DNA of 64,000 nt from Myxococcota bacterium. GTDB lineage: Bacteria; Myxococcota_A; UBA9160; PR03. The position numbers and the translations under genes are program-made. The stretch covers positions 40,570-104,569 of the forward strand of contig JBFIML010000008.1 in assembly GCA_041611735.1 (NCBI GenBank). The letters are read 5' to 3'. The notes beneath the pieces were generated by a model. The model worked only from the letters and a program-made list of their open reading frames with translations. It ran no database searches and was not told the DNA's origin. Numbering within the stretch: position 1 is the stretch's first letter; each line of letters opens with the position of its first letter. Of this stretch, positions 1 through 64,000 are shown piece by piece.

Positions 1-1611
1 CACCACGCGACGCACGACCGGGGCATACAGGGCCACCAGCCAGCGATTCAGCGGGTTCTCGTCCTCGCTCCGCAGGCGGCCGCGGATCAGCAGGGCGGCC
101 AGGGCAGGGGTCAGGGTCACGGACAGCACGGCCGCGAAGCCCATGGCGTAGGTCTTCGTGTAGGCCAGGGGCTTGAACAGGCGGCCCTCGGTGGATTCCA
201 GCGCGAAGATCGGCAGGAAGGAGACGGTGATCACCAGCAGGGCGAAGAAGACGCTCGGCCCCACCTCCTGCATGGCCCGCAGGATCACCGCCTCCCGCTG
301 CTCCGGTCGGCCGGCGTGCTCCCAGGCTTCGAGCCGCTTGTGGACGTTCTCCACCACGATGATGGAGGCGTCCACCATGGCCCCGATCGCCACGGCGATC
401 CCGCCCAGGGACATGATGTTGGCGGTGAGCTCCTGGTACAGCATGGGGACGAAGGCGAGCAGCACGCCCACCGGGATGGTGAGGATCGGGATCAGAGCGC
501 TGCGGGCGTGGAGCAGGAAGACGAAGATGATCAGGGAGACGATCGCCATCTCCTCCAGCAGCGTCCGGCGCAGCGTGTCGATGGCGCCCCGGATCAGCTC
601 CGAGCGGTCGTAGGTGGGCACGACCTCGATGCCCTCGGGGAGCCCGGCCTCCACCGCCGCCAGGCGCTCCTTCACGGCGTCGATCACCCGCAGGGCGTTC
701 TCCCCGTGGCGCATCACCACGATGCCGCCCACCACCTCGCCCTCGCCGTCGAGCTCTGCCGCCCCGCGGCGCATGTCGGGGCCGACACCGACCTCCGCCA
801 CCTGCTCGATCGTCACCGGCGTGCCGCCGTCGGCACGCAGCGGCACCCGCCGGAGGTCGTCGAGGCTGCGCACGTAGCCGCGGCCGCGCACCACGTACTC
901 GTGTCCCGCCAGCTCGAGGCTGCGTCCGCCGGCGTCCTCGTTCGACTCGCGCACCGCCTCGATCACGTCCCGCAGCGGGATGCCCAGGGCCAGCAGCTTG
1001 TTCGGATCGACCTGGATCTGGTACTGGCGCTCGAAGCCGCCCAGCGAGGCCACCTCCGCCACGCCCGGCACGCTGGCCAGCGCGTAGCGCAGGTTCCAGT
1101 CCTGCAGGCTGCGCAGCTGGGCCAGGTCGTGCCGGCCGCTGCGGTCCAGCAGGGCGTACTCGAAGACCCACCCGACCCCGGTGGCATCGGGGCCCAGCAC
1201 GGGCGAGACGCCCTCCGGCAGCGCCCCCTGGATCCCCGCCAGGTACTCGAGCACCCGGCTGCGCGCCCAGTAGAGGTCGGTCCCGTCCTCGAAGATGACG
1301 TAGACGAAGGAGAGCCCGAAGAAGGATTGCCCGCGCACGTAGCGCACGTGGGGTGCGGCGAGCAGCCGGGTCGAGATCGGGTAGGTGAGCTGGTCCTCGA
1401 CCAGGTCCGGGCTGCGCCCGGGCCACTCGGTGAACACGATCACCTGCACGTCCGAGAGGTCGGGGATCGCGTCCAGCGGGGCGCGGCGCAAGGCGTGGAC
1501 GCCCCAGACCGTCGCGGCGACCACCAGCAGGACGGTGAGGAAGCGCTGGCGTGCGCAGGCGGCGATCACGCGCGCGACGTAGCCCTCGTTCTGCTGGGGC
1601 TGGCCGCTCAC
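1..1611 (-). CDS. cusA: CusA/CzcA family heavy-metal efflux RND permease (5' part; runs off window start)
   Basis: Manual minus-strand translation from GTG 1611, which overlaps the upstream TGA, gives ...PLDAIPDLSDVQVIVFTEWPGRSPDLVEDQLTYPI..., a typical CusA N-terminus. It follows MFP and TolC genes. Not in the ORF track because it is truncated. Confidence 0.92.
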   Translation of the reverse strand, partial: MSGQPQQNEGYVARVIAACARQRFLTVLLVVAATVWGVHALRRAPLDAIPDLSDVQVIVFTEWPGRSPDLVEDQLTYPISTRLLAAPHVRYVRGQSFFGLSFVYVIFEDGTDLYWARSRVLEYLAGIQGALPEGVSPVLGPDATGVGWVFEYALLDRSGRHDLAQLRSLQDWNLRYALASVPGVAEVASLGGFERQYQIQVDPNKLLALGIPLRDVIEAVRESNEDAGGRSLELAGHEYVVRGRGYVRSLDDLRRVPLRADGGTPVTIEQVAEVGVGPDMRRGAAELDGEGEVVGGIVVMRHGENALRVIDAVKERLAAVEAGLPEGIEVVPTYDRSELIRGAIDTLRRTLLEEMAIVSLIIFVFLLHARSALIPILTIPVGVLLAFVPMLYQELTANIMSLGGIAVAIGAMVDASIIVVENVHKRLEAWEHAGRPEQREAVILRAMQEVGPSVFFALLVITVSFLPIFALESTEGRLFKPLAYTKTYAMGFAAVLSVTLTPALAALLIRGRLRSEDENPLNRWLVALYAPVVRRVV

Positions 1612-3101
1612 CACTGGTCCAGGGCCTCCCGCAGCCGGCTCTCGGAGGCGATCAGGAAGGTGCCCGACGTGACGACGGGCTCCCCTTCCTCGAGCCCCGA
1701 GACGACCTCCACGTCCTCGCCGCTGCGCATCCCGGTGCGCACCTCCCGGGGCCGGAAGCGGCCTGCGTCGATCTGCACGAACACGAAGCTCCGGTCGCCG
1801 GCGTGGAGCACCGCCGACTGCGGTACCACCAGCCGCTCGCCCCGCTCGGCGCGCAGCCGCACCGTGACCCACATGTCGGGTCGGAGCTGGTGTTCCGGGT
1901 TGGGCAGCACGACGCGCAGGCGCAGGGTGCGCGTCGCCCCCACGAGCTGTGGATGGATGTAGGCGACGTTTCCCTTCCAGCTGCGATCCGGCTGGTGGGA
2001 AAGCGTCACCTCGGCGGGCTGCCCCACCTCGACCAGCGGGATCTCGGACTCGTAGATCTCCGCCTCGATCCAGACCCGGTCGAGGGGTGCGATGCGGTAG
2101 AGGCGTTGGCCGGGCTCGACACTGCCGCCTTCCACCACGCCCTTCTCGGTCACGTAGCCGCTGGCGGGAGAGCGGATCGGCAGGTACTCGAGCGCCTCGC
2201 CGCCGCGCTCGAGGCGGGCGAGCTCCGCCGCCGACACGTCCCACAGCCGCAGGCGCTTGCGGGCCGAGTGCACCAGGTAGTCGGCCCGCTCGGGCGCGCC
2301 GGTCTCCCGTGCCCGCGCCTGGCTGCGCAGCGCCTGGAGGTACTCCTGCTGGGCCGCGTAGAGCTCGGGGCTGTAGAGGCGGAACAGGACGGCGCCGCGC
2401 TCCACGGGATCGCCCAGCGCGGCGACGCGCAGGTCGCCCACCCAGCCGCGCACCTTGAGGGAGACGTCCACCAGGGCCGTCTCGTCGAACTCGACGCGGC
2501 CCGCGGCCCGCACCACCCGCTCCATGGGCTTGCGGGCGGCCGGCGTCGTGCGCACCCCCACGCGCTGGAGACGCTCGGGCGCGAAGGAGACCTCTGGCGC
2601 TCCGGTCGGTCCCGGGGAGCCGGCCGGCGGCCCGCCGGCCGGGCCTCCGGGGGGGGTGAGCTGCAGGCCGCGCGTCCCCACCAGGAGGGATGCCTCCGCC
2701 CGGACCCCGCTGCCCGCGGGCGTCCGGGCGCTGAGCTCCACCTGCCAGCTGCCACCCATGTCCAGCTCGAAGTCGGCCCGGTAGCGACCCTCGCCGCGGG
2801 CCTGCACCCGGGCCGGACCGCCCATGGCCGGCATGCTGCCCATGGCGTGCATGTGGACCTTGACGCCCAATTCCGCGTCCTCGATCGGCCTGTCCTCCGC
2901 GTCCCGCAGCTCGACCCACAGCCGGTTCTCGCCCACGCGCGGGACGGCCGGCTCGACGGCGACGCGCAGCTCGAGACCCGGGGAGACGACCCGCACGGGC
3001 TCCGAGCGGGAGCCCCCGCACGCGAGGGCCAGTCCGAGCAGCAGCGCGGCCGCCCAAGCGCCCCGGTCGGGATTCGCCCCGTGGAAGCTTCCAGCTCGCA
3101 T
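1608..3101 (-). CDS. RND periplasmic adaptor (CusB-like) with N-terminal FixH/YtkA-like Met-rich domain
   Basis: C-terminal 497 aa of ORF 1608..4538. ATG 3101 follows a GAGGGGGAG RBS. Motifs LYSPEL..AQQEYL, SPASG, LRPDMW and GTFLIASESRL; N-terminal HMHAMGSMPAM segment. Confidence 0.88.
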   Translation of the reverse strand: MRAGSFHGANPDRGAWAAALLLGLALACGGSRSEPVRVVSPGLELRVAVEPAVPRVGENRLWVELRDAEDRPIEDAELGVKVHMHAMGSMPAMGGPARVQARGEGRYRADFELDMGGSWQVELSARTPAGSGVRAEASLLVGTRGLQLTPPGGPAGGPPAGSPGPTGAPEVSFAPERLQRVGVRTTPAARKPMERVVRAAGRVEFDETALVDVSLKVRGWVGDLRVAALGDPVERGAVLFRLYSPELYAAQQEYLQALRSQARARETGAPERADYLVHSARKRLRLWDVSAAELARLERGGEALEYLPIRSPASGYVTEKGVVEGGSVEPGQRLYRIAPLDRVWIEAEIYESEIPLVEVGQPAEVTLSHQPDRSWKGNVAYIHPQLVGATRTLRLRVVLPNPEHQLRPDMWVTVRLRAERGERLVVPQSAVLHAGDRSFVFVQIDAGRFRPREVRTGMRSGEDVEVVSGLEEGEPVVTSGTFLIASESRLREALDQW

Positions 3102-3115
3102 GCTCTTGCTCCCCC

Positions 3116-4510
3116 TCACGGCAGGGTCGGGAGCGCGCCCGTGGCCCGCTCGATCTCGGCCCGGCGTCGGCTCACGCCCGCCAGCGCCTCCTCGTAGCCG
3201 AGCTCCGCCTCCAGCAGGTTGCGCTCCGACTCGATCAGCTCCAGGAACCCGTTGCGCCCGGTTTCGAAGCCGGCGCGCGCCGCCTCCAGCTGGTCGCGCG
3301 CCGCCGGCAGCAGTCGGTCGCGATGGATCGCGAGTACGCGACGCGCCTCGTCCAGCCGGTCGAGGGCGCTGCGAACCCCGAAGCGCACCTCGTCCTCCAC
3401 GCTCTCTCGCTGCTGCTGCGCCTGCTGGAGCAGGGCCTTCGACTCGTCCAACGCCGCACGGCGACGCGCCAGGCGCAACGGCACGTTCACGGCGATGCCC
3501 ACCATGGGACGCACGTCCCGCTCGGGCATCATCCCGTTGTAGGCTCCCATCAGCGTGAAATCCGGCAGGAACTCCCGTTCCGCCAGGGCGACCGCCGCCT
3601 CCCGCGAGCGGACCCGGGCCTGGGCGGCGAGCAGCTCGGGCCGCCGGGCCAGGGCGCGCGCCAGGGGTCCCTCCGCGTCGGCCTCCGGCTCTCCGTCGAG
3701 CTCCAGGCTCGCCGGTGGCGGCGGAAGCGGTCGCTCCGCACGACGATGCAGCAGCAGGTTGATCTGCTCCGCGGTCACCCGGTGGGCGGTTTCGAGCAAC
3801 ACGTCCTCGCGCAGGCGCCGGGCCAGCTCCACCTCGGCCTGCAGGGGATCCTGCTGGGAGGCGTCCCCTGCCTCGTAGCGGGCGGCGGCGATGCGCTGCA
3901 GCTCGCGCAGCAGCTCCACGTGCTCCGCGTTGATGGCGCGCGCGCGCGTGGCCACGTAGTAGTCGTCGAAGAGCAGGGAGGCCATGGTGGCGAGCCCGAG
4001 TCGCACGGCCTCGAAGTCGTGGCTCGCGGCCTCCGCCTCGGCCAGGGCGACCTGGCCGCGCAGGGTGAGCTTCCCGGGAAACGGCAGCACCTGGCTGAGC
4101 TCCACCTGATGGGCGTCGTCCACCATGCGCGAGCCGAAGGACGTGGGCGAGACGCCGTAGCCGAGCATCGGATCGTCCAGGGAGACCTGCTGGGGATAGC
4201 GGGCCAACGCCGCGCGCCAGGCCTGGCGTGCCGCGTGCAGGGTGGGGTTGCGGCGCAGCACCTCCGCCACCAGCGTGGTCCGCTCGAGGAAGGGCGCGCC
4301 CGCGAAGCGGTCGTCCTCGGCCGACGGGGTCGAGGTCGGGGCGGTCCGTTGCCACTGCTCCTGCAGGTTGCCGTAGCGGGCGCGCAGCCCGAGCCCTGCA
4401 CAACCGGCCAGCAGCGCCGGGGCCAGGACCACCAGCGTGGCAAGCCTCCGGCGTGGGCGCGGGGCGCCGTTGCGGATCGGAAAGACGGTCACGATCGGAC
4501 ACCTCGTCAC
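3116..4510 (-). CDS. TolC family outer-membrane efflux lipoprotein
   Basis: Lipobox LLAGC; segments SQVLPFPGKL and ALARRPEL; sits within the RND operon. Start codon uncertain. Confidence 0.88.
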   Translation of the reverse strand: MTRCPIVTVFPIRNGAPRPRRRLATLVVLAPALLAGCAGLGLRARYGNLQEQWQRTAPTSTPSAEDDRFAGAPFLERTTLVAEVLRRNPTLHAARQAWRAALARYPQQVSLDDPMLGYGVSPTSFGSRMVDDAHQVELSQVLPFPGKLTLRGQVALAEAEAASHDFEAVRLGLATMASLLFDDYYVATRARAINAEHVELLRELQRIAAARYEAGDASQQDPLQAEVELARRLREDVLLETAHRVTAEQINLLLHRRAERPLPPPPASLELDGEPEADAEGPLARALARRPELLAAQARVRSREAAVALAEREFLPDFTLMGAYNGMMPERDVRPMVGIAVNVPLRLARRRAALDESKALLQQAQQQRESVEDEVRFGVRSALDRLDEARRVLAIHRDRLLPAARDQLEAARAGFETGRNGFLELIESERNLLEAELGYEEALAGVSRRRAEIERATGALPTLP

Positions 4511-4585
4511 TCGGCGTCGGACGGCACGGGAGCCGCACCGATGCCGTGGCGGAAAGCGCGCTTCGCTAGTGGGACGAGGTGTGGA

Positions 4586-4960
4586 TCAGAGACGCAGGAC
4601 GACGCTGGCGAGGCCGTCCGCGGAGGCTGGCTGCCCGATCGGATGCCCTGGCCGATCTCCACCCGGGAGGGCTGCGGGAGACAGGGCGATCGGGCTCCAG
4701 GTGGGCGCGGGAGGCGTCGCGGTGGGTGCCTGGGATTGCAGCGCCGCCGGGGCCACCAGGCAGCCGGACGGCACCAGGCAGGGGCAGGCGTCCGCCACGC
4801 TCTCGTGGGCGCAGGCAACGGGACCCTCGCAGCAGGACGGGCCGGCCAGGGTGGGAGCGGCCGCGGCGGCCAGGCCAAGCGCGAGAGCGGCCAGCAGCAG
4901 CCAGCCGGACCGCGTGCGCCAAGGCGATCGTGCGCGCCAGGGGGATCGCTGCGACACCAT
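4586..4960 (-). CDS. Small exported Cys/Pro-rich protein leading the efflux operon
   Basis: Signal-peptide-like LLLAALALGLAAAAA; CC..C..CPC..C cluster; Pro-rich linker; C-terminal SVVLRL. Confidence 0.6.
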   Translation of the reverse strand: MVSQRSPWRARSPWRTRSGWLLLAALALGLAAAAAPTLAGPSCCEGPVACAHESVADACPCLVPSGCLVAPAALQSQAPTATPPAPTWSPIALSPAALPGGDRPGHPIGQPASADGLASVVLRL

Positions 4961-4966
4961 AAGGCT

Positions 4967-4995
4967 CAATTACGTCCTCGCCGAAGGCTTGTCAA
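4967..4995 (-). promoter_or_regulatory. Putative sigma70 promoter of the efflux operon
   Basis: Minus strand TTGACA (4995-4990), 17 nt, TAATTG (4972-4967). The -35 is perfect and the -10 weak. Predicted +1 falls near the ATG at 4960. Confidence 0.4.
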
Positions 4996-5062
4996 CGCGG
5001 ACCCACCCAGGGGTCCTTCGGATGCCGGATCGGCCCGCTTGAGGATCCCCAGGGGCGGCCTG

Positions 5063-5908
5063 TCAGGCGAAGCTGCGCATCAGCTCGGCGTGCTGGTCGA
5101 GGCGCGGCAGGATCGCGTCACGGCCCTCCGAGGGCAGCGCGAAGATCGCCCGCTGCACCCCGGCCCGCACGTAGCGCTCGAGCTGTGCCTTGTCGGGCGC
5201 CGCTCCATAGAGGCTGACCGAGATCGATTCCGGGTCGCGCCCCGCCCGCTCCGCGCGTCGGCGCAGGTCCACCAGGTCGTCCTCGAGCCGGGGGCTGAGC
5301 GGCGCGATGGGCAGGTAGCCGTCGCAGTACTCCACCACCTTGCGCCGCGCCCCGGGTGTGTTGCCTCCCAGGAGCACCGGCGGGTGCGGCTTCTGCATCG
5401 GCTTCGGCCACGACCAGATGCGCTCGAAGCGCACCAGCTCTCCCTGATAGCTGGCCTCCTCCTCGGTCCAGATCCGCTTCATGGCCAGCAGCTTCTCGCG
5501 CACCGCCTGCCAGCGCTTCTCGAAGGGGACGCCGTGGTTCTCCATCTCCTCGGCGTTCCAGCCGCCGCCGATTCCGAACAGGAAGCGCCCGTTCGAGAGC
5601 TGGTCCAGGGAGGCGACCTCCTTGGCCGTGGTGATCGGATCGCGCTCCACCACCAGGCAGATGCCGGTTCCCACCCGCAGGCGTTGCGTGGCGGCGGCGG
5701 CGGCCATCAGCGCCACGAACGGATCGTGAGTGTGCCAGTACTCCTTCGGGAGCGAAGCGCCGCCGGGCCACGGCGTGCGGCGCTCGGCGGGGATGTGGGT
5801 GTGCTCGGGGAACCACAGCGACTCGAAGCCGCGTTCCTCGCAGGCCCGGGCCAGCTCGTCGGGCCGGATCGCGTAGTCGGCCGGGAACATGACGATGCCG
5901 AAGTCCAC
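5063..5908 (-). CDS. LLM-class (probably F420-dependent) oxidoreductase
   Basis: GFESLWFPEHTHIP, AKEVASLDQLSNGRF.FGIGGGWN.EE and PKP.QKPHPP. GTG 5908 follows GGAGGG. Confidence 0.88.
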   Translation of the reverse strand: MDFGIVMFPADYAIRPDELARACEERGFESLWFPEHTHIPAERRTPWPGGASLPKEYWHTHDPFVALMAAAAATQRLRVGTGICLVVERDPITTAKEVASLDQLSNGRFLFGIGGGWNAEEMENHGVPFEKRWQAVREKLLAMKRIWTEEEASYQGELVRFERIWSWPKPMQKPHPPVLLGGNTPGARRKVVEYCDGYLPIAPLSPRLEDDLVDLRRRAERAGRDPESISVSLYGAAPDKAQLERYVRAGVQRAIFALPSEGRDAILPRLDQHAELMRSFA

Positions 5909-5949
5909 GGAGACCCTCCGTCCTCCCCCCCCTCGCAGCATGGAGGCGA

Positions 5950-7179
5950 TCAGGTCTTGCGGTCAAGCTGCTGCCGGACGAGCTGCTGGCGTCCTCCGCT
6001 TCGCAGCGCCCGGGCCGCCTCGACCAGCTCGAGGGTGCGCTCGGTGAGGCCGGGCCAGCGATGTTCCGCCTCCAGCACCTCCCGGCCGCCGCGGCCCAGG
6101 GCCCGGGCCAGCTCGGGCTGGTCGAGCAGGGCGCGGATGCCGTCGGCCAGGTCGTCGGGGGTCGCCTCGCGGTCGAGCAGCCAGACGGAGCGGCCGTCCG
6201 CGAGGCCGTCCACCACCCCGGCGCGCGCCACGATGGGGCGGGCGGCCTCCATGTACTGCAGCAGCTTGATGGGGAAGCCGCCCGGGCGCCGCCGCGGCAG
6301 CACGGTCACGGCCGCGGCGAAGCAGAGCGCCCGCGCCTCGTCGGGATTCCCCACGTGCACGGTGAGCAGCGGCTGCGGCGCCTCGTAGGGGGAGTGGGTC
6401 GCCACGGCCACCAGCACGTCCAGCCGTTCGGCGGCGGCGGCCAGATCGTCGAGATCCTGGTAGCGGTCCAGGTTCCCGGCGTAGAGCACGAAGCGGCCCG
6501 GTGTCAGGCCGTGCTCGCGGCAGATGGCGGCGGTGGCCCGGGCGGTGGGCGGCGGACTCGGCTCGAGGCCCGGCGGGATGCAGGCGACGCGCCCGCGGGC
6601 CGTGGTGCGTAGCACGCGCTCCGCCGCCCGGGAGAGCACCTGCACCGCGTCGGCACGGCGGGCGAGCATGCGGTCCAGGTAGCGGCCCAGGCGCTCCAGG
6701 GGCCGGGCCAGGGCGTAGGGTCCGTAGGCGGGCAGCTCCGGGCCCAGCAGCGTATGCGCCACGTAGACCACCGGGAAGCGCGTCACGACGCGGGCCGCCA
6801 GGGCGGCCAGGGCCGCCTCTGCGTTGTGGGCGAGCACCGCGTGGAAGCGGTCCCGCCGCTGATGCCCGATCAGCTTCGCGACCAGCGCGGCGTCGGCGAA
6901 GGGCTTGCGGAAGCTCGGCCCCGAAGCGAGTCGCCGCGGCGAAAGGCGCGGGTCGGTGCGCACCACCTCCAGGTCCGGGGGGCCCGGGCCGGCGCCCCGG
7001 CCGTAGGTGAAGAGGGTCACGCGCGCTCCGGCCGCCATCAGGGCGCGGGCCTGGGCTTCGAAGAAGGCCTGGGAGCCCTGGGGCAGCGGGAAGGGAAAGG
7101 CGCCCACCAGCGCCAGGTGCAGGGCCTTTGCCCGGATTGCGGGCAGGGGCGGCTGCGGCGCGCGCTGGGGCTGCACCAA
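5950..7179 (-). CDS. Glycosyltransferase family 4
   Basis: YAGNLDRYQ and GFPIKLLQYMEAARPIV, GT-B C-terminal motifs. Confidence 0.82.
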   Translation of the reverse strand: MVQPQRAPQPPLPAIRAKALHLALVGAFPFPLPQGSQAFFEAQARALMAAGARVTLFTYGRGAGPGPPDLEVVRTDPRLSPRRLASGPSFRKPFADAALVAKLIGHQRRDRFHAVLAHNAEAALAALAARVVTRFPVVYVAHTLLGPELPAYGPYALARPLERLGRYLDRMLARRADAVQVLSRAAERVLRTTARGRVACIPPGLEPSPPPTARATAAICREHGLTPGRFVLYAGNLDRYQDLDDLAAAAERLDVLVAVATHSPYEAPQPLLTVHVGNPDEARALCFAAAVTVLPRRRPGGFPIKLLQYMEAARPIVARAGVVDGLADGRSVWLLDREATPDDLADGIRALLDQPELARALGRGGREVLEAEHRWPGLTERTLELVEAARALRSGGRQQLVRQQLDRKT

Positions 7180-7182
7180 CGG

Positions 7183-7956
7183 CTAGTCGCTCGACCCGGA
7201 GGCCGGGTCGGGTAGCGGCGGGCCCGGGCGGGCCTGCGCCGTTCGGGCCGGGATCTCGGGGCGCCTGAGCTCCCGGTAGAGCAGGGCGAGCTCGGCCAGG
7301 GCACGCACGATGACGCGCGGGCGCGCGCCCTTGGCGCGTCCGGCCCGGCGTGGGCGGTGGCTCACGGGCACCTGGTGGATGCGGAAGCCGGCCCGCTGGG
7401 CGCGCACCAGCAGCTCCGTGTTCACGAAGGCCCCGATCGAGGCGATCGGGAGGGCCTCCAGCACGGGCGCCCGGAACACCTTGAAGGCGCAGTCGATGTC
7501 GCGTACGCGCAGGCCGAAGAGCGTGCCCACGAGGGCGCCCCAGACCGCTGCGATGAGCCGGCGCCGCCACGGGTCGCGCCGCGGGGCCCGATAGCCGGCC
7601 ACGATGTCGAAGCGCTCCGCCTGCTCCAGCAGCCGGGCCAGCTCCTCCAGGTCGAACTGCAGGTCCGCGTCGCTGAAGAAGACCAGCTCGCCTCGCGCCG
7701 CACGCAGCCCCGAGCGCAGGGCGGCTCCGTATCCCACGTTGGTGGGATGGCGCAGCAGCCGGACCCGCGGCTCGCTGCGCTTGCGGGCGGCGACGATCTC
7801 GGCGCTGCGGTCGCGGCTGCCGTCGTCCACCACGATGATCTCGAAGTCGCTGGCCAGGCGGGGGGCGAGCGCCAGGGCCCCGTCCAGGAGCGGGCCCACG
7901 TTGGCCTCTTCGTCGAAGACCGGGAATACCAGCGAGAGGGCGGGCCGATGGGTCAT
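7183..7956 (-). CDS. Glycosyltransferase family 2 (DPM1-like)
   Basis: LSLVFPVFDEE, VVDDGSRD, GYGAALRSG, DADLQ and DIDCAFK. ATG 7956 overlaps the upstream TGA. Confidence 0.9.
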   Translation of the reverse strand: MTHRPALSLVFPVFDEEANVGPLLDGALALAPRLASDFEIIVVDDGSRDRSAEIVAARKRSEPRVRLLRHPTNVGYGAALRSGLRAARGELVFFSDADLQFDLEELARLLEQAERFDIVAGYRAPRRDPWRRRLIAAVWGALVGTLFGLRVRDIDCAFKVFRAPVLEALPIASIGAFVNTELLVRAQRAGFRIHQVPVSHRPRRAGRAKGARPRVIVRALAELALLYRELRRPEIPARTAQARPGPPLPDPASGSSD

Positions 7957-9587
7957 TCCAGGTACCCGAGAGCCCGGAGCCGCGCCGCCACCCGGGCCTC
8001 CTGGTCCGGGGTGTAGGCCCGGACGGGTGAGGCGCCGTCGGCCGGGTCGCCCCCTGCCGGCACGCCGAGGGCGGCAAGCAGCGCCGGGGCCACGTCTACG
8101 ATGGAGGCGGGCAGCGGCCCGCCCGGCTGCGGGTCGCTGGCGATCAGGATCCCATCGGACCGGTGGGTGCCGTTCATGCCACGTCCCCGGCCCCCGGCGA
8201 GCTCGTCGTCGGCCAGGGTGTACACGGCGGGGCGTTGCGGCTCGCTCCAGGGCGTCGGCACCAGGGAGTGGGCATAGCCCTCCTCGAGGCCGAGCTCCAC
8301 CACCACGTCGGGCGCCCGGTCGCTGCAGGGACCGCGGTGCACCTCCTCGCGCCGCCGGGCCCGGGCCACCACCGGCCCGCCCCCGGGCAGCTTCCAGTCG
8401 AGCAGGGCTTCGATCACCTCGCCGCGCACGCGTTCGTAGTCCCGGGGCGCCACGCAGCCGGCCGCCTCGCGCCCGCGCAGGTTGATCCACACGCCGGGCT
8501 GGGTGTTGACCTCCTCGGAGAAGGCCGCCGTGCGGCTCCAGTCGAGGCCGCCGAAGCGCGCCGCGCTCTCGAGCCGCGCCGCGGGGCTCGGCAGGCGCCG
8601 GAAGATCGCCTGGGTGAGGCGCGGCGGGAGGGCCCGCAGCGCCGCGTCCCGGGCGCGCCGGGCGGCCGCGTCGAGCGCGCCGCCCGGCCGGCGCGTCAGC
8701 AGCCCGCAGTCGGCCAGGCGCCGGTTCAGGTGCACCACGCGGCGCGAGGCGCCGCCGCTGCCGTGATCCGAGACGACCAGGCAGAGCGCCTCCTCGCCGA
8801 AGGCCCCACGTAGCTCCCCCGCCGCCGCGTCGAGCCGTTCGTAGACGGCCGTCACCGCGCCCCGTCGCAGCGGGCTCGCCGCCGGGTCGTGGCGAGGCGA
8901 GGCGGGGTCGTGGTCGCGCCAGAAGTGGTGGGCCACCGTGTCGCTCTCCGAGAAGACCACCACGGCCAGCTCCGGCCGCCGTCCTTCCCCGGTGAGCCGG
9001 CGCAGGGCCTCGCTTGCGAAGGCCGTCTTGCGCTCGATCCGGGCCAGCAAGGTCGGGAGCGCGCGTTCGTGCCAGCCCTCCGGATGGCGGGTCTCGTCCA
9101 GGTCGGCGCGCATCCAGGGTCCGACGCGCTCTGCCACCGCCCGGTACAGGGCCGGATCGCTGGCGGAGCCGGCATCGGTGGCGGCGGAGACCGGGGCGTC
9201 GAAGCCCGGCACCAGCAGCCCGTCCAGGGGCTGCGGCGGGAAGCTGGCGGGAACGCCGAGACACAGGACGCGGCAGCCGGCCTGGGAGGCCCGGCCGGGG
9301 AACGAAGCGCCCCGGCGGTGGGTCGCGTTCAGGAAGGTGATCCGGTAGGCGCCGGGCTGCTTCTGGGTGAAGTCGAAGATGCCGTGGTGAGCGGGCTCGA
9401 GCCCGGTCAGGAACGAGGACCAGGCCGGGAAGCTCATGGGGGGGGTCGTGCTGGCCAGCGGCCGTGCCGCGCCCTCCGCCATCCAGCGCGCCAGGTGGGG
9501 CAGTCGTCCCGCCGCCGCCAGCGGACGCAAGACGTCGAAGGTGGCGCCGTCCAGACCGATCACCAGCACCGGACGCCGGACGGCCAC
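7953..9587 (-). CDS. Alkaline phosphatase superfamily / nucleotide pyrophosphatase-like protein
   Basis: [33 protein letters not shown] and C-terminal RLRALGYLE. Confidence 0.85.
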
Positions 9588-9591
9588 GCCG

Positions 9592-10602
9592 CTACCCGAG
9601 CTGCTCGACGATGGCGTCGGTGATGCGGTCCAGGTTCGCCTCGCCGCCCAGGTCGCGGGTGCGGTTGCGGGGCTCCGCCAGGGCGGCGTACACCGCGGCC
9701 TCGATGCGGCGCGCGGCCTCGGTCTCCTCCAGGTGTCGCATCATCTCCGCGGCCGAGAGGATCACGGCGCTGGGGTTGGCCAGCCGCTTGCCGGCGATGT
9801 CGGGAGCGCTGCCGTGCACCGCCTCGAAGACGGCGCAGTCGTCGCCCACGTTCATGCCGGGCACCACCCCGAGGCCCCCCACCAGCCCCGCGCAGAGGTC
9901 CGAGAGGATGTCCCCGTAGAGGTTCTCGAGCAGCAGCACGTCGAAGCGGGCAGGGTCCCGCACCAGCTGCATGGCGCAGTTGTCGATGATCAGCTCCTCG
10001 TACTCGATCTCCGTGTGGTCGCGGGCCACCTTGCGGGCGCACTCGAGGAACAGGCCGTCCGAAAGCTTCATGATGTTCGCTTTGTGGACGGCCGTGACCT
10101 TGCGGCGCCCCTGGCGCTCAGCCAGGCGGAAGGCGTAGCTCGAGATGCGCAGGCAGGCGCGCTCCGTCACCACCTTCAGGCTCTCCACGATGCCGGGCGC
10201 CACCCGGTGCTCGAGGCCCGAGTAGAGCCCCTCGGTGTTCTCGCGCACCAGCACCAGGTCTACGTTCTCGAAGCGGGCGGGGACCGAGGGGATGGAGCGC
10301 ACCGGGCGGACGCAGGCGTACAGATCCAGGCCCTGGCGCAGCTGTACGTTCGCGCTCCTGAAGCCGCCCCCGATCGGGGTGGTGACGGGACCCTTCAGGG
10401 CGACCCCGGTGCGGCGGATGGAGCGGAACACCTCGTCCGGGACGGGGCTTCCGTACTTGGCGACCACCTCGGCGCCGGCCTCGACGCGCTCCCAACGGAT
10501 CGGGACGCCGGCGGCCTCGAGGACCCGGAGGGCGGCCCCGGTCACCTCGGGCCCGATGCCGTCCCCGGAGATCAGGGTGATGGCGTGCGGCTGGCTCGAC
10601 AC
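9592..10602 (-). CDS. Isocitrate/isopropylmalate dehydrogenase family (NAD-dependent IDH-like)
   Basis: [39 protein letters not shown] and [12 protein letters not shown]. Confidence 0.92.
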
Positions 10603-10662
10603 TGGACTGGAATCCTCCTATATTCCGGCGCCTTGCGAACCCCCTGCGCGGAGAGCCCCGCC

Positions 10663-11307
10663 GTGAGCCTCGAGATCCTGTGCCGCAAGATCGGCATGAC
10701 GCGCGTCTTCGATGAAGAGGGCCAGGCCCTGCCGGTGACGGTGCTCGAGGCCGGCCCGAACGTCGTCGTCCAGAAGAAGACCGAAGCAACCGATGGCTAC
10801 AGCGCCCTCCAGCTCGGCTTCGCGGACTGCAAGCCACGCAACGTGACCCGCCCCCGGGCCGGCCACTTCCGCAAGGCCGGCAGCGAGCCCAGGCGCCACC
10901 TCAGCGAATGCCGCGTAACCCCCGAAGATGCCGAATCCTACCAGGTCGGCCAGGAAATCCGCTGCGACGTGTTCCAGAAGGGGCAGCGGGTGGACGTGAT
11001 CGGCACCAGCAAGGGGCGCGGCACCGCGGGCGTCGTGAAGCGCCACAACTTCTCCGTGCACGGAGCCACCCACGGCACCCACGAGTACTTCCGCCACGGG
11101 GGGTCGATCGGCGCCAGCGCCTTCCCCTCCCGGGTCATCAAGGGCATGCGTATGCCGGGCCGTCACGGCAACTCCCGGGTCACCGTCCGCAACGTCGAGG
11201 TCGTCGGAGTCGACCGGGAGCGGAACCTGCTCCTGCTGCGCGGCGCCGTGCCGGGCCATCCCAACGGCCTGGTGCGCGTGCGCCCCGCCGTGGCCGTGCG
11301 CGGCTGA
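10663..11307 (+). CDS. rplC: 50S ribosomal protein L3
   Basis: KIGMTRVF, DGYSALQLG, VDVIGTSKGRG, HGGSIG and LLRGAVPG. GTG 10663 follows GGAGAG. Confidence 0.96.
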   Translation: MSLEILCRKIGMTRVFDEEGQALPVTVLEAGPNVVVQKKTEATDGYSALQLGFADCKPRNVTRPRAGHFRKAGSEPRRHLSECRVTPEDAESYQVGQEIRCDVFQKGQRVDVIGTSKGRGTAGVVKRHNFSVHGATHGTHEYFRHGGSIGASAFPSRVIKGMRMPGRHGNSRVTVRNVEVVGVDRERNLLLLRGAVPGHPNGLVRVRPAVAVRG

Positions 11308-11311
11308 TCCC

Positions 11312-11905
11312 ACGGCCTACCGCCGCAAGGACGCCCTCCACCAGCGCGCCAAGCGCGAGGGCTACCGGTCGCGAGCCGCCTACAAGCTGCTCGAACTCCA
11401 GCGCGCCCACGGGCTGCTACGCCCCGGCCAGCGGGTGGTGGACCTCGGCTGCTGGCCCGGGGGCTGGCTGCAGGTGGCGGCGCGGAGGGTGGGGCCGGCG
11501 GGGCGGGTGGTCGGGGTGGACGTGGCGGAGGTGGAGCCCCTCGAGGGGTTTGCGAACGTGTTCCTGATCCAGGCGGACCTCACCGAGCCAGCGGTGGTCG
11601 AGGGAATTCTCGAGCTCCTCGGGGGCCCTGCGGACGTGTTCCTGTGCGATGCCGCTCCCAAGCTGACGGGCGTGCGGGCCACCGACCGCGCCCGGGAGGA
11701 GGCGCTGCTGCAGGCGGTGGAGGCCCTGGTGCCGCGCCTGCTGCGGCCTCGGGGGGACCTCGTACTCAAGCTGCTGGACGCTCCGGAGGCCGAGGCGGTG
11801 GCGTCGCGGCTGCGGCCCCGCTTCGCCCACGCCCGCGTCACGCGCCTGGCCGCCACCCGTCGCGGAAGCAGCGAGCGGTATCTGATAGGCCGGGGACGTT
11901 CTTGA
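11312..11905 (+). CDS. rlmE: 23S rRNA Um2552 methyltransferase RlmE/FtsJ (non-canonical or mutated start)
   Basis: In-frame AYRRKDALHQRAKREGYRSRAAYKL lies upstream of ORF 11435; also DLGCWPGGW, CDAAP, VLK and SSERY. The codon at the expected Met position is ACG (11312). Confidence 0.85.
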   Translation, partial: TAYRRKDALHQRAKREGYRSRAAYKLLELQRAHGLLRPGQRVVDLGCWPGGWLQVAARRVGPAGRVVGVDVAEVEPLEGFANVFLIQADLTEPAVVEGILELLGGPADVFLCDAAPKLTGVRATDRAREEALLQAVEALVPRLLRPRGDLVLKLLDAPEAEAVASRLRPRFAHARVTRLAATRRGSSERYLIGRGRS

Positions 11906-11967
11906 CGAAGCGACTTTCTCCCTCGGCGACCCGGCCGGGAAGAAGCGGATCAGTCAAGAACCTCCCC
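11892..11967. repeat. Palindromic element copy 1
   Basis: GGGGACGTTCTTGAC ... GTCAAGAACCTCCCC inverted arms between convergent rlmE and rimO. Confidence 0.85.
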
Positions 11968-13317
11968 CTCCAGGTCGACGCCGCGGACGGCGGTGAGGCG
12001 GGCCCGGCGCAGGTCGCCCGGCCGCGCCGAGCCGCGCACCCGCACGTGCCCGTCGATCTCCGGCGCCTGGGAGGGAAGCCGGCCGCGAGCGATCCCGTTG
12101 CCGCCGGCATCGATCAGGAGCGTCTGCTCGCTTCCCACCAGGACCTCGAGCTTCTGGCGCAGGATCTCGCCCTGGACCGCCAGCAGCCGGCGATGACGCT
12201 CCCGGGCCACCCGGACCGGGACCTTGCCCGGGAGCTGGAAGGCCGCCGTCCCCTCCTCGTCCGAGTAGCGGAAGAAGCCGACGCGGTCGAAGCGCAGCTC
12301 GCGGACGAAGTCGAGCAGCTCCTCGAAGTCCGACGCCGTCTCGCCCGGAAAGCCCACGATGAAGGTGGTGCGGAGCGTGACGTCGGGAATGGCCGCGCGC
12401 AGCCGCTCCACCAGCCGCCGCTGGCGGTGCTGGGTGGTGCCCCGTCGCATGGCGCGTAGCACGCGGTCGCTCGCGTGCTGCAGGGGCACGTCCACGTAGG
12501 GAAGGACCCGCCGCGCTCCCGCCACGGCCTCGATCAGCTCGTCACCGACGGCGCTCGGGTATAGGTAGAGCAGGCGGATCCAGTCGAGGCCCTCCACGGC
12601 GTCGAGGGCCCGCACCAGGTCGACGAGCCTGGGGCGCGCCGTCCCGGTCGCCGGCAGGTCCTTGCCCCACGAGGTCGAATCCTGGGCCACCAGGTTGAGC
12701 TCCCGCACGCCGAGGGCGGCCAGCTGCCGGGCCTCCGCCAGGACCGACTCGAGCGTGCGGCTCTGGAAGCGCCCGCGGATGCCCGGGATCGCGCAGAAGG
12801 CGCAGATCCGGTCGCAGCCCTCGGCGATCTTCAGGTAGGCGCTGTGAGCGGGCCCGGTCAGGATGCGCGGGTCGTGCTCGTCGTAAAGGTGGGTCCGGCC
12901 GGCCTCCACGTACACGCCACGCCCCCGACCCGCCAGGGCGTCGTCCAGGATGCGCGGCAGGTTCGGGAACTCCCCGGTGCCGACGAAGGCGTCCACCTCC
13001 GGGAGCTCCCGGGCCAGCTCGGCGCCGTAGCGTTGGGGCAGACAGCCCGTCACCACCAGCGCCCGCAGGCTCCCGCGCTCGCGCAGCTCCGCCACCTCGA
13101 GGATGGCCTGGATCGATTCCTCGCGAGCCGCCGCGATGAACGAGCAGGTGTTGACCACGGCCACGTCGGCGTCCTCGAGGCGCTCCGCCAGGACGTAGCC
13201 GGCCACGGCCAGGCGCCCGAGCATGACCTCGGTGTCGAGCTGGTTCTTCGGGCAGCCGAGCGAGCGGAAGTGAACCCGCGCCCCGGCGGCGAGGGCCACG
13301 GCGGACGACGACGCCAT
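11950..13317 (-). CDS. rimO: Ribosomal protein S12 methylthiotransferase RimO
   Basis: SLGCPKN, VNTCSFI, VTGCL.QRY, radical-[11 protein letters not shown] and QAPEIDG (TRAM). Start uncertain. Confidence 0.95.
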
Positions 13318-13397
13318 GGCGACGCAGGGTAGCAGGGGGTCGCCGGGGCCCGGGGCCTCGCATACCCTCGCCACCCGCTCCACCGGGAGATGACGCC

Positions 13398-13892
13398 GTG
13401 TCCGAACGCCCGTTCCGTGTGCTCGGAGTGCAGCAGATCGCCGTCGGCGCCCGGGACAAGGCCGCCCTGCGCCGGCTGTGGATCGACCTGCTCGGCCTCA
13501 CGCCGGAGGGCTCGTTCCGGAGCGAGACGGAGAACGTGGACGAGGACATCGCCGTGGCGGGCGCCGGGGCCCTGCGCGTCGAGGTGGATCTGATGCAGCC
13601 CATCGACCCGGAGAAGCGACCGCGCGTACACGAGCCACCGCTCAACCACGTGGGGCTGTGGGTGGACGACCTGCCGGCGGCCGTCGCGTGGCTGGGGGAG
13701 CGGGGGGTCCGCTTCACCCCGGGCGGCATCCGCAAGGGCGCGGCGGGCCACCCGGTCTGCTTCATCCATCCCAAGGGGAGCGAGTCCGAGCCCGTGGGGG
13801 GCGAGGGGGTGCTGATCGAGCTGGTGCAGGCGCCCCCCGAGGTGATCGCCGCGGTCCGGGCGGCGTCCGGCCCGGGGCCCGCGAGGCCCTGA
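13398..13892 (+). CDS. VOC/glyoxalase family protein (methylmalonyl-CoA epimerase-like)
   Basis: [25 protein letters not shown] and GVLIELVQ. Confidence 0.8.
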
Positions 13893-13923
13893 ACGGCCTC
13901 GAATCGGAATGCTTTCCACTCCT

Positions 13924-13950
13924 GCGGGGCAGGGGCTTCCCCTGCCCCGC
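13924..13950 (+). terminator. GC hairpin downstream of the VOC gene
   Basis: Perfect 12-bp stem GCGGGGCAGGGG-CTT-CCCCTGCCCCGC; no U-tract. Confidence 0.45.
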
Positions 13951-14074
13951 GCGCCCGCGCTAGCATGGAAACCTGAAACCCTCGGGGCAGGTTTACGTCC
14001 AATCTGCAAAGCCGTGGAGTGCCCCGACCCTGGCTCCCCCCCCACACGGGGCCGGACTGGAGGAGACATCCGTG

Positions 14075-15385
14075 ATGCATGCGCGCCCGCGCCGAATTCT
14101 CGCCTGGATCGCCGCCGCCGTGCTCGCCGCACCGGCGGCCGTCGCTCAGGAGGACACCGGAGTCGCCCCGCCCTTCAAGGAAGGCGACATCATCACCTTC
14201 GACAAGCTCGAGAAGATCCGGCCCTATCTGCCGCCGGAGTTCTGGGCGAACCGGGACTTCTTCTTCTACGAGGGCATGAAGATGGAGATCGGGCCCTCGA
14301 ACCGGGACTACTCCCCGGCTGCGGAGTTCAAGGAGGCCACGGCCCAGTTCAAGGGCCAATCCAAGATCGGCCCCGACCAGAGTCTCCAGGGCTACACCGC
14401 CGGCACGCCCTTCCCCATGGAGAGCATCGACTGCAAGGGCGACCCGCAGGCCGGCACCAAGATCATGTGGAACCACGACTACCAGTGGACCGGCGACGGC
14501 GCCGACGCCCGCTACTACTACTCCTACTGGGACCGTGGCGAGGAGCTGCCGCTCTACTACCAGGGCACCTCGAAGACCATCCAGCTCGCCAACCGGGTCG
14601 AGAAGGAGTACCTGGAGAAGAGCGAGGGCGACATGTTCCGCGGCGAGAAGCGGAAGTTCGCCTTCGGCATCGAGGTGGAGGCACCCTTCGACGCGCGCGG
14701 CATCATGCTGCTCACGTATCGCTACAAGTCCTCGGACATGGCGCGCGCCCAGGCCAAGAACGACGACACCTGGGTCTACGTGCCCACCCTGCGCCGCGTG
14801 CGCCGCATCTCGACGGCGCAGCGCACCGACGCGGTGGCCGGCACGGACTTCACGTTCGACGACCTGCGCAGCTTCTCCGGCATCGTGCCCCAGTACGAGT
14901 GGAGCTGTCTCGGCGAGATGGACATCATGGCCCCCATGAACACCAAGGTGAAGGCCTATCCGGAGAGCAAGGACCACAACTTTGGTCCCTACGGTCTGTC
15001 GTATGCCGATGATCGCTGGGAGGTGCGGCGCGTGGTGAAGGTGCGCATGAAGCCCAAGAACCAGGACCACCCCTATCACCACAAGGACATCTACATCGAC
15101 AAGGAAGCGATCACGGCGCTCTACTCCTTCGCCTACGACCAGAAGGAAGAGCTCTGGAAGATCATCTGGCACAACCACCGCTGGAGCGGCGATGGCACCT
15201 GGTACAAGGGCTGGGACGGCATCTCGGATCCGCGCGACCTGCGCATCATCTCCGACATGATCGTGAACGTGCAGACCGGCACCGGCAACCGGATCGAGTT
15301 CTGGGACAGCCACGGCAGCCCGTTCGCGAGCAAGGGCAAGGTGCGGCGCTACATCGACGTGGGCCGCCTCACCAAGGGCCGCTAG
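14075..15385 (+). CDS. DUF1329 domain periplasmic protein
   Basis: Signal peptide; AGTPFP; DDTWVYVPTLRRVRRIS...RTD; YDQKEELWK. RBS GGAGGAG. Confidence 0.85.
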   Translation: MHARPRRILAWIAAAVLAAPAAVAQEDTGVAPPFKEGDIITFDKLEKIRPYLPPEFWANRDFFFYEGMKMEIGPSNRDYSPAAEFKEATAQFKGQSKIGPDQSLQGYTAGTPFPMESIDCKGDPQAGTKIMWNHDYQWTGDGADARYYYSYWDRGEELPLYYQGTSKTIQLANRVEKEYLEKSEGDMFRGEKRKFAFGIEVEAPFDARGIMLLTYRYKSSDMARAQAKNDDTWVYVPTLRRVRRISTAQRTDAVAGTDFTFDDLRSFSGIVPQYEWSCLGEMDIMAPMNTKVKAYPESKDHNFGPYGLSYADDRWEVRRVVKVRMKPKNQDHPYHHKDIYIDKEAITALYSFAYDQKEELWKIIWHNHRWSGDGTWYKGWDGISDPRDLRIISDMIVNVQTGTGNRIEFWDSHGSPFASKGKVRRYIDVGRLTKGR

Positions 15386-15406
15386 CCCCGACGGGCACGC
15401 GACACG

Positions 15407-15437
15407 CGGGGCCGGGACGCCAGGCGTCCCGGCCCCG
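15407..15437 (+). terminator. GC hairpin downstream of the DUF1329 gene
   Basis: 14-bp perfect stem CGGGGCCGGGACGC-CAG-GCGTCCCGGCCCCG, 21 nt after the stop. Confidence 0.5.
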
Positions 15438-15513
15438 TCTGCGTTCCGGGAGGGGTTGCGTCGGGCATCCGGGGCTGCTGTGCTCGGGGGTCCGAACCCG
15501 CCCAGGAGGGCGC

Positions 15514-16668
15514 ATGCCCGACACGGTCGAGCCCTATCGGATCCAGGTCCCCGACGCCGTTCTGGAAGACCTGAGCCAGCGCCTGGCGCGCACGCGCTTC
15601 CCCGACCAGCTCGAGGGCGCTGGCTGGGACTACGGCACCGAGCTCGGCTATCTGCGCGAGCTGATCCAGTACTGGCGCGAGAAGTTCGACTGGCGGGCCC
15701 GCGAGGCCCGGCTCAACCGCCTTCCTCACTTCCGTACGGCGATCGACGGGCGCAAGCTCCACTTCATCCACGCCCGCTCGCCCCGGCCGGATGCCGTGCC
15801 GCTGCTCATGCTCCACGGCTGGCCAGGATCCGTCTGCGTGTTCGACAAGGTGATCGAGCCCCTGGCCGACCCGGCAGCGCACGGCGGGCGCGCCGAGCCG
15901 GCCTTCCACGTGGTGGTGCCCTCGCTGCCCGGCTATGGCTTCTCGGATCCGCCGCGGGAGCGGGGCTTCGACGTGCGGAGCGTGGCGGAGACCCTGGCGA
16001 AGCTCATGGCCCGCCTGGGCTACGACCGCTACGGGGTCCAGGGCGGCGACTGGGGCGCCATGATCGCCTCCCACCTGGGTCTCGTGGATGCGGAGCACCT
16101 GCGCGGTATCCACCTGAACTTCGTGGTCGCCCTGCCGCCCCCCGGCGGCGATCCCCTGCAAGGCCTCACCGATGCCGAGAAGGCCGCCTTCGCGGACATG
16201 CTGCGCTTCCAGCAGGAGGAGACCGGCTACTCGAGCATCCAGGGCACCAAGCCCCAGAGCCTCGGCTACGGGCTCAACGACTCGCCGGCCGGCCTGGCGG
16301 CGTGGATCGTGGAGAAGTTCCGGACCTGGAGCGACTGCGAGGGCGACGTGGAGCGCCGCTTCAGCAAGGACGAGCTGCTCACCAACATCACGATCTACTG
16401 GGTGACCCAGAGCATCACCGCCTCCACGCGGCTCTACTACGAGACCATGAAGGCCGGGCGCTGGGGGCCGGTTCCCGAGCGCGTGGAGGTGCCGACCGGC
16501 TGCGCGATCTTCCCGCGGGAGATCCTGCGCCCGCCGCGGCCCTGGGCCGAGCGCCTCTACAACGTGGTCCACTGGACCGAGATGCCGTCCGGCGGGCACT
16601 TCGCCGCCCTGGAGGAGCCCGAGCGCCTGGTGGCGGACGTGCGCGCCTTTGCCCGGAAGCTCCCCTGA
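15514..16668 (+). CDS. Epoxide hydrolase (microsomal type, EHN domain)
   Basis: HGWPGS, PSLPGYGFS, GGDWG nucleophile elbow and GGHFAALEEP. Confidence 0.93.
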   Translation: MPDTVEPYRIQVPDAVLEDLSQRLARTRFPDQLEGAGWDYGTELGYLRELIQYWREKFDWRAREARLNRLPHFRTAIDGRKLHFIHARSPRPDAVPLLMLHGWPGSVCVFDKVIEPLADPAAHGGRAEPAFHVVVPSLPGYGFSDPPRERGFDVRSVAETLAKLMARLGYDRYGVQGGDWGAMIASHLGLVDAEHLRGIHLNFVVALPPPGGDPLQGLTDAEKAAFADMLRFQQEETGYSSIQGTKPQSLGYGLNDSPAGLAAWIVEKFRTWSDCEGDVERRFSKDELLTNITIYWVTQSITASTRLYYETMKAGRWGPVPERVEVPTGCAIFPREILRPPRPWAERLYNVVHWTEMPSGGHFAALEEPERLVADVRAFARKLP

Positions 16669-16719
16669 GCGCTTCGATGGAGATCGCTGGCCCCGGCGCC
16701 CGGTCGCTATGCTCCGGAC

Positions 16720-17412
16720 ATGGGAAGGGGCGGTGCCATTCGTCGCTGGGCCGTGCGGATCGCGATCGCACTCACGATCGTCGGGCTCGCCGTCTTCGCC
16801 AACGCCTCGCAGCTCCTCCAGCGGGCACTGGAGACCCTGGAAGGCCTCGGGCCGGCGGCGCCCGCCCTGTTCCTGGCGCTCTACGTCGCCACCTGCGTCC
16901 TCTTCGTGCCGTCCTTCGTGTTCACCTTTGCGGCGGGCGCTCTCTTCGGTCTCCCGCTCGGCGTGGCGCTGAGCCTGCTCGGCACGGGGCTCGGGTCCGT
17001 GGCGGCCTTCGCCGTCGGACGCCACCTGGCTCGCGACGCGGTGACGCGCGCCTTCGCGGAGAATCGCCAGTTCCAGGCCCTGGCCGGCGCGGTGGCGCGC
17101 CGCGGCTGGAAGATCGTGGCCCTGGCGCGCCTCTCGCCGGTCTTCCCGTTCCTGGTCGGAAACTACGCCTTCGGCGTGACGGGCATCCCGGCGCGCCACT
17201 ACTTCGTGGCCTCGGTGCTGGGGACGATCCCCTCCGCCACCGTCTACGTCTACGTGGGCACCCTGGCCGGCGACCTGGCGGCGGCCTCGGAGCGGGGCCG
17301 CACGCCCCTCGAATGGGCCCTGTTCCTGGCCGGGCTCGCTGCCACCGTGATCCTCACCCTCTACGTACGGCGCGTGGCGCGGGTCGCCCTGGAGCGGGAA
17401 GTTCCCTCCTGA
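16720..17412 (+). CDS. TVP38/TMEM64 (DedA superfamily) membrane protein
   Basis: AAGALFG, RLSPVFPF..NYAFG and GTIP; hydrophobic helices. Confidence 0.88.
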   Translation: MGRGGAIRRWAVRIAIALTIVGLAVFANASQLLQRALETLEGLGPAAPALFLALYVATCVLFVPSFVFTFAAGALFGLPLGVALSLLGTGLGSVAAFAVGRHLARDAVTRAFAENRQFQALAGAVARRGWKIVALARLSPVFPFLVGNYAFGVTGIPARHYFVASVLGTIPSATVYVYVGTLAGDLAAASERGRTPLEWALFLAGLAATVILTLYVRRVARVALEREVPS

Positions 17413-17439
17413 CTCCCGCCCCGGCGGCGTGGACAACGA

Positions 17440-17459
17440 GATTGAAACATGTTCTAATC
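17440..17459. promoter_or_regulatory. KstR-type operator overlapping the promoter of the TetR gene
   Basis: GATTGAAACATGTTCTAATC; its core TGAAACATGTTCTA fits TnnAACnnGTTnnA. It overlaps TGGACA(17430-35)-N17-TCTAAT(17453-58). Confidence 0.85.
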
Positions 17460-17467
17460 GTGGCCCC

Positions 17468-18130
17468 ATGGGCGCGCGCACCCGTTCCGAGGCGGCGGCG
17501 GGCGGAGCCGGGTTGCCGGAGCTGCCCGGGGCACGCCTCGCCGCCAACCAGCTGCGGCGCATGCGGCGCGTGGTCGACGCGGCGGTGCGGCTGGCCGAGA
17601 AGGGCGGCTTCGAAGGGGTGCGCCTGCGCGACGTGGCGGAGCACTCGGGCGTCGCCCTCGGCACGCTCTACAAGTACTTCCACAGCAAGGAGGACATCCT
17701 CCTCTTCGCGCTGAACGAGGAGCTCGAGCGCGTCGAGCAGGCCCTGGCCGAGCGCCCGGCCTCGGGCCGCACTCCCCTCGCGCGGGTCACCGACTTCTTC
17801 CGCCGCGCCACCGAGGCCTTCCTCGGCAATCCGCAGCTCGGCCGCGCCGTGCTGCGTGCCATGGCGGGCGGCGACGCGGAGACGGCGGTGCGCATCGCCG
17901 GGGCCCAGCTGCGGGTGGCACGCCTGGTGGTGGCGGCCCTGCACGGGGAGACGCCGGACCTCGCGGCCGCTCGGGAGGCCGAGCTCGGCGACGAGCGCGA
18001 GCGCCGCATTGCCCTCACGCTCCAGTACGTGTGGTTCGCGGCGCTGGTCGGCTGGTCCGTGGGCATCCACCCCGAGTCGGCCGTGATCCACCACGTGCGC
18101 ACGGCGGCGGAGCTGATCCTGAAACGGTGA
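17468..18130 (+). CDS. TetR family regulator, KstR-like
   Basis: DAAVRLAEKGGFEGVRLRDVAEHSGVALGTLYKYFHSK HTH resembling KstR. A KstR-type box lies directly upstream, and the gene heads a sterol operon. Confidence 0.85.
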   Translation: MGARTRSEAAAGGAGLPELPGARLAANQLRRMRRVVDAAVRLAEKGGFEGVRLRDVAEHSGVALGTLYKYFHSKEDILLFALNEELERVEQALAERPASGRTPLARVTDFFRRATEAFLGNPQLGRAVLRAMAGGDAETAVRIAGAQLRVARLVVAALHGETPDLAAAREAELGDERERRIALTLQYVWFAALVGWSVGIHPESAVIHHVRTAAELILKR

Positions 18131-18134
18131 CCCG

Positions 18135-18596
18135 ATGAAGCTGCCGATCCGAGACGTCGACGGCTTCCTGTCCGCGCCCCACGTGCTCGAGTACCGCTAC
18201 CGGCGCTCGGTGGGGCCGCTGCTGGGCCGCTTCTTCGCGGGCCTGCGCGACCGGCAGCTGCTCGGCGTGCGGACTCCCGCCGGCCGCGTGCTGGTGCCGC
18301 CAACGGAGTACGATCCGGAGACCGGCGACGCCCTGGAGGAGCTCGTGCCCGTCGGGCCGGGCGGGGTCGTGACGACGTGGGCCTGGGTGGCCCGCCCGCG
18401 CCCCAAGCAGCCACTCCCCCATCCCTTCGCCTGGGCCCTGGTGCGGCCCGACGGGGCGGACACCGCCCTGCTGCACGCCGTGGACGCCGGTGGCCAGGCC
18501 CGCATGCACACGGGAATGCGCGTGCGGCCGCGCTGGCGCGAGGAGCGGGGGGGAGGCATCGGCGACCTGGTCTGCTTCGAGCCGGAGGACGCATGA
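18135..18596 (+). CDS. DUF35/OB-fold protein (no Zn-Cys)
   Basis: GRFFAGLRD..LLGVR...GRVLVPPTEYDP and HTGMRVRPRW. Confidence 0.8.
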   Translation: MKLPIRDVDGFLSAPHVLEYRYRRSVGPLLGRFFAGLRDRQLLGVRTPAGRVLVPPTEYDPETGDALEELVPVGPGGVVTTWAWVARPRPKQPLPHPFAWALVRPDGADTALLHAVDAGGQARMHTGMRVRPRWREERGGGIGDLVCFEPEDA

Positions 18597-19081
18597 GCGA
18601 GCCCGTAAAGCGCCTCGAGATCCCGGTTCGGCTGGAGTACGACTACAGCGCCGGCCGGGCCACGTCCCGCTTCCTGCGCGGCATCGCCGAGGGGCGCATC
18701 TTGGGCCAGCGTTGCCCCAGCTGCCGCAAGGTCTACGTACCTGCGCGCGGGGCCTGCCCCTGCTGCACCGTCCCCACCGAAGAGGAGGTGCAGGTCTCGG
18801 ACCGCGGCACCGTCACCACCTTCAGCATCGTGCGCGTCCCCTCGGAGAACCTCTCCGTCCCGCTTCCCTTCGCCTGCGCCCACGTCCTCCTGGACGGCGC
18901 GGACATTCCCTTCTATGGCGTGATCCAGGAGTGTCCGCTCGAGCAGGTGCGGATGGGCATGCGCGTCCAGGCGGTCTGGAAGCCCAGCGAGGAGCTCGGG
19001 CCCACCCTCGAGAGCATCCGTCACTTCCGGCCCGTCGACGAGCCGGACGCGCCCTTCGAGTCCTACCGGGAGCATCTGTGA
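18593..19081 (+). CDS. DUF35 Zn-ribbon/OB-fold protein
   Basis: CPSC..CPCC Zn ribbon, GTVTTFSIV and RMGMRVQAVW; ATGA overlap with the previous gene. Confidence 0.85.
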   Translation: MSEPVKRLEIPVRLEYDYSAGRATSRFLRGIAEGRILGQRCPSCRKVYVPARGACPCCTVPTEEEVQVSDRGTVTTFSIVRVPSENLSVPLPFACAHVLLDGADIPFYGVIQECPLEQVRMGMRVQAVWKPSEELGPTLESIRHFRPVDEPDAPFESYREHL

Positions 19082-20139
19082 TGCGCGAGGTCGCGGTCGT
19101 CGCCTTCGCCCAGGCGCCGAGTGTGCGTCGCGAGACGCGACGCAACGAGGTGGAGATCCTCCAGCCGGTGGTGCAGGAGGTGCTCGAGCGTGCGGAGCTC
19201 GCCCGCGACCAGATCGACTTCACCTGCTCGGGCAGCAGCGACTACCTGCAGGGCCAGCCCTTCTCCTTCGTGGGCGCCCTCGACGCGGTGGGCGCCTGGC
19301 CGCCCATCGTCGAGTCGCACGTGGAGATGGACGGCGCCTGGGCGCTGTACGAGGCGTGGGTCAAGCTCCAGACCGGCGAGGCGGACACGGCCCTCGTCTA
19401 CGCCTTCGGCAAGTCCTCCGCCGGCGACGTGGCCGAGGTGCTGGCGCTCCAGCTGGACCCCTACTGCGTGGCTCCGCTGTGGCCCGACGCGGTGAGCCTC
19501 GCCGCGCTCCAGGCCCGCGCCTGGCTCGAGCGCAGCGGGCGCAGCGAGCGCGACCTGGCAGCGGTCGCCGCCCGCAGCCGGCGCGACGCCCTCCGCAACC
19601 CGAACGCCCAGGTGGCCGGGGACTTCGAGGTGGAGAAGCTGCTGGCGGAGCCGTACCTGGTCGCCCCGCTCCGCAAGCACGACTGCCCGCCCATTTCGGA
19701 CGGCGCGGCGGCCGTGGTGCTGGCGGCCGACGAGCGGGCGCGTCGCCTGCACCGCCGCCCCGCCTGGATCCGCGGCATCGACCACCGCATCGATCCCCAG
19801 GCGCTCGGCTTGCGCGACCTCACCCGTTCCGCGTCGGCGGCGTTCGCCGCCGGGAAGGCCGGCGTGGCCGACCGCCCCGTGGAAGTGGCGGAGCTGCATG
19901 CCCCCTTCACCCATCAGGAGTGGATCCTGCGCGAGGCCCTGGGCCTCGGCGAGGACGTGCGGGTGAACCCTTCCGGCGGCGCGTTGGCGGCGAACCCGAT
20001 CATGGTGGCGGGTCTGCTCCGCATGGGCGAGGCGGCGCAGCGGCTGCTCGACGGGGAGGCGACCCGGGCCGTGGCCCATGCCACCTCGGGGCCTTGCCTG
20101 CAGCAGAACCTGGTCTGCGTGCTGGAGGCGAGCTCGTGA
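19081..20139 (+). CDS. Thiolase-like protein (Ltp4-like)
   Basis: CSGSSDYLQGQPFSFV, ESHVEMDGAWALYEAW and VNPSGGAL. Confidence 0.85.
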   Translation: MREVAVVAFAQAPSVRRETRRNEVEILQPVVQEVLERAELARDQIDFTCSGSSDYLQGQPFSFVGALDAVGAWPPIVESHVEMDGAWALYEAWVKLQTGEADTALVYAFGKSSAGDVAEVLALQLDPYCVAPLWPDAVSLAALQARAWLERSGRSERDLAAVAARSRRDALRNPNAQVAGDFEVEKLLAEPYLVAPLRKHDCPPISDGAAAVVLAADERARRLHRRPAWIRGIDHRIDPQALGLRDLTRSASAAFAAGKAGVADRPVEVAELHAPFTHQEWILREALGLGEDVRVNPSGGALAANPIMVAGLLRMGEAAQRLLDGEATRAVAHATSGPCLQQNLVCVLEASS

Positions 20140-21293
20140 GCCGTCCCTGCGCCGTCATCGGCATCGGGCAGACCCACCACGCCGCCCAGCGCACGGACCT
20201 GTCCCTGCCGGGACTGCTGCGCGAGGCCGCCCTGCGCGCCCTGGCGGACGCCGAGCTCTCCTGGGGCGACATGGACGCGGTCGTGATCGGCAAGGCCCCG
20301 GACATGTTCGAGGGCGTGATGATGCCCGAGCTGATTCTCGCCGAGGCCCTGGGCGCCGCGGGCAAGCCCGCCCTCCGCGTGCACACGGCGGGGAGCGTCG
20401 GAGGGTCCACGGCGATCGTGGCCGCCAGCCTGATCCAGGCGGGCGTGCACGAGCGCGTCCTCACGGTGGCCTTCGAGAAGCAGAGCGAGAGCAACGCCAT
20501 GTGGGCGCTCACGATCCGGACACCGCTGCAGCCGGCCCTGGTGGCCGGGGCGGGCGGCTACTTCTCGCCCCTGATCCGCGCCTACATGCGCCGCTCCGGG
20601 GCTCCCGAGGACACGGGGATCCGGGTGGCCCTGAAGGACCGCCTCAACGCCATGAAGAACCCCTACGCGCACCTGCGCGACCCGGACATCTGCTACCAGA
20701 CCGTGGCCAGCTCCCCGATGCTGTGGGATCCGATCCGCTTCCACGAGACCTGCCCGTCGTCGGACGGAGCCTGCGCCCTGGTGCTGGCCAGCCCCGACGC
20801 CGCCCGCCGCACCCCGCGGCCGCCTGCCTGGGTGCGGGCCACGGCCATGCGCAGCGAGCCCACCATGTTCGCGGGCCGCGACCAGGTGAACCCGCGCGCC
20901 GGGCGCGATTGCGCGGCGGATCTCTACCGCAAGGCGGGCATCCGCGACCCGCGGCGCGAGATCGACGTGGCGGAGATCTACGTGCCCTTCAGCTGGTTCG
21001 AGCCCATGTGGCTCGAGAACCTGGGCCTCGCGCCGGAGAACCAGGGCTGGCGGCCGGTGCTGGACGGCGTCACCGCCCTGGAGGGCGAGCTGCCCGTGAA
21101 CCCCTCCGGCGGCGTCCTCGCCAGCAACCCGATCGGGGCGTCGGGCATGCTGCGCTTCGCGGAGGCCGCGCTCCAGGTGCGCGGACAGGCCGGCGAGCAC
21201 CAGGTGGACGGCGCCCGACTGGCGCTCGGCCATGCGTACGGCGGCGGCTCCCAGTTCTTCGCCACGTGGATCGTCGCCGCGGAGCCCTCCTAG
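20136..21293 (+). CDS. Thiolase-like protein (Ltp3-like)
   Basis: GKAPDMFEGVMMPE, HTAGSVGGST, CPSSDGA and HAYGGGSQFF; GTGA overlap. Confidence 0.85.
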   Translation: MSRPCAVIGIGQTHHAAQRTDLSLPGLLREAALRALADAELSWGDMDAVVIGKAPDMFEGVMMPELILAEALGAAGKPALRVHTAGSVGGSTAIVAASLIQAGVHERVLTVAFEKQSESNAMWALTIRTPLQPALVAGAGGYFSPLIRAYMRRSGAPEDTGIRVALKDRLNAMKNPYAHLRDPDICYQTVASSPMLWDPIRFHETCPSSDGACALVLASPDAARRTPRPPAWVRATAMRSEPTMFAGRDQVNPRAGRDCAADLYRKAGIRDPRREIDVAEIYVPFSWFEPMWLENLGLAPENQGWRPVLDGVTALEGELPVNPSGGVLASNPIGASGMLRFAEAALQVRGQAGEHQVDGARLALGHAYGGGSQFFATWIVAAEPS

Positions 21294-21302
21294 GACGCGC
21301 CC

Positions 21303-22892
21303 ATGGAATGGAACCTCGCGGATCTCTTCGAATCGGTGGCGGACGCGGTCCCGGATCGCGTGGCGCTGGTGTGCGGCGAGCAGCGGCTCCGCTTCGCGGA
21401 GCTGGAGGCCCGGGCCAACCGCTGCGCCCACGCCCTGGCTGCCCGCGGCGTCGGGCCCGGCGCGCACGTGGGCCTCTACCTCCACAACGGCACCGAGTAC
21501 GTGGAGAGCATGCTCGCCTGTCTCAAGCTCCGGGCGGTGCCGGTCAACGTGAACTTCCGCTACGTGGAGGACGAGCTGCGCTACCTGCTGCAGGATTCCG
21601 GCGCGGTGGCGCTGGTGCACCAGCGCGGGCTGGGGCCGCGCGTGGCCTCGGTGGCCGACGGACTCCCCGCGCTGCGCGCGCGGCTCTCGGTGGAGGATGG
21701 CAGCGGAGCGACATCGGGCGACGCCACGGACTACGCGGCGGCCCTGGCCGCGGCCTCCCCGGAGCGGGAGTTCCCGCCGCGCTCGGGCGACGACCTCTAC
21801 GTGATCTACACCGGCGGCACCACCGGCATGCCGAAGGGTGTCATGTGGCGCCAGGAGGACCTCTTCTTCAGCGGCCTCTTCGGCGCGAACCCGGGCGGCC
21901 CGCCCGCCGAGCGACCGGAGCAGGTCGCGGAGCGCGCGCGCGAGAAGGCGCCGATGGCGATGATGTCCGCGGCGCCGCTGATCCACGGCGCGGCCCAGCT
22001 CGGCAGCTGGATCGCGCTGCTCCAGGGCTACGTCGCGGTGCTGGCACCCCGCTTCGATCCGCGCGAGATCTGGCGCACGGTGGAGGCCGAGCGGGTCCGC
22101 AGCCTCTCGATCGTGGGCGACGCCATGGCCCGCCCCCTGGCGGAAGCCCTGGAGGAGCCGGACTTCGCCTGCGACGCCTCCTCGCTGCTCGTGCTCTCCT
22201 CGGCCGGCGCGATCCTCTCCCCGGCGGTGCGCGAGCAGCTGAAGCGCCGGCTTCCCAAGCTCGGGCTCCTCGACAGCTTCGGCGCCTCCGAGACCGGAGC
22301 CCAGGGCATGGAGGCGGGCGCCCGCACCCCCGACGGCGGCATGCGCTTCCGCATGAACGAGAACACGGTGGTGCTGGACGACGATCTGCACCCGATCGAG
22401 CCGGGCTCCGGCCAGGTCGGCCGCCTGGCCCTGCGCGGCCGCGTTCCCCTTGGCTACCACCGAGACGCGGAGAAGACGGCCCGAACCTTCGTGAGCGTGG
22501 ACGGCGTGCGGCACGTGTTGCCGGGCGACCTCGCCCGGCCGGAGGCGGACGGGACCATCACCGTCTTCGGCCGCGGCTCCCAGTGCATCAACTCGGGGGG
22601 CGAGAAGATCTTCCCCGAAGAGGTGGAGGGGGTGCTCAAGTCGCATCCTGACGTCTTCGACGCCGTGGTGGTGGGCGTTCCCGACGCACGTTGGGGCGAG
22701 CGGGTCGCGGCCCTGGTGCAGCTGCGTCCGGGACGCCAGCCCGAGGCCGACGATCTCGCGGGCCACTGCCGCAAGCACCTGGCGGGCTACAAGGTGCCCC
22801 GCCAGGTGCGCTTCGTGGAGCACATGGAGCGCTCCCCGAGCGGGAAGCCCGACTACCCCTGGGCGAAGACGACCGCCCAGCGAGAGGAGTGA
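21303..22892 (+). CDS. Acyl-CoA synthetase, FadD19-like
   Basis: WNLADLFE, YTGGTTGMPKGVMWRQED, GRGSQCINSGGEK and RSPSGKPDY. Confidence 0.88.
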   Translation: MEWNLADLFESVADAVPDRVALVCGEQRLRFAELEARANRCAHALAARGVGPGAHVGLYLHNGTEYVESMLACLKLRAVPVNVNFRYVEDELRYLLQDSGAVALVHQRGLGPRVASVADGLPALRARLSVEDGSGATSGDATDYAAALAAASPEREFPPRSGDDLYVIYTGGTTGMPKGVMWRQEDLFFSGLFGANPGGPPAERPEQVAERAREKAPMAMMSAAPLIHGAAQLGSWIALLQGYVAVLAPRFDPREIWRTVEAERVRSLSIVGDAMARPLAEALEEPDFACDASSLLVLSSAGAILSPAVREQLKRRLPKLGLLDSFGASETGAQGMEAGARTPDGGMRFRMNENTVVLDDDLHPIEPGSGQVGRLALRGRVPLGYHRDAEKTARTFVSVDGVRHVLPGDLARPEADGTITVFGRGSQCINSGGEKIFPEEVEGVLKSHPDVFDAVVVGVPDARWGERVAALVQLRPGRQPEADDLAGHCRKHLAGYKVPRQVRFVEHMERSPSGKPDYPWAKTTAQREE

Positions 22893-22946
22893 GACGGATG
22901 GCCGAGATGCAAGCCGCCCCGGGCGGCGGCCGGCGAGCGTAGCCCC

Positions 22947-24491
22947 ATGAAGGGTTTCTGGAACTTCGCGCAGCAGGATCCCGGCAAGCTCGCCCTCGTG
23001 GACGCGGGAGGTCGCGCGTGGACCCGGGGCGAGCTGCTGGCCGAGTGCAACCGTTTGGTGCACGGCCTGCGCGGGCTCGGGCTCCAGCCGGGGGATTGCG
23101 TGGCGACGCTGCTCCCGAACGGCGCGCCGGCCATCGCCCTCTACCTGGCCGCCGCCCAGGCGGGCTGGTACCTGACCCCTGTCAACTGGCACCTGACGGC
23201 CCCGGAGATCGCCTACATCCTGGCGGACTGCGAGGCCCGGGCCTTCGTGGCCGACGAGCGCTTCGGCGCGGCGGCGCGGGCCGCGGCCGACGAGGCGGGC
23301 GTTCCAGCCGACCGTTGCTTCGCGGTGGGGGTCATCGAGGGCTTCCGTCCCTGGACGGAGCTCAGCGCCGGCCGCCCCGACACGCTTCCCGAGGAGCGCG
23401 CCGCCGGCTCGGTCATGAACTACACCTCTGGCACCACGGGGCGGCCCAAGGGCGTGCGTCGTGGCCTCGCGCCCCTCGACCCGGACACGGTCGCGACCCT
23501 GTACACGGGGCTGCTCGCCATGTTCGGGATCGAGCCCGAGCAGGACAACGTGCACCTGGTGGGCTCGCCCCTCTACCACACCGCGGTGCTCATGTTCGCT
23601 TCCGCGTCGTTGCACTTCGGCCACGCGCTCGTGGTCGTGGACCGCTGGACGCCGGAGGGCTGCCTCGAGCTCGTGGCGCGCCACCGGGCCACCACGACCC
23701 ACATGGTGCCGACCCAGTTCCACCGGCTGCTGGCGCTGCCGGACGCGGTGCGCGCCCGTCACGACGTCTCGTCCTGGCGGCACGTGATCCACGCCGCCGC
23801 GCCCTGTCCCGTGGAGGTGAAGCGCCGCATGCTCGAGTGGTGGGGTCCGGTGGTCTACGAGTACTATGCCGCCACCGAGGGCGGCGGCACCATCGTCCGG
23901 CCCGAGGAGTGGCTTCAGCGGCCTGGTACGGTGGGACGGGCCTGGCCGGGTGCGGAGATCCGCATCCTGGACGACGATGGCAAGGACTGCCCGCCCAACC
24001 AGCCGGGCACGGTCTACCTGAAGCTCGGCCAGGCCGACTTCGAGTACTACAAGGACGCGGAGAAGACGCGCCAGAACCGTCGCGAAGGTTTCTTCACGGT
24101 GGGCGACGTGGGCTACCTGGACGGGGACGGCTTCCTCTTCCTGTGCGACCGCAAGGCGGACATGATCATCGCCGGGGGCGTCAACATCTATCCCGCGGAG
24201 ATCGAGAGCGTCCTGCTCACCCACCCCCAGGTGGGTGATGCGGCGGTCTTCGGCATCCCGCACCCGGACTGGGGCGAGGAGGTCAAGGCCGTGATCGAGC
24301 CGGCGGCCGGTGTCGCGGCCGGCCCCTCGTTGGCGGAGGAGCTGGTCGCCTTCTGTGGGGACAAGCTGGCGCGCTACAAGATCCCACGCAGCATCGACTT
24401 CATCGACGACATGCCGCGCGACCCGAACGGGAAGCTGTACAAGCGCAAGCTGCGCGATCCCTACTGGAAGGGCCGCGAGCGGCAGATCTAG
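22947..24491 (+). CDS. Acyl-CoA synthetase (AMP-binding)
   Basis: YTSGTTGRPKG, YYAATEG, GDVGY and NGKLYKR. Confidence 0.92.
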   Translation: MKGFWNFAQQDPGKLALVDAGGRAWTRGELLAECNRLVHGLRGLGLQPGDCVATLLPNGAPAIALYLAAAQAGWYLTPVNWHLTAPEIAYILADCEARAFVADERFGAAARAAADEAGVPADRCFAVGVIEGFRPWTELSAGRPDTLPEERAAGSVMNYTSGTTGRPKGVRRGLAPLDPDTVATLYTGLLAMFGIEPEQDNVHLVGSPLYHTAVLMFASASLHFGHALVVVDRWTPEGCLELVARHRATTTHMVPTQFHRLLALPDAVRARHDVSSWRHVIHAAAPCPVEVKRRMLEWWGPVVYEYYAATEGGGTIVRPEEWLQRPGTVGRAWPGAEIRILDDDGKDCPPNQPGTVYLKLGQADFEYYKDAEKTRQNRREGFFTVGDVGYLDGDGFLFLCDRKADMIIAGGVNIYPAEIESVLLTHPQVGDAAVFGIPHPDWGEEVKAVIEPAAGVAAGPSLAEELVAFCGDKLARYKIPRSIDFIDDMPRDPNGKLYKRKLRDPYWKGRERQI

Positions 24492-24494
24492 CCG

Positions 24495-25634
24495 GTGGAC
24501 TTCGCCTTCAGCCAGGAGCAGGAGGCCTTCCGGGACGGGCTGCGGCGCTTCCTGGCCGAGCGCTGGCCGATCGGCGAGACACGGCGCCTGCTGGACGATG
24601 CCGAAGGCTTCGACCGCGGCGTGTGGAAGCAGATGGCGGCGGAGCTCGGGCTCCAGGGCCTGGCCATCCCCGAGGCGTGCGGAGGCCAGGGCTTCGGCTT
24701 CCTCGAGCTCGGCATCGCCCTGGAGGAGATGGGGCGGGCCCTGGCCGGCGGCCCCTTCTTCGCCACCGTGTGTCTGGCGGCCCGGGCCCTCGGCCACGGC
24801 GCCGACGAGGCCGCTCGCCGCGAGCTCCTGGCTCCCATCGCCGCGGGCGCCAGCGTGGCCACCCTGGCCCTGGCGGAGGCGGGGGGCCGCCCGGATCCCG
24901 ACGCGATCGCCACCCGGGCGGAGCGCGACGGCTCGGGCTGGCGGCTGCGCGGCGAGAAGGGCTTCGTCCCGGACGGTGCGGTGGCCGACCTGCTGCTGGT
25001 GGCGGCGCGCCGTCCCGGCACGCGCGGGGCCCGGGGCCTCTCGCTGTTTGCGGTCCGGGGCGACGCCGAGGGCGTGCGCGTGGAGCCGCTCCCGGTCCTC
25101 GATCCCACGCGCCGCCAGGCCCGTCTGGTCCTCGCCGACGCGCCGGCCCGACTGCTCGGCGAGGAGGGCGCCGCCTGGCCCGCCCTGGCCCGGACCCTGG
25201 ACGAGGCCCGGGTGGCGCTGGCCGCCGAGATGGTGGGAGGCGCCGCCCGCTGCCTGGAGACCGCCGTCGAGTACGCCGGGACCCGCTTGCAGTTCGCGCG
25301 GCCGATCGGCTCCTTCCAGGCCATCAAGCACAAGGCGGCGGAGGTGCTGCTCGAGCTCGAGTCGGCGCGCTCGGTCGCCTACTGGTCCTGGTGGGTGGCG
25401 GCGCAGGGGGGCGACGACGCGGGCGTTTTGGCCGAGGCGGCAAGCCTCGCCAAGGCGGCCGCGGCGGAGGCGTACCTGCGCGCCGCCGCCGAGAACCTGC
25501 ACGTACACGGGGGCATGGGCGTCACCTGGGAGCACGACGCCCACCTCCACGTGCGGCGCGCCTTCTGCTCGGACGTCTGGCTCGGTGATGCCCGCAGCCA
25601 CCACGTCCGTCTCGCGGAGCGACTCGGCCTCTGA
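24495..25634 (+). CDS. Acyl-CoA dehydrogenase family (short heteromer-type subunit)
   Basis: RLQFARPIGSFQAIKH and HGGMGVTWEHDAHL. Confidence 0.9.
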   Translation: MDFAFSQEQEAFRDGLRRFLAERWPIGETRRLLDDAEGFDRGVWKQMAAELGLQGLAIPEACGGQGFGFLELGIALEEMGRALAGGPFFATVCLAARALGHGADEAARRELLAPIAAGASVATLALAEAGGRPDPDAIATRAERDGSGWRLRGEKGFVPDGAVADLLLVAARRPGTRGARGLSLFAVRGDAEGVRVEPLPVLDPTRRQARLVLADAPARLLGEEGAAWPALARTLDEARVALAAEMVGGAARCLETAVEYAGTRLQFARPIGSFQAIKHKAAEVLLELESARSVAYWSWWVAAQGGDDAGVLAEAASLAKAAAAEAYLRAAAENLHVHGGMGVTWEHDAHLHVRRAFCSDVWLGDARSHHVRLAERLGL

Positions 25635-25699
25635 CGGTCCCGCCCCGTTGAGCCGGCCACCGCGCCGTGCTGCAATGGGGCCCGGGAGGGAGGCGCGGG

Positions 25700-26728
25700 A
25701 TGCGCGAGATCGCCGCCCGTCTCTTGCTGCTGGGGGGCGGCCTTCTGGTGGCCGTGCTCGGCACGGAGCTCGTGCTCCGGGTGGTCCACGGCCGAACCCG
25801 CCAGGAGCTGCTGGTCCCGTCCGGTCTGTTCCGCTGGGACCCGCGCCTCGGATGGGCCGGGCTTCCCGGTGCGGCCGGCGTATCGCACTACTTCGGCCAC
25901 CCGGTGCACTACACCATCAACTCCCACGGCCTGCGCGACGACGAGACGGCCTACGCGAAGCCAGCGGACGTGTTCCGCATGGTGGTCGTTGGAGATTCGG
26001 ACACGTTCGGCGAGGGCATCCCAGTCGAGAGACACTTCACGCGTCTGCTGGAGGGCTACTTCCGCAACCTGGAGGTGCTGAACCTGGGCGTCTCGGGCTA
26101 CGGCATCGACCAGGAGCTGCTGGCCCTCCAGCTCGAGGGCGTGCGCTATCAGCCGGACGTCGTGCTCGCTCTCGTGCTCCACTACGGGAGCCATCGTCAC
26201 ATGCACAGCGTCCGCTTCGGAAAGGCCAAGCCCCGCTTCGTCCGGGGCCCCGAGGGCCTGGTGCTCGTGAACTCACCGGTGCCCGACCCCTACGCGCCGG
26301 CCCCGGTCACGGACCGGAGCCTCCCGGCCCGGCTCGACCGCAAGCTGCGCCACCGCAGCCGTCTGTACGCGCGCTTCTTCCCGGGCCCGGCGGCCGCGCC
26401 CCCGCCCGCCGACCCGGAGCCGGACGCGGCCTTCGAGGCGGAGGTGCATGCCCTGGGACGCGAGATCTTCCGGGAGATGCAGGGCAGCGCGGCCGCCCAC
26501 GGGGCCCGCTTCCTGCTGATCACCAAGCAGCCGCGCATCGCCGCCTCGGTGGACGGGACGGGCATCCCGGTGCTCGACCTGCGCGCCGCCCTGGACAACC
26601 CCTTCTTCCACCTGGACGAGCCCGCCGGGCATCCCAACGAGGCGGCCAACGGGGTGATCGCCCGGGAGATCGCCCGCTTCCTCACGGAGCGGGCGTGGAT
26701 CCCGGCGGCGCACCGTCGGGGCGCCTGA
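25700..26728 (+). CDS. SGNH/GDSL hydrolase family protein with N-terminal membrane anchor
   Basis: INSHGLRD, GDSDTFG, NLGVSGYG and C-terminal GHPN. Confidence 0.8.
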   Translation: MREIAARLLLLGGGLLVAVLGTELVLRVVHGRTRQELLVPSGLFRWDPRLGWAGLPGAAGVSHYFGHPVHYTINSHGLRDDETAYAKPADVFRMVVVGDSDTFGEGIPVERHFTRLLEGYFRNLEVLNLGVSGYGIDQELLALQLEGVRYQPDVVLALVLHYGSHRHMHSVRFGKAKPRFVRGPEGLVLVNSPVPDPYAPAPVTDRSLPARLDRKLRHRSRLYARFFPGPAAAPPPADPEPDAAFEAEVHALGREIFREMQGSAAAHGARFLLITKQPRIAASVDGTGIPVLDLRAALDNPFFHLDEPAGHPNEAANGVIAREIARFLTERAWIPAAHRRGA

Positions 26729-26732
26729 GTCG

Positions 26733-28436
26733 CTACCAGCTTCCCCCGCCCCCGCCCCCGAAGCCGCCTCCGCTGGAGCCCCCGGAGAAGCCGCTGCCCC
26801 CCGAGCTGCGGGGGGTCGAGGCCAGGGTGCGCCCGATGCTGTTCAGGGACTGGCCCAGGTCGCCCACGAAGCGGCGCGGCGCGAAGCCGTCGGCGTAGCG
26901 GGCCGAGCGGTACCAGCGCGGCGGCTCCGTGTAGATGGAGGCGAAGGCGTCCGCCCACGCGTCCGCCACCCCGAGCACCACGGCGTAGGGCAGCACGCGC
27001 TCGAAGCGCTCCACGCTGCGGCCGCCCAGCCGCTCCAGGCGGTCGGCATCCACGCGCCGCACGAACTCCCGGAAGCCCGCGATCTCCTCGTAGACCTCCC
27101 GGCCCTTGCGCGTGCGGCGCGGCATGAACCGCGAGAAGGCCAGCACCACCCCGCCGCTGGCCGCCAGGGCCAGGGCTCCGCCCGGCGCCACGAGCCCCGA
27201 GAGGCCCAGCAGGGCCGCGGCCCCGAGCACGGCCACGCCGATTCCGGCCCAGGTCCTGCGCACGCGATCCGGTGAGACCGGGAAGTAGCCGCCCCGACGC
27301 GAGACCGCCCGGTAGAGCTCCTTGCGGATCCCGGGCAGATGCACGTGGAACTGGTTGCGCAGCGACGAGACCAGCAGCGTCTCGCCCCCGCCGAAGAGCG
27401 CCCCCAGGAGCCGGGACTCGTGGAGGCGCAGGTCCCCGGCAGGCATCGAGCGCCGCTGGAGCCGGTAGTCCCGGTCCGAGAGGAAGAGGAAGCGCGAGCT
27501 CTCGATCTCCTGGATCTCCAGGTGTCCGCGCACCGCGAGGTCCAGGATGGTGGCCGTCACGTCCTCGAGATCCGCGCGCTCGTCGGCCACCACCCCCACC
27601 TCCGCCGGCGTGAGGCCTTCGGGAGGCTCGTAGCGCACCGGGATCGCCTCGCGGCCCACGGGGTCCCGCCCCCGGGAGCGCCACAGCCGTGTCATGCCGG
27701 CCAGGGCGGCGAACGGGAGCAGCAGCCAGGCCCCGCCGTAGTCGCGCAGCGTGTCGAGCAGACGCGCCCAGGCCGCCGGCTCGCGGAGTACCCCCTTCGG
27801 AAGCCCCACCACCAGGGTGAGCCCTTCGCCCGGGGCGAAGCCGCCCTCGGCCTCGAAGCGCACCGCATCTCCGCGCCGTTCGGCCCGGCAGGCGGCGGCC
27901 CGGGAGCCCGCGGCCCCGGTGAAGCAGGCCAGCCGCGCGGTGGCCGCTGCGGCCGTCGCCGGGAGCCTCACCACCGCCCCCGCCCGCTCCATGGGCACCG
28001 GCCACCCGTTCCCCGTGGCGTTCCAGTACAGCTCGTCGTGGGCCTCCAGGTACTGGATGGCGCGTCCCACCCGGTAGCGCAGGCGGTAGTGCCGGAGACC
28101 CGTGACCGTGCGCCGCGGGTCCCCGATCCGGATGCGCAGCGAGGCGCCGGAGCGTGAGATCTGGTAGGGCTGCTCCGCTCCCTTGGCATCGGTCACGGCC
28201 TCGACCTCGAGACGCATGCGGCGGCGTCCCACCGCGTCGCGGCTATACAGCACCGGGATGTCCCGGAAGATCCCGTGGCGCTGGAGGGGGCCGAAGTCGT
28301 AGGCGATGGACTCGGTGACCAGGAAGCTGCCGTCCGGGTCCAGGGAGATCTCCACCTCGAAGGAGCGGATCCGCTCCGCCTGCGCCGGCGCCGCCAGGGC
28401 CAGCGCGAGCAGCGCGGCGCGGAGCGCCCGGCCCAC
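26733..28436 (-). CDS. DUF2207 domain membrane protein
   Basis: HGIFRDIP, ELYWNATG, LPYAVVLG and a terminal GGGFGGGGGGSW; adjacent to lemA. Confidence 0.9.
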   Translation of the reverse strand: MGRALRAALLALALAAPAQAERIRSFEVEISLDPDGSFLVTESIAYDFGPLQRHGIFRDIPVLYSRDAVGRRRMRLEVEAVTDAKGAEQPYQISRSGASLRIRIGDPRRTVTGLRHYRLRYRVGRAIQYLEAHDELYWNATGNGWPVPMERAGAVVRLPATAAAATARLACFTGAAGSRAAACRAERRGDAVRFEAEGGFAPGEGLTLVVGLPKGVLREPAAWARLLDTLRDYGGAWLLLPFAALAGMTRLWRSRGRDPVGREAIPVRYEPPEGLTPAEVGVVADERADLEDVTATILDLAVRGHLEIQEIESSRFLFLSDRDYRLQRRSMPAGDLRLHESRLLGALFGGGETLLVSSLRNQFHVHLPGIRKELYRAVSRRGGYFPVSPDRVRRTWAGIGVAVLGAAALLGLSGLVAPGGALALAASGGVVLAFSRFMPRRTRKGREVYEEIAGFREFVRRVDADRLERLGGRSVERFERVLPYAVVLGVADAWADAFASIYTEPPRWYRSARYADGFAPRRFVGDLGQSLNSIGRTLASTPRSSGGSGFSGGSSGGGFGGGGGGSW

Positions 28437-28437
28437 G

Positions 28438-28995
28438 TCAGCCGCCGAACGAGACCGCGGGGGCGCTGCGCTCGGCGGCCGAGTCCAGCTCGAAGTAGTC
28501 CTTGCGGGAGAAGCCGAAGCCGGAGGCCACCAGGTTGCTGGGGAAGGACTCGCACAGGGTGTTGAGGTCCCGCACCACCGCGTTGTAGTAGCGCCGGGCG
28601 TTCTGGATCGCGTCCTCCAGGTTCGAGAGGTCCTGCTGGAGCGAGAGGAAGTTCTGGTTGGCCTTGAGCTCCGGATACGCCTCCGCCACGGCGAACAGGC
28701 TCTTCAGGGCCCCGGTCAGTGCTCCCTCGGCGACGGCCTTGTCCCCGGGACCGCTGGCCTGCATGGCCCGGGTGCGGGCCTCGGTGACCTTCTGGAAGGT
28801 GGCGGCTTCGTGTCGCGCGTAGCCCTTCACCGTCTCCACCAGGTTCGGAATCAGCTCGTAGCGCCGTTTGAGCTGCACGTCGATGTCGCTCCAGGCGCTC
28901 TCGCTCGAGTTGCGCAGCCGAACCAGCCGGTTGTAGAGCACGACGACGTAGCCGGCGACCGCGCCCACCAGCAGCAGGACGATCCAGAATCCCAT
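28438..28995 (-). CDS. lemA: LemA family protein
   Basis: YNRLV, WSDIDVQLKRR, EAYPELKANQNF and RRYYN. Confidence 0.95.
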   Translation of the reverse strand: MGFWIVLLLVGAVAGYVVVLYNRLVRLRNSSESAWSDIDVQLKRRYELIPNLVETVKGYARHEAATFQKVTEARTRAMQASGPGDKAVAEGALTGALKSLFAVAEAYPELKANQNFLSLQQDLSNLEDAIQNARRYYNAVVRDLNTLCESFPSNLVASGFGFSRKDYFELDSAAERSAPAVSFGG

Positions 28996-29016
28996 GGAAT
29001 CCTCCCGAGCCACGAC

Positions 29017-29805
29017 CTACCGGAGTGGTCTCGCCGCGTCAACCGACCCGCCCGGGCTGGCGCCGATGCGGACTCCGAGGGCTGCCAGGGCGGCCTCCGC
29101 GTGGCGCTCCCAGCCCCGGTTGGCCGCGGGGCTCGCCGGGCTCGGGTGGGGGATGCGACCGACCCGGACCGGAAGTCCGGCCAGCGCCTCGCGAGCGCGT
29201 CGCTCGGCGAAGCCGCCCACGCCGACCACCAGGCGCGGCGCCAGGCGTTCGATGCTGGCGCGCAGGGCCCGGTCGCAGGCCGCGAAGAGCGGCTCCCGCT
29301 CCGCCCTCGGAAGCCGGTCCGGGGTCCGGTTGCGCCCGCTCGCCTCCAGGAACAGGAGCGGGCAGTAGTTGGCCACGAAGAAGCGGGCGAAGCAGGCCTC
29401 GGGGGTCCCGAAGCGGGTGCGGGCCCAGCCCCAGAGGCGCCGCCCGCTCACCTCGCTGCGGCGGCAGGCGAAGCCCTGCACGGGTCGCTTCGGGTGCTGG
29501 CAGGCCGGCGGCTCCACCGGGGCCACGATGCCGAGCCAGTCGCGCACCAGGTTCACCTCACCGAAGGGAACACCGGTCTGCGCCATGCCCCAGGGCCCGG
29601 GATTCATCCCCACCAGCACCACCCGCTTGGGAGCGGCGCCGTAGCGGCGCAGGTAGAGCGCGTGGGACCGGCGCGCGTAGACGAGCGGGTTGTAGACATG
29701 GGTCACGGGAGGGCCGAAGAGGAGCGGCGCGAGCTCGCGCACCAGCCGATCCGTGATGCGGAGCAGCGTCTTCGCGGCGTCCGGTTTCGCTCGCCGGTCG
29801 CTCAA
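29017..29805 (-). CDS. SMUG1-type (family 3) uracil-DNA glycosylase
   Basis: GMNPGPWGMAQTGVPFG, NYCPL and HPSPASP; TTG start overlaps the upstream TGA. Confidence 0.9.
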   Translation of the reverse strand: MSDRRAKPDAAKTLLRITDRLVRELAPLLFGPPVTHVYNPLVYARRSHALYLRRYGAAPKRVVLVGMNPGPWGMAQTGVPFGEVNLVRDWLGIVAPVEPPACQHPKRPVQGFACRRSEVSGRRLWGWARTRFGTPEACFARFFVANYCPLLFLEASGRNRTPDRLPRAEREPLFAACDRALRASIERLAPRLVVGVGGFAERRAREALAGLPVRVGRIPHPSPASPAANRGWERHAEAALAALGVRIGASPGGSVDAARPLR

Positions 29806-30332
29806 AGCGGCCCGACGAGGCCCGCCAGCTCCTCCCGGCTCAGCTGCCGGAAGGAGAGCCGATAGCCCTCGTAGACCGCGATGGCGTAGAAGACGAGGTC
29901 GCCGGGCCGGAAGCTGGCCGCCAGCAGGCGCCCAGCGCTGGCGGCGTCCAGGCGGTCCAGCACCTCGCGCAGGGGGAGGCCTTCCTGCGCTGCCACGATC
30001 GCGCACACGGCCAGCAGGTTGCCGAGCACGCAGCCGCCGAGGGCCAGGATCCCGCCGGCCACGCCGAACTGGCGGTCCACGCCCTTGCCGAGCGCGCGGA
30101 CCGTCCAGCCCACCAGCAGGCCGATCGCCACGGCCACGATGCCGAGCTGGTAGCCCGTGGCCGCCGCGACGGCCGCCCAGCCCGCCGCGCCCACGGCCGC
30201 CGCCACGGCGCCGCCCACCACGCCGAGCACCAGGTTCTGCTCGGAGCGCAGCAGCTGGAGCGCGTACTCGAGCCGCACCGGGTCGATGGGCGGCGTCTGC
30301 GGTGCCTCGGGCTCTCGGGGGGCCTCGCCCAC
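29802..30332 (-). CDS. Hypothetical membrane protein
   Basis: Several Gly/Ala-rich TM segments; translationally coupled to SMUG1. Start approximate. Confidence 0.65.
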   Translation of the reverse strand: MGEAPREPEAPQTPPIDPVRLEYALQLLRSEQNLVLGVVGGAVAAAVGAAGWAAVAAATGYQLGIVAVAIGLLVGWTVRALGKGVDRQFGVAGGILALGGCVLGNLLAVCAIVAAQEGLPLREVLDRLDAASAGRLLAASFRPGDLVFYAIAVYEGYRLSFRQLSREELAGLVGPL

Positions 30333-30354
30333 GCGGCCTAGTCTACGCAAGGGT

Positions 30355-31542
30355 TCATCCGCGCGGAAGCTTCTCGAAGGGGAGCTCGCGATCCGGCCGC
30401 GCCTCCCGGGGCAGGCCGAGCACACGCTCCGCGATCACGTTCTTCTGGATCTCGTCGGTGCCTCCGGCGATGTGCAGCGCCGGAGCGAACAGCAGCTGGC
30501 GGGTCCAGGGTGGCCGGTCGAGCAGCGCTTCGGGGCCCAGCAGTCGCTGTCCCAGGTCGCCGGCCTGGGAGAGGATGCGGGCGATGGCGAGCTTCATCAC
30601 CGAGGACTCGGCGTCGGGGATGCGGCCTCGCCCGAGCTGGGTGACCACGCGCGCATTCAGGAGCTCGAGGGCCTTCACCCGCACGTAGAGATGTCCGAGC
30701 TCGTCGCGCAGGCCGGGGTCCAGGTGCTCGCGGCAGGCGCGCGCGTGGGCGGCGAGGGCTTCGAACGAGAACATGCGCTCGATCCCGCCGATCGCCATGC
30801 GTTCGTGCATCAGCGTCGTGAGCGCCACGGGCCAGCCGCCGTCCACCGGTCCGACCCGGTGCGCGTCCGGCACGCGCACCTCGTTCAGGAAGACCTCGTT
30901 GAAGTGGGCATCCCCGGTCATCTGGCGCAGGGGGCGCACCTCGACGCCCGGGGCACGCATGTCCAGCAGGAAGTAGGTGATGCCCTGGTGCTTGGGACGG
31001 GTGGGGTCGCTGCGCGCCAGCAGGATGCCCCAGTCCGCATAGTGGGCTCCCGACGACCAGGTCTTCTGGCCCGTCACGAGCCACGCGTCGCCGTCGCGAA
31101 CCGCCCGCGTCGCGATGGCCGCCAGGTCGGAGCCGGCTCCGGGCTCGCTGAAGAGCTGGCACCACAGCTCGTCGCCGCGCAGCATCGGTGGCAGGAAGCG
31201 CTGCTTCTGCTCCGCGTCGCCGTGGGCGATCAGGGTGGGGCCGGCCATCCCGATCCCCACCACGAAGATCGATTCGCCGAGGCCCGCCCGGCCGAGCTCC
31301 TGGTTCCAGACGATCTGCTCCACCGGGCCGAGGCCGCGGCCGCCGTACTCGCTCGGCCACAGCAGCGCCGCCCAGCCATGCTGGTGGAGCGTGCGCTGCC
31401 AGGCGCGGGAGACGGCCAGCAGCTCCGCGTCGTCCACCTGCTCCAGGGTATAGTCGGGCCAGTGCGCCGGGGCCCGGGCGTCGAGGAAGGCGCGTGCCTG
31501 GGCCCGGAAGGCGGCTTCGGCCGGCGAGTCGCGGAAGTCCAT
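30355..31542 (-). CDS. Acyl-CoA dehydrogenase
   Basis: WCQLFSEPGAGSDLA, GQKTWSS and IAGGTDEIQKNVIAERVLGLPRE. Confidence 0.93.
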   Translation of the reverse strand: MDFRDSPAEAAFRAQARAFLDARAPAHWPDYTLEQVDDAELLAVSRAWQRTLHQHGWAALLWPSEYGGRGLGPVEQIVWNQELGRAGLGESIFVVGIGMAGPTLIAHGDAEQKQRFLPPMLRGDELWCQLFSEPGAGSDLAAIATRAVRDGDAWLVTGQKTWSSGAHYADWGILLARSDPTRPKHQGITYFLLDMRAPGVEVRPLRQMTGDAHFNEVFLNEVRVPDAHRVGPVDGGWPVALTTLMHERMAIGGIERMFSFEALAAHARACREHLDPGLRDELGHLYVRVKALELLNARVVTQLGRGRIPDAESSVMKLAIARILSQAGDLGQRLLGPEALLDRPPWTRQLLFAPALHIAGGTDEIQKNVIAERVLGLPREARPDRELPFEKLPRG

Positions 31543-31574
31543 GGCTGCCTCCCGTTGAGCCCTCGGGCCAGAAA

Positions 31575-31588
31575 TGATACACGTTTCA
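31575..31588. promoter_or_regulatory. Degenerate KstR-type operator
   Basis: TGATACACGTTTCA has one mismatch to TnnAACnnGTTnnA and lies in the AT-rich gap between divergent ACAD genes. Confidence 0.55.
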
Positions 31589-31639
31589 AAAACGAGGCCG
31601 CCCGCGGCGCCGGGCGGCGGCTCGATGCGGAGCCGCGGC

Positions 31640-32815
31640 ATGTATCTGGACCTCACTCCCGAGCAGCAGGCCCTGCGCGACCAGCTGCGCGCCTACTTCG
31701 CCACGCTCATGACTCCGGACCTCGAGGAGGAGATCCGGGGCAGCGAGGGAGGCGGACCGCTCTACCGAGAGGTCTTGCGCCGCATGGGCGAGGATGGCTG
31801 GCTCGGCATCGGGTGGCCCAAGGAGTACGGCGGGCAGGGGCGCTCACACATCGAGCAGCTCATCTTCGCCGACGAGGTGCAGCGGGCCGGCTTCCCCCTC
31901 CCCTTCCTGACCCTGCATACCGTCGGTCCGACGCTCATGCAGTTCGGGACGGAGGCGCAGCGGCGCGAGCTGCTGCCCCGCATCCTGCGCGGCCAGTGCC
32001 ATTTCGCCATCGGCTACTCGGAGCCCGGAGCGGGCACCGACCTGGCGTCGCTCCAGACCCGGGCCGTACGCGACGGCGACGAGTACGTGGTCAACGGCCA
32101 GAAGGTCTTCACGAGCCTCGCGGACTTCGCCGACTACATCTGGCTGGCAGTTCGCACCGATCCCCGGGCGCCCAAGCACCGTGGCATCTCGATCCTCATG
32201 GTGGACACCCAGCTCCCCGGCTTCAAGCTGACCCCGACCTGGACCATGGGCGACGTGCGCACCAACACCACCTGGTACGAGGACGTGCGGGTGCCGGTGC
32301 GCATGCTGGTGGGGCGCGAGAACGAGGGCTGGGGCCTGATCGTGAACCAGCTCAACTACGAGCGCATCTCGCTCACGCCCTACGGTCCGCTGGCGCGGCT
32401 GCTGGAGGAGACGCGCGCCTGGGCGCACAAGACCGAGCTCGCGGGAGGAGAGCGGGTCATCGACCGGCCCTGGGTGCGCGAGCGGCTGGCGCGTGTCCAC
32501 GCGGGACTCGAAGCGCTCAAGCTCATGCACTGGAAGCAGGCCTGGGCCATGACGCGCGGGATGCTCCAGGCGGCGGACGCGTCGGCCCTCAAGGTGTACG
32601 CCAGCGAGTTCTACGTGGAGGCCTATCGCCATCTGATGGAAGTCTTCGGGCCCGGCGCGGCGCTCCAGCGCGGGTCGGCCGGAGCGGTGCTGCGCGGGCG
32701 GCTCGAGCGCATGTACCGGGCCACCTTGATCCTCACCTTCGGGGGCGGCACCAACGAGGTGCAGCGCGACATCATCGCCATGGCCGGCCTCGGCCTGCCA
32801 AGGGGACGTTCTTGA
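31640..32815 (+). CDS. Acyl-CoA dehydrogenase, FadE26/ChsE4-like
   Basis: YFATLMTP, GYSEPGAGTDLA and FGGGTNEVQRDII. Confidence 0.88.
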   Translation: MYLDLTPEQQALRDQLRAYFATLMTPDLEEEIRGSEGGGPLYREVLRRMGEDGWLGIGWPKEYGGQGRSHIEQLIFADEVQRAGFPLPFLTLHTVGPTLMQFGTEAQRRELLPRILRGQCHFAIGYSEPGAGTDLASLQTRAVRDGDEYVVNGQKVFTSLADFADYIWLAVRTDPRAPKHRGISILMVDTQLPGFKLTPTWTMGDVRTNTTWYEDVRVPVRMLVGRENEGWGLIVNQLNYERISLTPYGPLARLLEETRAWAHKTELAGGERVIDRPWVRERLARVHAGLEALKLMHWKQAWAMTRGMLQAADASALKVYASEFYVEAYRHLMEVFGPGAALQRGSAGAVLRGRLERMYRATLILTFGGGTNEVQRDIIAMAGLGLPRGRS

Positions 32816-32890
32816 CGAATTGACTTCTTCCGGCGGCGTGCCATCGGGCCCGGCGGCTTGTAAAGCAGTCAATGAGTCAGGAACTTCCCC
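32802..32890. repeat. Palindromic element copy 2
   Basis: GGGGACGTTCTTGACGAATTGACT ... AGTCAATGAGTCAGGAACTTCCCC. Confidence 0.85.
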
Positions 32891-32901
32891 GGAGCGAGAG
32901 C

Positions 32902-34041
32902 ATGGACTTCGGTTTCACCGAGGAGCAGCAGGCGCTTCGCGAGCTGGCGCGCAAGATCCTTGCGGATCGCGTCACGCCGGATCGTTTGCGGGAGATCGAG
33001 CGAAGCGACGAGGGCATCGACCGCGAGCTGTGGGCCGAGCTGGCCAAGGCGAACCTGCTCGGGAGCTGCCTGCCCGAGTCGGTGGACGGGAGCGGGCTCG
33101 GCTTCTTCGAGCTGTGTCTCCTGCTCCAGGAAGCGGGCCGGACGGTCGCGCCGCTCCCCCTGTGGGCGACGCTCGTCCTCGGCGCCCTGCCGCTCGCCGA
33201 GTTCGGGAGCGCCGCCCAGCGCGAGCGCTGGCTCCCGGCGGTGGTTCGCGGCGAGGCCTTCCTCACCGCAGCGCTCTTCGAGCCGGACTCCCTGGACCCG
33301 ACCCGCCCCACGACCCGCGCCGAACGTGTCGACGGCGGCTGGCGCCTCTCGGGCGAGAAGCTGTGTGTTCCAGCCGCGCCGGTCGCGGCCCGGGTACTCG
33401 TTCCGGCCCGCTTCGCCTCGGGCGGCGTCGGGATGTTCCTGCTCGACCCACATGCCGATGGCGTCGCGCTCGAGCGCCAGATCGCCACGAATCACGAGGT
33501 GCTGGGACGCCTGGTGCTCAGCCGCGCGTCGGTCGCCGACGCGGACCGGCTCGGCGGCGAACAGGAGGGCCAGGCCGCAATCCGCTGGCTGGCGGACCGG
33601 GCGGTGGTGGCTCTCTGCGCCCTCCAGCTCGGGGTGGTCGAGCGCGCCCTCGAGATCACGGCCCGCTACGTGGCCGAGCGCCGCCAGTTCGACCGCCCCA
33701 TCGGCAGCTTCCAGGCCGTGCACCAACGCGCCGGGGATGCCTACATCGACGTGGAGCTGATCCGCCTCACCACCTGGCAGGCGGCCTGGCGTCTGGACCA
33801 GGGCATGCCGTCGACGGGAGAGATCGCCGTGGCCAAGTTCTTCGCTTCGGAGGCCGGCCATCGGATCGTGTACGCAGCCCAGCATCTCCACGGCGGGATT
33901 GGCGTCGACGTGGACTACCCGATCCACCGCTACTACCTGTGGGCGCGCGAGATCGAGCTGACGCTCGGCTCCGGAGCCCGCCAGCTCGAGCGGCTCGGGG
34001 AGGAGCTGGCGCGCAGCCCCGCGACGGCCGCGATCGGGTAG
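32902..34041 (+). CDS. Acyl-CoA dehydrogenase, FadE27/ChsE5-like partner subunit
   Basis: [14 protein letters not shown] and QHLHGGIGVDVDYPIHRY; tandem with the previous ACAD. Confidence 0.88.
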   Translation: MDFGFTEEQQALRELARKILADRVTPDRLREIERSDEGIDRELWAELAKANLLGSCLPESVDGSGLGFFELCLLLQEAGRTVAPLPLWATLVLGALPLAEFGSAAQRERWLPAVVRGEAFLTAALFEPDSLDPTRPTTRAERVDGGWRLSGEKLCVPAAPVAARVLVPARFASGGVGMFLLDPHADGVALERQIATNHEVLGRLVLSRASVADADRLGGEQEGQAAIRWLADRAVVALCALQLGVVERALEITARYVAERRQFDRPIGSFQAVHQRAGDAYIDVELIRLTTWQAAWRLDQGMPSTGEIAVAKFFASEAGHRIVYAAQHLHGGIGVDVDYPIHRYYLWAREIELTLGSGARQLERLGEELARSPATAAIG

Positions 34042-34170
34042 TCGGCAAGCGGAGCGCGCAGCGAGGCGCAGCCGAGCGAAGTTCATCGGCAAGCGAAGCG
34101 CGCAGCGAGGCGCAGCCGAGCGAAGTTCATCGGCAAGCGAAGCGCGCAGCGAGGCGCAGCCGAGCGAAGT
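34042..34170. repeat. 44-bp tandem repeat, about 3 copies
   Basis: TCGGCAAGCG(G/A)AGCGCGCAGCGAGGCGCAGCCGAGCGAAGTTCA at 34042, 34086 and 34130 (last copy truncated). Confidence 0.95.
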
Positions 34171-34647
34171 CTATCCAAGCGGTGGCACGAAGAGGGTGAT
34201 CGTCTCGTACACCACCGCAGGGCGATCGTTCCCCACCACGTGGATGTGGTTCTCGAACACGATCTGCGTGCCCTTCGGCTTCTTCTCCACGGCCTTCAAG
34301 CGCCCGCGCATGTGGATCTTGCTCCCGGCCAGGACCGGCCCCGTGAAGCGCAGCTTGTCGGAGCCGTAGTTCACCACGTTCCCGAAGCCAGTCAGGGCAA
34401 AGGTCGGCTTGGGGGTCAGGCTCGGCAGCAGCGACAGGGTGAGGAAGCCGTGGGCCACGGGCCCCCCGAATGGGCTCTGCTTCCTGGCGCGTTCCACGTC
34501 CACGTGGATCCACTGGTGATCCCCGGTCAGATCCGCGAACTGCTCGATCATCTCCTGGGTCACCGTCATCTCGGGTCCCCAGGGTCCGAACTCCTCGCTC
34601 ACCTGCTTGCGGATGCTCTCGACGTCATCGAAGCGGATCGGGTCCAT
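34171..34647 (-). CDS. MaoC family dehydratase
   Basis: FADLTGDHQWIHVD, AHGFLTLSL and NYGSDKLRF; ATG follows GGAGGAG. Confidence 0.9.
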   Translation of the reverse strand: MDPIRFDDVESIRKQVSEEFGPWGPEMTVTQEMIEQFADLTGDHQWIHVDVERARKQSPFGGPVAHGFLTLSLLPSLTPKPTFALTGFGNVVNYGSDKLRFTGPVLAGSKIHMRGRLKAVEKKPKGTQIVFENHIHVVGNDRPAVVYETITLFVPPLG

Positions 34648-34670
34648 GCCACACTCCTCCTGGCCGACAG

Positions 34671-35582
34671 TCATTGGGGCGGGACGGTGAAGCCGTCCTT
34701 CACCGGCTCGAGCTTCTCGAAGTGGGGACCGAGCTGATCGTCGAGGGCCTCCACGGTCCAGCGCTCGGCACTCTCGAAGCGGGTGTGGAGGGTGGGTCTC
34801 CCCACCACGGTCACGTTGCGTCCCCAGACCACGAAGACCTGGCCCGAGATGCGATCCGCCTTCGGAGAGGCCAGATAGACCACGAGTGGCGTCACGTTCT
34901 CGGGCGCGAAGTGGTCGAAGCCCTGCTCGGGCTTCTGGAAGATCGCTGCCACCGGGCCCGCCAGGGTCATGCGCGTGCGGGCCCGGGGCATCACCACGTT
35001 GGCGGTGACCCCGTACTTCTGGCACAGCTGGGCCGCGCCCATGGTGAGGGCGACGATTCCCGCCTTGGCGGCGGCGTAGTTGGGCTGGCCGGGGTTTCCG
35101 AACAGGAAGGCTTCGGAGGAGGTGCTGATCAGACGGCCGTAGAGGGGACCCCCTCGGGCCTTGGACTGCTCGCGCCACCAGGCGGTGGCGTGCCGCATGG
35201 TGCAGAAGTGACCTTTCAGGTGGACGCGCACCACCGCGTCGAAATCCTCCTCGCTCATGTTGAAGAGGGTGGCGTCACGCAGGAAGCCGGCGTTGTTGAC
35301 GAGGATGTCGAGGTCGCCGAACTCGGAGAGGGCGGTCTCGATCAGGCGCTTGGCATCGTTCCAATCGGCGACGTCGCCGAAGTGCGGGACCGCCTCGCCG
35401 CCCGCGGCGCGGATCTCGTCCACCACCGCGCGAGCCGCGCTCTCGTCGCGCCCGGTGCCGTCGGCCCGGGTGCCGAGATCGTTCACCACCAGCCGCGCCC
35501 CGTGCCGAGCCAGGTCGAGGGCCTCGAGCCGGCCGAGCCCATGGGCTGCTCCGGTGACGATCGCAACCTTGCCGTCGAGCAT
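34671..35582 (-). CDS. SDR oxidoreductase (hydroxyacyl-CoA/hydroxysteroid dehydrogenase-like)
   Basis: TGAAHGLG, NNAG and NYAAAK. Confidence 0.9.
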   Translation of the reverse strand: MLDGKVAIVTGAAHGLGRLEALDLARHGARLVVNDLGTRADGTGRDESAARAVVDEIRAAGGEAVPHFGDVADWNDAKRLIETALSEFGDLDILVNNAGFLRDATLFNMSEEDFDAVVRVHLKGHFCTMRHATAWWREQSKARGGPLYGRLISTSSEAFLFGNPGQPNYAAAKAGIVALTMGAAQLCQKYGVTANVVMPRARTRMTLAGPVAAIFQKPEQGFDHFAPENVTPLVVYLASPKADRISGQVFVVWGRNVTVVGRPTLHTRFESAERWTVEALDDQLGPHFEKLEPVKDGFTVPPQ

Positions 35583-35592
35583 GCCGTCTCCC

Positions 35593-39592
<4,000 letters not shown>

Positions 39593-39595
39593 CGA

Positions 39596-40567
39596 CTAGC
39601 CCGCCGGCCGGAAGACGGGGAGCTTCAGCTCCTCGTCCACGTTCTCGATGCTCGCCTGGAGCCGCATGCCAATCGCCACCTTCTCGGGATCGCAGCCCAC
39701 GACGTTGGCCACCATCCGCGTGCCTTCCTCGAGCTCGATGAGCCCCACCACCAGGGGATACTCGTAGCCCGGAAAGCGAGGGTGATGGAGGACCGTGTAG
39801 CTGTGGAGCGTACCCCGCCCCCGGGCGGGCACCGCGCCCCACTCGAGGGACTGGCATTTCCCGCACATGGGGCGCGGCGGATGGCGCAGCGTGCCGCAGG
39901 CGCTACAGCGCTGGATCAGCAGCTCGCCCCGGTCGATTCCCTCCCACCACCAGGCGTTGTCGTGGCCCCGGGGCGCACGCATGCGGCGGGGCTGGCTGGC
40001 TGTGGCTGGCTGCGGGGAGGCCTGCGGCTCCTGGGCGGGCTTGAACTTCAGCACGCGGAAGGTCATCCAGCCGACCTCTTGCCCCTGCTGGTCTCGGAAG
40101 ACCGTCCGCGTGTCGATGAAATATCCGATTCCAAGGGCGGTCGCCTTCTGCTCGGAGATGGACTCGATCGTGGTGGTGGCGGTCACGCGGTCACCGGGTC
40201 GCAGGTAGCGCCGGTACTCCTGCTCGCAGTCCGTGGCCACGACCGAGGGGTAGCCGTGCGCGCTGAGCAACTGGTGCAGCTCCTGCTGCTTGTCGCGGGG
40301 ACCGTCGCCCACCTGCGCCATCTCGACTCCGCCCAGGATCCAGGCCTGCAGCATGGTGGGCGGCGCCACGAGCCCATGGTGCACGGAAGCGACCGCCGCC
40401 TGCGGGTCCGTGTACACCGGGTTGCGGTCGCCGAGGGCCTCGCACCAGTGGCGGATCATGGCCTCGTTCACGGGGACCGGGCCTACGCCGGGCGGACCGG
40501 TCTCGATGCCCACGTAGGCCCGCAACCGCTTCTCGAAGGCCTGCTGGTCGCGCTTCTGCAGACTCAC
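39596..40567 (-). CDS. MaoC + DUF35 hydratase subunit, ChsH2-like
   Basis: PVNEAMIRHW, APPTMLQAW, VVATDCEQ and a C-terminal CSAC..CGKC OB-fold. GTG 40567 is best placed relative to GGAG; 40573 is an alternative. Confidence 0.9.
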   Translation of the reverse strand: MSLQKRDQQAFEKRLRAYVGIETGPPGVGPVPVNEAMIRHWCEALGDRNPVYTDPQAAVASVHHGLVAPPTMLQAWILGGVEMAQVGDGPRDKQQELHQLLSAHGYPSVVATDCEQEYRRYLRPGDRVTATTTIESISEQKATALGIGYFIDTRTVFRDQQGQEVGWMTFRVLKFKPAQEPQASPQPATASQPRRMRAPRGHDNAWWWEGIDRGELLIQRCSACGTLRHPPRPMCGKCQSLEWGAVPARGRGTLHSYTVLHHPRFPGYEYPLVVGLIELEEGTRMVANVVGCDPEKVAIGMRLQASIENVDEELKLPVFRPAG

Positions 40568-40576
40568 GTTCACTCC

Positions 40577-40664
40577 GGGGACGTTCTTGGCCGATCGACT
40601 CTTGCCGAGAACGTCAAGCTTGCCGATGCGATCGGGGAAAAGTCAATCAGTCAAGAACGTCCCC
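40577..40664. repeat. Palindromic element copy 4
   Basis: GGGGACGTTCTTGGCCGATCGACT ... AGTCAATCAGTCAAGAACGTCCCC. Confidence 0.85.
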
Positions 40665-41838
40665 GGCCTCGGGGCAGGCGCAGGCCAGCCCCGGCGATGA
40701 TGTCGCGCTGCACCTCGTTCACGCCTCCCCCGAAGGTCAGGGTCACGGCGGCCCGGTAGGCCTGTTCCAGGAGACCCCCGAAAAGCGCGCCGGGCTGCCC
40801 CGCGCGGATCCGGCCCGCCGGACCCACGACCTCCAGGAGCAGCCGGTAGCACTCCACGAAGAACTCGGTCCCCATCACCTTGACCGCCGACGCCTCCGCC
40901 ATCTCGGGCTCGCCCGCCGCCACCGACCAGGCCGAGTGCCAGTTCAGCAGCTTGAGTGCCTCGAGCCGGGCATGGACGCGCGCGAGATCGAGCTGGACCC
41001 AGGGCTGGTCCAGCATCCGGCCGCCGTCGGGCGCTGGCGTGTGCGCGGCCCAGGCCCAGACCTCGTCGAGCAGCCGGTCTGCCAGGCCCGGGCACGCGAG
41101 GGTGATGCGCTCGTGGTTGAGCTGCTCGGTGATCAGGCTCCAGCCGCCGTGCTCGGGCCCGACCCGGTTCGTCACCGGGATCCGGACGTTCTCGTACCAG
41201 GTGGAGTTGGTGCGCTCGCCGCCCAACGTGTGGATGGGCGTCACCGAGAAACCCGGACAGTCCGTCGGCACCAGCAGGATCGAGATGCCCTTGTGGCGGG
41301 GAGCCTCGGGATCGGTGCGGGCGGCCAGCCAGATGTAGTCGGCGTCGTGGGCGTGGGTCGTGTAGAGCTTCTGGCCGTTGATCACGTACTCGTCGCCGTC
41401 ACGGACCGCCCGCGTCTGGAGCGACGCCAGGTCGGTGCCGGCCGCCGGCTCCGTGTAGCCCACGCCGAAGAAGAGCTCGCCGCGCAGGATGCGGGGCAGC
41501 AGCTGGCGCTTCTGGGCTTCGCTCCCGTGACGGATCAGGGTGGGTCCGATCGTGTTGACGGAGATCACCGGGAGCGGCGCCCGGGCCCGGTAGGTCTCGT
41601 CCCAGAAGATGAACTGCTCGATTGCGGAGCGGCCCCGTCCGCCGTACTCCCGCGGCCAGCCGAGCCCGAGCCAGCCGTCGCGGCCCATGCGGCCCACGAC
41701 CTGGCGGAAGACGGGTCCGCCCATCTCCTCGAACTCCGCATCCAGAGCGCGTCGCAGCTCGGGAGTGAAGAGCTCCCGGTAGTAGCTGCGGATCTCCTTG
41801 CGGAGGGCCTGCTGCTCGGGGGTGAAGTCGAGGTACAT
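40651..41838 (-). CDS. Acyl-CoA dehydrogenase, FadE29/ChsE2-like
   Basis: GYTEP.AGTDLASL, TTHAHDADYIWLA, QLNHER and FGGGVNEVQR. Confidence 0.88.
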   Translation of the reverse strand: MYLDFTPEQQALRKEIRSYYRELFTPELRRALDAEFEEMGGPVFRQVVGRMGRDGWLGLGWPREYGGRGRSAIEQFIFWDETYRARAPLPVISVNTIGPTLIRHGSEAQKRQLLPRILRGELFFGVGYTEPAAGTDLASLQTRAVRDGDEYVINGQKLYTTHAHDADYIWLAARTDPEAPRHKGISILLVPTDCPGFSVTPIHTLGGERTNSTWYENVRIPVTNRVGPEHGGWSLITEQLNHERITLACPGLADRLLDEVWAWAAHTPAPDGGRMLDQPWVQLDLARVHARLEALKLLNWHSAWSVAAGEPEMAEASAVKVMGTEFFVECYRLLLEVVGPAGRIRAGQPGALFGGLLEQAYRAAVTLTFGGGVNEVQRDIIAGAGLRLPRGRGRS

Positions 41839-41890
41839 GGTGCTCCGCTGCGATCGGGCGCGGCACGGCCCTGGCGGATGTGCTCCCGCC

Positions 41891-42691
41891 CTAGCGTCCC
41901 TTGAAGGCCGGCTTGCGCTTCTGCGCGAAGGCGCGCGGCCCTTCCCGGGCATCCTCGCTGGCGAAGACGGGCAGGCCGATCTGGAGCTCGGTCTTCAACG
42001 CCTCGCTCTCGGGAACCCCCTCCGTCTCCCGCAGCGCGCGCAGCACGGCCTGCACGGCCAGGGGTCCGTTCTCGGCGATCTGCCCGGCAATCTCCCGCGC
42101 GCGGTCCAAGGCCTGGCCGTCCGGGACCACGTGACCGATCAATCCGATCCCGAGCGCCTCGCGCGCGGAGAGGTGACGACCCGTCAGGAGCATCTCTGCA
42201 GCGTGCGTGTAGGAAATCTGGCGGCGCAGCCGCACCGTGGAGCCGCCCAACGGGAAGAGCCCCCAACGCACCTCCGAGACGCCGAAGCGGGCGCTCTCGC
42301 CCGCGACGCGGACGTCCGTGGCCTGCAGGATCTCCGTGCCGCCGGCCACCGCCGGGCCCTCCACGGCTGCCACCAGCGGCTTCCGGGGCCGCTGCTGGCG
42401 CAGGAGCGCCTTCCACTGCAGGTCCGGATCCTCGACGAAGCGGCGCTTCCACGGGTCGTCGCCCGCGTGCCCCCCGGCGAGCGCCTTCAGGTCCGCCCCG
42501 GCGCAGAAGCAGCCTCCGGCCCCGGTCAGGATCGCCGCCCGCACGTCCGGGTCGGCGTCGATCGCCTGCCAGGCGTCGGCCATGCGAGCCAGCATCTCGG
42601 GACTGAACGCATTGCGGGCCTCGGGCCGGTTCAGGGTCACGACCACCACCTGGCCCTCGCGCTCCATGAGCACGTGCGGGGACTCGGCCAT
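41891..42691 (-). CDS. Enoyl-CoA hydratase/crotonase, EchA19-like
   Basis: FCAGADLK, AGGTEILQATD.RVAGESARFGVSE and GGSTVRL.RQI. Confidence 0.9.
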   Translation of the reverse strand: MAESPHVLMEREGQVVVVTLNRPEARNAFSPEMLARMADAWQAIDADPDVRAAILTGAGGCFCAGADLKALAGGHAGDDPWKRRFVEDPDLQWKALLRQQRPRKPLVAAVEGPAVAGGTEILQATDVRVAGESARFGVSEVRWGLFPLGGSTVRLRRQISYTHAAEMLLTGRHLSAREALGIGLIGHVVPDGQALDRAREIAGQIAENGPLAVQAVLRALRETEGVPESEALKTELQIGLPVFASEDAREGPRAFAQKRKPAFKGR

Positions 42692-42725
42692 GCCGCCTCC
42701 CGGGCGCGATCGCCCTTGCCGGACG

Positions 42726-42745
42726 GATTGAAACATGTTCTAATC
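42726..42745. promoter_or_regulatory. KstR-type operator over divergent promoters
   Basis: Identical 20-mer to 17440-17459. Plus-strand promoter TTGCCG(42716)-N17-TCTAAT; minus-strand promoter TTTACA(42755)-N17-TTCAAT. Confidence 0.85.
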
Positions 42746-42801
42746 TGCTTGTAAAGCGGGCACCGGGTGGCCGGGCCAGCACTCCGACCGGGAGAATCCG
42801 C

Positions 42802-44010
42802 ATGGCCCTGGCGGACGTCGATCTCTGCGACCTGGACCTGTTCGCCGACGGGTTCCCGCACCAGCACTTCACCCGTCTGCGCGCCGAGGCTCCGATCGTC
42901 TGGAACCCCGAGTCCGACGGACCCGGCTTCTTCGCGATCACGCGCCACGCCCACGCCGTGCGCATCTCCAGGGATCCCCACAGCTTCTCCTCCCATTCGG
43001 GCACCAACATCCGCGACCATGCCCCCGACGACCTGGTCCACATCCAGGCGCAGCTCGTGAACATGGATCCGCCGCAGCACGTGAAGTACCGCCAGCTCGT
43101 GCGGCGCGGTTTCACGCCGCGCCAGATCGCTGCCCTCGAGCCCCACGTGCGGGAGCTCACCCGCAAGATCGTGGACCGGATTGCACACAAGGGCGAATGC
43201 GACTTCGTCACCGACGTGGCGGCCGAGCTCCCGCTGCAGGTGATCCTCGAGATGATGGGGGTGCCGGTGGAAGACCGGCACCTGATCTTCGACCTGAGCA
43301 ACCGCCTGATCGGCTTCGACGACCCGGAGTTCCAGACCTCGATCGAGGACGGTCGCCGCGCCGCCGCCGAGATGTGGGGTTACGCGCACCAGATGGCGCA
43401 GGAACGCCGCGCAAAGCCCTGCGAGGACCTGGTCACCAGCCTGCTCGACGGCCAGGTGGACGGCCAGCGCCTGACCGACGTGGAGTTCAACAACTTCTTC
43501 CTGCTGCTGGCGGTGGCCGGGAACGAGACCACGCGCAACGCAATCTCCGGCGGCGTGCTGGCCCTGATCGAGCATCCCTCGGAGCGGGCCCGGCTGCTCG
43601 CCGAGCCGGGCCTGATCCCGAAGGCCGTGGAGGAGATCCTGCGCTGGGTCACCCCGGTGATCCACTTCCGGCGCACGGCCACCCGCGACGTGGATCTGGA
43701 CGGTCAGCCGGTCCGGGCCGGCCAGAAGCTGGTGATGTTCTACCCCTCGGCCAACCGCGACGAGGCGGTGTTCCAGGACCCGTTCCGCTTCGACGTGGGA
43801 CGCCGGCGCAACCCGCACCTGGCCTTCGGGATCGGGGAGCACTTCTGCCTGGGGGCCCATCTCGCCCGGCTCGAGATCCGCGTCATGCTCGAGGAGCTGC
43901 TGCAACGGCTCCCGGACATGGAGCTGGCGGCAGCGCCCCGCCGGCTGCGCTCCAACTTCATCAACGGCATCAAGGAGATGCGGGTCCGCTTCACGCCCGA
44001 GGCGGGCTAG
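42802..44010 (+). CDS. Cytochrome P450, CYP125/CYP142-like
   Basis: MDPPQH, AGNETTRN, EILR and FGIGEHFCLG heme motif. Confidence 0.92.
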   Translation: MALADVDLCDLDLFADGFPHQHFTRLRAEAPIVWNPESDGPGFFAITRHAHAVRISRDPHSFSSHSGTNIRDHAPDDLVHIQAQLVNMDPPQHVKYRQLVRRGFTPRQIAALEPHVRELTRKIVDRIAHKGECDFVTDVAAELPLQVILEMMGVPVEDRHLIFDLSNRLIGFDDPEFQTSIEDGRRAAAEMWGYAHQMAQERRAKPCEDLVTSLLDGQVDGQRLTDVEFNNFFLLLAVAGNETTRNAISGGVLALIEHPSERARLLAEPGLIPKAVEEILRWVTPVIHFRRTATRDVDLDGQPVRAGQKLVMFYPSANRDEAVFQDPFRFDVGRRRNPHLAFGIGEHFCLGAHLARLEIRVMLEELLQRLPDMELAAAPRRLRSNFINGIKEMRVRFTPEAG

Positions 44011-44026
44011 GAGCCGGGGGAGCGGC

Positions 44027-44227
44027 TCAGCTCTCGACGATCGAGATCGCCTGGCGGGGGCAGATCGCCTCCGCCTCCTTCAGCTTGGTGCGCAGCTCCT
44101 CGCCGGGCTGCTCGACGAGGATGTGGAGGTTGTCGTCCTCGTCGACCCGGAACACCTCCGGGCAGACCTCCATGCACAGTGCGTTCGCCTCGCACAGATC
44201 GAAGTCCACCTTCACCCGAAGCGCCAT
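44027..44227 (-). CDS. Ferredoxin ([3Fe-4S]-type)
   Basis: 66 aa with CEANALC...CP; RBS GGAGGAGG; next to the P450. Confidence 0.9.
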   Translation of the reverse strand: MALRVKVDFDLCEANALCMEVCPEVFRVDEDDNLHILVEQPGEELRTKLKEAEAICPRQAISIVES

Positions 44228-44316
44228 CGCCTCCTCCCTTGCGCGTCCGACGGCGCCAGACCATACCACGCCGCCCGCCGGATGGTGAAGCGGCCCGCCC
44301 GGCTGGTGCGTGCGGC

Positions 44317-45987
44317 TCAGTTCACGATCTGGAAGCTGTCGAGCACCTGGTCGTCCAGGTCGTAGGCGGTCCACGTGAGGACGCTTCCGCTCACGTCCAT
44401 CAGGTTGTAGTGCCAGGCGGATTCCACCACGTCGAAGAAGGCCCAGGGCTCGGGCGGCGTCCATGTGTCCAGCGCCCCGCCGCCCCCGCCCACGATCACG
44501 TACGTGACTCCGTTGCGAGCCCCGCGCTGGTAGGCATGGGCGTGCCCGCTGACGACCAGGTCGACGCTCTTCGCCTCGAAGACCGGCACCCAGTCCCGCC
44601 GCACCCAGGTCTCGCCATTGTAGGAGAAGGGGTCGTCCCAGAGGTTCGTGTAGGGCGGCCGGTGGAAGACCACGATGCGGAACTCGGCGACCAGGGCCTC
44701 GGGAGATTCGAGGGCCTGGATCAGGAAGGCGAGCTGGTCCTGCTCGGGGCTGGTCACCCCGGTGCGCGCCTCGGTGTCCAGCACCACGAAGAAGGCGTTC
44801 CCATAGGAAAAGGCGTACCAGGACTCGTTACCCGGCAGCGCACTGTAGGCGTAGGCGAAGGCGTGCTCCTTGTCGTGATTGCCGCGGGCGAACACCACCG
44901 GTCTGGTCTGGGCAAAGAAGGCGATCTCGAGCGGGGCGAACCACTGGGTCTGCCACTCCTCGAGCACGTTCCCGTTCTGGACGACGTCGCCGGCGGCGAT
45001 CAGGAGGTCGGGGTTGCGGGCCGCCATGTGGATCACGTGCTGACCGAGGACACCGGGTCCGTTCTGATTGTCCGCGATCCAGGCGATGCGATACGGGCTC
45101 GAGGGGAGCGGGGCGGTGCGAAACGTGTAGATGGGCGAGGCGGTCGTCTCGCTGACGACCCGGTAGTCGTAGGCCGTCTCGGGGGAGAGGCCACTCAGGA
45201 CGGCCTTGTGTACGAAGTGCTGGGCATCCACCTGGGTGGTCTCCACGTGGGCATGCACCTGCCCGAGGCCCGCCCCGGCAGGGCCCCACTCCACCGTGTG
45301 GCGGGCGCGGTTGCCGTCTGTCTCCCACAGGATGGTCATGGCGTCCAGCCGCACGTCCTGGAGCATGGGCTGCTTGGTGAGCGTCGGTGGCGAGGTTTCG
45401 ATCCGGGCCAGCTTGACGCTCGTGTCGTCCGCCATGCCGTCGTTGTCGAGGCCGGCGCGGAAGCGCGCTTCGATCTCGACCCGCAGGCGCCGGGTTCCCG
45501 GCGGGAGCACGGCCGCAGCCCGGCGCTGCAGCCAGTCGTCGTCCCCGACCAGCAGCGTGCGCACGCTGCCGAGCTCGATGCCCGCCGGATCGAGGAAGCG
45601 CACCCGGTAGAAGACCTGGTCGTCGAAACTCCCGGCGTTCGCCCAGCTTCGCAGCCACGCCTCGGCATTCACCGTGGCGAGCCCGGCGTCGAGGGTCGCG
45701 GCCAGGAAGCCCTCGCGCAGCAGGTCCACCTCCTGCCAGGCGCGGCAGCTCGCCACTGCTCCCTCGTCGCCCCCGTAGAAGAGCCAGTCGCCGGAGTGCG
45801 GAGTCGCCCACGGGAACGAGGGCCCGTACTCGATCTCGCACGAGCCGTACTCGACCACCCAGGGCGCGAAGACGCCGGCCTCGAAGCCCGGATTCCCGAG
45901 CAGCTCGCGGTCGAAGGGCTGGCGGGGTGCCCCGCCGAGGCAGGGCCAGACGGCGAGAGCGAGCGCCAGCAGGTGCAGCGGTCGCAT
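44317..45987 (-). CDS. Secreted metallophosphoesterase (purple-acid-phosphatase-like) with extra N-terminal domain
   Basis: Signal peptide; LLGNPGFE beta-sandwich-like domain; IADNQ, GDVV, GNHD and GHAH. Confidence 0.82.
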   Translation of the reverse strand: MRPLHLLALALAVWPCLGGAPRQPFDRELLGNPGFEAGVFAPWVVEYGSCEIEYGPSFPWATPHSGDWLFYGGDEGAVASCRAWQEVDLLREGFLAATLDAGLATVNAEAWLRSWANAGSFDDQVFYRVRFLDPAGIELGSVRTLLVGDDDWLQRRAAAVLPPGTRRLRVEIEARFRAGLDNDGMADDTSVKLARIETSPPTLTKQPMLQDVRLDAMTILWETDGNRARHTVEWGPAGAGLGQVHAHVETTQVDAQHFVHKAVLSGLSPETAYDYRVVSETTASPIYTFRTAPLPSSPYRIAWIADNQNGPGVLGQHVIHMAARNPDLLIAAGDVVQNGNVLEEWQTQWFAPLEIAFFAQTRPVVFARGNHDKEHAFAYAYSALPGNESWYAFSYGNAFFVVLDTEARTGVTSPEQDQLAFLIQALESPEALVAEFRIVVFHRPPYTNLWDDPFSYNGETWVRRDWVPVFEAKSVDLVVSGHAHAYQRGARNGVTYVIVGGGGGALDTWTPPEPWAFFDVVESAWHYNLMDVSGSVLTWTAYDLDDQVLDSFQIVN

Positions 45988-46033
45988 CAAGCCACTCTAT
46001 GGGGACGCGCCCGGCCGGGTCAAGCCGGGCCGG

Positions 46034-46531
46034 TCACCCGGGCTCGCGCAGGTAGCTGGTGGCGAGCGCGTCGGCATACTCGTTCCAGCGCGATCCGTCG
46101 TGGGCTGCGATCCAGCGCAGCTCCACCTTGGGGTGGGCCGCGGCCAGGGCGTAGAGCTCCCGGACCAGCTCCAGGTTCTTGATGGGCCCGCCCTTGCGGC
46201 GCCAGCCGCGCTGCTCCCAGCCAGGCGCCCACTCGTTGACGGTGCGCACGCAGAGCTGGCTGTCCGAGTAGACTGGCACCTCCGCGTCCCTGGGCAGCAT
46301 GCGGTAGGCCTCGATCAGGGCGGTCAGCTCCATGCGGTTGTTCGTGGTGTCCGGGTCGGAGCCGTGCTTCTCGGCCACGATGCGGCCGTCCTCGACCCAG
46401 ACGACGCCCCAACCGCCGGGCCCCGGGTTGCCCTCGCAGGAGCCGTCGCTGAAAACGCCGGTTCGGGGACCGCCGCGGTAGCGAGCCAGCACCTCCTCGG
46501 GGCTCAGGAACTCGCTGCGCCGCGCCGCCAA
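46034..46531 (-). CDS. rnhA: Ribonuclease HI
   Basis: DGSCEGNPGPGGWG, TNNRMEL, SDSQ and NEYADALA. Confidence 0.93.
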   Translation of the reverse strand: MAARRSEFLSPEEVLARYRGGPRTGVFSDGSCEGNPGPGGWGVVWVEDGRIVAEKHGSDPDTTNNRMELTALIEAYRMLPRDAEVPVYSDSQLCVRTVNEWAPGWEQRGWRRKGGPIKNLELVRELYALAAAHPKVELRWIAAHDGSRWNEYADALATSYLREPG

Positions 46532-46532
46532 C

Positions 46533-47627
46533 CTAGGCTCCCACCCGGAAATAGATCACGTCGCCGTCCCGCACCACGTAGTCCTTGCCTTCGACTCGCA
46601 TCCTTCCGCGCGCCTTGGCCTCGACCTCGCTTCCAGCGGCGTCGAAGTCCTCGAAGCGAATCACCTCGGCGCGGATGAAATGACGCTCGAAGTCCGTGTG
46701 GACCACCGCGGCGGCCCGCGGGGCCGTGGTTCCGGCCCGCACGGTCCAGGCCCGCACCTGCTTCGGTCCGATCGTGAAGAAGGTGACGAGGCCGAGCAGC
46801 GCGTAGGCGGCGCGGGCGAGGCGATGCAGCCCCGGCTCCTCCAGGCCGAGGTCGGCCAGGAAGGCGCGACGCTCCTCGGGCGGAAGCTCCGCCAGCTCGG
46901 CCTCGATCTTCGCACACAGGCGCAGTACGGGCGCGCCGCTGCGCGCCGCGTGCGCTTCCAGCGCCCGGGTTGCGGCGTTGGCCTTGCGGAGCGCCGCCTC
47001 GTCCACGTTCGCCACGTAGAGAACGGGCCTGGCGGTGAGCAGGTGACAGTCGCGAAAGACCTCGGCCATGGGATCCGGAACCGTGAAGGTGCGTGCCGGG
47101 CCTCCCGCGGAGAGGTGGGCCAGCAGGGCCTCCAGGAAGACCACCGCTTCCCGCGCCTCCTTCGCGCCGGTCTTGGCCGTGCGCCGGGCCGGGTCGAGGC
47201 GCCGTTCCACGGTCTCGAGGTCGGCGAGCCCGAGCTCGGTCTCCACGGTCTCCACGTCGCGTAGCGGATCGAGCGCGCCGTCCACGTGCACGACGTTCGG
47301 GTCCTCGAAGCAGCGCACCACGTGGAGCACCGCGTGCACCTCCCGGATGTGGGCCAGGAACTGGTTCCCGAGGCCTTCTCCCCGGGAGGCGCCGCGCACC
47401 AGCCCGGCGATGTCCACCAGCTCCACCGTGGCCGGAATCACCGCCGCCGGCTTGACCAGCTCGGCCAGTCGGTCGAGGCGCGCGTCGGGCACCGGCACCA
47501 CGCCCGCGTTCGGCTCGACGGTGCAGAAGGGGTAGTTCTCGGCCGCGACCCCCGCCGCCGTCAAGGCGTTGAAGAGCGTGCTCTTCCCGACGTTGGGAAG
47601 CCCGACGATACCGGCGCGCAGGGGCAT
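46533..47627 (-). CDS. ychF: Ribosome-binding ATPase YchF
   Basis: [41 protein letters not shown] and EGKDYVV.DGD. Confidence 0.97.
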
Positions 47628-47739
47628 GGCGTGAGTAACACTAGCGGTCGTCCCAGCCAGCGCGAGCGCTCCGAGCCGGTTGCTCCAAGCGCCCTCCGGT
47701 TGGCCTCGTCCGGCTTCCAGCCCGAGCCGCCCGAGGGCT

Positions 47740-48738
47740 CTACTGCCGCCGAAACCAACGGGTGATCACGAGATCCTGCCGCACGCCCTCGGCCCGATGG
47801 CGGCGAGGCGTGACCTCGATTCCGGAGCCGATCGGAAGCGCGGGCGGCACTTCGCGTGCTCTCACCTGGCTCTGCCCGATCACCGTCGGCTCGTCCACGC
47901 CCATCGGGTTGGCCAGGGCAGAGCGAGGTCGCATCACGAAGGCGCCGCGCGCCTTCTCGAGGTCGTCCCGGGGCGCGTCGGACAGGGCGACGTACACGTG
48001 AACGATCCCGTGATCGGCATGCCGCTCGAGTCCGGCGGCAGGTTCGGACACCACGACCGTTCGATCCGGGGCGACGGGATTGCCTTCAGCAGCTCCGATC
48101 GGCGGAAACAGCGCTGTCACCGTGCCCACGGCATCTACGAAGAAGACATAGACGAAGGAGCGGCCAAAGGGGCGAAACGCGATCCGCACCGGATCGCCTC
48201 CTCGAACCGCTGCTCCGTCATCGACCTCGCGCCCGGATTCGTCGAACACCGCCACGTCGATCCCAGTGACGCCACCCCGGGTGGAGACCTCGCTCTCGTC
48301 CTGATCGGACGGCGCCTCGAATGCCTCCTGCGAAGGTGGAGCCGTCGCAACAAAGAGATCTTCCTCCTGCGGAGGATCTTGTCCCGCAGGCACGACCGCT
48401 GCGGCTTCGGGGGCGTCGGGCTCCAGCGAGGACTCTGCTTGGAAGCCCGGGTCCGGCTCGGGCGGTCGTTGGCGCTGAGGAAGCTGCGACGGATCGACCA
48501 GTGCCGTGAGCGGACGCGGGCCACCCTGCAGCGACAGCGTCCGCTCTTCCCGCAGCCGGGCCGCGAGGCTCAGCGTGAGGACGCGCGCGCTGTCGCAGTA
48601 GGACTGCGGGTTGTTCTCACACGTGACCGCAAGCCAGTCGCTAGCCACCAGGCTTGCCACCTCCACCGCCTGGCCGCAGGTGGCACCGATGAGCGCCAGC
48701 GGCCAGGCTGCCAGGGCCACCCGGAAGCCTCCTCGCAT
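47740..48738 (-). CDS. Hypothetical exported protein with DUF4384-like C-terminal domain
   Basis: Signal/lipoprotein-like N-terminus (ALIGATC), acidic Pro-rich linker and VRGGDPVRIAF...FVYVFFVDAVGTVTALFP. Confidence 0.6.
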   Translation of the reverse strand: MRGGFRVALAAWPLALIGATCGQAVEVASLVASDWLAVTCENNPQSYCDSARVLTLSLAARLREERTLSLQGGPRPLTALVDPSQLPQRQRPPEPDPGFQAESSLEPDAPEAAAVVPAGQDPPQEEDLFVATAPPSQEAFEAPSDQDESEVSTRGGVTGIDVAVFDESGREVDDGAAVRGGDPVRIAFRPFGRSFVYVFFVDAVGTVTALFPPIGAAEGNPVAPDRTVVVSEPAAGLERHADHGIVHVYVALSDAPRDDLEKARGAFVMRPRSALANPMGVDEPTVIGQSQVRAREVPPALPIGSGIEVTPRRHRAEGVRQDLVITRWFRRQ

Positions 48739-48764
48739 CCCTCCCCTCCCGTGGCCCGTGGACT

Positions 48765-51566
48765 TCAAAGCGCCCGTACGAACGACGACCATCCCGTGTA
48801 GCCGGAGTTCGCCGTGCCGTTCCGGGTTCGGAAACGCCAGAAATACTGGGTTGCGACGTTGGGCGTGTCCACCTCGACATCCTGATAAGGAAGCGGCCAC
48901 TGGATCGACGGCAACGTCAGGTTGAGCAGGTCGTTGAAGCTGAGGGCGCAGAGGTTCACCGATTGAACCTGCCCAAGGCCGTTCTCGCACAGGAACGGAA
49001 TCACCAGGGGCGCGAAGCCCGCAACCAGCGTGTCCCGGAGATCCACCGAGGTGCGCTGGGGCGTGGCGTTACGCGTGAACGTGCGCCACACGTTGCGTGC
49101 GCAGGGGTACGGGATCAGGCCTTCGCAGATCCTCCATTCGAGCTCCCAGTAGCCGATCTCGACGTCGTAACGGGTGGTCGGATGCCAGCGGTGGTACTTG
49201 TCCGCATCGAAGAGCATCAATCGGACCCGACTTCCGAAGGTCGGAAGCCACTCGTTGAGCGGCCCCGCGGCGCGCAGGCGATCGTTGGGACGATCTGCGG
49301 TGCTCGGCGATTCGAAGACCTGCCTGAGGACGCCGACCTGGGAGGGCGTGTGTTCGTAGGCGAAGTCGCTCCCCGAGTCCATCACGTTGTCGCCCGCATC
49401 CCGGAAGGTGCCGCGCCCGAAGAACATGCCGCTCTCGACCTCATACTCGTTGCGCGTGAAGCCGCCGGTCGTCACCGTGGCAGGAAAGCGCCTGCGGAGC
49501 GACATGTTGTCCGAGCCGTTGTCGGCCAGGACCTCGCTCAGACGGATCTCGTAGGTGTAGAAGAAGTCGCCAATCAGGCTTGCCCAGGAGTTCCACGACG
49601 CGTCCAGGCGGACCATGCCCGTCAAGAGGTCGAAGTCCGTGGCGCGGGTGCTCTCCATCCCGGGCTCGATGTACTCGTCCAGGAACTGGATGGCGGCGTG
49701 GGCGAGCTCGTGCATGGGCACGTAGTTGCTCTGCATGTCGTCGCGCGTGACCCGCGCGATCCCGTAGGGCCTGCCGATCAGATGGGGGAGGGCCGCATTC
49801 GCCGTGATATTGCCTCTCACGTTGAAGAGCAGAAGCACGCCGATCGGCTGCGGTCGCTGGGAAACGGGAGTGCTCGGGAAGCGCTGTTGAAGTAGCTGGT
49901 TCACCGTCGAGGCGACCTGGGCGTGATCGGAGCTGATGCCCTGGCCGTCCCGAACCGGATGGTCGAACAGCTGGGCGCCGAAGTTCGCGTTGCCCGACTC
50001 GAGGGTTTGGCCCGGAAGCCAGTAGACCGTGTAATGGATGCGGTCTCTCCAGCGGCGGGTGAACGCGTTCTGCGTATCGGTCGCCATCCGCAGGATCATC
50101 TGATCGACCTCTTCGCGGAAGGCTCCGTGATCGTCGACCGTCCAGCCAGTGGGCAGGATCACGATCTCGCGCAGATGGCCACTCCGGTTGGGGCTGGTGA
50201 AACGCGATTCACCGCTGCAATCGCGGACCTCGTCGTTCGAACCGACGCTGCGGCAGTAGGAATACGGGGATTGCCCGGGTTGGAGGCGGGGCAGAGTGGG
50301 CGCGATGAGTTTGAGCGCGTCGATCTGCTCTCGAGGAAGCTTGATCACCTGGAAGCGACTGTCCAGCTCTCGCGTCTGGACCGGATTGGCCTGGGGTACG
50401 CGCATCCTCTGGTGCATCGCTTCGAACTCGGATCGGAAGTCGCCGGGAACGTGGTTGCGGAGGTCGGAGGGAACGCTGGTTCGAGGGCGATCGGCACGAC
50501 GCAGATCCATCAGGATCAAGCTCTTGGAGGCCGCGCGCTTGACGGCGGCAGAGGCCCGGGCATCCCCGAGGACCCCGGTGAGCAGGCGGCCGGTCGCGTC
50601 GTCGGGGCGCTCGGGACGAAGCTCTTCGAGGATCGAGCCGCGGTCTTCGTCGCTGCGTGCCCTTGGGTAGAGCTCGCGAAGCGCCTTCTGTGCCTCCGGA
50701 TCTCGCGAGCCACCGAGCCCGCGGAGCGCGGCGTCGCGAAGCGCGGGGTTGGAAGCGCGCTCGGCGATCTGGCGGGCGTTGAAGATCTGCTTCGAGCCGA
50801 TGGAGGTGGTCTGCAGCTGGTGCAGGACCTGATCTGGGTCAGCCGAGGGATCGAGGTTCACCACGCGCAGATCCGGCTCTGGAACCGAGGTCGCCTGCCA
50901 ACCTTGCCGCGTCAGGCCTGCGCGCCTGGCGCTCTCGACTGCGTTGCGACGCGCCACCTCCTTCTCCAGCTCGGCCAGGTCGGGACCCGAGGGCTGCTTC
51001 ACGGGCGCGGGTTGCGTCGAGGCGACCGTCGTCGGAAGCCGGGTCTTGCTCACCTGGACGCGGTGCATGCGGATCCGCGAGGCCGAGGCGAGCGTCGTGC
51101 TGCCTGCGCGCTCGAAGACGCCGGTGAGCGAGCCAGCCGCGTCGATCGCCCGGCCGTCGGGAAGCAGCAAGACCAGGTGATGCACGTCGCCGTCGCCGCC
51201 GAGGGACTCCGCGGCGGGGGCGACGAGATTGTTCTCGTGCGACGAGCTCTTCGCACGCAGCTTCCAAGCGAGATCGCCGGTTGCACTCCGGACTTCGAGA
51301 GGCGGCTGCTCGCTGATGGCGACCAGGTAATCGCCCGCTTCGAGGACTGCGCTCTTGCCGTCCTGGGTTCGGAACGTGACGCTGCGTTCGAGGACGACCG
51401 GGGCATGCGGGGTCTCTCCGACGAGGCGCGGTGCCAGGCTCCCATCCCGCAACACCGGGGTGGCGGCCAGGGGATCCTCCTGGCCCTGGGCGGTGGCGCC
51501 GTAGGAGAGGACTCCCCACACCACCAGGCCGAGCAGTCCGAAAGCCCGCCCGAGAATGGCCACCAT
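48765..51566 (-). CDS. Large secreted protein with M64-like zinc metallopeptidase domain
   Basis: Signal peptide; HEAT-like helical region; IVILPTGW..D...F; HELAH...LDEY; RBS AGGAGG. Confidence 0.7.
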   Translation of the reverse strand: MVAILGRAFGLLGLVVWGVLSYGATAQGQEDPLAATPVLRDGSLAPRLVGETPHAPVVLERSVTFRTQDGKSAVLEAGDYLVAISEQPPLEVRSATGDLAWKLRAKSSSHENNLVAPAAESLGGDGDVHHLVLLLPDGRAIDAAGSLTGVFERAGSTTLASASRIRMHRVQVSKTRLPTTVASTQPAPVKQPSGPDLAELEKEVARRNAVESARRAGLTRQGWQATSVPEPDLRVVNLDPSADPDQVLHQLQTTSIGSKQIFNARQIAERASNPALRDAALRGLGGSRDPEAQKALRELYPRARSDEDRGSILEELRPERPDDATGRLLTGVLGDARASAAVKRAASKSLILMDLRRADRPRTSVPSDLRNHVPGDFRSEFEAMHQRMRVPQANPVQTRELDSRFQVIKLPREQIDALKLIAPTLPRLQPGQSPYSYCRSVGSNDEVRDCSGESRFTSPNRSGHLREIVILPTGWTVDDHGAFREEVDQMILRMATDTQNAFTRRWRDRIHYTVYWLPGQTLESGNANFGAQLFDHPVRDGQGISSDHAQVASTVNQLLQQRFPSTPVSQRPQPIGVLLLFNVRGNITANAALPHLIGRPYGIARVTRDDMQSNYVPMHELAHAAIQFLDEYIEPGMESTRATDFDLLTGMVRLDASWNSWASLIGDFFYTYEIRLSEVLADNGSDNMSLRRRFPATVTTGGFTRNEYEVESGMFFGRGTFRDAGDNVMDSGSDFAYEHTPSQVGVLRQVFESPSTADRPNDRLRAAGPLNEWLPTFGSRVRLMLFDADKYHRWHPTTRYDVEIGYWELEWRICEGLIPYPCARNVWRTFTRNATPQRTSVDLRDTLVAGFAPLVIPFLCENGLGQVQSVNLCALSFNDLLNLTLPSIQWPLPYQDVEVDTPNVATQYFWRFRTRNGTANSGYTGWSSFVRAL

Positions 51567-51817
51567 GACGTGCGTCCTCCTGTGCCGAAGTGCCTCGCCA
51601 CGTTATCACAAGGCAGGCTCCGAACGGGCCGAAGCGTCACGCCGGGCATCCCCCACGCTTCCCTTCCAGCCAGACGACGGCGGAGCAAATGCGCCGCACG
51701 GCCTGCGGAATCAGGACGGTGCGGTGCCGTCCCGATTCCCGGAAGCGGTCGGCCTCGACCTGCCCCGCCGGAGCGGGTCGCTGGCAGGTCCTTCCGACCT
51801 GCTCGAGTCCCCGCCGG

Positions 51818-52930
51818 TCACGCCCCGTACTCCGCCAGGAACTTCAGCCGCCACGCGTCGTAGCGTCCGGCCCGGATCGCCTCGCGGGCCTGGCGCACCA
51901 GCCGCTGGTAGAAGTGCACGTTGTGGATCGAGGCGAGGATCGCGGACAGGATCTCGTTGGCGGCGAACAGGTGGTGCAGGTAGGCGCGCGAGAAGCCCCC
52001 CGCGCACACGCTGCAGTCGCAGGAAGGGTCGATCGGATAGCCGTCACGCCGGTAGCGGCGGTTGGTGAGCCGGATCCTGCCGCGCACGCTGAAGACCGCG
52101 GCCGAGCGCGCATAGCGCGTCGGGATCACGCAGTCGAAGAGGTCGATCCCGTAGCCGATGGCCGCCAGCAGGTCCTCGGGCAGGCCGACGCCCATCAGGT
52201 AGCGGGGCCGGTCCTCGGGAAGCAGCGCGGCGGTGTGCTCGGTGACCCGGCACAGCAGCTCGTGCCCCTCGCCCACCGAGACCCCGCCGATCCCGTAGCC
52301 CGGGAAGTCCAGGGCCACCAGCGACTCCGCGCAGCGGGTGCGCAGCTCGAGGTCCGTGCTCCCCTGCACGATCCCGAACAGCGCCTGCTCGTCCGGGCGG
52401 GTGTGTGCCCGCTGGCAGCGCTCCGCCCAGGCCAGCGTGCGCCGCACCCCCGTCGCGGCGAGCTTGGCGTCCGCAGGGTACGGCGTGCATTCATCGAAGG
52501 CCATGATCACGTCGGCGCCGAGGGCATTCTGGATCTCGATGGACCGCTCCGGGGTGAGCTCCACGACCGTGCCGGTGAGCTCGTTCTTGAAGCGCACGCC
52601 GCGGTCCGAGATCTCCTTGTTGGGCAGGGAGAAGACCTGGAAGCCGCCGCTGTCGGTCAGGATCGGCCCTTCCCAGCGCATGAAGGCGTGCAGCCCGCCG
52701 AGCTTCGCCACCAGGGCCTCCCCCGGGCGCAGGGTCAGGTGGTAGGTGTTGGCCAGGATGATCTCGGCCCCGGTCGCGCGCACCTGCTCGGGCGTCATGG
52801 CCTTCACCGCGCCGTGGGTGCCCACGGGCATGAAGGCGGGCGTGTGCACGACGCCGTGGGGCGTGTCGAAGCGGCCGGCCCGGGCGGCGCCCGAGCGGGC
52901 TTCGAGGCGGTAGTGGAAGGGGAGCGCCAC
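51818..52930 (-). CDS. tgt: tRNA-guanine transglycosylase
   Basis: FMPVGT, TDSGGFQV, GIVQG, YLMGVG, DCVIPTR and Zn ligands CDCSVC...HN. Confidence 0.97.
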   Translation of the reverse strand: MALPFHYRLEARSGAARAGRFDTPHGVVHTPAFMPVGTHGAVKAMTPEQVRATGAEIILANTYHLTLRPGEALVAKLGGLHAFMRWEGPILTDSGGFQVFSLPNKEISDRGVRFKNELTGTVVELTPERSIEIQNALGADVIMAFDECTPYPADAKLAATGVRRTLAWAERCQRAHTRPDEQALFGIVQGSTDLELRTRCAESLVALDFPGYGIGGVSVGEGHELLCRVTEHTAALLPEDRPRYLMGVGLPEDLLAAIGYGIDLFDCVIPTRYARSAAVFSVRGRIRLTNRRYRRDGYPIDPSCDCSVCAGGFSRAYLHHLFAANEILSAILASIHNVHFYQRLVRQAREAIRAGRYDAWRLKFLAEYGA

Positions 52931-52995
52931 GCGGCGATGCTAGCGGTTGCGGCCCCGACCCCCCGATGCGGGACGACGGCCCTGCCGGCGGGCGG

Positions 52996-53124
52996 CTAGC
53001 GGTAGGACTTGCGCCCGCCGCGGCTCTGGCGCAGGCGGGCGCGGGCGAGCTTGGCCTTGAGCCGCGCCCGGTAGCGGGCGGTCTTGCGCCGGTTGCGATG
53101 GGGGAGCGGCTTGGCCTTCTTCAT
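52996..53124 (-). CDS. Small, extremely basic protein (42 aa)
   Basis: GGAGG RBS, then MKKAKPLPHRNRRKTARYRARLKAKLARARLRQSRGGRKSYR; fills an otherwise empty gap. Confidence 0.65.
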   Translation of the reverse strand: MKKAKPLPHRNRRKTARYRARLKAKLARARLRQSRGGRKSYR

Positions 53125-53225
53125 GGCGCCTCCGAGGCCGACCACGGTAGGCAAGCCGGCGGGCGCGGTCCAGCGCGGGCCGGACGTGACCCGGCGCGGG
53201 CCCCGGCGTACCCTAGGCCCGCAGC

Positions 53226-54407
53226 ATGACGGCGCCCGGACCCCTCCAGCGCATGGCCGACTTCGACCTCTCGTCCGAGCAGCGCGAGGTACGCCGGGCC
53301 GTGCGGGAGTTCGCCGAGAAGGAGATCCTCCCCTTCGTCGAGGAGTACGAGCGCCAGGAGAAGTATCCCCTCGATCTGATCCAGAAGCTCGTTCCCCTGG
53401 GCTACATCGCACCCATGATCCCCGAACGCTGGGGCGGCTCCTTCGTGGACGTCACCACCTACGGGGTAATCTGCGAGGAGCTGGCCCGGGTGGACTGGGT
53501 GGTCGCTTCGGTCGTCTCGGTGACCAACTCGCTGGTGGCCGGCTCGATCCTGCGCCACGGGAGCGAGATCCAGCAGGAGCGCTGGCTGCCTCCCATGGCC
53601 CGGGGCGACATCCTGACCTCCGCCTGTCTGACCGAGCCCGGGGGCGGGACGGACCTGGCTCGCATGCGCACGGTCGCCGTGCGTGCCGACGGCGGCTGGC
53701 GGATCACCGGCACCAAGGTCTTCATCTCGCACGCCGCCCACGCAGGGCTCTTCTTCCTGGTGGCGAGCGTCGACCCCGCCAAGGCGCACAGGGGCGTCAC
53801 GGCCTTCCTGGTCGAGGCCGACTCGCCGGGGATCCGCGTGGGAACCTTCCCCATGCGCACGCTCAAGCGCGACAACCTGGCGGAGGTGCACTTCGACGAG
53901 GTCTTCGTCCCCGACGAGAACCTGCTGGGCGAGCCGGGCGGCGGCTTCCCGGTGCTGGGCTCTGCCCTCGACATGGGGCGCTACTCGGTGGCCGCCCGCT
54001 GCGTGGGCCAGGCCCAGCGTTGCCTGGACCTGGCGGTGCCCTATGCCATGCAGCGCGAGGCCTTCGGGCACCGCATCGGCGAGTTCCAGATGATCCAGCA
54101 GAAGATCGCCGACATGGTGTGCCGCGCCGAGTCGGCTCGCGCCCTGGTGCATCGGCTCGGTCGCATGAAGGACGCGGGCGTGGCGCGGGCCTCCTGCGAG
54201 GCTTCGCTCGCCAAGCTCGTGGCCAGCGAAGCGGCCACCCGCAACGCCCTGGACGCCATCCAGATCCACGGCGGCTACGGCCTCTCCGCCGAGTACGAGG
54301 TCGGGCGCTTGCTGCTCGAGGCCAAGGCCCTCGAGTTCGGCGAGGGAACCAGCGAGCTGCACCGCAAGCTGATCGCCGAGTACGCGCTCGGCCTGCGCCA
54401 GCAGTAG
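53226..54407 (+). CDS. Acyl-CoA dehydrogenase
   Basis: LTEPGGGTD, GTKVFIS, QIHGGYG and EGTSE; alternative start 53253. Confidence 0.92.
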   Translation: MTAPGPLQRMADFDLSSEQREVRRAVREFAEKEILPFVEEYERQEKYPLDLIQKLVPLGYIAPMIPERWGGSFVDVTTYGVICEELARVDWVVASVVSVTNSLVAGSILRHGSEIQQERWLPPMARGDILTSACLTEPGGGTDLARMRTVAVRADGGWRITGTKVFISHAAHAGLFFLVASVDPAKAHRGVTAFLVEADSPGIRVGTFPMRTLKRDNLAEVHFDEVFVPDENLLGEPGGGFPVLGSALDMGRYSVAARCVGQAQRCLDLAVPYAMQREAFGHRIGEFQMIQQKIADMVCRAESARALVHRLGRMKDAGVARASCEASLAKLVASEAATRNALDAIQIHGGYGLSAEYEVGRLLLEAKALEFGEGTSELHRKLIAEYALGLRQQ

Positions 54408-54413
54408 GGGACC

Positions 54414-54971
54414 GTGGAGAGCGACGCCGCCCGCCGCGAGCTGCTCGAGCTGATCCTGCGCGTTTCCTTCCGGCGCGAGCGGGTCGTGCTCGCCAGCGGC
54501 CGCGAGAGCGACTTCTATCTGGACCTGCGCCAGACCTTGATGCGGCCCCGGGGGCTACGCCTGGCCGGGCGCCTGGTGCTGGAGCGCCTGGCTTCCGGCC
54601 CCCGGGTGGACGCCGTGGGGGGCATGGCCGTGGGGGCGGTGCCCCTGGTGGCGGCGGTGCTGGCCGCCGCGGCGGAGCGGGAGCCACAGACGGGCCTGCT
54701 GGGCTTCTTCGTCCGCAGGGAGGCCAAGCCACACGGGCTCCGGCGCCGCCTGGAGGGAGCCTTCGCGCCCGGCCAGAGCGTGGCCCTGCTGGAGGACGTG
54801 GTGACCACCGGCGCCTCCACCCTGGAGGCGGCCGCGGCGGTGGAGGCCGAGGGCGGCAAGGTGACGCGGGTAGTGGGCCTGGTGGACCGGGGCGAGGGCG
54901 CCGAGCAGGCCTTCGCGGCCCGGGGACTGTGCCTGGAGACGCTCTTCAGCCGCGCCGACCTGCCCGTCTGA
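54414..54971 (+). CDS. pyrE: Orotate phosphoribosyltransferase
   Basis: LASGRESDFYLD, VRREAKPHG and LLEDVVTTGAS. Confidence 0.92.
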   Translation: MESDAARRELLELILRVSFRRERVVLASGRESDFYLDLRQTLMRPRGLRLAGRLVLERLASGPRVDAVGGMAVGAVPLVAAVLAAAAEREPQTGLLGFFVRREAKPHGLRRRLEGAFAPGQSVALLEDVVTTGASTLEAAAAVEAEGGKVTRVVGLVDRGEGAEQAFAARGLCLETLFSRADLPV

Positions 54972-55024
54972 CTGAGCCGACGACGAGGCGTGCGGGGTAC
55001 TCCCGCGCAGCAAGGAGAAGCGAG

Positions 55025-56530
55025 ATGAGCCTGAACCTGGCCTCCATCCTGATGGCTGCAGCCCGCGACCACGCCGACCGGCCGGCCGTGCGCTGGAACG
55101 AGCTGGTCCTCACCCATGCGAAGCTCGACCGCGCCGCGCGCGGCGTCGCCACCGCCCTGCGCGACCGCGGCCTCCAGCCCGGCGACCGGGTGGCGCTGCT
55201 GGTGCCGAACGTGCCCGAGTTCCCGATCGCCTACTTCGGGGCCCTGTACGCGGGCTGCAGCGTGGTGCCCATCAACGTGCTGGCCTCGGGTCCGGAGGTG
55301 GACTACTTCCTGCGCGACTCCGAAGCGCGGCTGCTGGTGGCCCATCCGTTCTTCGAGAAGCCCGCCCGCGCCGGGGCCGAGAAGGCCGGCGTCCCGCTGG
55401 TCTGGTCGAGCGGCGATGCCGCGCCTCCCGAGAGCTTCGCGGCCATGCAGCGCGAGGCGCCGATCGACGCGCTGCACCCGACGGGCGCCGACGACACCGC
55501 GGTCATCATCTACACCTCGGGCACCACGGGGAAGCCCAAGGGAGCGGAGCTCACCCACTCGAACCTGCTGATCAACTGCGCCATCGTGCTGCCGAAGCTG
55601 CTGCCCCTGGGCCCCGACGACGTGGCCCTCGCGACCCTGCCGCTCTTCCACTCCTTCGGGATGACGTGCATCCAGAACGCCTGCATCGCGCTCGGTGCGT
55701 GCTTCACCCTGCTGCCGCGCTTCACGCCCGAGGAGGCCCTGGCCATCATGCAGCGGGACCAGGTCACCCTGTTCGCCGGGGTGCCGACCATGTACTTCGC
55801 GATCCTGCATCACCCGGAGGCCGACCGCTACGACGCCTCGAGCCTGCGCTTCTGCATCACCGGCGGCGCGGCCATGCCGGTGGAGGTGCTGAAGGCCTTC
55901 GAGGAGAAGTACCGGGTGCCCGTGCTCGAGGGATACGGCCTGTCCGAGACCTCGCCGGTGGCGAGCTTCAACCTGGCGGACCGGCCCCGCCAGGCGGGCA
56001 CCATCGGCTGGCCGGTATGGGGCGTGGAGCTGAGCATCCTGGACGACCAGGACCGCCCGCTGCCCGACGGAGAGCCGGGGGAGATCGCCATCCGCGGGCA
56101 CAACGTGATGAAGGGCTACTGGAAACGGCCCGACGCCAGCAAGGAGGCCCTGCGCAACGGCTGGTTCCACAGCGGCGACGTGGGCGTGCGCGACCGGGAG
56201 GGCCGCTACCGGATCGTGGACCGCAAGAAGGACATGATCCTGCGCGGCGGCTTCAACGTGTATCCGCGCGAGGTGGAAGAGGTGCTGTACGCGCACCCGG
56301 ACGTGGTGGAGGCGGCGGTGGTGGGGGTGCCCCACCAGAGCCACGGCGAGGAGGTGAAGGCGATCCTGGTGACGCGGCCCGGCAGGACGCTCACCGACGA
56401 GGAGGTGATCGAGTACTGCAAGGCGAACCTGGCCGCCTACAAGTACCCGCGCATCGTCGAGTTCCGCGACACCCTGCCCAAGGGCCCCACCGGGAAGATC
56501 CTGAAACGCGAGCTGCGGGAACGTTCTTGA
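55025..56530 (+). CDS. Long-chain fatty acid-CoA ligase
   Basis: YTSGTTGKPKG, GYGLSETSP, SGDVG and GPTGKILKR; RBS AAGGAG. Confidence 0.93.
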   Translation: MSLNLASILMAAARDHADRPAVRWNELVLTHAKLDRAARGVATALRDRGLQPGDRVALLVPNVPEFPIAYFGALYAGCSVVPINVLASGPEVDYFLRDSEARLLVAHPFFEKPARAGAEKAGVPLVWSSGDAAPPESFAAMQREAPIDALHPTGADDTAVIIYTSGTTGKPKGAELTHSNLLINCAIVLPKLLPLGPDDVALATLPLFHSFGMTCIQNACIALGACFTLLPRFTPEEALAIMQRDQVTLFAGVPTMYFAILHHPEADRYDASSLRFCITGGAAMPVEVLKAFEEKYRVPVLEGYGLSETSPVASFNLADRPRQAGTIGWPVWGVELSILDDQDRPLPDGEPGEIAIRGHNVMKGYWKRPDASKEALRNGWFHSGDVGVRDREGRYRIVDRKKDMILRGGFNVYPREVEEVLYAHPDVVEAAVVGVPHQSHGEEVKAILVTRPGRTLTDEEVIEYCKANLAAYKYPRIVEFRDTLPKGPTGKILKRELRERS

Positions 56531-56545
56531 CTAATTGACTTCTCC
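56517..56545. repeat. Palindromic element, single arm (copy 5)
   Basis: GGGAACGTTCTTGACTAATTGACTTCTCC at the junction of two convergent genes. Confidence 0.8.
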
Positions 56546-57256
56546 GCCCCCGGGCTGCGCCGGGTCGGGCAGCCGCCGGGCCCGCTCCTCGATCAGCTCG
56601 AGGAAGCGCTCGCGCCCGACCGTCACGAAGATGCCCTCCGCCTGGGCGGTGACCACGTCCCCGGCGCGCAGCTCGCCGGCGGCGAAGATCTTGCGTCCCT
56701 CTACCCGGTCGACCCAGGCCTCGAAGTGCAGCTCCCGGTGCAGGGGCGTGGGGCGCCGGTAGCGCACCGTGAGGGTTCCCGTCATGCCGGGTTGGCCGGT
56801 GATCGACTGGGCGAAGCCCAGCACTTCGTCGAAGGCTGCTGCCACGAAACCCCCGTGGACGCAGCCCGGCGGCCCCTCGTAGGCGGATCCGAAGCGGACC
56901 GTTCCGTGCACACGCTCGCCCTCGGCACGCAGCACGATGGGCGGAGCCAGGGGGTTGGCGCGGCCGATCATGGGGCTCTGGTCGAAGAAGGCGCCCACAT
57001 CCCCGCTGGTGGCGCTCTCGGCCACGCCCTCGTAGCGGTCGAGACGCGGGTGGCTGGCCAGCCGCTCCGCGTAGCTCTCCAGGGCGTCGGCCGCCCGCTT
57101 GAGCTCCGTCTCGGGGGCGTCGCTCGAGACCAGACGCTCGATCACGAGGCGCATGGCCGCCGCCAGCCGCCGCTTCTCCGCCCAGGCGCCGCTGGCCGGC
57201 ATGGCCGCCGCCTCCCAATGGGTGAGCCAGCTCCGCTTCCGCCCCCCGCCAGCCAT
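56531..57256 (-). CDS. PaaI/THEM4-like hotdog thioesterase
   Basis: GRANPLAPP, YEGPPGCVHGG..AAAFDEVLG and TGTLTVRYRRPTP. Confidence 0.88.
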   Translation of the reverse strand: MAGGGRKRSWLTHWEAAAMPASGAWAEKRRLAAAMRLVIERLVSSDAPETELKRAADALESYAERLASHPRLDRYEGVAESATSGDVGAFFDQSPMIGRANPLAPPIVLRAEGERVHGTVRFGSAYEGPPGCVHGGFVAAAFDEVLGFAQSITGQPGMTGTLTVRYRRPTPLHRELHFEAWVDRVEGRKIFAAGELRAGDVVTAQAEGIFVTVGRERFLELIEERARRLPDPAQPGGGEVN

Positions 57257-57276
57257 GCAAGCCCCCTCGTCACCCT

Positions 57277-57645
57277 TCAGGACGCGCCGCGCCGCCTTGC
57301 GCAACAGGTTTCGAATTCGTCGAAGGCGCCGTCCACCGCGACCACGTTCCCGTAGCCCATCTCGCGCAGGGTGGCCGCCGCCAGGGCCGCGCGACCGCCG
57401 CCCGCGCAGTGGATCAGGATGGGACGGTCTGCATCCCGGGCGAGCTCGCCGATGCGCAGCTCGAGCAGCCCCCGTGGCAGGTTCACCGCGCCCTGCACGG
57501 CCCCCCGGGCGTGCTCGGCCGGCTCTCGGACGTCCAGCAGCAGGAGATTGGGCTCCTCGGCCACGCGCCGGGCCGCCTCCTCGCACGGGATGGTGGAGAC
57601 CGAGGCCTTGGCGCGGGCCACGACCTCGGCGGCGCTCATGGGCAT
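57277..57645 (-). CDS. Rhodanese-like domain protein
   Basis: LLDVREPAE, LPRGLLE and HCAGGGRA; RBS GGAGGAG. Confidence 0.88.
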   Translation of the reverse strand: MPMSAAEVVARAKASVSTIPCEEAARRVAEEPNLLLLDVREPAEHARGAVQGAVNLPRGLLELRIGELARDADRPILIHCAGGGRAALAAATLREMGYGNVVAVDGAFDEFETCCARRRGAS

Positions 57646-57857
57646 GCAAGCTCCTCCCGGTTCCCTGGGGCGCTCCGCCGCCCGCAGAGGCTTCAGAGGA
57701 TGCCACGCCTGGACCGTGACCGTCTCCGTCACGCCCCTCTGCTTCCCTCCAGGAGGAGCCAGCAGGCGGTCCCGGGGCTCCCCCCGGTCCCCCGACCCCT
57801 CCCCCGACGGATGGCCTCGGGGCCGCCTCGCATCCAGGGAGACACAGGAGAGACGTG

Positions 57858-58076
57858 ATGACCCCCATGACCAGCCCCCGACGAACCCTGACCCGCTGCC
57901 TCGTCTGTGGCTTTGCCGAGGTACGCACCGACGAGGTGATCGACCGCGGTCTCGTGCTGCTCGCCGAGTGTCCGCGTTGCGAGCACCGCTGGACGGCCCC
58001 GCTCGGCGCCGCGTCCAGCCCGCACCGGGCGGGCCCGGGCACCCGTGCGGCCCCGCCGGCCGTCGCCGCGGCGTGA
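57858..58076 (+). CDS. Small zinc-ribbon protein
   Basis: CLVC...CPRCEHRW; RBS AGGAG. Confidence 0.6.
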   Translation: MTPMTSPRRTLTRCLVCGFAEVRTDEVIDRGLVLLAECPRCEHRWTAPLGAASSPHRAGPGTRAAPPAVAAA

Positions 58077-58088
58077 TACCGTGCGCGC

Positions 58089-59279
58089 GTGCGGCTCGTC
58101 CTCTACACGGGCAAGGGGGGTGTCGGAAAGACCACCACCGCCGCGGCCACCGCCGCCTGGGCTGCGGCGCGCGGCCGCCGCACGCTCGTCCTCTCCGCGG
58201 ACACCGCCCACAGCCTGGGCGACGTGCTGGGCTGCCGGCTCGACGGCGAGGCCTGCCAGGTGGGCGAGCGCCTCCACGCTCTCGAGGTGGATGCACGCGC
58301 CGAGATGGCGCGCCACTGGGGAAGCATCCGCGAGTATCTGGTGACCCTGTTCCGCCACCAGGGCATCGAGGAGGTGGTGGCGGAGGAGCTCGCCCTGCTG
58401 CCCGGGGCCGAGGAGCTGGCGGCGCTGCTCGCGGTGGCGGAGCAGGCCCGCTCCGATCGCTGGGACCTGCTGGTGGTGGACTGCGCGCCGACCGACTCGA
58501 CCCTGCGCCTGCTATCGCTCCCGGAGGTGGTGCGTGGCGCCCTGCGCGTCGCCCTGCGGCTCGAGCGGGCCCTCGCCGCCGTGGTGACGCCGCTCGCCCG
58601 GGCGGTGGTTCCGGTCCCCCTGCCCGGCTCCCAGGTCTTCCGCGATGCCGAGCGGCTCCTGTACCAGCGCCTGCGCGCCATCCACCGCCTGCTCGTCGCG
58701 CCCGCCACCCACGTGCGCCTCGTGCTGACGCCCGAGCGCATGGTGATCGAGGAGGCCCGCCGCGCCCACACGGACCTCTCGCTCTTCCAGATCCGCTGCG
58801 ACGCGGTGGTGATCAACCGGCTGCTGCCCGAGGCGGCCGCCGCCGAGCCTTATTTTCGCGACTGGGGACGGGTGCAGGAGGAGCGCTGCGCCGAGGTGGC
58901 GGAGCTCTTCGCTCCGCTTCCCATGCTGCGCGGTCCCTTGCGCGAAGACGAGGTGATGGGCGTCCAGGCCCTCGCCGCCCACGGCCGCGAGCTCTTCGGG
59001 GACCGCGATCCGGGAGGTGTGCTGAGCCGCACGCGGGGACTGCGCTTCCGGCACGAGGGAAGCGCCGGGCGCGTCTCGCTCTCGCTTCCCCTCCCCCACG
59101 CCGAGCGCGGCGCCCTCGAAGTGGCAAAGCTCGACGGCGAGCTCGTGATCCGGGTCGGGGGGAAGCGGCGGCGCCTGGTGCTGCCGCGCCACCTGGCCCG
59201 CCTGGCGCTCGAAGGCGCGCGCCTGGAATCCGAGCGGCTGCAGGTGCGCTTCGCACCGCCCGAGCCCGGAGCCGGCTAG
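58089..59279 (+). CDS. ArsA/GET3 family ATPase with HSP20-like C-terminal domain (copy 1)
   Basis: GKGGVGKTT, SADTAHSLGD, PGAEE and DCAPT; beta-rich C-terminus. Confidence 0.9.
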   Translation: MRLVLYTGKGGVGKTTTAAATAAWAAARGRRTLVLSADTAHSLGDVLGCRLDGEACQVGERLHALEVDARAEMARHWGSIREYLVTLFRHQGIEEVVAEELALLPGAEELAALLAVAEQARSDRWDLLVVDCAPTDSTLRLLSLPEVVRGALRVALRLERALAAVVTPLARAVVPVPLPGSQVFRDAERLLYQRLRAIHRLLVAPATHVRLVLTPERMVIEEARRAHTDLSLFQIRCDAVVINRLLPEAAAAEPYFRDWGRVQEERCAEVAELFAPLPMLRGPLREDEVMGVQALAAHGRELFGDRDPGGVLSRTRGLRFRHEGSAGRVSLSLPLPHAERGALEVAKLDGELVIRVGGKRRRLVLPRHLARLALEGARLESERLQVRFAPPEPGAG

Positions 59280-59281
59280 CC

Positions 59282-60439
59282 ATGCGGGTCGTCCTGCTCA
59301 CCGGCAAGGGGGGCGTCGGCAAGACGAGCCTGGCCGTGGCCACGGCCCTCGGCGCCGCCGAGCACGGCCACCGCGTGCACCTGCTCTCCACGGATCCCGC
59401 CCACAGCCTGGGGGACGCCCTCGGCCGGCGCGTGGGGGCGAGGCCGCTCGCCATCGCGCCGGGCGTGGTGGCCCAGGAGGTGGAGGTCCTGGAGGAGCTG
59501 GCGCGCTCCTGGTCGGAGATCCAGGACTGGCTCCGGCAGCTCCTGCGCGACGATGTGGACCCGGTGGTGGCCGAGGAGCTGCTGGTCTTCCCGGGGCTCG
59601 AGGAGCTCGTGGCGCTGCGAGCGGTCCGCGAAGTGGAGGCCATGGGTGCTTGCGATGTCTGCGTGGTGGACTGCGCCCCGACCGGTGCGACCCTGCGCAT
59701 GCTCCGCTTCCCGGACGCGCTGCGCATCTTCATGGAGAACTTCTTCGAGTGGGAGCGGCGCGGTGCCCGCTTGCTGCGCCCCCTGGTGGAGCGCGCCGGC
59801 GGTCGCTGGGTGCCCAGCGAAGCGTTCTTCGAGGCCTTCGAACGCCTGTATCGAGACGTGGACGACGTGCGGCGCATCCTGCTCGACGGGGAGCGAACGA
59901 CCGCCCGGTTGGTCACGAACCCGACCCGGGTGGTGATGGACGAGACGCGACGCTCGTTCGCCTACCTGTCGCTGTACGGCGTGGCCACGGACGCGGTGGT
60001 GGTGAACCGCCTGCTGCCCGAGCAGGCCTCCCAGGGCTGGTTCGCGCGCTGGGCACACCGCGAGCACGAGGAGCTGTCGGCCCTGGCGGCCGCCTTTCCG
60101 CTGCCTCTGCTGCGTGCCTCCCTGCGTCCCCACGAGGTGGTCGGTGTGGAAGCCCTGCGCGAACTGGCCCGGGAGGTGTACGCCGGCCAGGATCCCGCCG
60201 CGGTCCTGCGACGCGCCCGACCCCTGCGGCTGGCGCGCCGGGGCGGCCGTACCTTCCTCGAGATCGACCTGCCCCAGGTGTCCAAGGAGGAGCTCGAGGT
60301 GGCGCTCCACGGCGACGACCTCCTGCTGCGCGTGCGCGACGCGCAACGCCGGATCGCCCTGCCCGCCTCGGTGGCGGGGCGCGAGCTCGCGGGAGCGAGC
60401 CTGCGCGACGGGGTGCTCGAGGTGCGCTTCGCGCCGTGA
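59282..60439 (+). CDS. ArsA/GET3 family ATPase with HSP20-like C-terminal domain (copy 2)
   Basis: GKGGVGKTS, STDPAHSLGD and DCAPTG; C-terminal ASLRDGVLEVRF. Confidence 0.9.
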   Translation: MRVVLLTGKGGVGKTSLAVATALGAAEHGHRVHLLSTDPAHSLGDALGRRVGARPLAIAPGVVAQEVEVLEELARSWSEIQDWLRQLLRDDVDPVVAEELLVFPGLEELVALRAVREVEAMGACDVCVVDCAPTGATLRMLRFPDALRIFMENFFEWERRGARLLRPLVERAGGRWVPSEAFFEAFERLYRDVDDVRRILLDGERTTARLVTNPTRVVMDETRRSFAYLSLYGVATDAVVVNRLLPEQASQGWFARWAHREHEELSALAAAFPLPLLRASLRPHEVVGVEALRELAREVYAGQDPAAVLRRARPLRLARRGGRTFLEIDLPQVSKEELEVALHGDDLLLRVRDAQRRIALPASVAGRELAGASLRDGVLEVRFAP

Positions 60440-61266
60440 GGCCCCCGCGCCCGCCGCGCCGCATCGTGTCGCTGGTGCCATCGCTCACGGAGGCGCTCTT
60501 CGCCCTCGGGATGGGCGAGCGGCTGGTGGGCGTCACCGACTGGTGCGTCCATCCGGCGCAGGGGGTCGCCCGGCTGCCCAAGGTGGGCGGCACCAAGAAC
60601 GCGGACCCCGATCGGATCGCCGACCTGCGCCCGGATCTCGTGATCGCCAACCAGGAGGAGAACACGCGTCGGGTGGTGGAGCGGCTGCGCGCCGCCGGCA
60701 TTCCCGTCTGGGTCACCTATCCCAGCACGGTACGCGACGGGGCGCTGCTGCTGCGCGAGCTGGCGGAGCTCGGGGCTCCGCCCGAGGCCTGGGCCGCGGT
60801 GGTGGAGCCGGTGGAGCGCGCCGTGGCCGAAGCAGAAGCCTCGCCTCCCGAGCGCCGGACCCGCTTCTTCTGTCCCGTCTGGCGCGAACCGTGGATGAGC
60901 GTCGGGACCGACACGTACGCCCACGATCTGCTGCGCCTGGCAGGGGGGGCCAACGTCTTCGCGGAGCGTCGGGAGCGCCGCTACCCCGTGGTGAGGCTCG
61001 AGGAGGTGGAGGCGGGTCGGCCCGAGGTGATCCTGCTGCCCGACGAGCCCTACCGCTTCGGGCTGGCGGACGCCGAGGAGCTGGCCGCGCTCGACGTGCC
61101 CGCGGCCCACGCGGGCCGCATCCATCTCATCGACGGCACCTGGGTGTCGTGGTACGGTCCCCGCATCCGGCGGGCGCTCGAGGCCTTCCGGGAGCTGCTC
61201 CACCCGCAGGGCCCCGGGGATGCAGGAAGCGAAGCGGGGGGGCAGCGGCAGGCTTCCGGGGGGTAG
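60436..61266 (+). CDS. BtuF-like helical-backbone metal/cobalamin binding protein
   Basis: RIVSLVPSLTE, GVTDWCVHP, VGGTKN, ANQEEN and SWYGPR; GTGA overlap. Confidence 0.85.
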   Translation: MRPPRPPRRIVSLVPSLTEALFALGMGERLVGVTDWCVHPAQGVARLPKVGGTKNADPDRIADLRPDLVIANQEENTRRVVERLRAAGIPVWVTYPSTVRDGALLLRELAELGAPPEAWAAVVEPVERAVAEAEASPPERRTRFFCPVWREPWMSVGTDTYAHDLLRLAGGANVFAERRERRYPVVRLEEVEAGRPEVILLPDEPYRFGLADAEELAALDVPAAHAGRIHLIDGTWVSWYGPRIRRALEAFRELLHPQGPGDAGSEAGGQRQASGG

Positions 61267-61462
61267 GCCGCCGTACCGTGTCGTTGGTCCACTTCCAGCT
61301 TCGCGACGCCAGGGCCCCCGTCCGCTTCGATGGGCCCGAGGTCCCCAGCGCGGTGTGCCCCGAGGTCGCGGTCCGGCTGGCGCGTGCTGCAGCGCACCGG
61401 GCCCGCCCCCTCCCGCTCCCGCCCGGTGCCCGGCCGTGAGCCGCTTCGCCGCCGCCGGGGGG

Positions 61463-61906
61463 ATGGGGCTGCTCGAGGCCCCGGATCTCCGCCTGGCCGC
61501 CGCGGAGGGCCGTCCTGGCCTCCAGGAGGTCGAGTGGGGCCTATTCCCCATCTCCGGCTCCACCGTACGTTTTCCAATCCAGATTTCCTACGTTGTGGCC
61601 ATGGAAAACCGCCCGGCCGGAGGCCGGATCGATACCCGCAGGGCGTTTGAATCGGGCCGGGTCAACCGGGTCGTGCCCAAGCAAAAAGTGCTCGAGTCGG
61701 CGCTCCAGCTGGCCGAGAAGATCGTGGGCAGTGGCCCGATCGCCGTACGCGAGGTCCGCCACCTGGTGCGGAGCGCGCTGGGGCGGCAGCAGGAGGATGC
61801 CCTGGCACGCGAGCTCGGAATCGGCCGTGCGGTCCTTGCCACGCGCGACGCTCGGGAGGGCCCGCGCGCGTTCGAGAAGCGCAAGCCCCGCTGCGAGGGA
61901 CGATGA
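61463..61906 (+). pseudogene. Decayed 3' fragment of an EchA19-like enoyl-CoA hydratase
   Basis: EVEWGLFPISGSTVRFPIQISY...GPIAV...DAREGPRAFEKRKP aligns by eye to the C-terminal half of 41891..42691. The N-terminal half is missing. Left boundary approximate. Confidence 0.7.
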
Positions 61907-61944
61907 TCCCTGCGGGCGGGATCCAGGAGGAGGGGAGCCGAGCC

Positions 61945-63369
61945 ATGAAGGCCCGTGTTTCCGTTGGCTTCGCACACTGGGCGGTGCTGGCGGTCGCCGC
62001 GCTGGTCTTCGGACCGACGCTGGCGCACGCCAGCCGGCTCTCCGAGGTGCGGGTCGGCACGCACCCCGGCTTCACGCGCATCGTGCTCGAGCTGGACGGC
62101 CCCGCCGGCTACCGGCTCCACGAACCGAAGGTCGGTGCGCCGCAAGAGCTGGTGATGGAGATCGACGCCAGCAGCTCGGCGCAGCAGGTCACCTCGCGTA
62201 GCCCGCTGGTGGGTGAGGTGAGGGTGGAGCCGTCGACGCGTGGCTCGACGGTGCGCATCCCGCTCAAGCGCGACGACGTGCACGTCACCGAGATGATCCT
62301 GGCCAAGCCCACGCGGATCGTTCTCGACGTGCGCCGCTTCGAGGCTGCGGCGATCGCCCCGCCGAAGGCTGCGACCGGCGCGCCGCCCGCCAAGCTGGAC
62401 ACGACTCCCTCGGCTGCTGCGGCGAAGGCGGGGACGAGCGCCCCGGCCGCCTCTGCCGGCCTGCCCGATCTCGCACCCGCCGAGCTCGAGAAGGCCGCGG
62501 CGGCAGCCCTCGGGGAGACGAAGGCCGCCCGCAGCTCAGGCACCGCCAAGGCTGCCGAGCCCGCCCAGAAGGCGGAGGTCGAGGCGGCCGCTGCCAAGCT
62601 GCCCGCAGCGGCGGGTCCGGAGCAGAGCGAGCCGCCGAGCGGCGCCGTGCAGGTGGCCTCCGCCGGCTCCGGGGAGGACGATCCCTTTGCGGGTATGCCG
62701 CTTCCGGGACCCGAGCAGGGCGCGGCGCCGGCTCCGTCCCTGCGCGCCGACGCGGCGCCGGGGTCTGCCAGGCCGCCCGTCCCCAGCAGCCGTGCAGCCC
62801 CTTCGACTGGTTCGAGTGGGGGGGTACCCGGCTTCCTGACCGCGCCCAAGGGGATCGTGGCGGTGGTGGCCGGAATCGTGATCCTGGTGCTCGTGTGGCT
62901 GCGCCTGCGGCGCCGCGAGGACGATAGCGAGCCGCTGACTGCTTCCATTCTGAACGATGAGGACTTCGCCATGTCGATGGATTCGGAGCCCACTGCGGCG
63001 GAGAGCGCCGCCCCGGAGTTGCACGCCGAGTCGGTGACGGAGTTCGATGCGAACTCGGATTTCGAGACGTCGCTCGAGCCGGCGCCGAGGACCGCGGCCG
63101 TCGCCCCGGCACCGGGACCCGCCCGGCCCGCGGCCGAGGGCGGTCGGCTCGACGCGCTCGAGCGGAGGCTGGTGCAGCTGGAGAGCCGCTGCGAGGAGCT
63201 CACCCAGGCTCGCGAACGGCTGGAGCGCCAGGTGGCGGCGCAGACCGAGGAGCTGCGTGTGCAGCGGGCTGCGATCGCACGCACGCAGCGGGTGGTCCGC
63301 TCCCTGGCGCGTCCCGAGGACGTGGCTACGGAGCCGGTCCCGCGCCCGCCCGAGCGGCCGGGCCACTAG
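61945..63369 (+). CDS. AMIN-like domain membrane protein with Ala/Pro linker, TM helix and cytoplasmic coiled coil
   Basis: Signal peptide; VRVGTHPGFTRIVLEL...PTRIVLDV; TM GIVAVVAGIVILVLVW; heptad-rich C-terminus. Confidence 0.7.
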   Translation: MKARVSVGFAHWAVLAVAALVFGPTLAHASRLSEVRVGTHPGFTRIVLELDGPAGYRLHEPKVGAPQELVMEIDASSSAQQVTSRSPLVGEVRVEPSTRGSTVRIPLKRDDVHVTEMILAKPTRIVLDVRRFEAAAIAPPKAATGAPPAKLDTTPSAAAAKAGTSAPAASAGLPDLAPAELEKAAAAALGETKAARSSGTAKAAEPAQKAEVEAAAAKLPAAAGPEQSEPPSGAVQVASAGSGEDDPFAGMPLPGPEQGAAPAPSLRADAAPGSARPPVPSSRAAPSTGSSGGVPGFLTAPKGIVAVVAGIVILVLVWLRLRRREDDSEPLTASILNDEDFAMSMDSEPTAAESAAPELHAESVTEFDANSDFETSLEPAPRTAAVAPAPGPARPAAEGGRLDALERRLVQLESRCEELTQARERLERQVAAQTEELRVQRAAIARTQRVVRSLARPEDVATEPVPRPPERPGH

Positions 63370-63392
63370 CGGCCAGCGCCCCGCATTCGAAG

Positions 63393-63432
63393 GCGGCGGC
63401 CGGGGACACCCGGCCGCCGCTCGTGTTTTTTG
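63393..63432 (+). terminator. Rho-independent terminator
   Basis: 12-bp stem GCGGCGGCCGGG-GACA-CCCGGCCGCCGC followed by TCGTGTTTTTT. Confidence 0.7.
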
Positions 63433-63559
63433 CCGCCTCTCTTCGGTTATTTCCATGCCGCCTCATGGGTGGAAACCCTGATACGGTCGAAGCCCCTTCC
63501 CGGGTAGGGTGCCCTCCAGGTAGCGGGTGCTGTACAGCCGCTCGGACGGGGGGTGTGCG

Positions 63560-64000
63560 GTGGCGATCCGGATCCTGCTCGCGGACGACCATGGGGTCGT
63601 CCGACAGGGGCTTCGCAAGCTGTTCGAGGCCCAGAAGGACTTCGAGGTGGTGGGCGAGGCGGCCGACGGCCTCGAGGCCGTCGAGCTGACCGGGCGCCTG
63701 GCGCCGGATGTGGTGGTGATGGACGTCTGGATGCCCCGGCTCTCGGGCGTGGAGGCGACGCGTCGCATCATCCGCTCCGGCGCTCCCACCCGCGTCCTGA
63801 TCCTCTCCATGCACAAGGCGCGCAGCTACGTGGAGGAGGTGCTTCGCGCCGGTGCGTCTGGCTACGTGCTCAAGGACACGCCCGCGAGCGAGGTGATGAC
63901 CGCGATCCGCGCCGTGAAGCAGGGGGAGTGCTATCTCTCGCCGGCGATCACCCAGCAGGTGGTGGACGCCCTCACCCACCCGGGAGATCTCGAGAGCTCA
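63560..64000 (+). CDS. NarL/LuxR-type response regulator (runs off window end)
   Basis: Manual translation: IRILLADDHGVVRQG...PDVVVMDVWMPRLSG...ILSMH...GASGYVLK...YLSP. Confidence 0.9.
   Translation, partial: MAIRILLADDHGVVRQGLRKLFEAQKDFEVVGEAADGLEAVELTGRLAPDVVVMDVWMPRLSGVEATRRIIRSGAPTRVLILSMHKARSYVEEVLRAGASGYVLKDTPASEVMTAIRAVKQGECYLSPAITQQVVDALTHPGDLESS

Follow-up and report, generated by a model that had tools for sequence, protein, structure and literature searches.

Seven unrelated genes in a 64,000-nt stretch of the genome of an uncultured marine myxobacterium (the window) end within copies of one dispersed palindromic sequence, which raises the question of what kind of repeat this is and how it came to supply the stop codons of its neighbours. 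A sequence-only reading of the window had described a REP/MITE-like palindromic family lying on the last codons of genes, and this core description holds.

The arm pattern GGGGACGTTCTTGAC, allowing up to 3 mismatches, matches the 64-kb window 10 times, against 1.89 matches expected and a maximum of 6 in 100 shuffles. Nine of these are true arms (11892+, 11967-, 32802+, 32890-, 36784+, 36874-, 40577+, 40664- and 56517+), and inspection of the sequence confirmed that the nine arms, four hairpin doublets and one lone arm lie where they had been placed; the tenth match (340-354, 3 mismatches) looks like chance. The four doublets are predicted to form mRNA hairpins (z -4.0 to -7.3; Table 1), and the lone arm at 56517 gives no hairpin on folding (z +0.64). 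Rfam covariance models at gathering thresholds found no match in the whole window. The first doublet is the entire gap between the convergent rlmE-like and rimO genes; at 32802..32890 the ribosome-binding site of the downstream gene (GGAG, with the ATG at 32902) directly follows the right arm, and at 36784..36874 the ribosome-binding site GGAGGAGG of the next minus-strand gene adjoins the left arm. All seven stop codons attributed to the element (7/7) fall within arm sequence. Among the genes concerned, RimO and the lipid-transfer protein score above NCBIfam cut-offs and RlmE, the two dehydrogenases and the ligase below them, while the 223-aa ORF, earlier called a thioesterase, has no NCBIfam match at 1e-5.

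Table 1. Repeat elements of the window and the stop codons that lie inside their arms (tails are the last residues before the stop)
Feature	Position	Strand	Details
TIR doublet, 76 bp	11892..11967		arms ~11892-11921 and 11938-11967; -41.1 kcal/mol, z -4.56
TGA, rlmE-like gene	11903-11905	+	arm coordinate 12-14; tail ...YLIGRGRS
TGA, rimO	11950-11952	-	right-arm coordinate 16-18; tail ...DLEGEVLD
TIR doublet, 89 bp	32802..32890		between two same-strand acyl-CoA dehydrogenase genes; -46.7 kcal/mol, z -5.42
TGA, FadE26-like acyl-CoA dehydrogenase	32813-32815	+	tail ...GLGLPRGRS
TIR doublet, 91 bp	36784..36874		between lipid-transfer/thiolase-like gene and next minus-strand gene; -45.2 kcal/mol, z -4.03
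TGA, Ltp2-like (lipid-transfer/thiolase-like) gene	36861-36863	-	tail ...SGMILGRC
TIR doublet, 88 bp	40577..40664		between ChsE2-like acyl-CoA dehydrogenase and next minus-strand gene; -48.8 kcal/mol, z -7.27
TGA, ChsE2-like (second) acyl-CoA dehydrogenase	40651-40653	-	tail ...LPRGRGRS
Single TIR, partnerless	56517..56545	+	overlapped from both sides by convergent genes, zero gap between genes
TGA, acyl-CoA ligase	56528-56530	+	arm coordinate 12-14; tail ...KRELRERS
TAG (CTA on the + strand, within GACTAATTGAC), 223-aa ORF	56531-56533	-	tail ...EVN

The family extends through the genome from which the window comes (G000; assembly 95% complete, 118 contigs), where about 50 hairpin repeats lie in gaps between genes. 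A profile search with nhmmer gives 98 arms on many contigs, forming 40 inverted doublets and 18 singles, and a 24-nt arm pattern occurs 59 times, its reversed control 0 times. The doublets have a mean MFE of -47.8 kcal/mol (n=39). The 98 arms are about 78% identical and their conservation is position-specific, with positions 1-11, 13-15, 18-19, 21 and 23-24 at least 87% conserved, so that conservation lies in the outermost 15 nt and not, as in REPs, elsewhere. The consensus arm carries TGA in three frames (T-TGA-C-TGA-T-TGA-C); within their first 30 nt, three frames are closed in 13 of the 98 arms, two in 37, one in 44 and none in 4.

The expected enrichment at stop codons was borne out by the genome scan: with gene ends taken from a purpose-made simple codon-bias gene caller, a stop lies within the arm or at most 7 nt before it for 59 of 98 arms (60%), against 343 of 20000 random genome positions, and of 2280 random non-coding positions 72 are preceded by a stop at a distance of at most 10 nt. 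The inbound stop is inside the arm in 48 of 98 (at coordinate 14 in 18, 18 in 20, 22 in 9 and 24 in 1), 0-7 nt upstream in 11, and further upstream in none. A gene start within 30 nt is faced by 27 arms. This genome is compact, convergent genes being separated by a median of 9.5 nt and tandem genes by 25 nt. Its commonest C-terminal tripeptide is GRS (20 of 3526 predicted proteins). As far as predicted reading frames show, the copies take up the whole intergenic space, and neighbouring frames enter the arm and stop at a TGA of its TTGAC repeats.

In genes that run into arms, the last 2-7 residues are, on the predicted translations, encoded by the element, and the proposal that C-termini are recoded in this way agrees with element-free orthologues, which carry other C-terminal residues. 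Orthologues of the FadE26-like protein end in ...GLGLPHYK followed by S, T, D, E or N (for example ...LPHYKS, compared with ...LPRGRS here), while one relative (G010) has ...SGMILGQL for the Ltp2-like protein, compared with ...SGMILGRC, and ...LPRSRR for the ChsE2-like protein, compared with ...LPRGRGRS. In 8 of 9 genes with orthologues the tail differs in sequence and its length stays within 2 residues of that of the closest relatives; in FadE26 and Ltp2 the sequence past the element shows no displaced ancestral tail. Edge deletions are seen directly when the rimO/rlmE junctions of G014 and G015, members of one genus, are compared: the G014 copy is shorter at both outer edges, by 11 nt and 8 nt, and its RimO stop has shifted from the outer-repeat TGA to the core TGA (...WGRS).

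How the copies move is suggested by two elements (C3:142648 and C3:143082), which have the same arms and spacer and are 85% identical over an aligned 170 nt including flanks; their invariant columns are concentrated from GGGG to CCCC and their flanks are unrelated. Since arms and spacer are shared with such sharp borders, the doublet can be copied as a unit with the ends GGGG...CCCC. The target duplications looked for around the copies are absent: the 12 nt on either side of the 40 doublets contain no direct repeats, and base composition is biased only immediately in front of the arm (C in 58 of 98). Empty-site alleles were not encountered, so that the insertion event itself is unobserved. The C3 pair is the sole clearly related spacer pair among 741 compared, while the arms remain about 78% identical and conserved by position, a contrast for which a simple recent burst of unit copies is an inadequate account.

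The source of the arm is indicated by other genomes. In a low-GC 'Deltaproteobacteria' MAG (L145), GGGGACGTTCTTGACTTATTGACTTA at 1408(+) and its inverted copy at 2469(-) bracket a 330-aa ORF (1462-2454) that matches Y1_Tnp and has its own stop within the right TIR, the repeat shared with the window's genome being 24-26 nt; at another metagenome locus (L151) the arms bracket a transposase ORF in the same manner. Within the window's own order, inverted repeats bearing a core of 13-15 nt stand on both sides of 6 of the 13 Y1_Tnp loci examined in relatives (L125, L127, L130, L133, L135 and L137), and the core does not flank the remaining 7. Core-flanked ORFs reach 45.4 and 29.9 bits with Pfam Y1_Tnp (cut-off 23), and 76.4 and 53.6 bits, under the cut-off of 80, with the NCBIfam model 'REP-associated tyrosine transposase'; HTH_23 in a flanked transposase stays at 21 bits, under its cut-off. 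Inspection by eye of the translations, including that of L145, shows HUH-like (NHVHLV) and YVHLNP motifs, and homologues bear the JGI name 'REP element-mobilizing transposase RayT', some of them with PF08299 Bac_DnaA_C. Every gene enclosed by these TIRs codes for a Y1/HUH transposase. Judged by these matches, the flanked transposases combine a Y1_Tnp signature with a C-terminal HTH/DnaA_C-like extension, both features of subclass 2.1, and the arm corresponds to the TIR of such transposase units elsewhere. The expectation that a RAYT-like transposase would lie between the same arms was thus upheld in other genomes and failed in the window's own assembly, in which a Pfam PF01797 search gave 0 matches for a Y1 transposase and tblastn with two TIRYT proteins as queries reached at best E 0.045, in ordinary genes.

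It is likely, then, that the elements are non-autonomous repeats built from two inverted ~28-nt TIRs of a RAYT-like Y1 (HUH) tyrosine-transposase unit, and with two inverted TIR copies per element the doublets are REPIN-like. The family that the sequence-only reading did not recognise resolves as the TIR-repeat/TIRYT class of Di Nocera et al. 2013, who, in the relevant passages, named RAYT-like genes between long TIRs 'TIRtrons' and their enzymes 'TIRYTs' (PMC3733652). Most TIRYTs are described there and by Quentin et al. 2018 (PMC6006769) as TnpA_Y1 subclass 2.1 with an HTH/DnaA_C tail, and TIR repeats as moderately abundant families of singles, dimers and clusters. The present units resemble the TIRtrons of these passages in the long inverted repeats, starting with GGGG, that enclose a RAYT-like Y1/HUH gene of ~300-330 aa whose product ends in an HTH/DnaA_C-like tail, in a TIR that may overlap the end of the transposase ORF, and in repeats that occur without the gene in some genomes and the reverse (PMC3733652); the repeats themselves are likewise dispersed intergenic singles and dimers, here 18 and 40. 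The arm start GGGGACGT agrees at 6 of 8 positions with GGGGWSAS, a motif that the passages give for only some of the published TIRs (PMC3733652), and the arm sequence is absent from 4 text supplements of that paper. Differences are the host, an order of uncultured Myxococcota that the passages of PMC3733652 and PMC6006769 do not mention, the presence of ~58 loci with zero TIRYT in the assembly, and the 60% of arms that overlap or touch a stop codon, a feature unreported for TIR repeats in the same passages.

Likeness to the REP/REPIN-RAYT systems, as far as they are described in passages of Nunvar 2010 (PMC2817692), Bertels and Rainey 2011 (PMC3116915) and Bertels 2017 (PMC5581495), is found in inverted doublets that form one long hairpin around a less conserved spacer, in a single-copy Y1 transposase flanked by repeats, in sequence families specific to a species or lineage and in the absence of target duplication. 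As in REPINs, two inverted units form a long hairpin (-47.8 kcal/mol on average) that is copied whole, as in the C3 pair. In one relative (G052) each half is a REP-like stem-loop, GTGAGACA / TGTCTCAC around the core, whereas a single arm in the window's genome is not palindromic, having direct TTGAC repeats and no self-complementarity. Classical REPs are imperfect palindromes of 20-40 nt with an unpaired GTAG/CGTC tag at one end; here there is no one-end tag, and GACG/CGTC lies within the long stem on both arms. The donation of stop codons is also not new as such, since passages of PMC3733652 already report GTAG/CGTC REPs in contact with the ends of both convergent genes, whose stops they supply, with the same preference for convergent and unidirectional junctions. 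In the present family, however, the stop is a TGA of the TTGAC repeats that lies 12-22 nt into the arm; the element thus encodes 4-7 codons and not the stop alone, and up to three frames are closed. Stops in all frames are described for the bacterial MITEs RUP, the 155-bp Correia element and CIR in passages of Delihas 2008 (PMC2229807), where these are said to stay outside ORFs, while the elements studied here end them.

The copies may have been spread by a TIRYT since lost from, or unassembled in, this genome. In so compact a genome, small deletions at the edges of an element would have taken away the original stops and spacers, and it is proposed that the one to three frames closed by the arm made such deletions tolerable. 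Once transcribed, an element would give an RNA hairpin of -40 to -60 kcal/mol, which may act in a REP-like manner in protecting mRNA 3' ends or punctuating operons. The idea that the TTGAC of the arms serves as a -35-like promoter element fared less well, no sigma-70-like site having been found between 31000 and 42000, including on the three elements there; the same interval has two terminator-like sites (G+C-rich stem with T-run), neither at the elements, which have no T-tract.

The strongest competitor, itself unlikely, holds that transposition explains only the origin of the doublets and that host selection keeps them as 'stop plus hairpin' cassettes at gene ends; on this reading the terminating ribosome would sit on the 5' arm and melt it, and the hairpin would tune how translation ends, how ribosomes are rescued, how the mRNA decays or how the next gene is translated. 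Liang, Rudd and Deutscher are said to have found in 2015 that E. coli REPs at most 15 nt from a stop codon lower expression through ribosome stalling. Such selection is consistent with arms conserved at individual positions beside spacers without similarity and no transposase in the assembly, but transposase recognition or subfamily structure would be expected to produce the same position-specific conservation just as well. Against such selection, arms are only slightly more complementary within elements than between them (22.78 against 21.93 of 28, a value reached in 12 of 10000 permutations), and the spacers show no more structure than chance would give (mean z -0.78). Placement speaks for a gene-end role in several respects, namely that no stop-associated copy is more than 7 nt from the inbound stop, that doublets favour convergent junctions (14 of 38 typed doublets, compared with 520 of 3409 junctions genome-wide), that arms facing gene ends retain more TGAs than those facing gene starts (1.73 compared with 1.29) and that downstream ribosome-binding sites adjoin the 3' arm; yet most arms close only one or two frames, and 7 doublets separate divergent gene starts, where a stop would serve no purpose.

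It is very improbable that the family consists of classical MITEs, that is, deletion derivatives of an insertion sequence with a DDE transposase, which would transpose by cut-and-paste and duplicate the target site. Their size of 70-120 bp, their terminal inverted repeats of 28-30 nt and their non-coding, dispersed nature would suit such an origin, but the doublets lack flanking direct repeats and have only the pre-arm C bias, and the genes between these TIRs are not of the DDE type but Y1/HUH transposases. By comparison, RUP, Correia and CIR are associated with DDE-type insertion sequences and with target duplications. The least probable reading, operator sites of a pathway regulator or intrinsic terminators, draws on inverted repeats with TTGAC and on three of the four window doublets lying among lipid/steroid-type catabolic genes, but copies stand beside unrelated genes on many contigs, at 3' ends and within operons and not in promoters, and the arm sequence serves as a transposase TIR in other phyla.

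The TIR-derived repeats are thus a genuine new family of an already known type of repeat. Membership of the known TIR-repeat/TIRYT class takes away most of the novelty, as the sequence-only reading had itself anticipated for a match to a catalogued repeat. A wider meaning would follow if, throughout an order of Myxococcota, the host maintained TIR doublets as 'gene-end cassettes', which is doubtful. Host maintenance would then explain arms that are conserved by position without a transposase while the spacers have fully decayed. With a TGA in up to three frames and a strong hairpin, the cassette would let compact genomes delete their own stops and intergenic DNA, and would buffer frameshifting indels at 3' ends. 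It would also place the ribosome on a hairpin, so that termination, rescue, mRNA decay or translation of the next gene could be tuned at about 50 loci.

The repeat family seen in the window is genuine and statistically overwhelming. With up to three mismatches, the 15-mer GGGGACGTTCTTGAC matches the window 10 times, compared with 1.89 expected and a maximum of 6 over 100 shuffles, and nine of the 10 matches are the arms listed in the sequence-only reading, which had proposed a REP/MITE-like family supplying the stops of seven genes; the five stretches it described agree in sequence, all seven stop codons are located in arm sequence, and its interpretation of the family is judged correct. In a window-wide ranking of inverted repeats, 40575-40666 comes first and 11892-11967 second, and the four doublets of the window (two inverted arms around a spacer) fold as RNA at -41.1 to -48.8 kcal/mol (z -4.0 to -7.3), the lone arm at 56517 giving no hairpin. 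An Rfam search of the window returned no matches, and the idea of -35-like sequence in the arms did not hold up, with no promoter-like sites found in 31000-42000. As for the gene names given in that reading, NCBIfam places RimO and the lipid-transfer/thiolase-like protein above cut-off and the RlmE-like protein, two acyl-CoA dehydrogenases and the acyl-CoA ligase below it, and the 'thioesterase', that reading's label for a 223-aa ORF on the minus strand, has no NCBIfam match. At 56528-56533 the acyl-CoA ligase gene (plus strand) meets this ORF with zero gap (TGA abutting CTA), inside a single arm.

A genome scan of the kind suggested there was run on G000, the assembly holding the window (4.09 Mb, 72.3% G+C, 118 contigs, 95% complete), using an arm profile built on 61 seed arms with matches accepted to E 3. 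It found 98 arms, arranged as 40 inverted pairs and 18 singles, with pairs mostly 70-123 bp long and extremes of one 32-bp minimal palindrome and one 165-bp pair. The arm consensus is GGGGACGTTCTTGACTGATTGACTTCTC; identity between copies is about 78%, conservation is 87% or higher at positions 1-11, 13-15, 18-19, 21 and 23-24, and positions 12, 16, 17, 20, 25, 26 and 28 are variable. Because the T of each TGA (TYGAC) is among the variable positions, just 13 of the 98 arms close all three frames, while 37 close two, 44 one and 4 none; on the outbound strand, 70 arms have no stop at all. The two arms of an element are complementary at 22.78 of 28 positions, versus 21.93 of 28 between elements, which was matched in 12 of 10000 permutations. 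Spacers are unrelated (clear similarity in only 1 of 741 pairs) and show no excess of structure over chance on folding; the MFE averaged over 39 doublets is -47.8 kcal/mol. An origin of the spacers as displaced host DNA was rejected, since they lack similarity to ancestral tails or gaps. Three sites in G000 (C9:52582-52613, C44:6170-6199 and C33:24559) are minimal palindromes of 29-32 nt with the arm's outer 13-15 nt alone, e.g. GGGGACGCTCTTGACCAGTCAAGAGCGTCCCC, and the one on C9 contains the stops of both convergent genes. The longest member, the 165-bp doublet at C3:129369-129533, lies between two divergent gene starts and has a structured spacer of 115 nt (-93.7 kcal/mol).

The placement of arms relative to genes (see table) was judged from our own simple codon-bias caller (3526 genes, 88.7% coding), which limits the gene-end figures. 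Among the 48 stops inside arms, the final base of the stop occupies arm coordinate 14 in 18 cases, 18 in 20, 22 in 9 and 24 in 1; the stops predicted by the same calls across the genome are TGA in 2276 genes, TAG in 1189 and TAA in 61. Random genome positions had an inbound stop at -10 to +30 nt in 343 of 20000 cases, and random non-coding positions had a stop within 10 nt upstream in 72 of 2280. Tandem junctions hold 17 doublets (2388 such junctions in the genome), convergent ones 14 (520) and divergent ones 7 (501); 2 doublets are at contig ends. In all 14 convergent doublets each gene stops in its arm or at most 7 nt ahead of it, and in tandem doublets the RBS of the next gene directly follows the far arm, e.g. 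CCCC followed by GGAGCGAGAGC ATG at 32890; the element therefore constitutes the entire intergenic region. By the same gene calls, gaps in G000 have medians of 9.5 nt for convergent pairs (30% of which overlap or abut, gap 0 or less), 25 nt for tandem and 151 nt for divergent ones.

Arm positions relative to predicted genes, C-terminal tails of arm-ended genes, and Y1_Tnp loci of G015, G140 and G052 (asterisk, stop codon)
Feature	Other genomes	G000	Length difference of G000 tail
Stop of inbound gene within arm		48/98 arms	
Inbound stop 0-7 nt upstream of arm		11/98 arms	
Inbound gene stopping further off		0/98 arms	
Arm within 30 nt of gene start		27/98 arms	
Gene start 31-100 nt from arm		8/98 arms	
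Gene start more than 100 nt from arm		2/98 arms	
Arm at contig end		2/98 arms	
FadE26-like tail	...GLGLPHYK[STDEN]*, then short spacer with GGAG-like RBS, next start	...GLGLPRGRS*	0 vs 9/11 rows
Ltp2-like tail	...SGMILGQL*	...SGMILGRC*	0
RlmE-like tail	...YLIARDF[RL]* or ...YLLGRGLV*	...YLIGRGRS*	0 vs 4/14 rows
RimO tail	...DLEAERVD* and variants	...DLEGEVLD*	0 vs 8/19 rows, +1/+2 vs 6
ChsE2-like tail	...LPRSRR*	...LPRGRGRS*	+2
Y1_Tnp locus, bracketed	L125, L127, L130, L133, L135, L137		
Y1_Tnp locus, not bracketed	L124, L126, L128, L129, L131, L132, L136		

Of the 3526 predicted proteins, 20 end in GRS, which makes it the most frequent C-terminal tripeptide, and the remaining two arm frames encode ...GDVLD and ...GTF(L/S)T. 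The recoding of C-termini claimed from sequence is borne out by orthologues from relatives of other genera (about 70-80% protein identity), whose tails differ from those of G000 in all five genes tabulated. In 8 of the 9 genes with an orthologue (59 genes are arm-ended), the G000 tail is within 2 residues of the length found in the closest relatives. An ancestral tail and stop beyond the element were sought for FadE26 and Ltp2 and not found, so the present state is not a bare insertion. A stricter possibility would be overwriting in register, with the arm TGA always replacing the ancestral stop in place. The length differences (see table) come from too few genes to tell such a process from insertion slightly ahead of the stop and later deletion of what remained, and ancestral and arm sequences (stops excluded) resemble each other no more than by chance in a hand count. 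Five relatives queried with 20 kb of DNA gave few usable orthologous gene ends, owing to poor synteny. In one relative (L032, G028) the FadE26-like orthologue ends in ...MPRGR* (CCG CGG GGG CGA TAG) and not in ...PHYK.*, and the element is absent; this ending may have arisen by chance or mark where an element was lost.

The rimO/rlmE junction reads ...TGA-N5-TCA... in G001, G010 and G012, and in G014 and G015, which belong to one genus, it carries a related 48-nt element. The copies of these two genomes differ by 11 nt and 8 nt missing, one at each outer edge, and the edge loss in G014 shifts the RimO stop from an outer TGA to a core TGA, giving ...WGRS*. Given this edge loss and the general compactness of the genome, we infer that the overlap of genes with arms may reflect dispensable DNA trimmed away at element edges, which would be tolerable thanks to the arm's own TGAs. 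In genus g6 (L013/L077, G005:C35) this convergent junction is filled by a different, near-perfect palindrome (CGCCGTCAAGAAAGGGGCCGGGTTGGATTCGTCAACTTTTCCC...), about 85 nt long, which has only GTCAAGAA and TTGAC-like pieces in common with the G000 arm, so that the junction holds three different hairpin elements in three genera. Three relatives from two genera (L035 in G006, L041 in G015, L042 in G012) have another repeat, ...CCGTTTCCCGCGTAGCGAGCCGCAGGCGAGCGGCGAGG..., 3' of the FadE26-like gene and ahead of its neighbour, with two copies in G015; small repeats of unrelated kinds seem to gather at this junction as at a hot spot.

Evidence of movement comes from two doublets on contig C3 of G000, at 142648 and 143082, which are 434 bp apart and have arms and spacer in common, their similarity ending just beyond (C)GGGG...CCCC(G). 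The shared spacer between unrelated flanks means that the whole doublet was copied as a unit at least once, with ends (C)GGGG...CCCC(G) and without target duplication. Target duplications, another check proposed from sequence, were seen at none of the G000 doublets, and the sole biased flank position is the one immediately preceding the arm (C in 58 of 98). Contigs of four runs over 31000-42000 yielded no empty-site allele, and no joint in them skips an element; this says little, because contigs drop rare variants. In records of a second study (X5) the three doublets of 31000-42000 are unchanged (0-1 differences), and a further contig (X7), with about 10% differing letters, spans 32729-33725 at about equal length.

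The 24-nt G000 pattern has no match in the 40 relatives searched. A looser core, GGGGACGTTCYYGRC (up to one mismatch), shows patchy expansion across the order, with 85 matches in G000, 101 in G015, 69 in G014, 46 in G005, 43 in G022, 158 in G052, 79 in G140 and 66 in G089, 5-20 in most other genomes, and mostly 0-10 per strand for the reversed-core control. Core flanks vary by lineage: the unit is gTGAGACAA-core-TGTCTCAC...GTGAGACA-core'-TTGTCTCAc in G052, where either half is a REP-like stem-loop, and TTGACTT-core...core'-AAGTCAA in G014/G015. At six of 16 arms examined in G052, a long coding ORF terminates within the core (...ETRGRS*), and at five more a stop lies at most 9 nt before it; overlap with stops is thus shared by the wider family. 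A search for the exact G000-type arm GGGGACGTTCTTGACTTATTGACTTA gave one match in each of four lower-G+C MAGs (Desulfurivibrionaceae, Omnitrophota, Thermodesulfobacteriota and 'Deltaproteobacteria'), and scans of metagenomes (five loci) and genome contigs (four loci) returned distant lower-G+C carriers only, with no close relative.

These repeats are associated with a transposase. Inverted core-bearing repeats lie on both sides of Y1_Tnp (PF01797) genes at 6 of 13 loci in G015, G140 and G052. In the 'Deltaproteobacteria' MAG (L145), GGGGACGTTCTTGACTTATTGACTTA forms both ends of a unit (1408+ and 2469-) whose sole ORF is a 330-aa Y1 transposase with its stop inside the right TIR, or terminal inverted repeat, and this TIR-transposase-TIR arrangement recurs on a metagenome contig. 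A transposase flanked by the same arms, anticipated from the window sequence, is therefore present in other genomes (L145 and the metagenome contig) and absent from the G000 assembly, where PF01797 gives no match; a candidate on contig C3 (tblastn best E 0.045) was rejected, as the match falls in ordinary genes. The bracketed proteins pass the cut-off of Pfam Y1_Tnp and fall short of that of the NCBIfam 'REP-associated tyrosine transposase', those of G015 and G140 being 47% identical, and their family comprises at least 914 clusters under the JGI name 'REP element-mobilizing transposase RayT', often with Bac_DnaA_C. A PDB sequence search with the L145 transposase returned no matches. On another metagenome contig (L154, about 50% G+C), 1366-2089 is a decayed transposase unit of this kind. 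Its outer TIR pair surrounds 23 aa left over from the N-terminus of the transposase, together with an 89-bp doublet that has inserted there; 500 nt away is a second doublet whose spacer is similar. In an Omnitrophota MAG (L148, G152), direct copies of a variant end, GGGGACGTTTCT(A/G)TTTT..., occur alongside a Y1_Tnp gene (1400, 2143 and 2551), which suggests more sequence families built on a shared GGGGACGTT start.

The G000 family fits the catalogued TIRYT-type TIR repeats. Di Nocera et al. (2013; PMC3733652) use the name 'TIRtrons' for RAYT-like genes that have long TIRs on both sides, and 'TIRYT' for the enzymes. In their account GGGGWSAS is common to some TIRs, and TIR families are of moderate abundance, occurring singly, as dimers or in clusters; REPs at convergent junctions are mostly no more than 20 bp away from both ORF ends, GTAG REP termini often provide a TAG stop, and a genome that keeps the repeats can lack REPtrons. 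Quentin et al. (2018; PMC6006769) assign 20 of 26 TIRYTs to subclass 2.1 of TnpA_Y1, with HTH/DnaA_C-like tails, and give the TIR consensus as GGGG[AT][CG]A[CG]; MITEs with stops in all frames are described by Delihas (2008; PMC2229807). The arm sequence is not in the text supplements of PMC3733652, a comparison made without that paper's Figure 9; arm 10-mers retrieved only unrelated topics among the matches listed. A separate literature search gave no REP/RAYT description for Myxococcota among its listed matches, and the name TIRYT appears in three records, which come from two works. Three features stand out: how extensively stops and C-termini have been captured, the family's orphan state in G000 and a transposase end conserved across phyla.

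By analogy with REPs, a role of the hairpins, none of which has a T-run, as mRNA 3' stabilisers or operon punctuation is plausible. As the stop lies 12-22 nt into the 5' arm, a ribosome that terminates there would have to melt the predicted stem, and such melting could link termination with mRNA decay or with translation of the gene that follows. Expression was reportedly lower where a REP lies within 15 nt of the stop, according to Liang, Rudd and Deutscher in 2015.

A selfish transposon-end repeat is able to rewrite the C-termini of many housekeeping and catabolic enzymes, 48 genes of a 4.1-Mb genome ending in an arm, and recognition of the family keeps annotation and comparative work from reading such tails, or 'missing' intergenic regions, as features of the genes. 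TIRYT-type repeats are now extended to an order of uncultured Myxococcota, and a single 26-nt transposase end is conserved over hosts of 33% to 72% G+C, making it a good substrate for testing DNA recognition by a barely studied branch of Y1 transposases. If the placement of hairpins on stop codons does regulate expression, the family would offer a natural, repeated test case for termination-coupled control.
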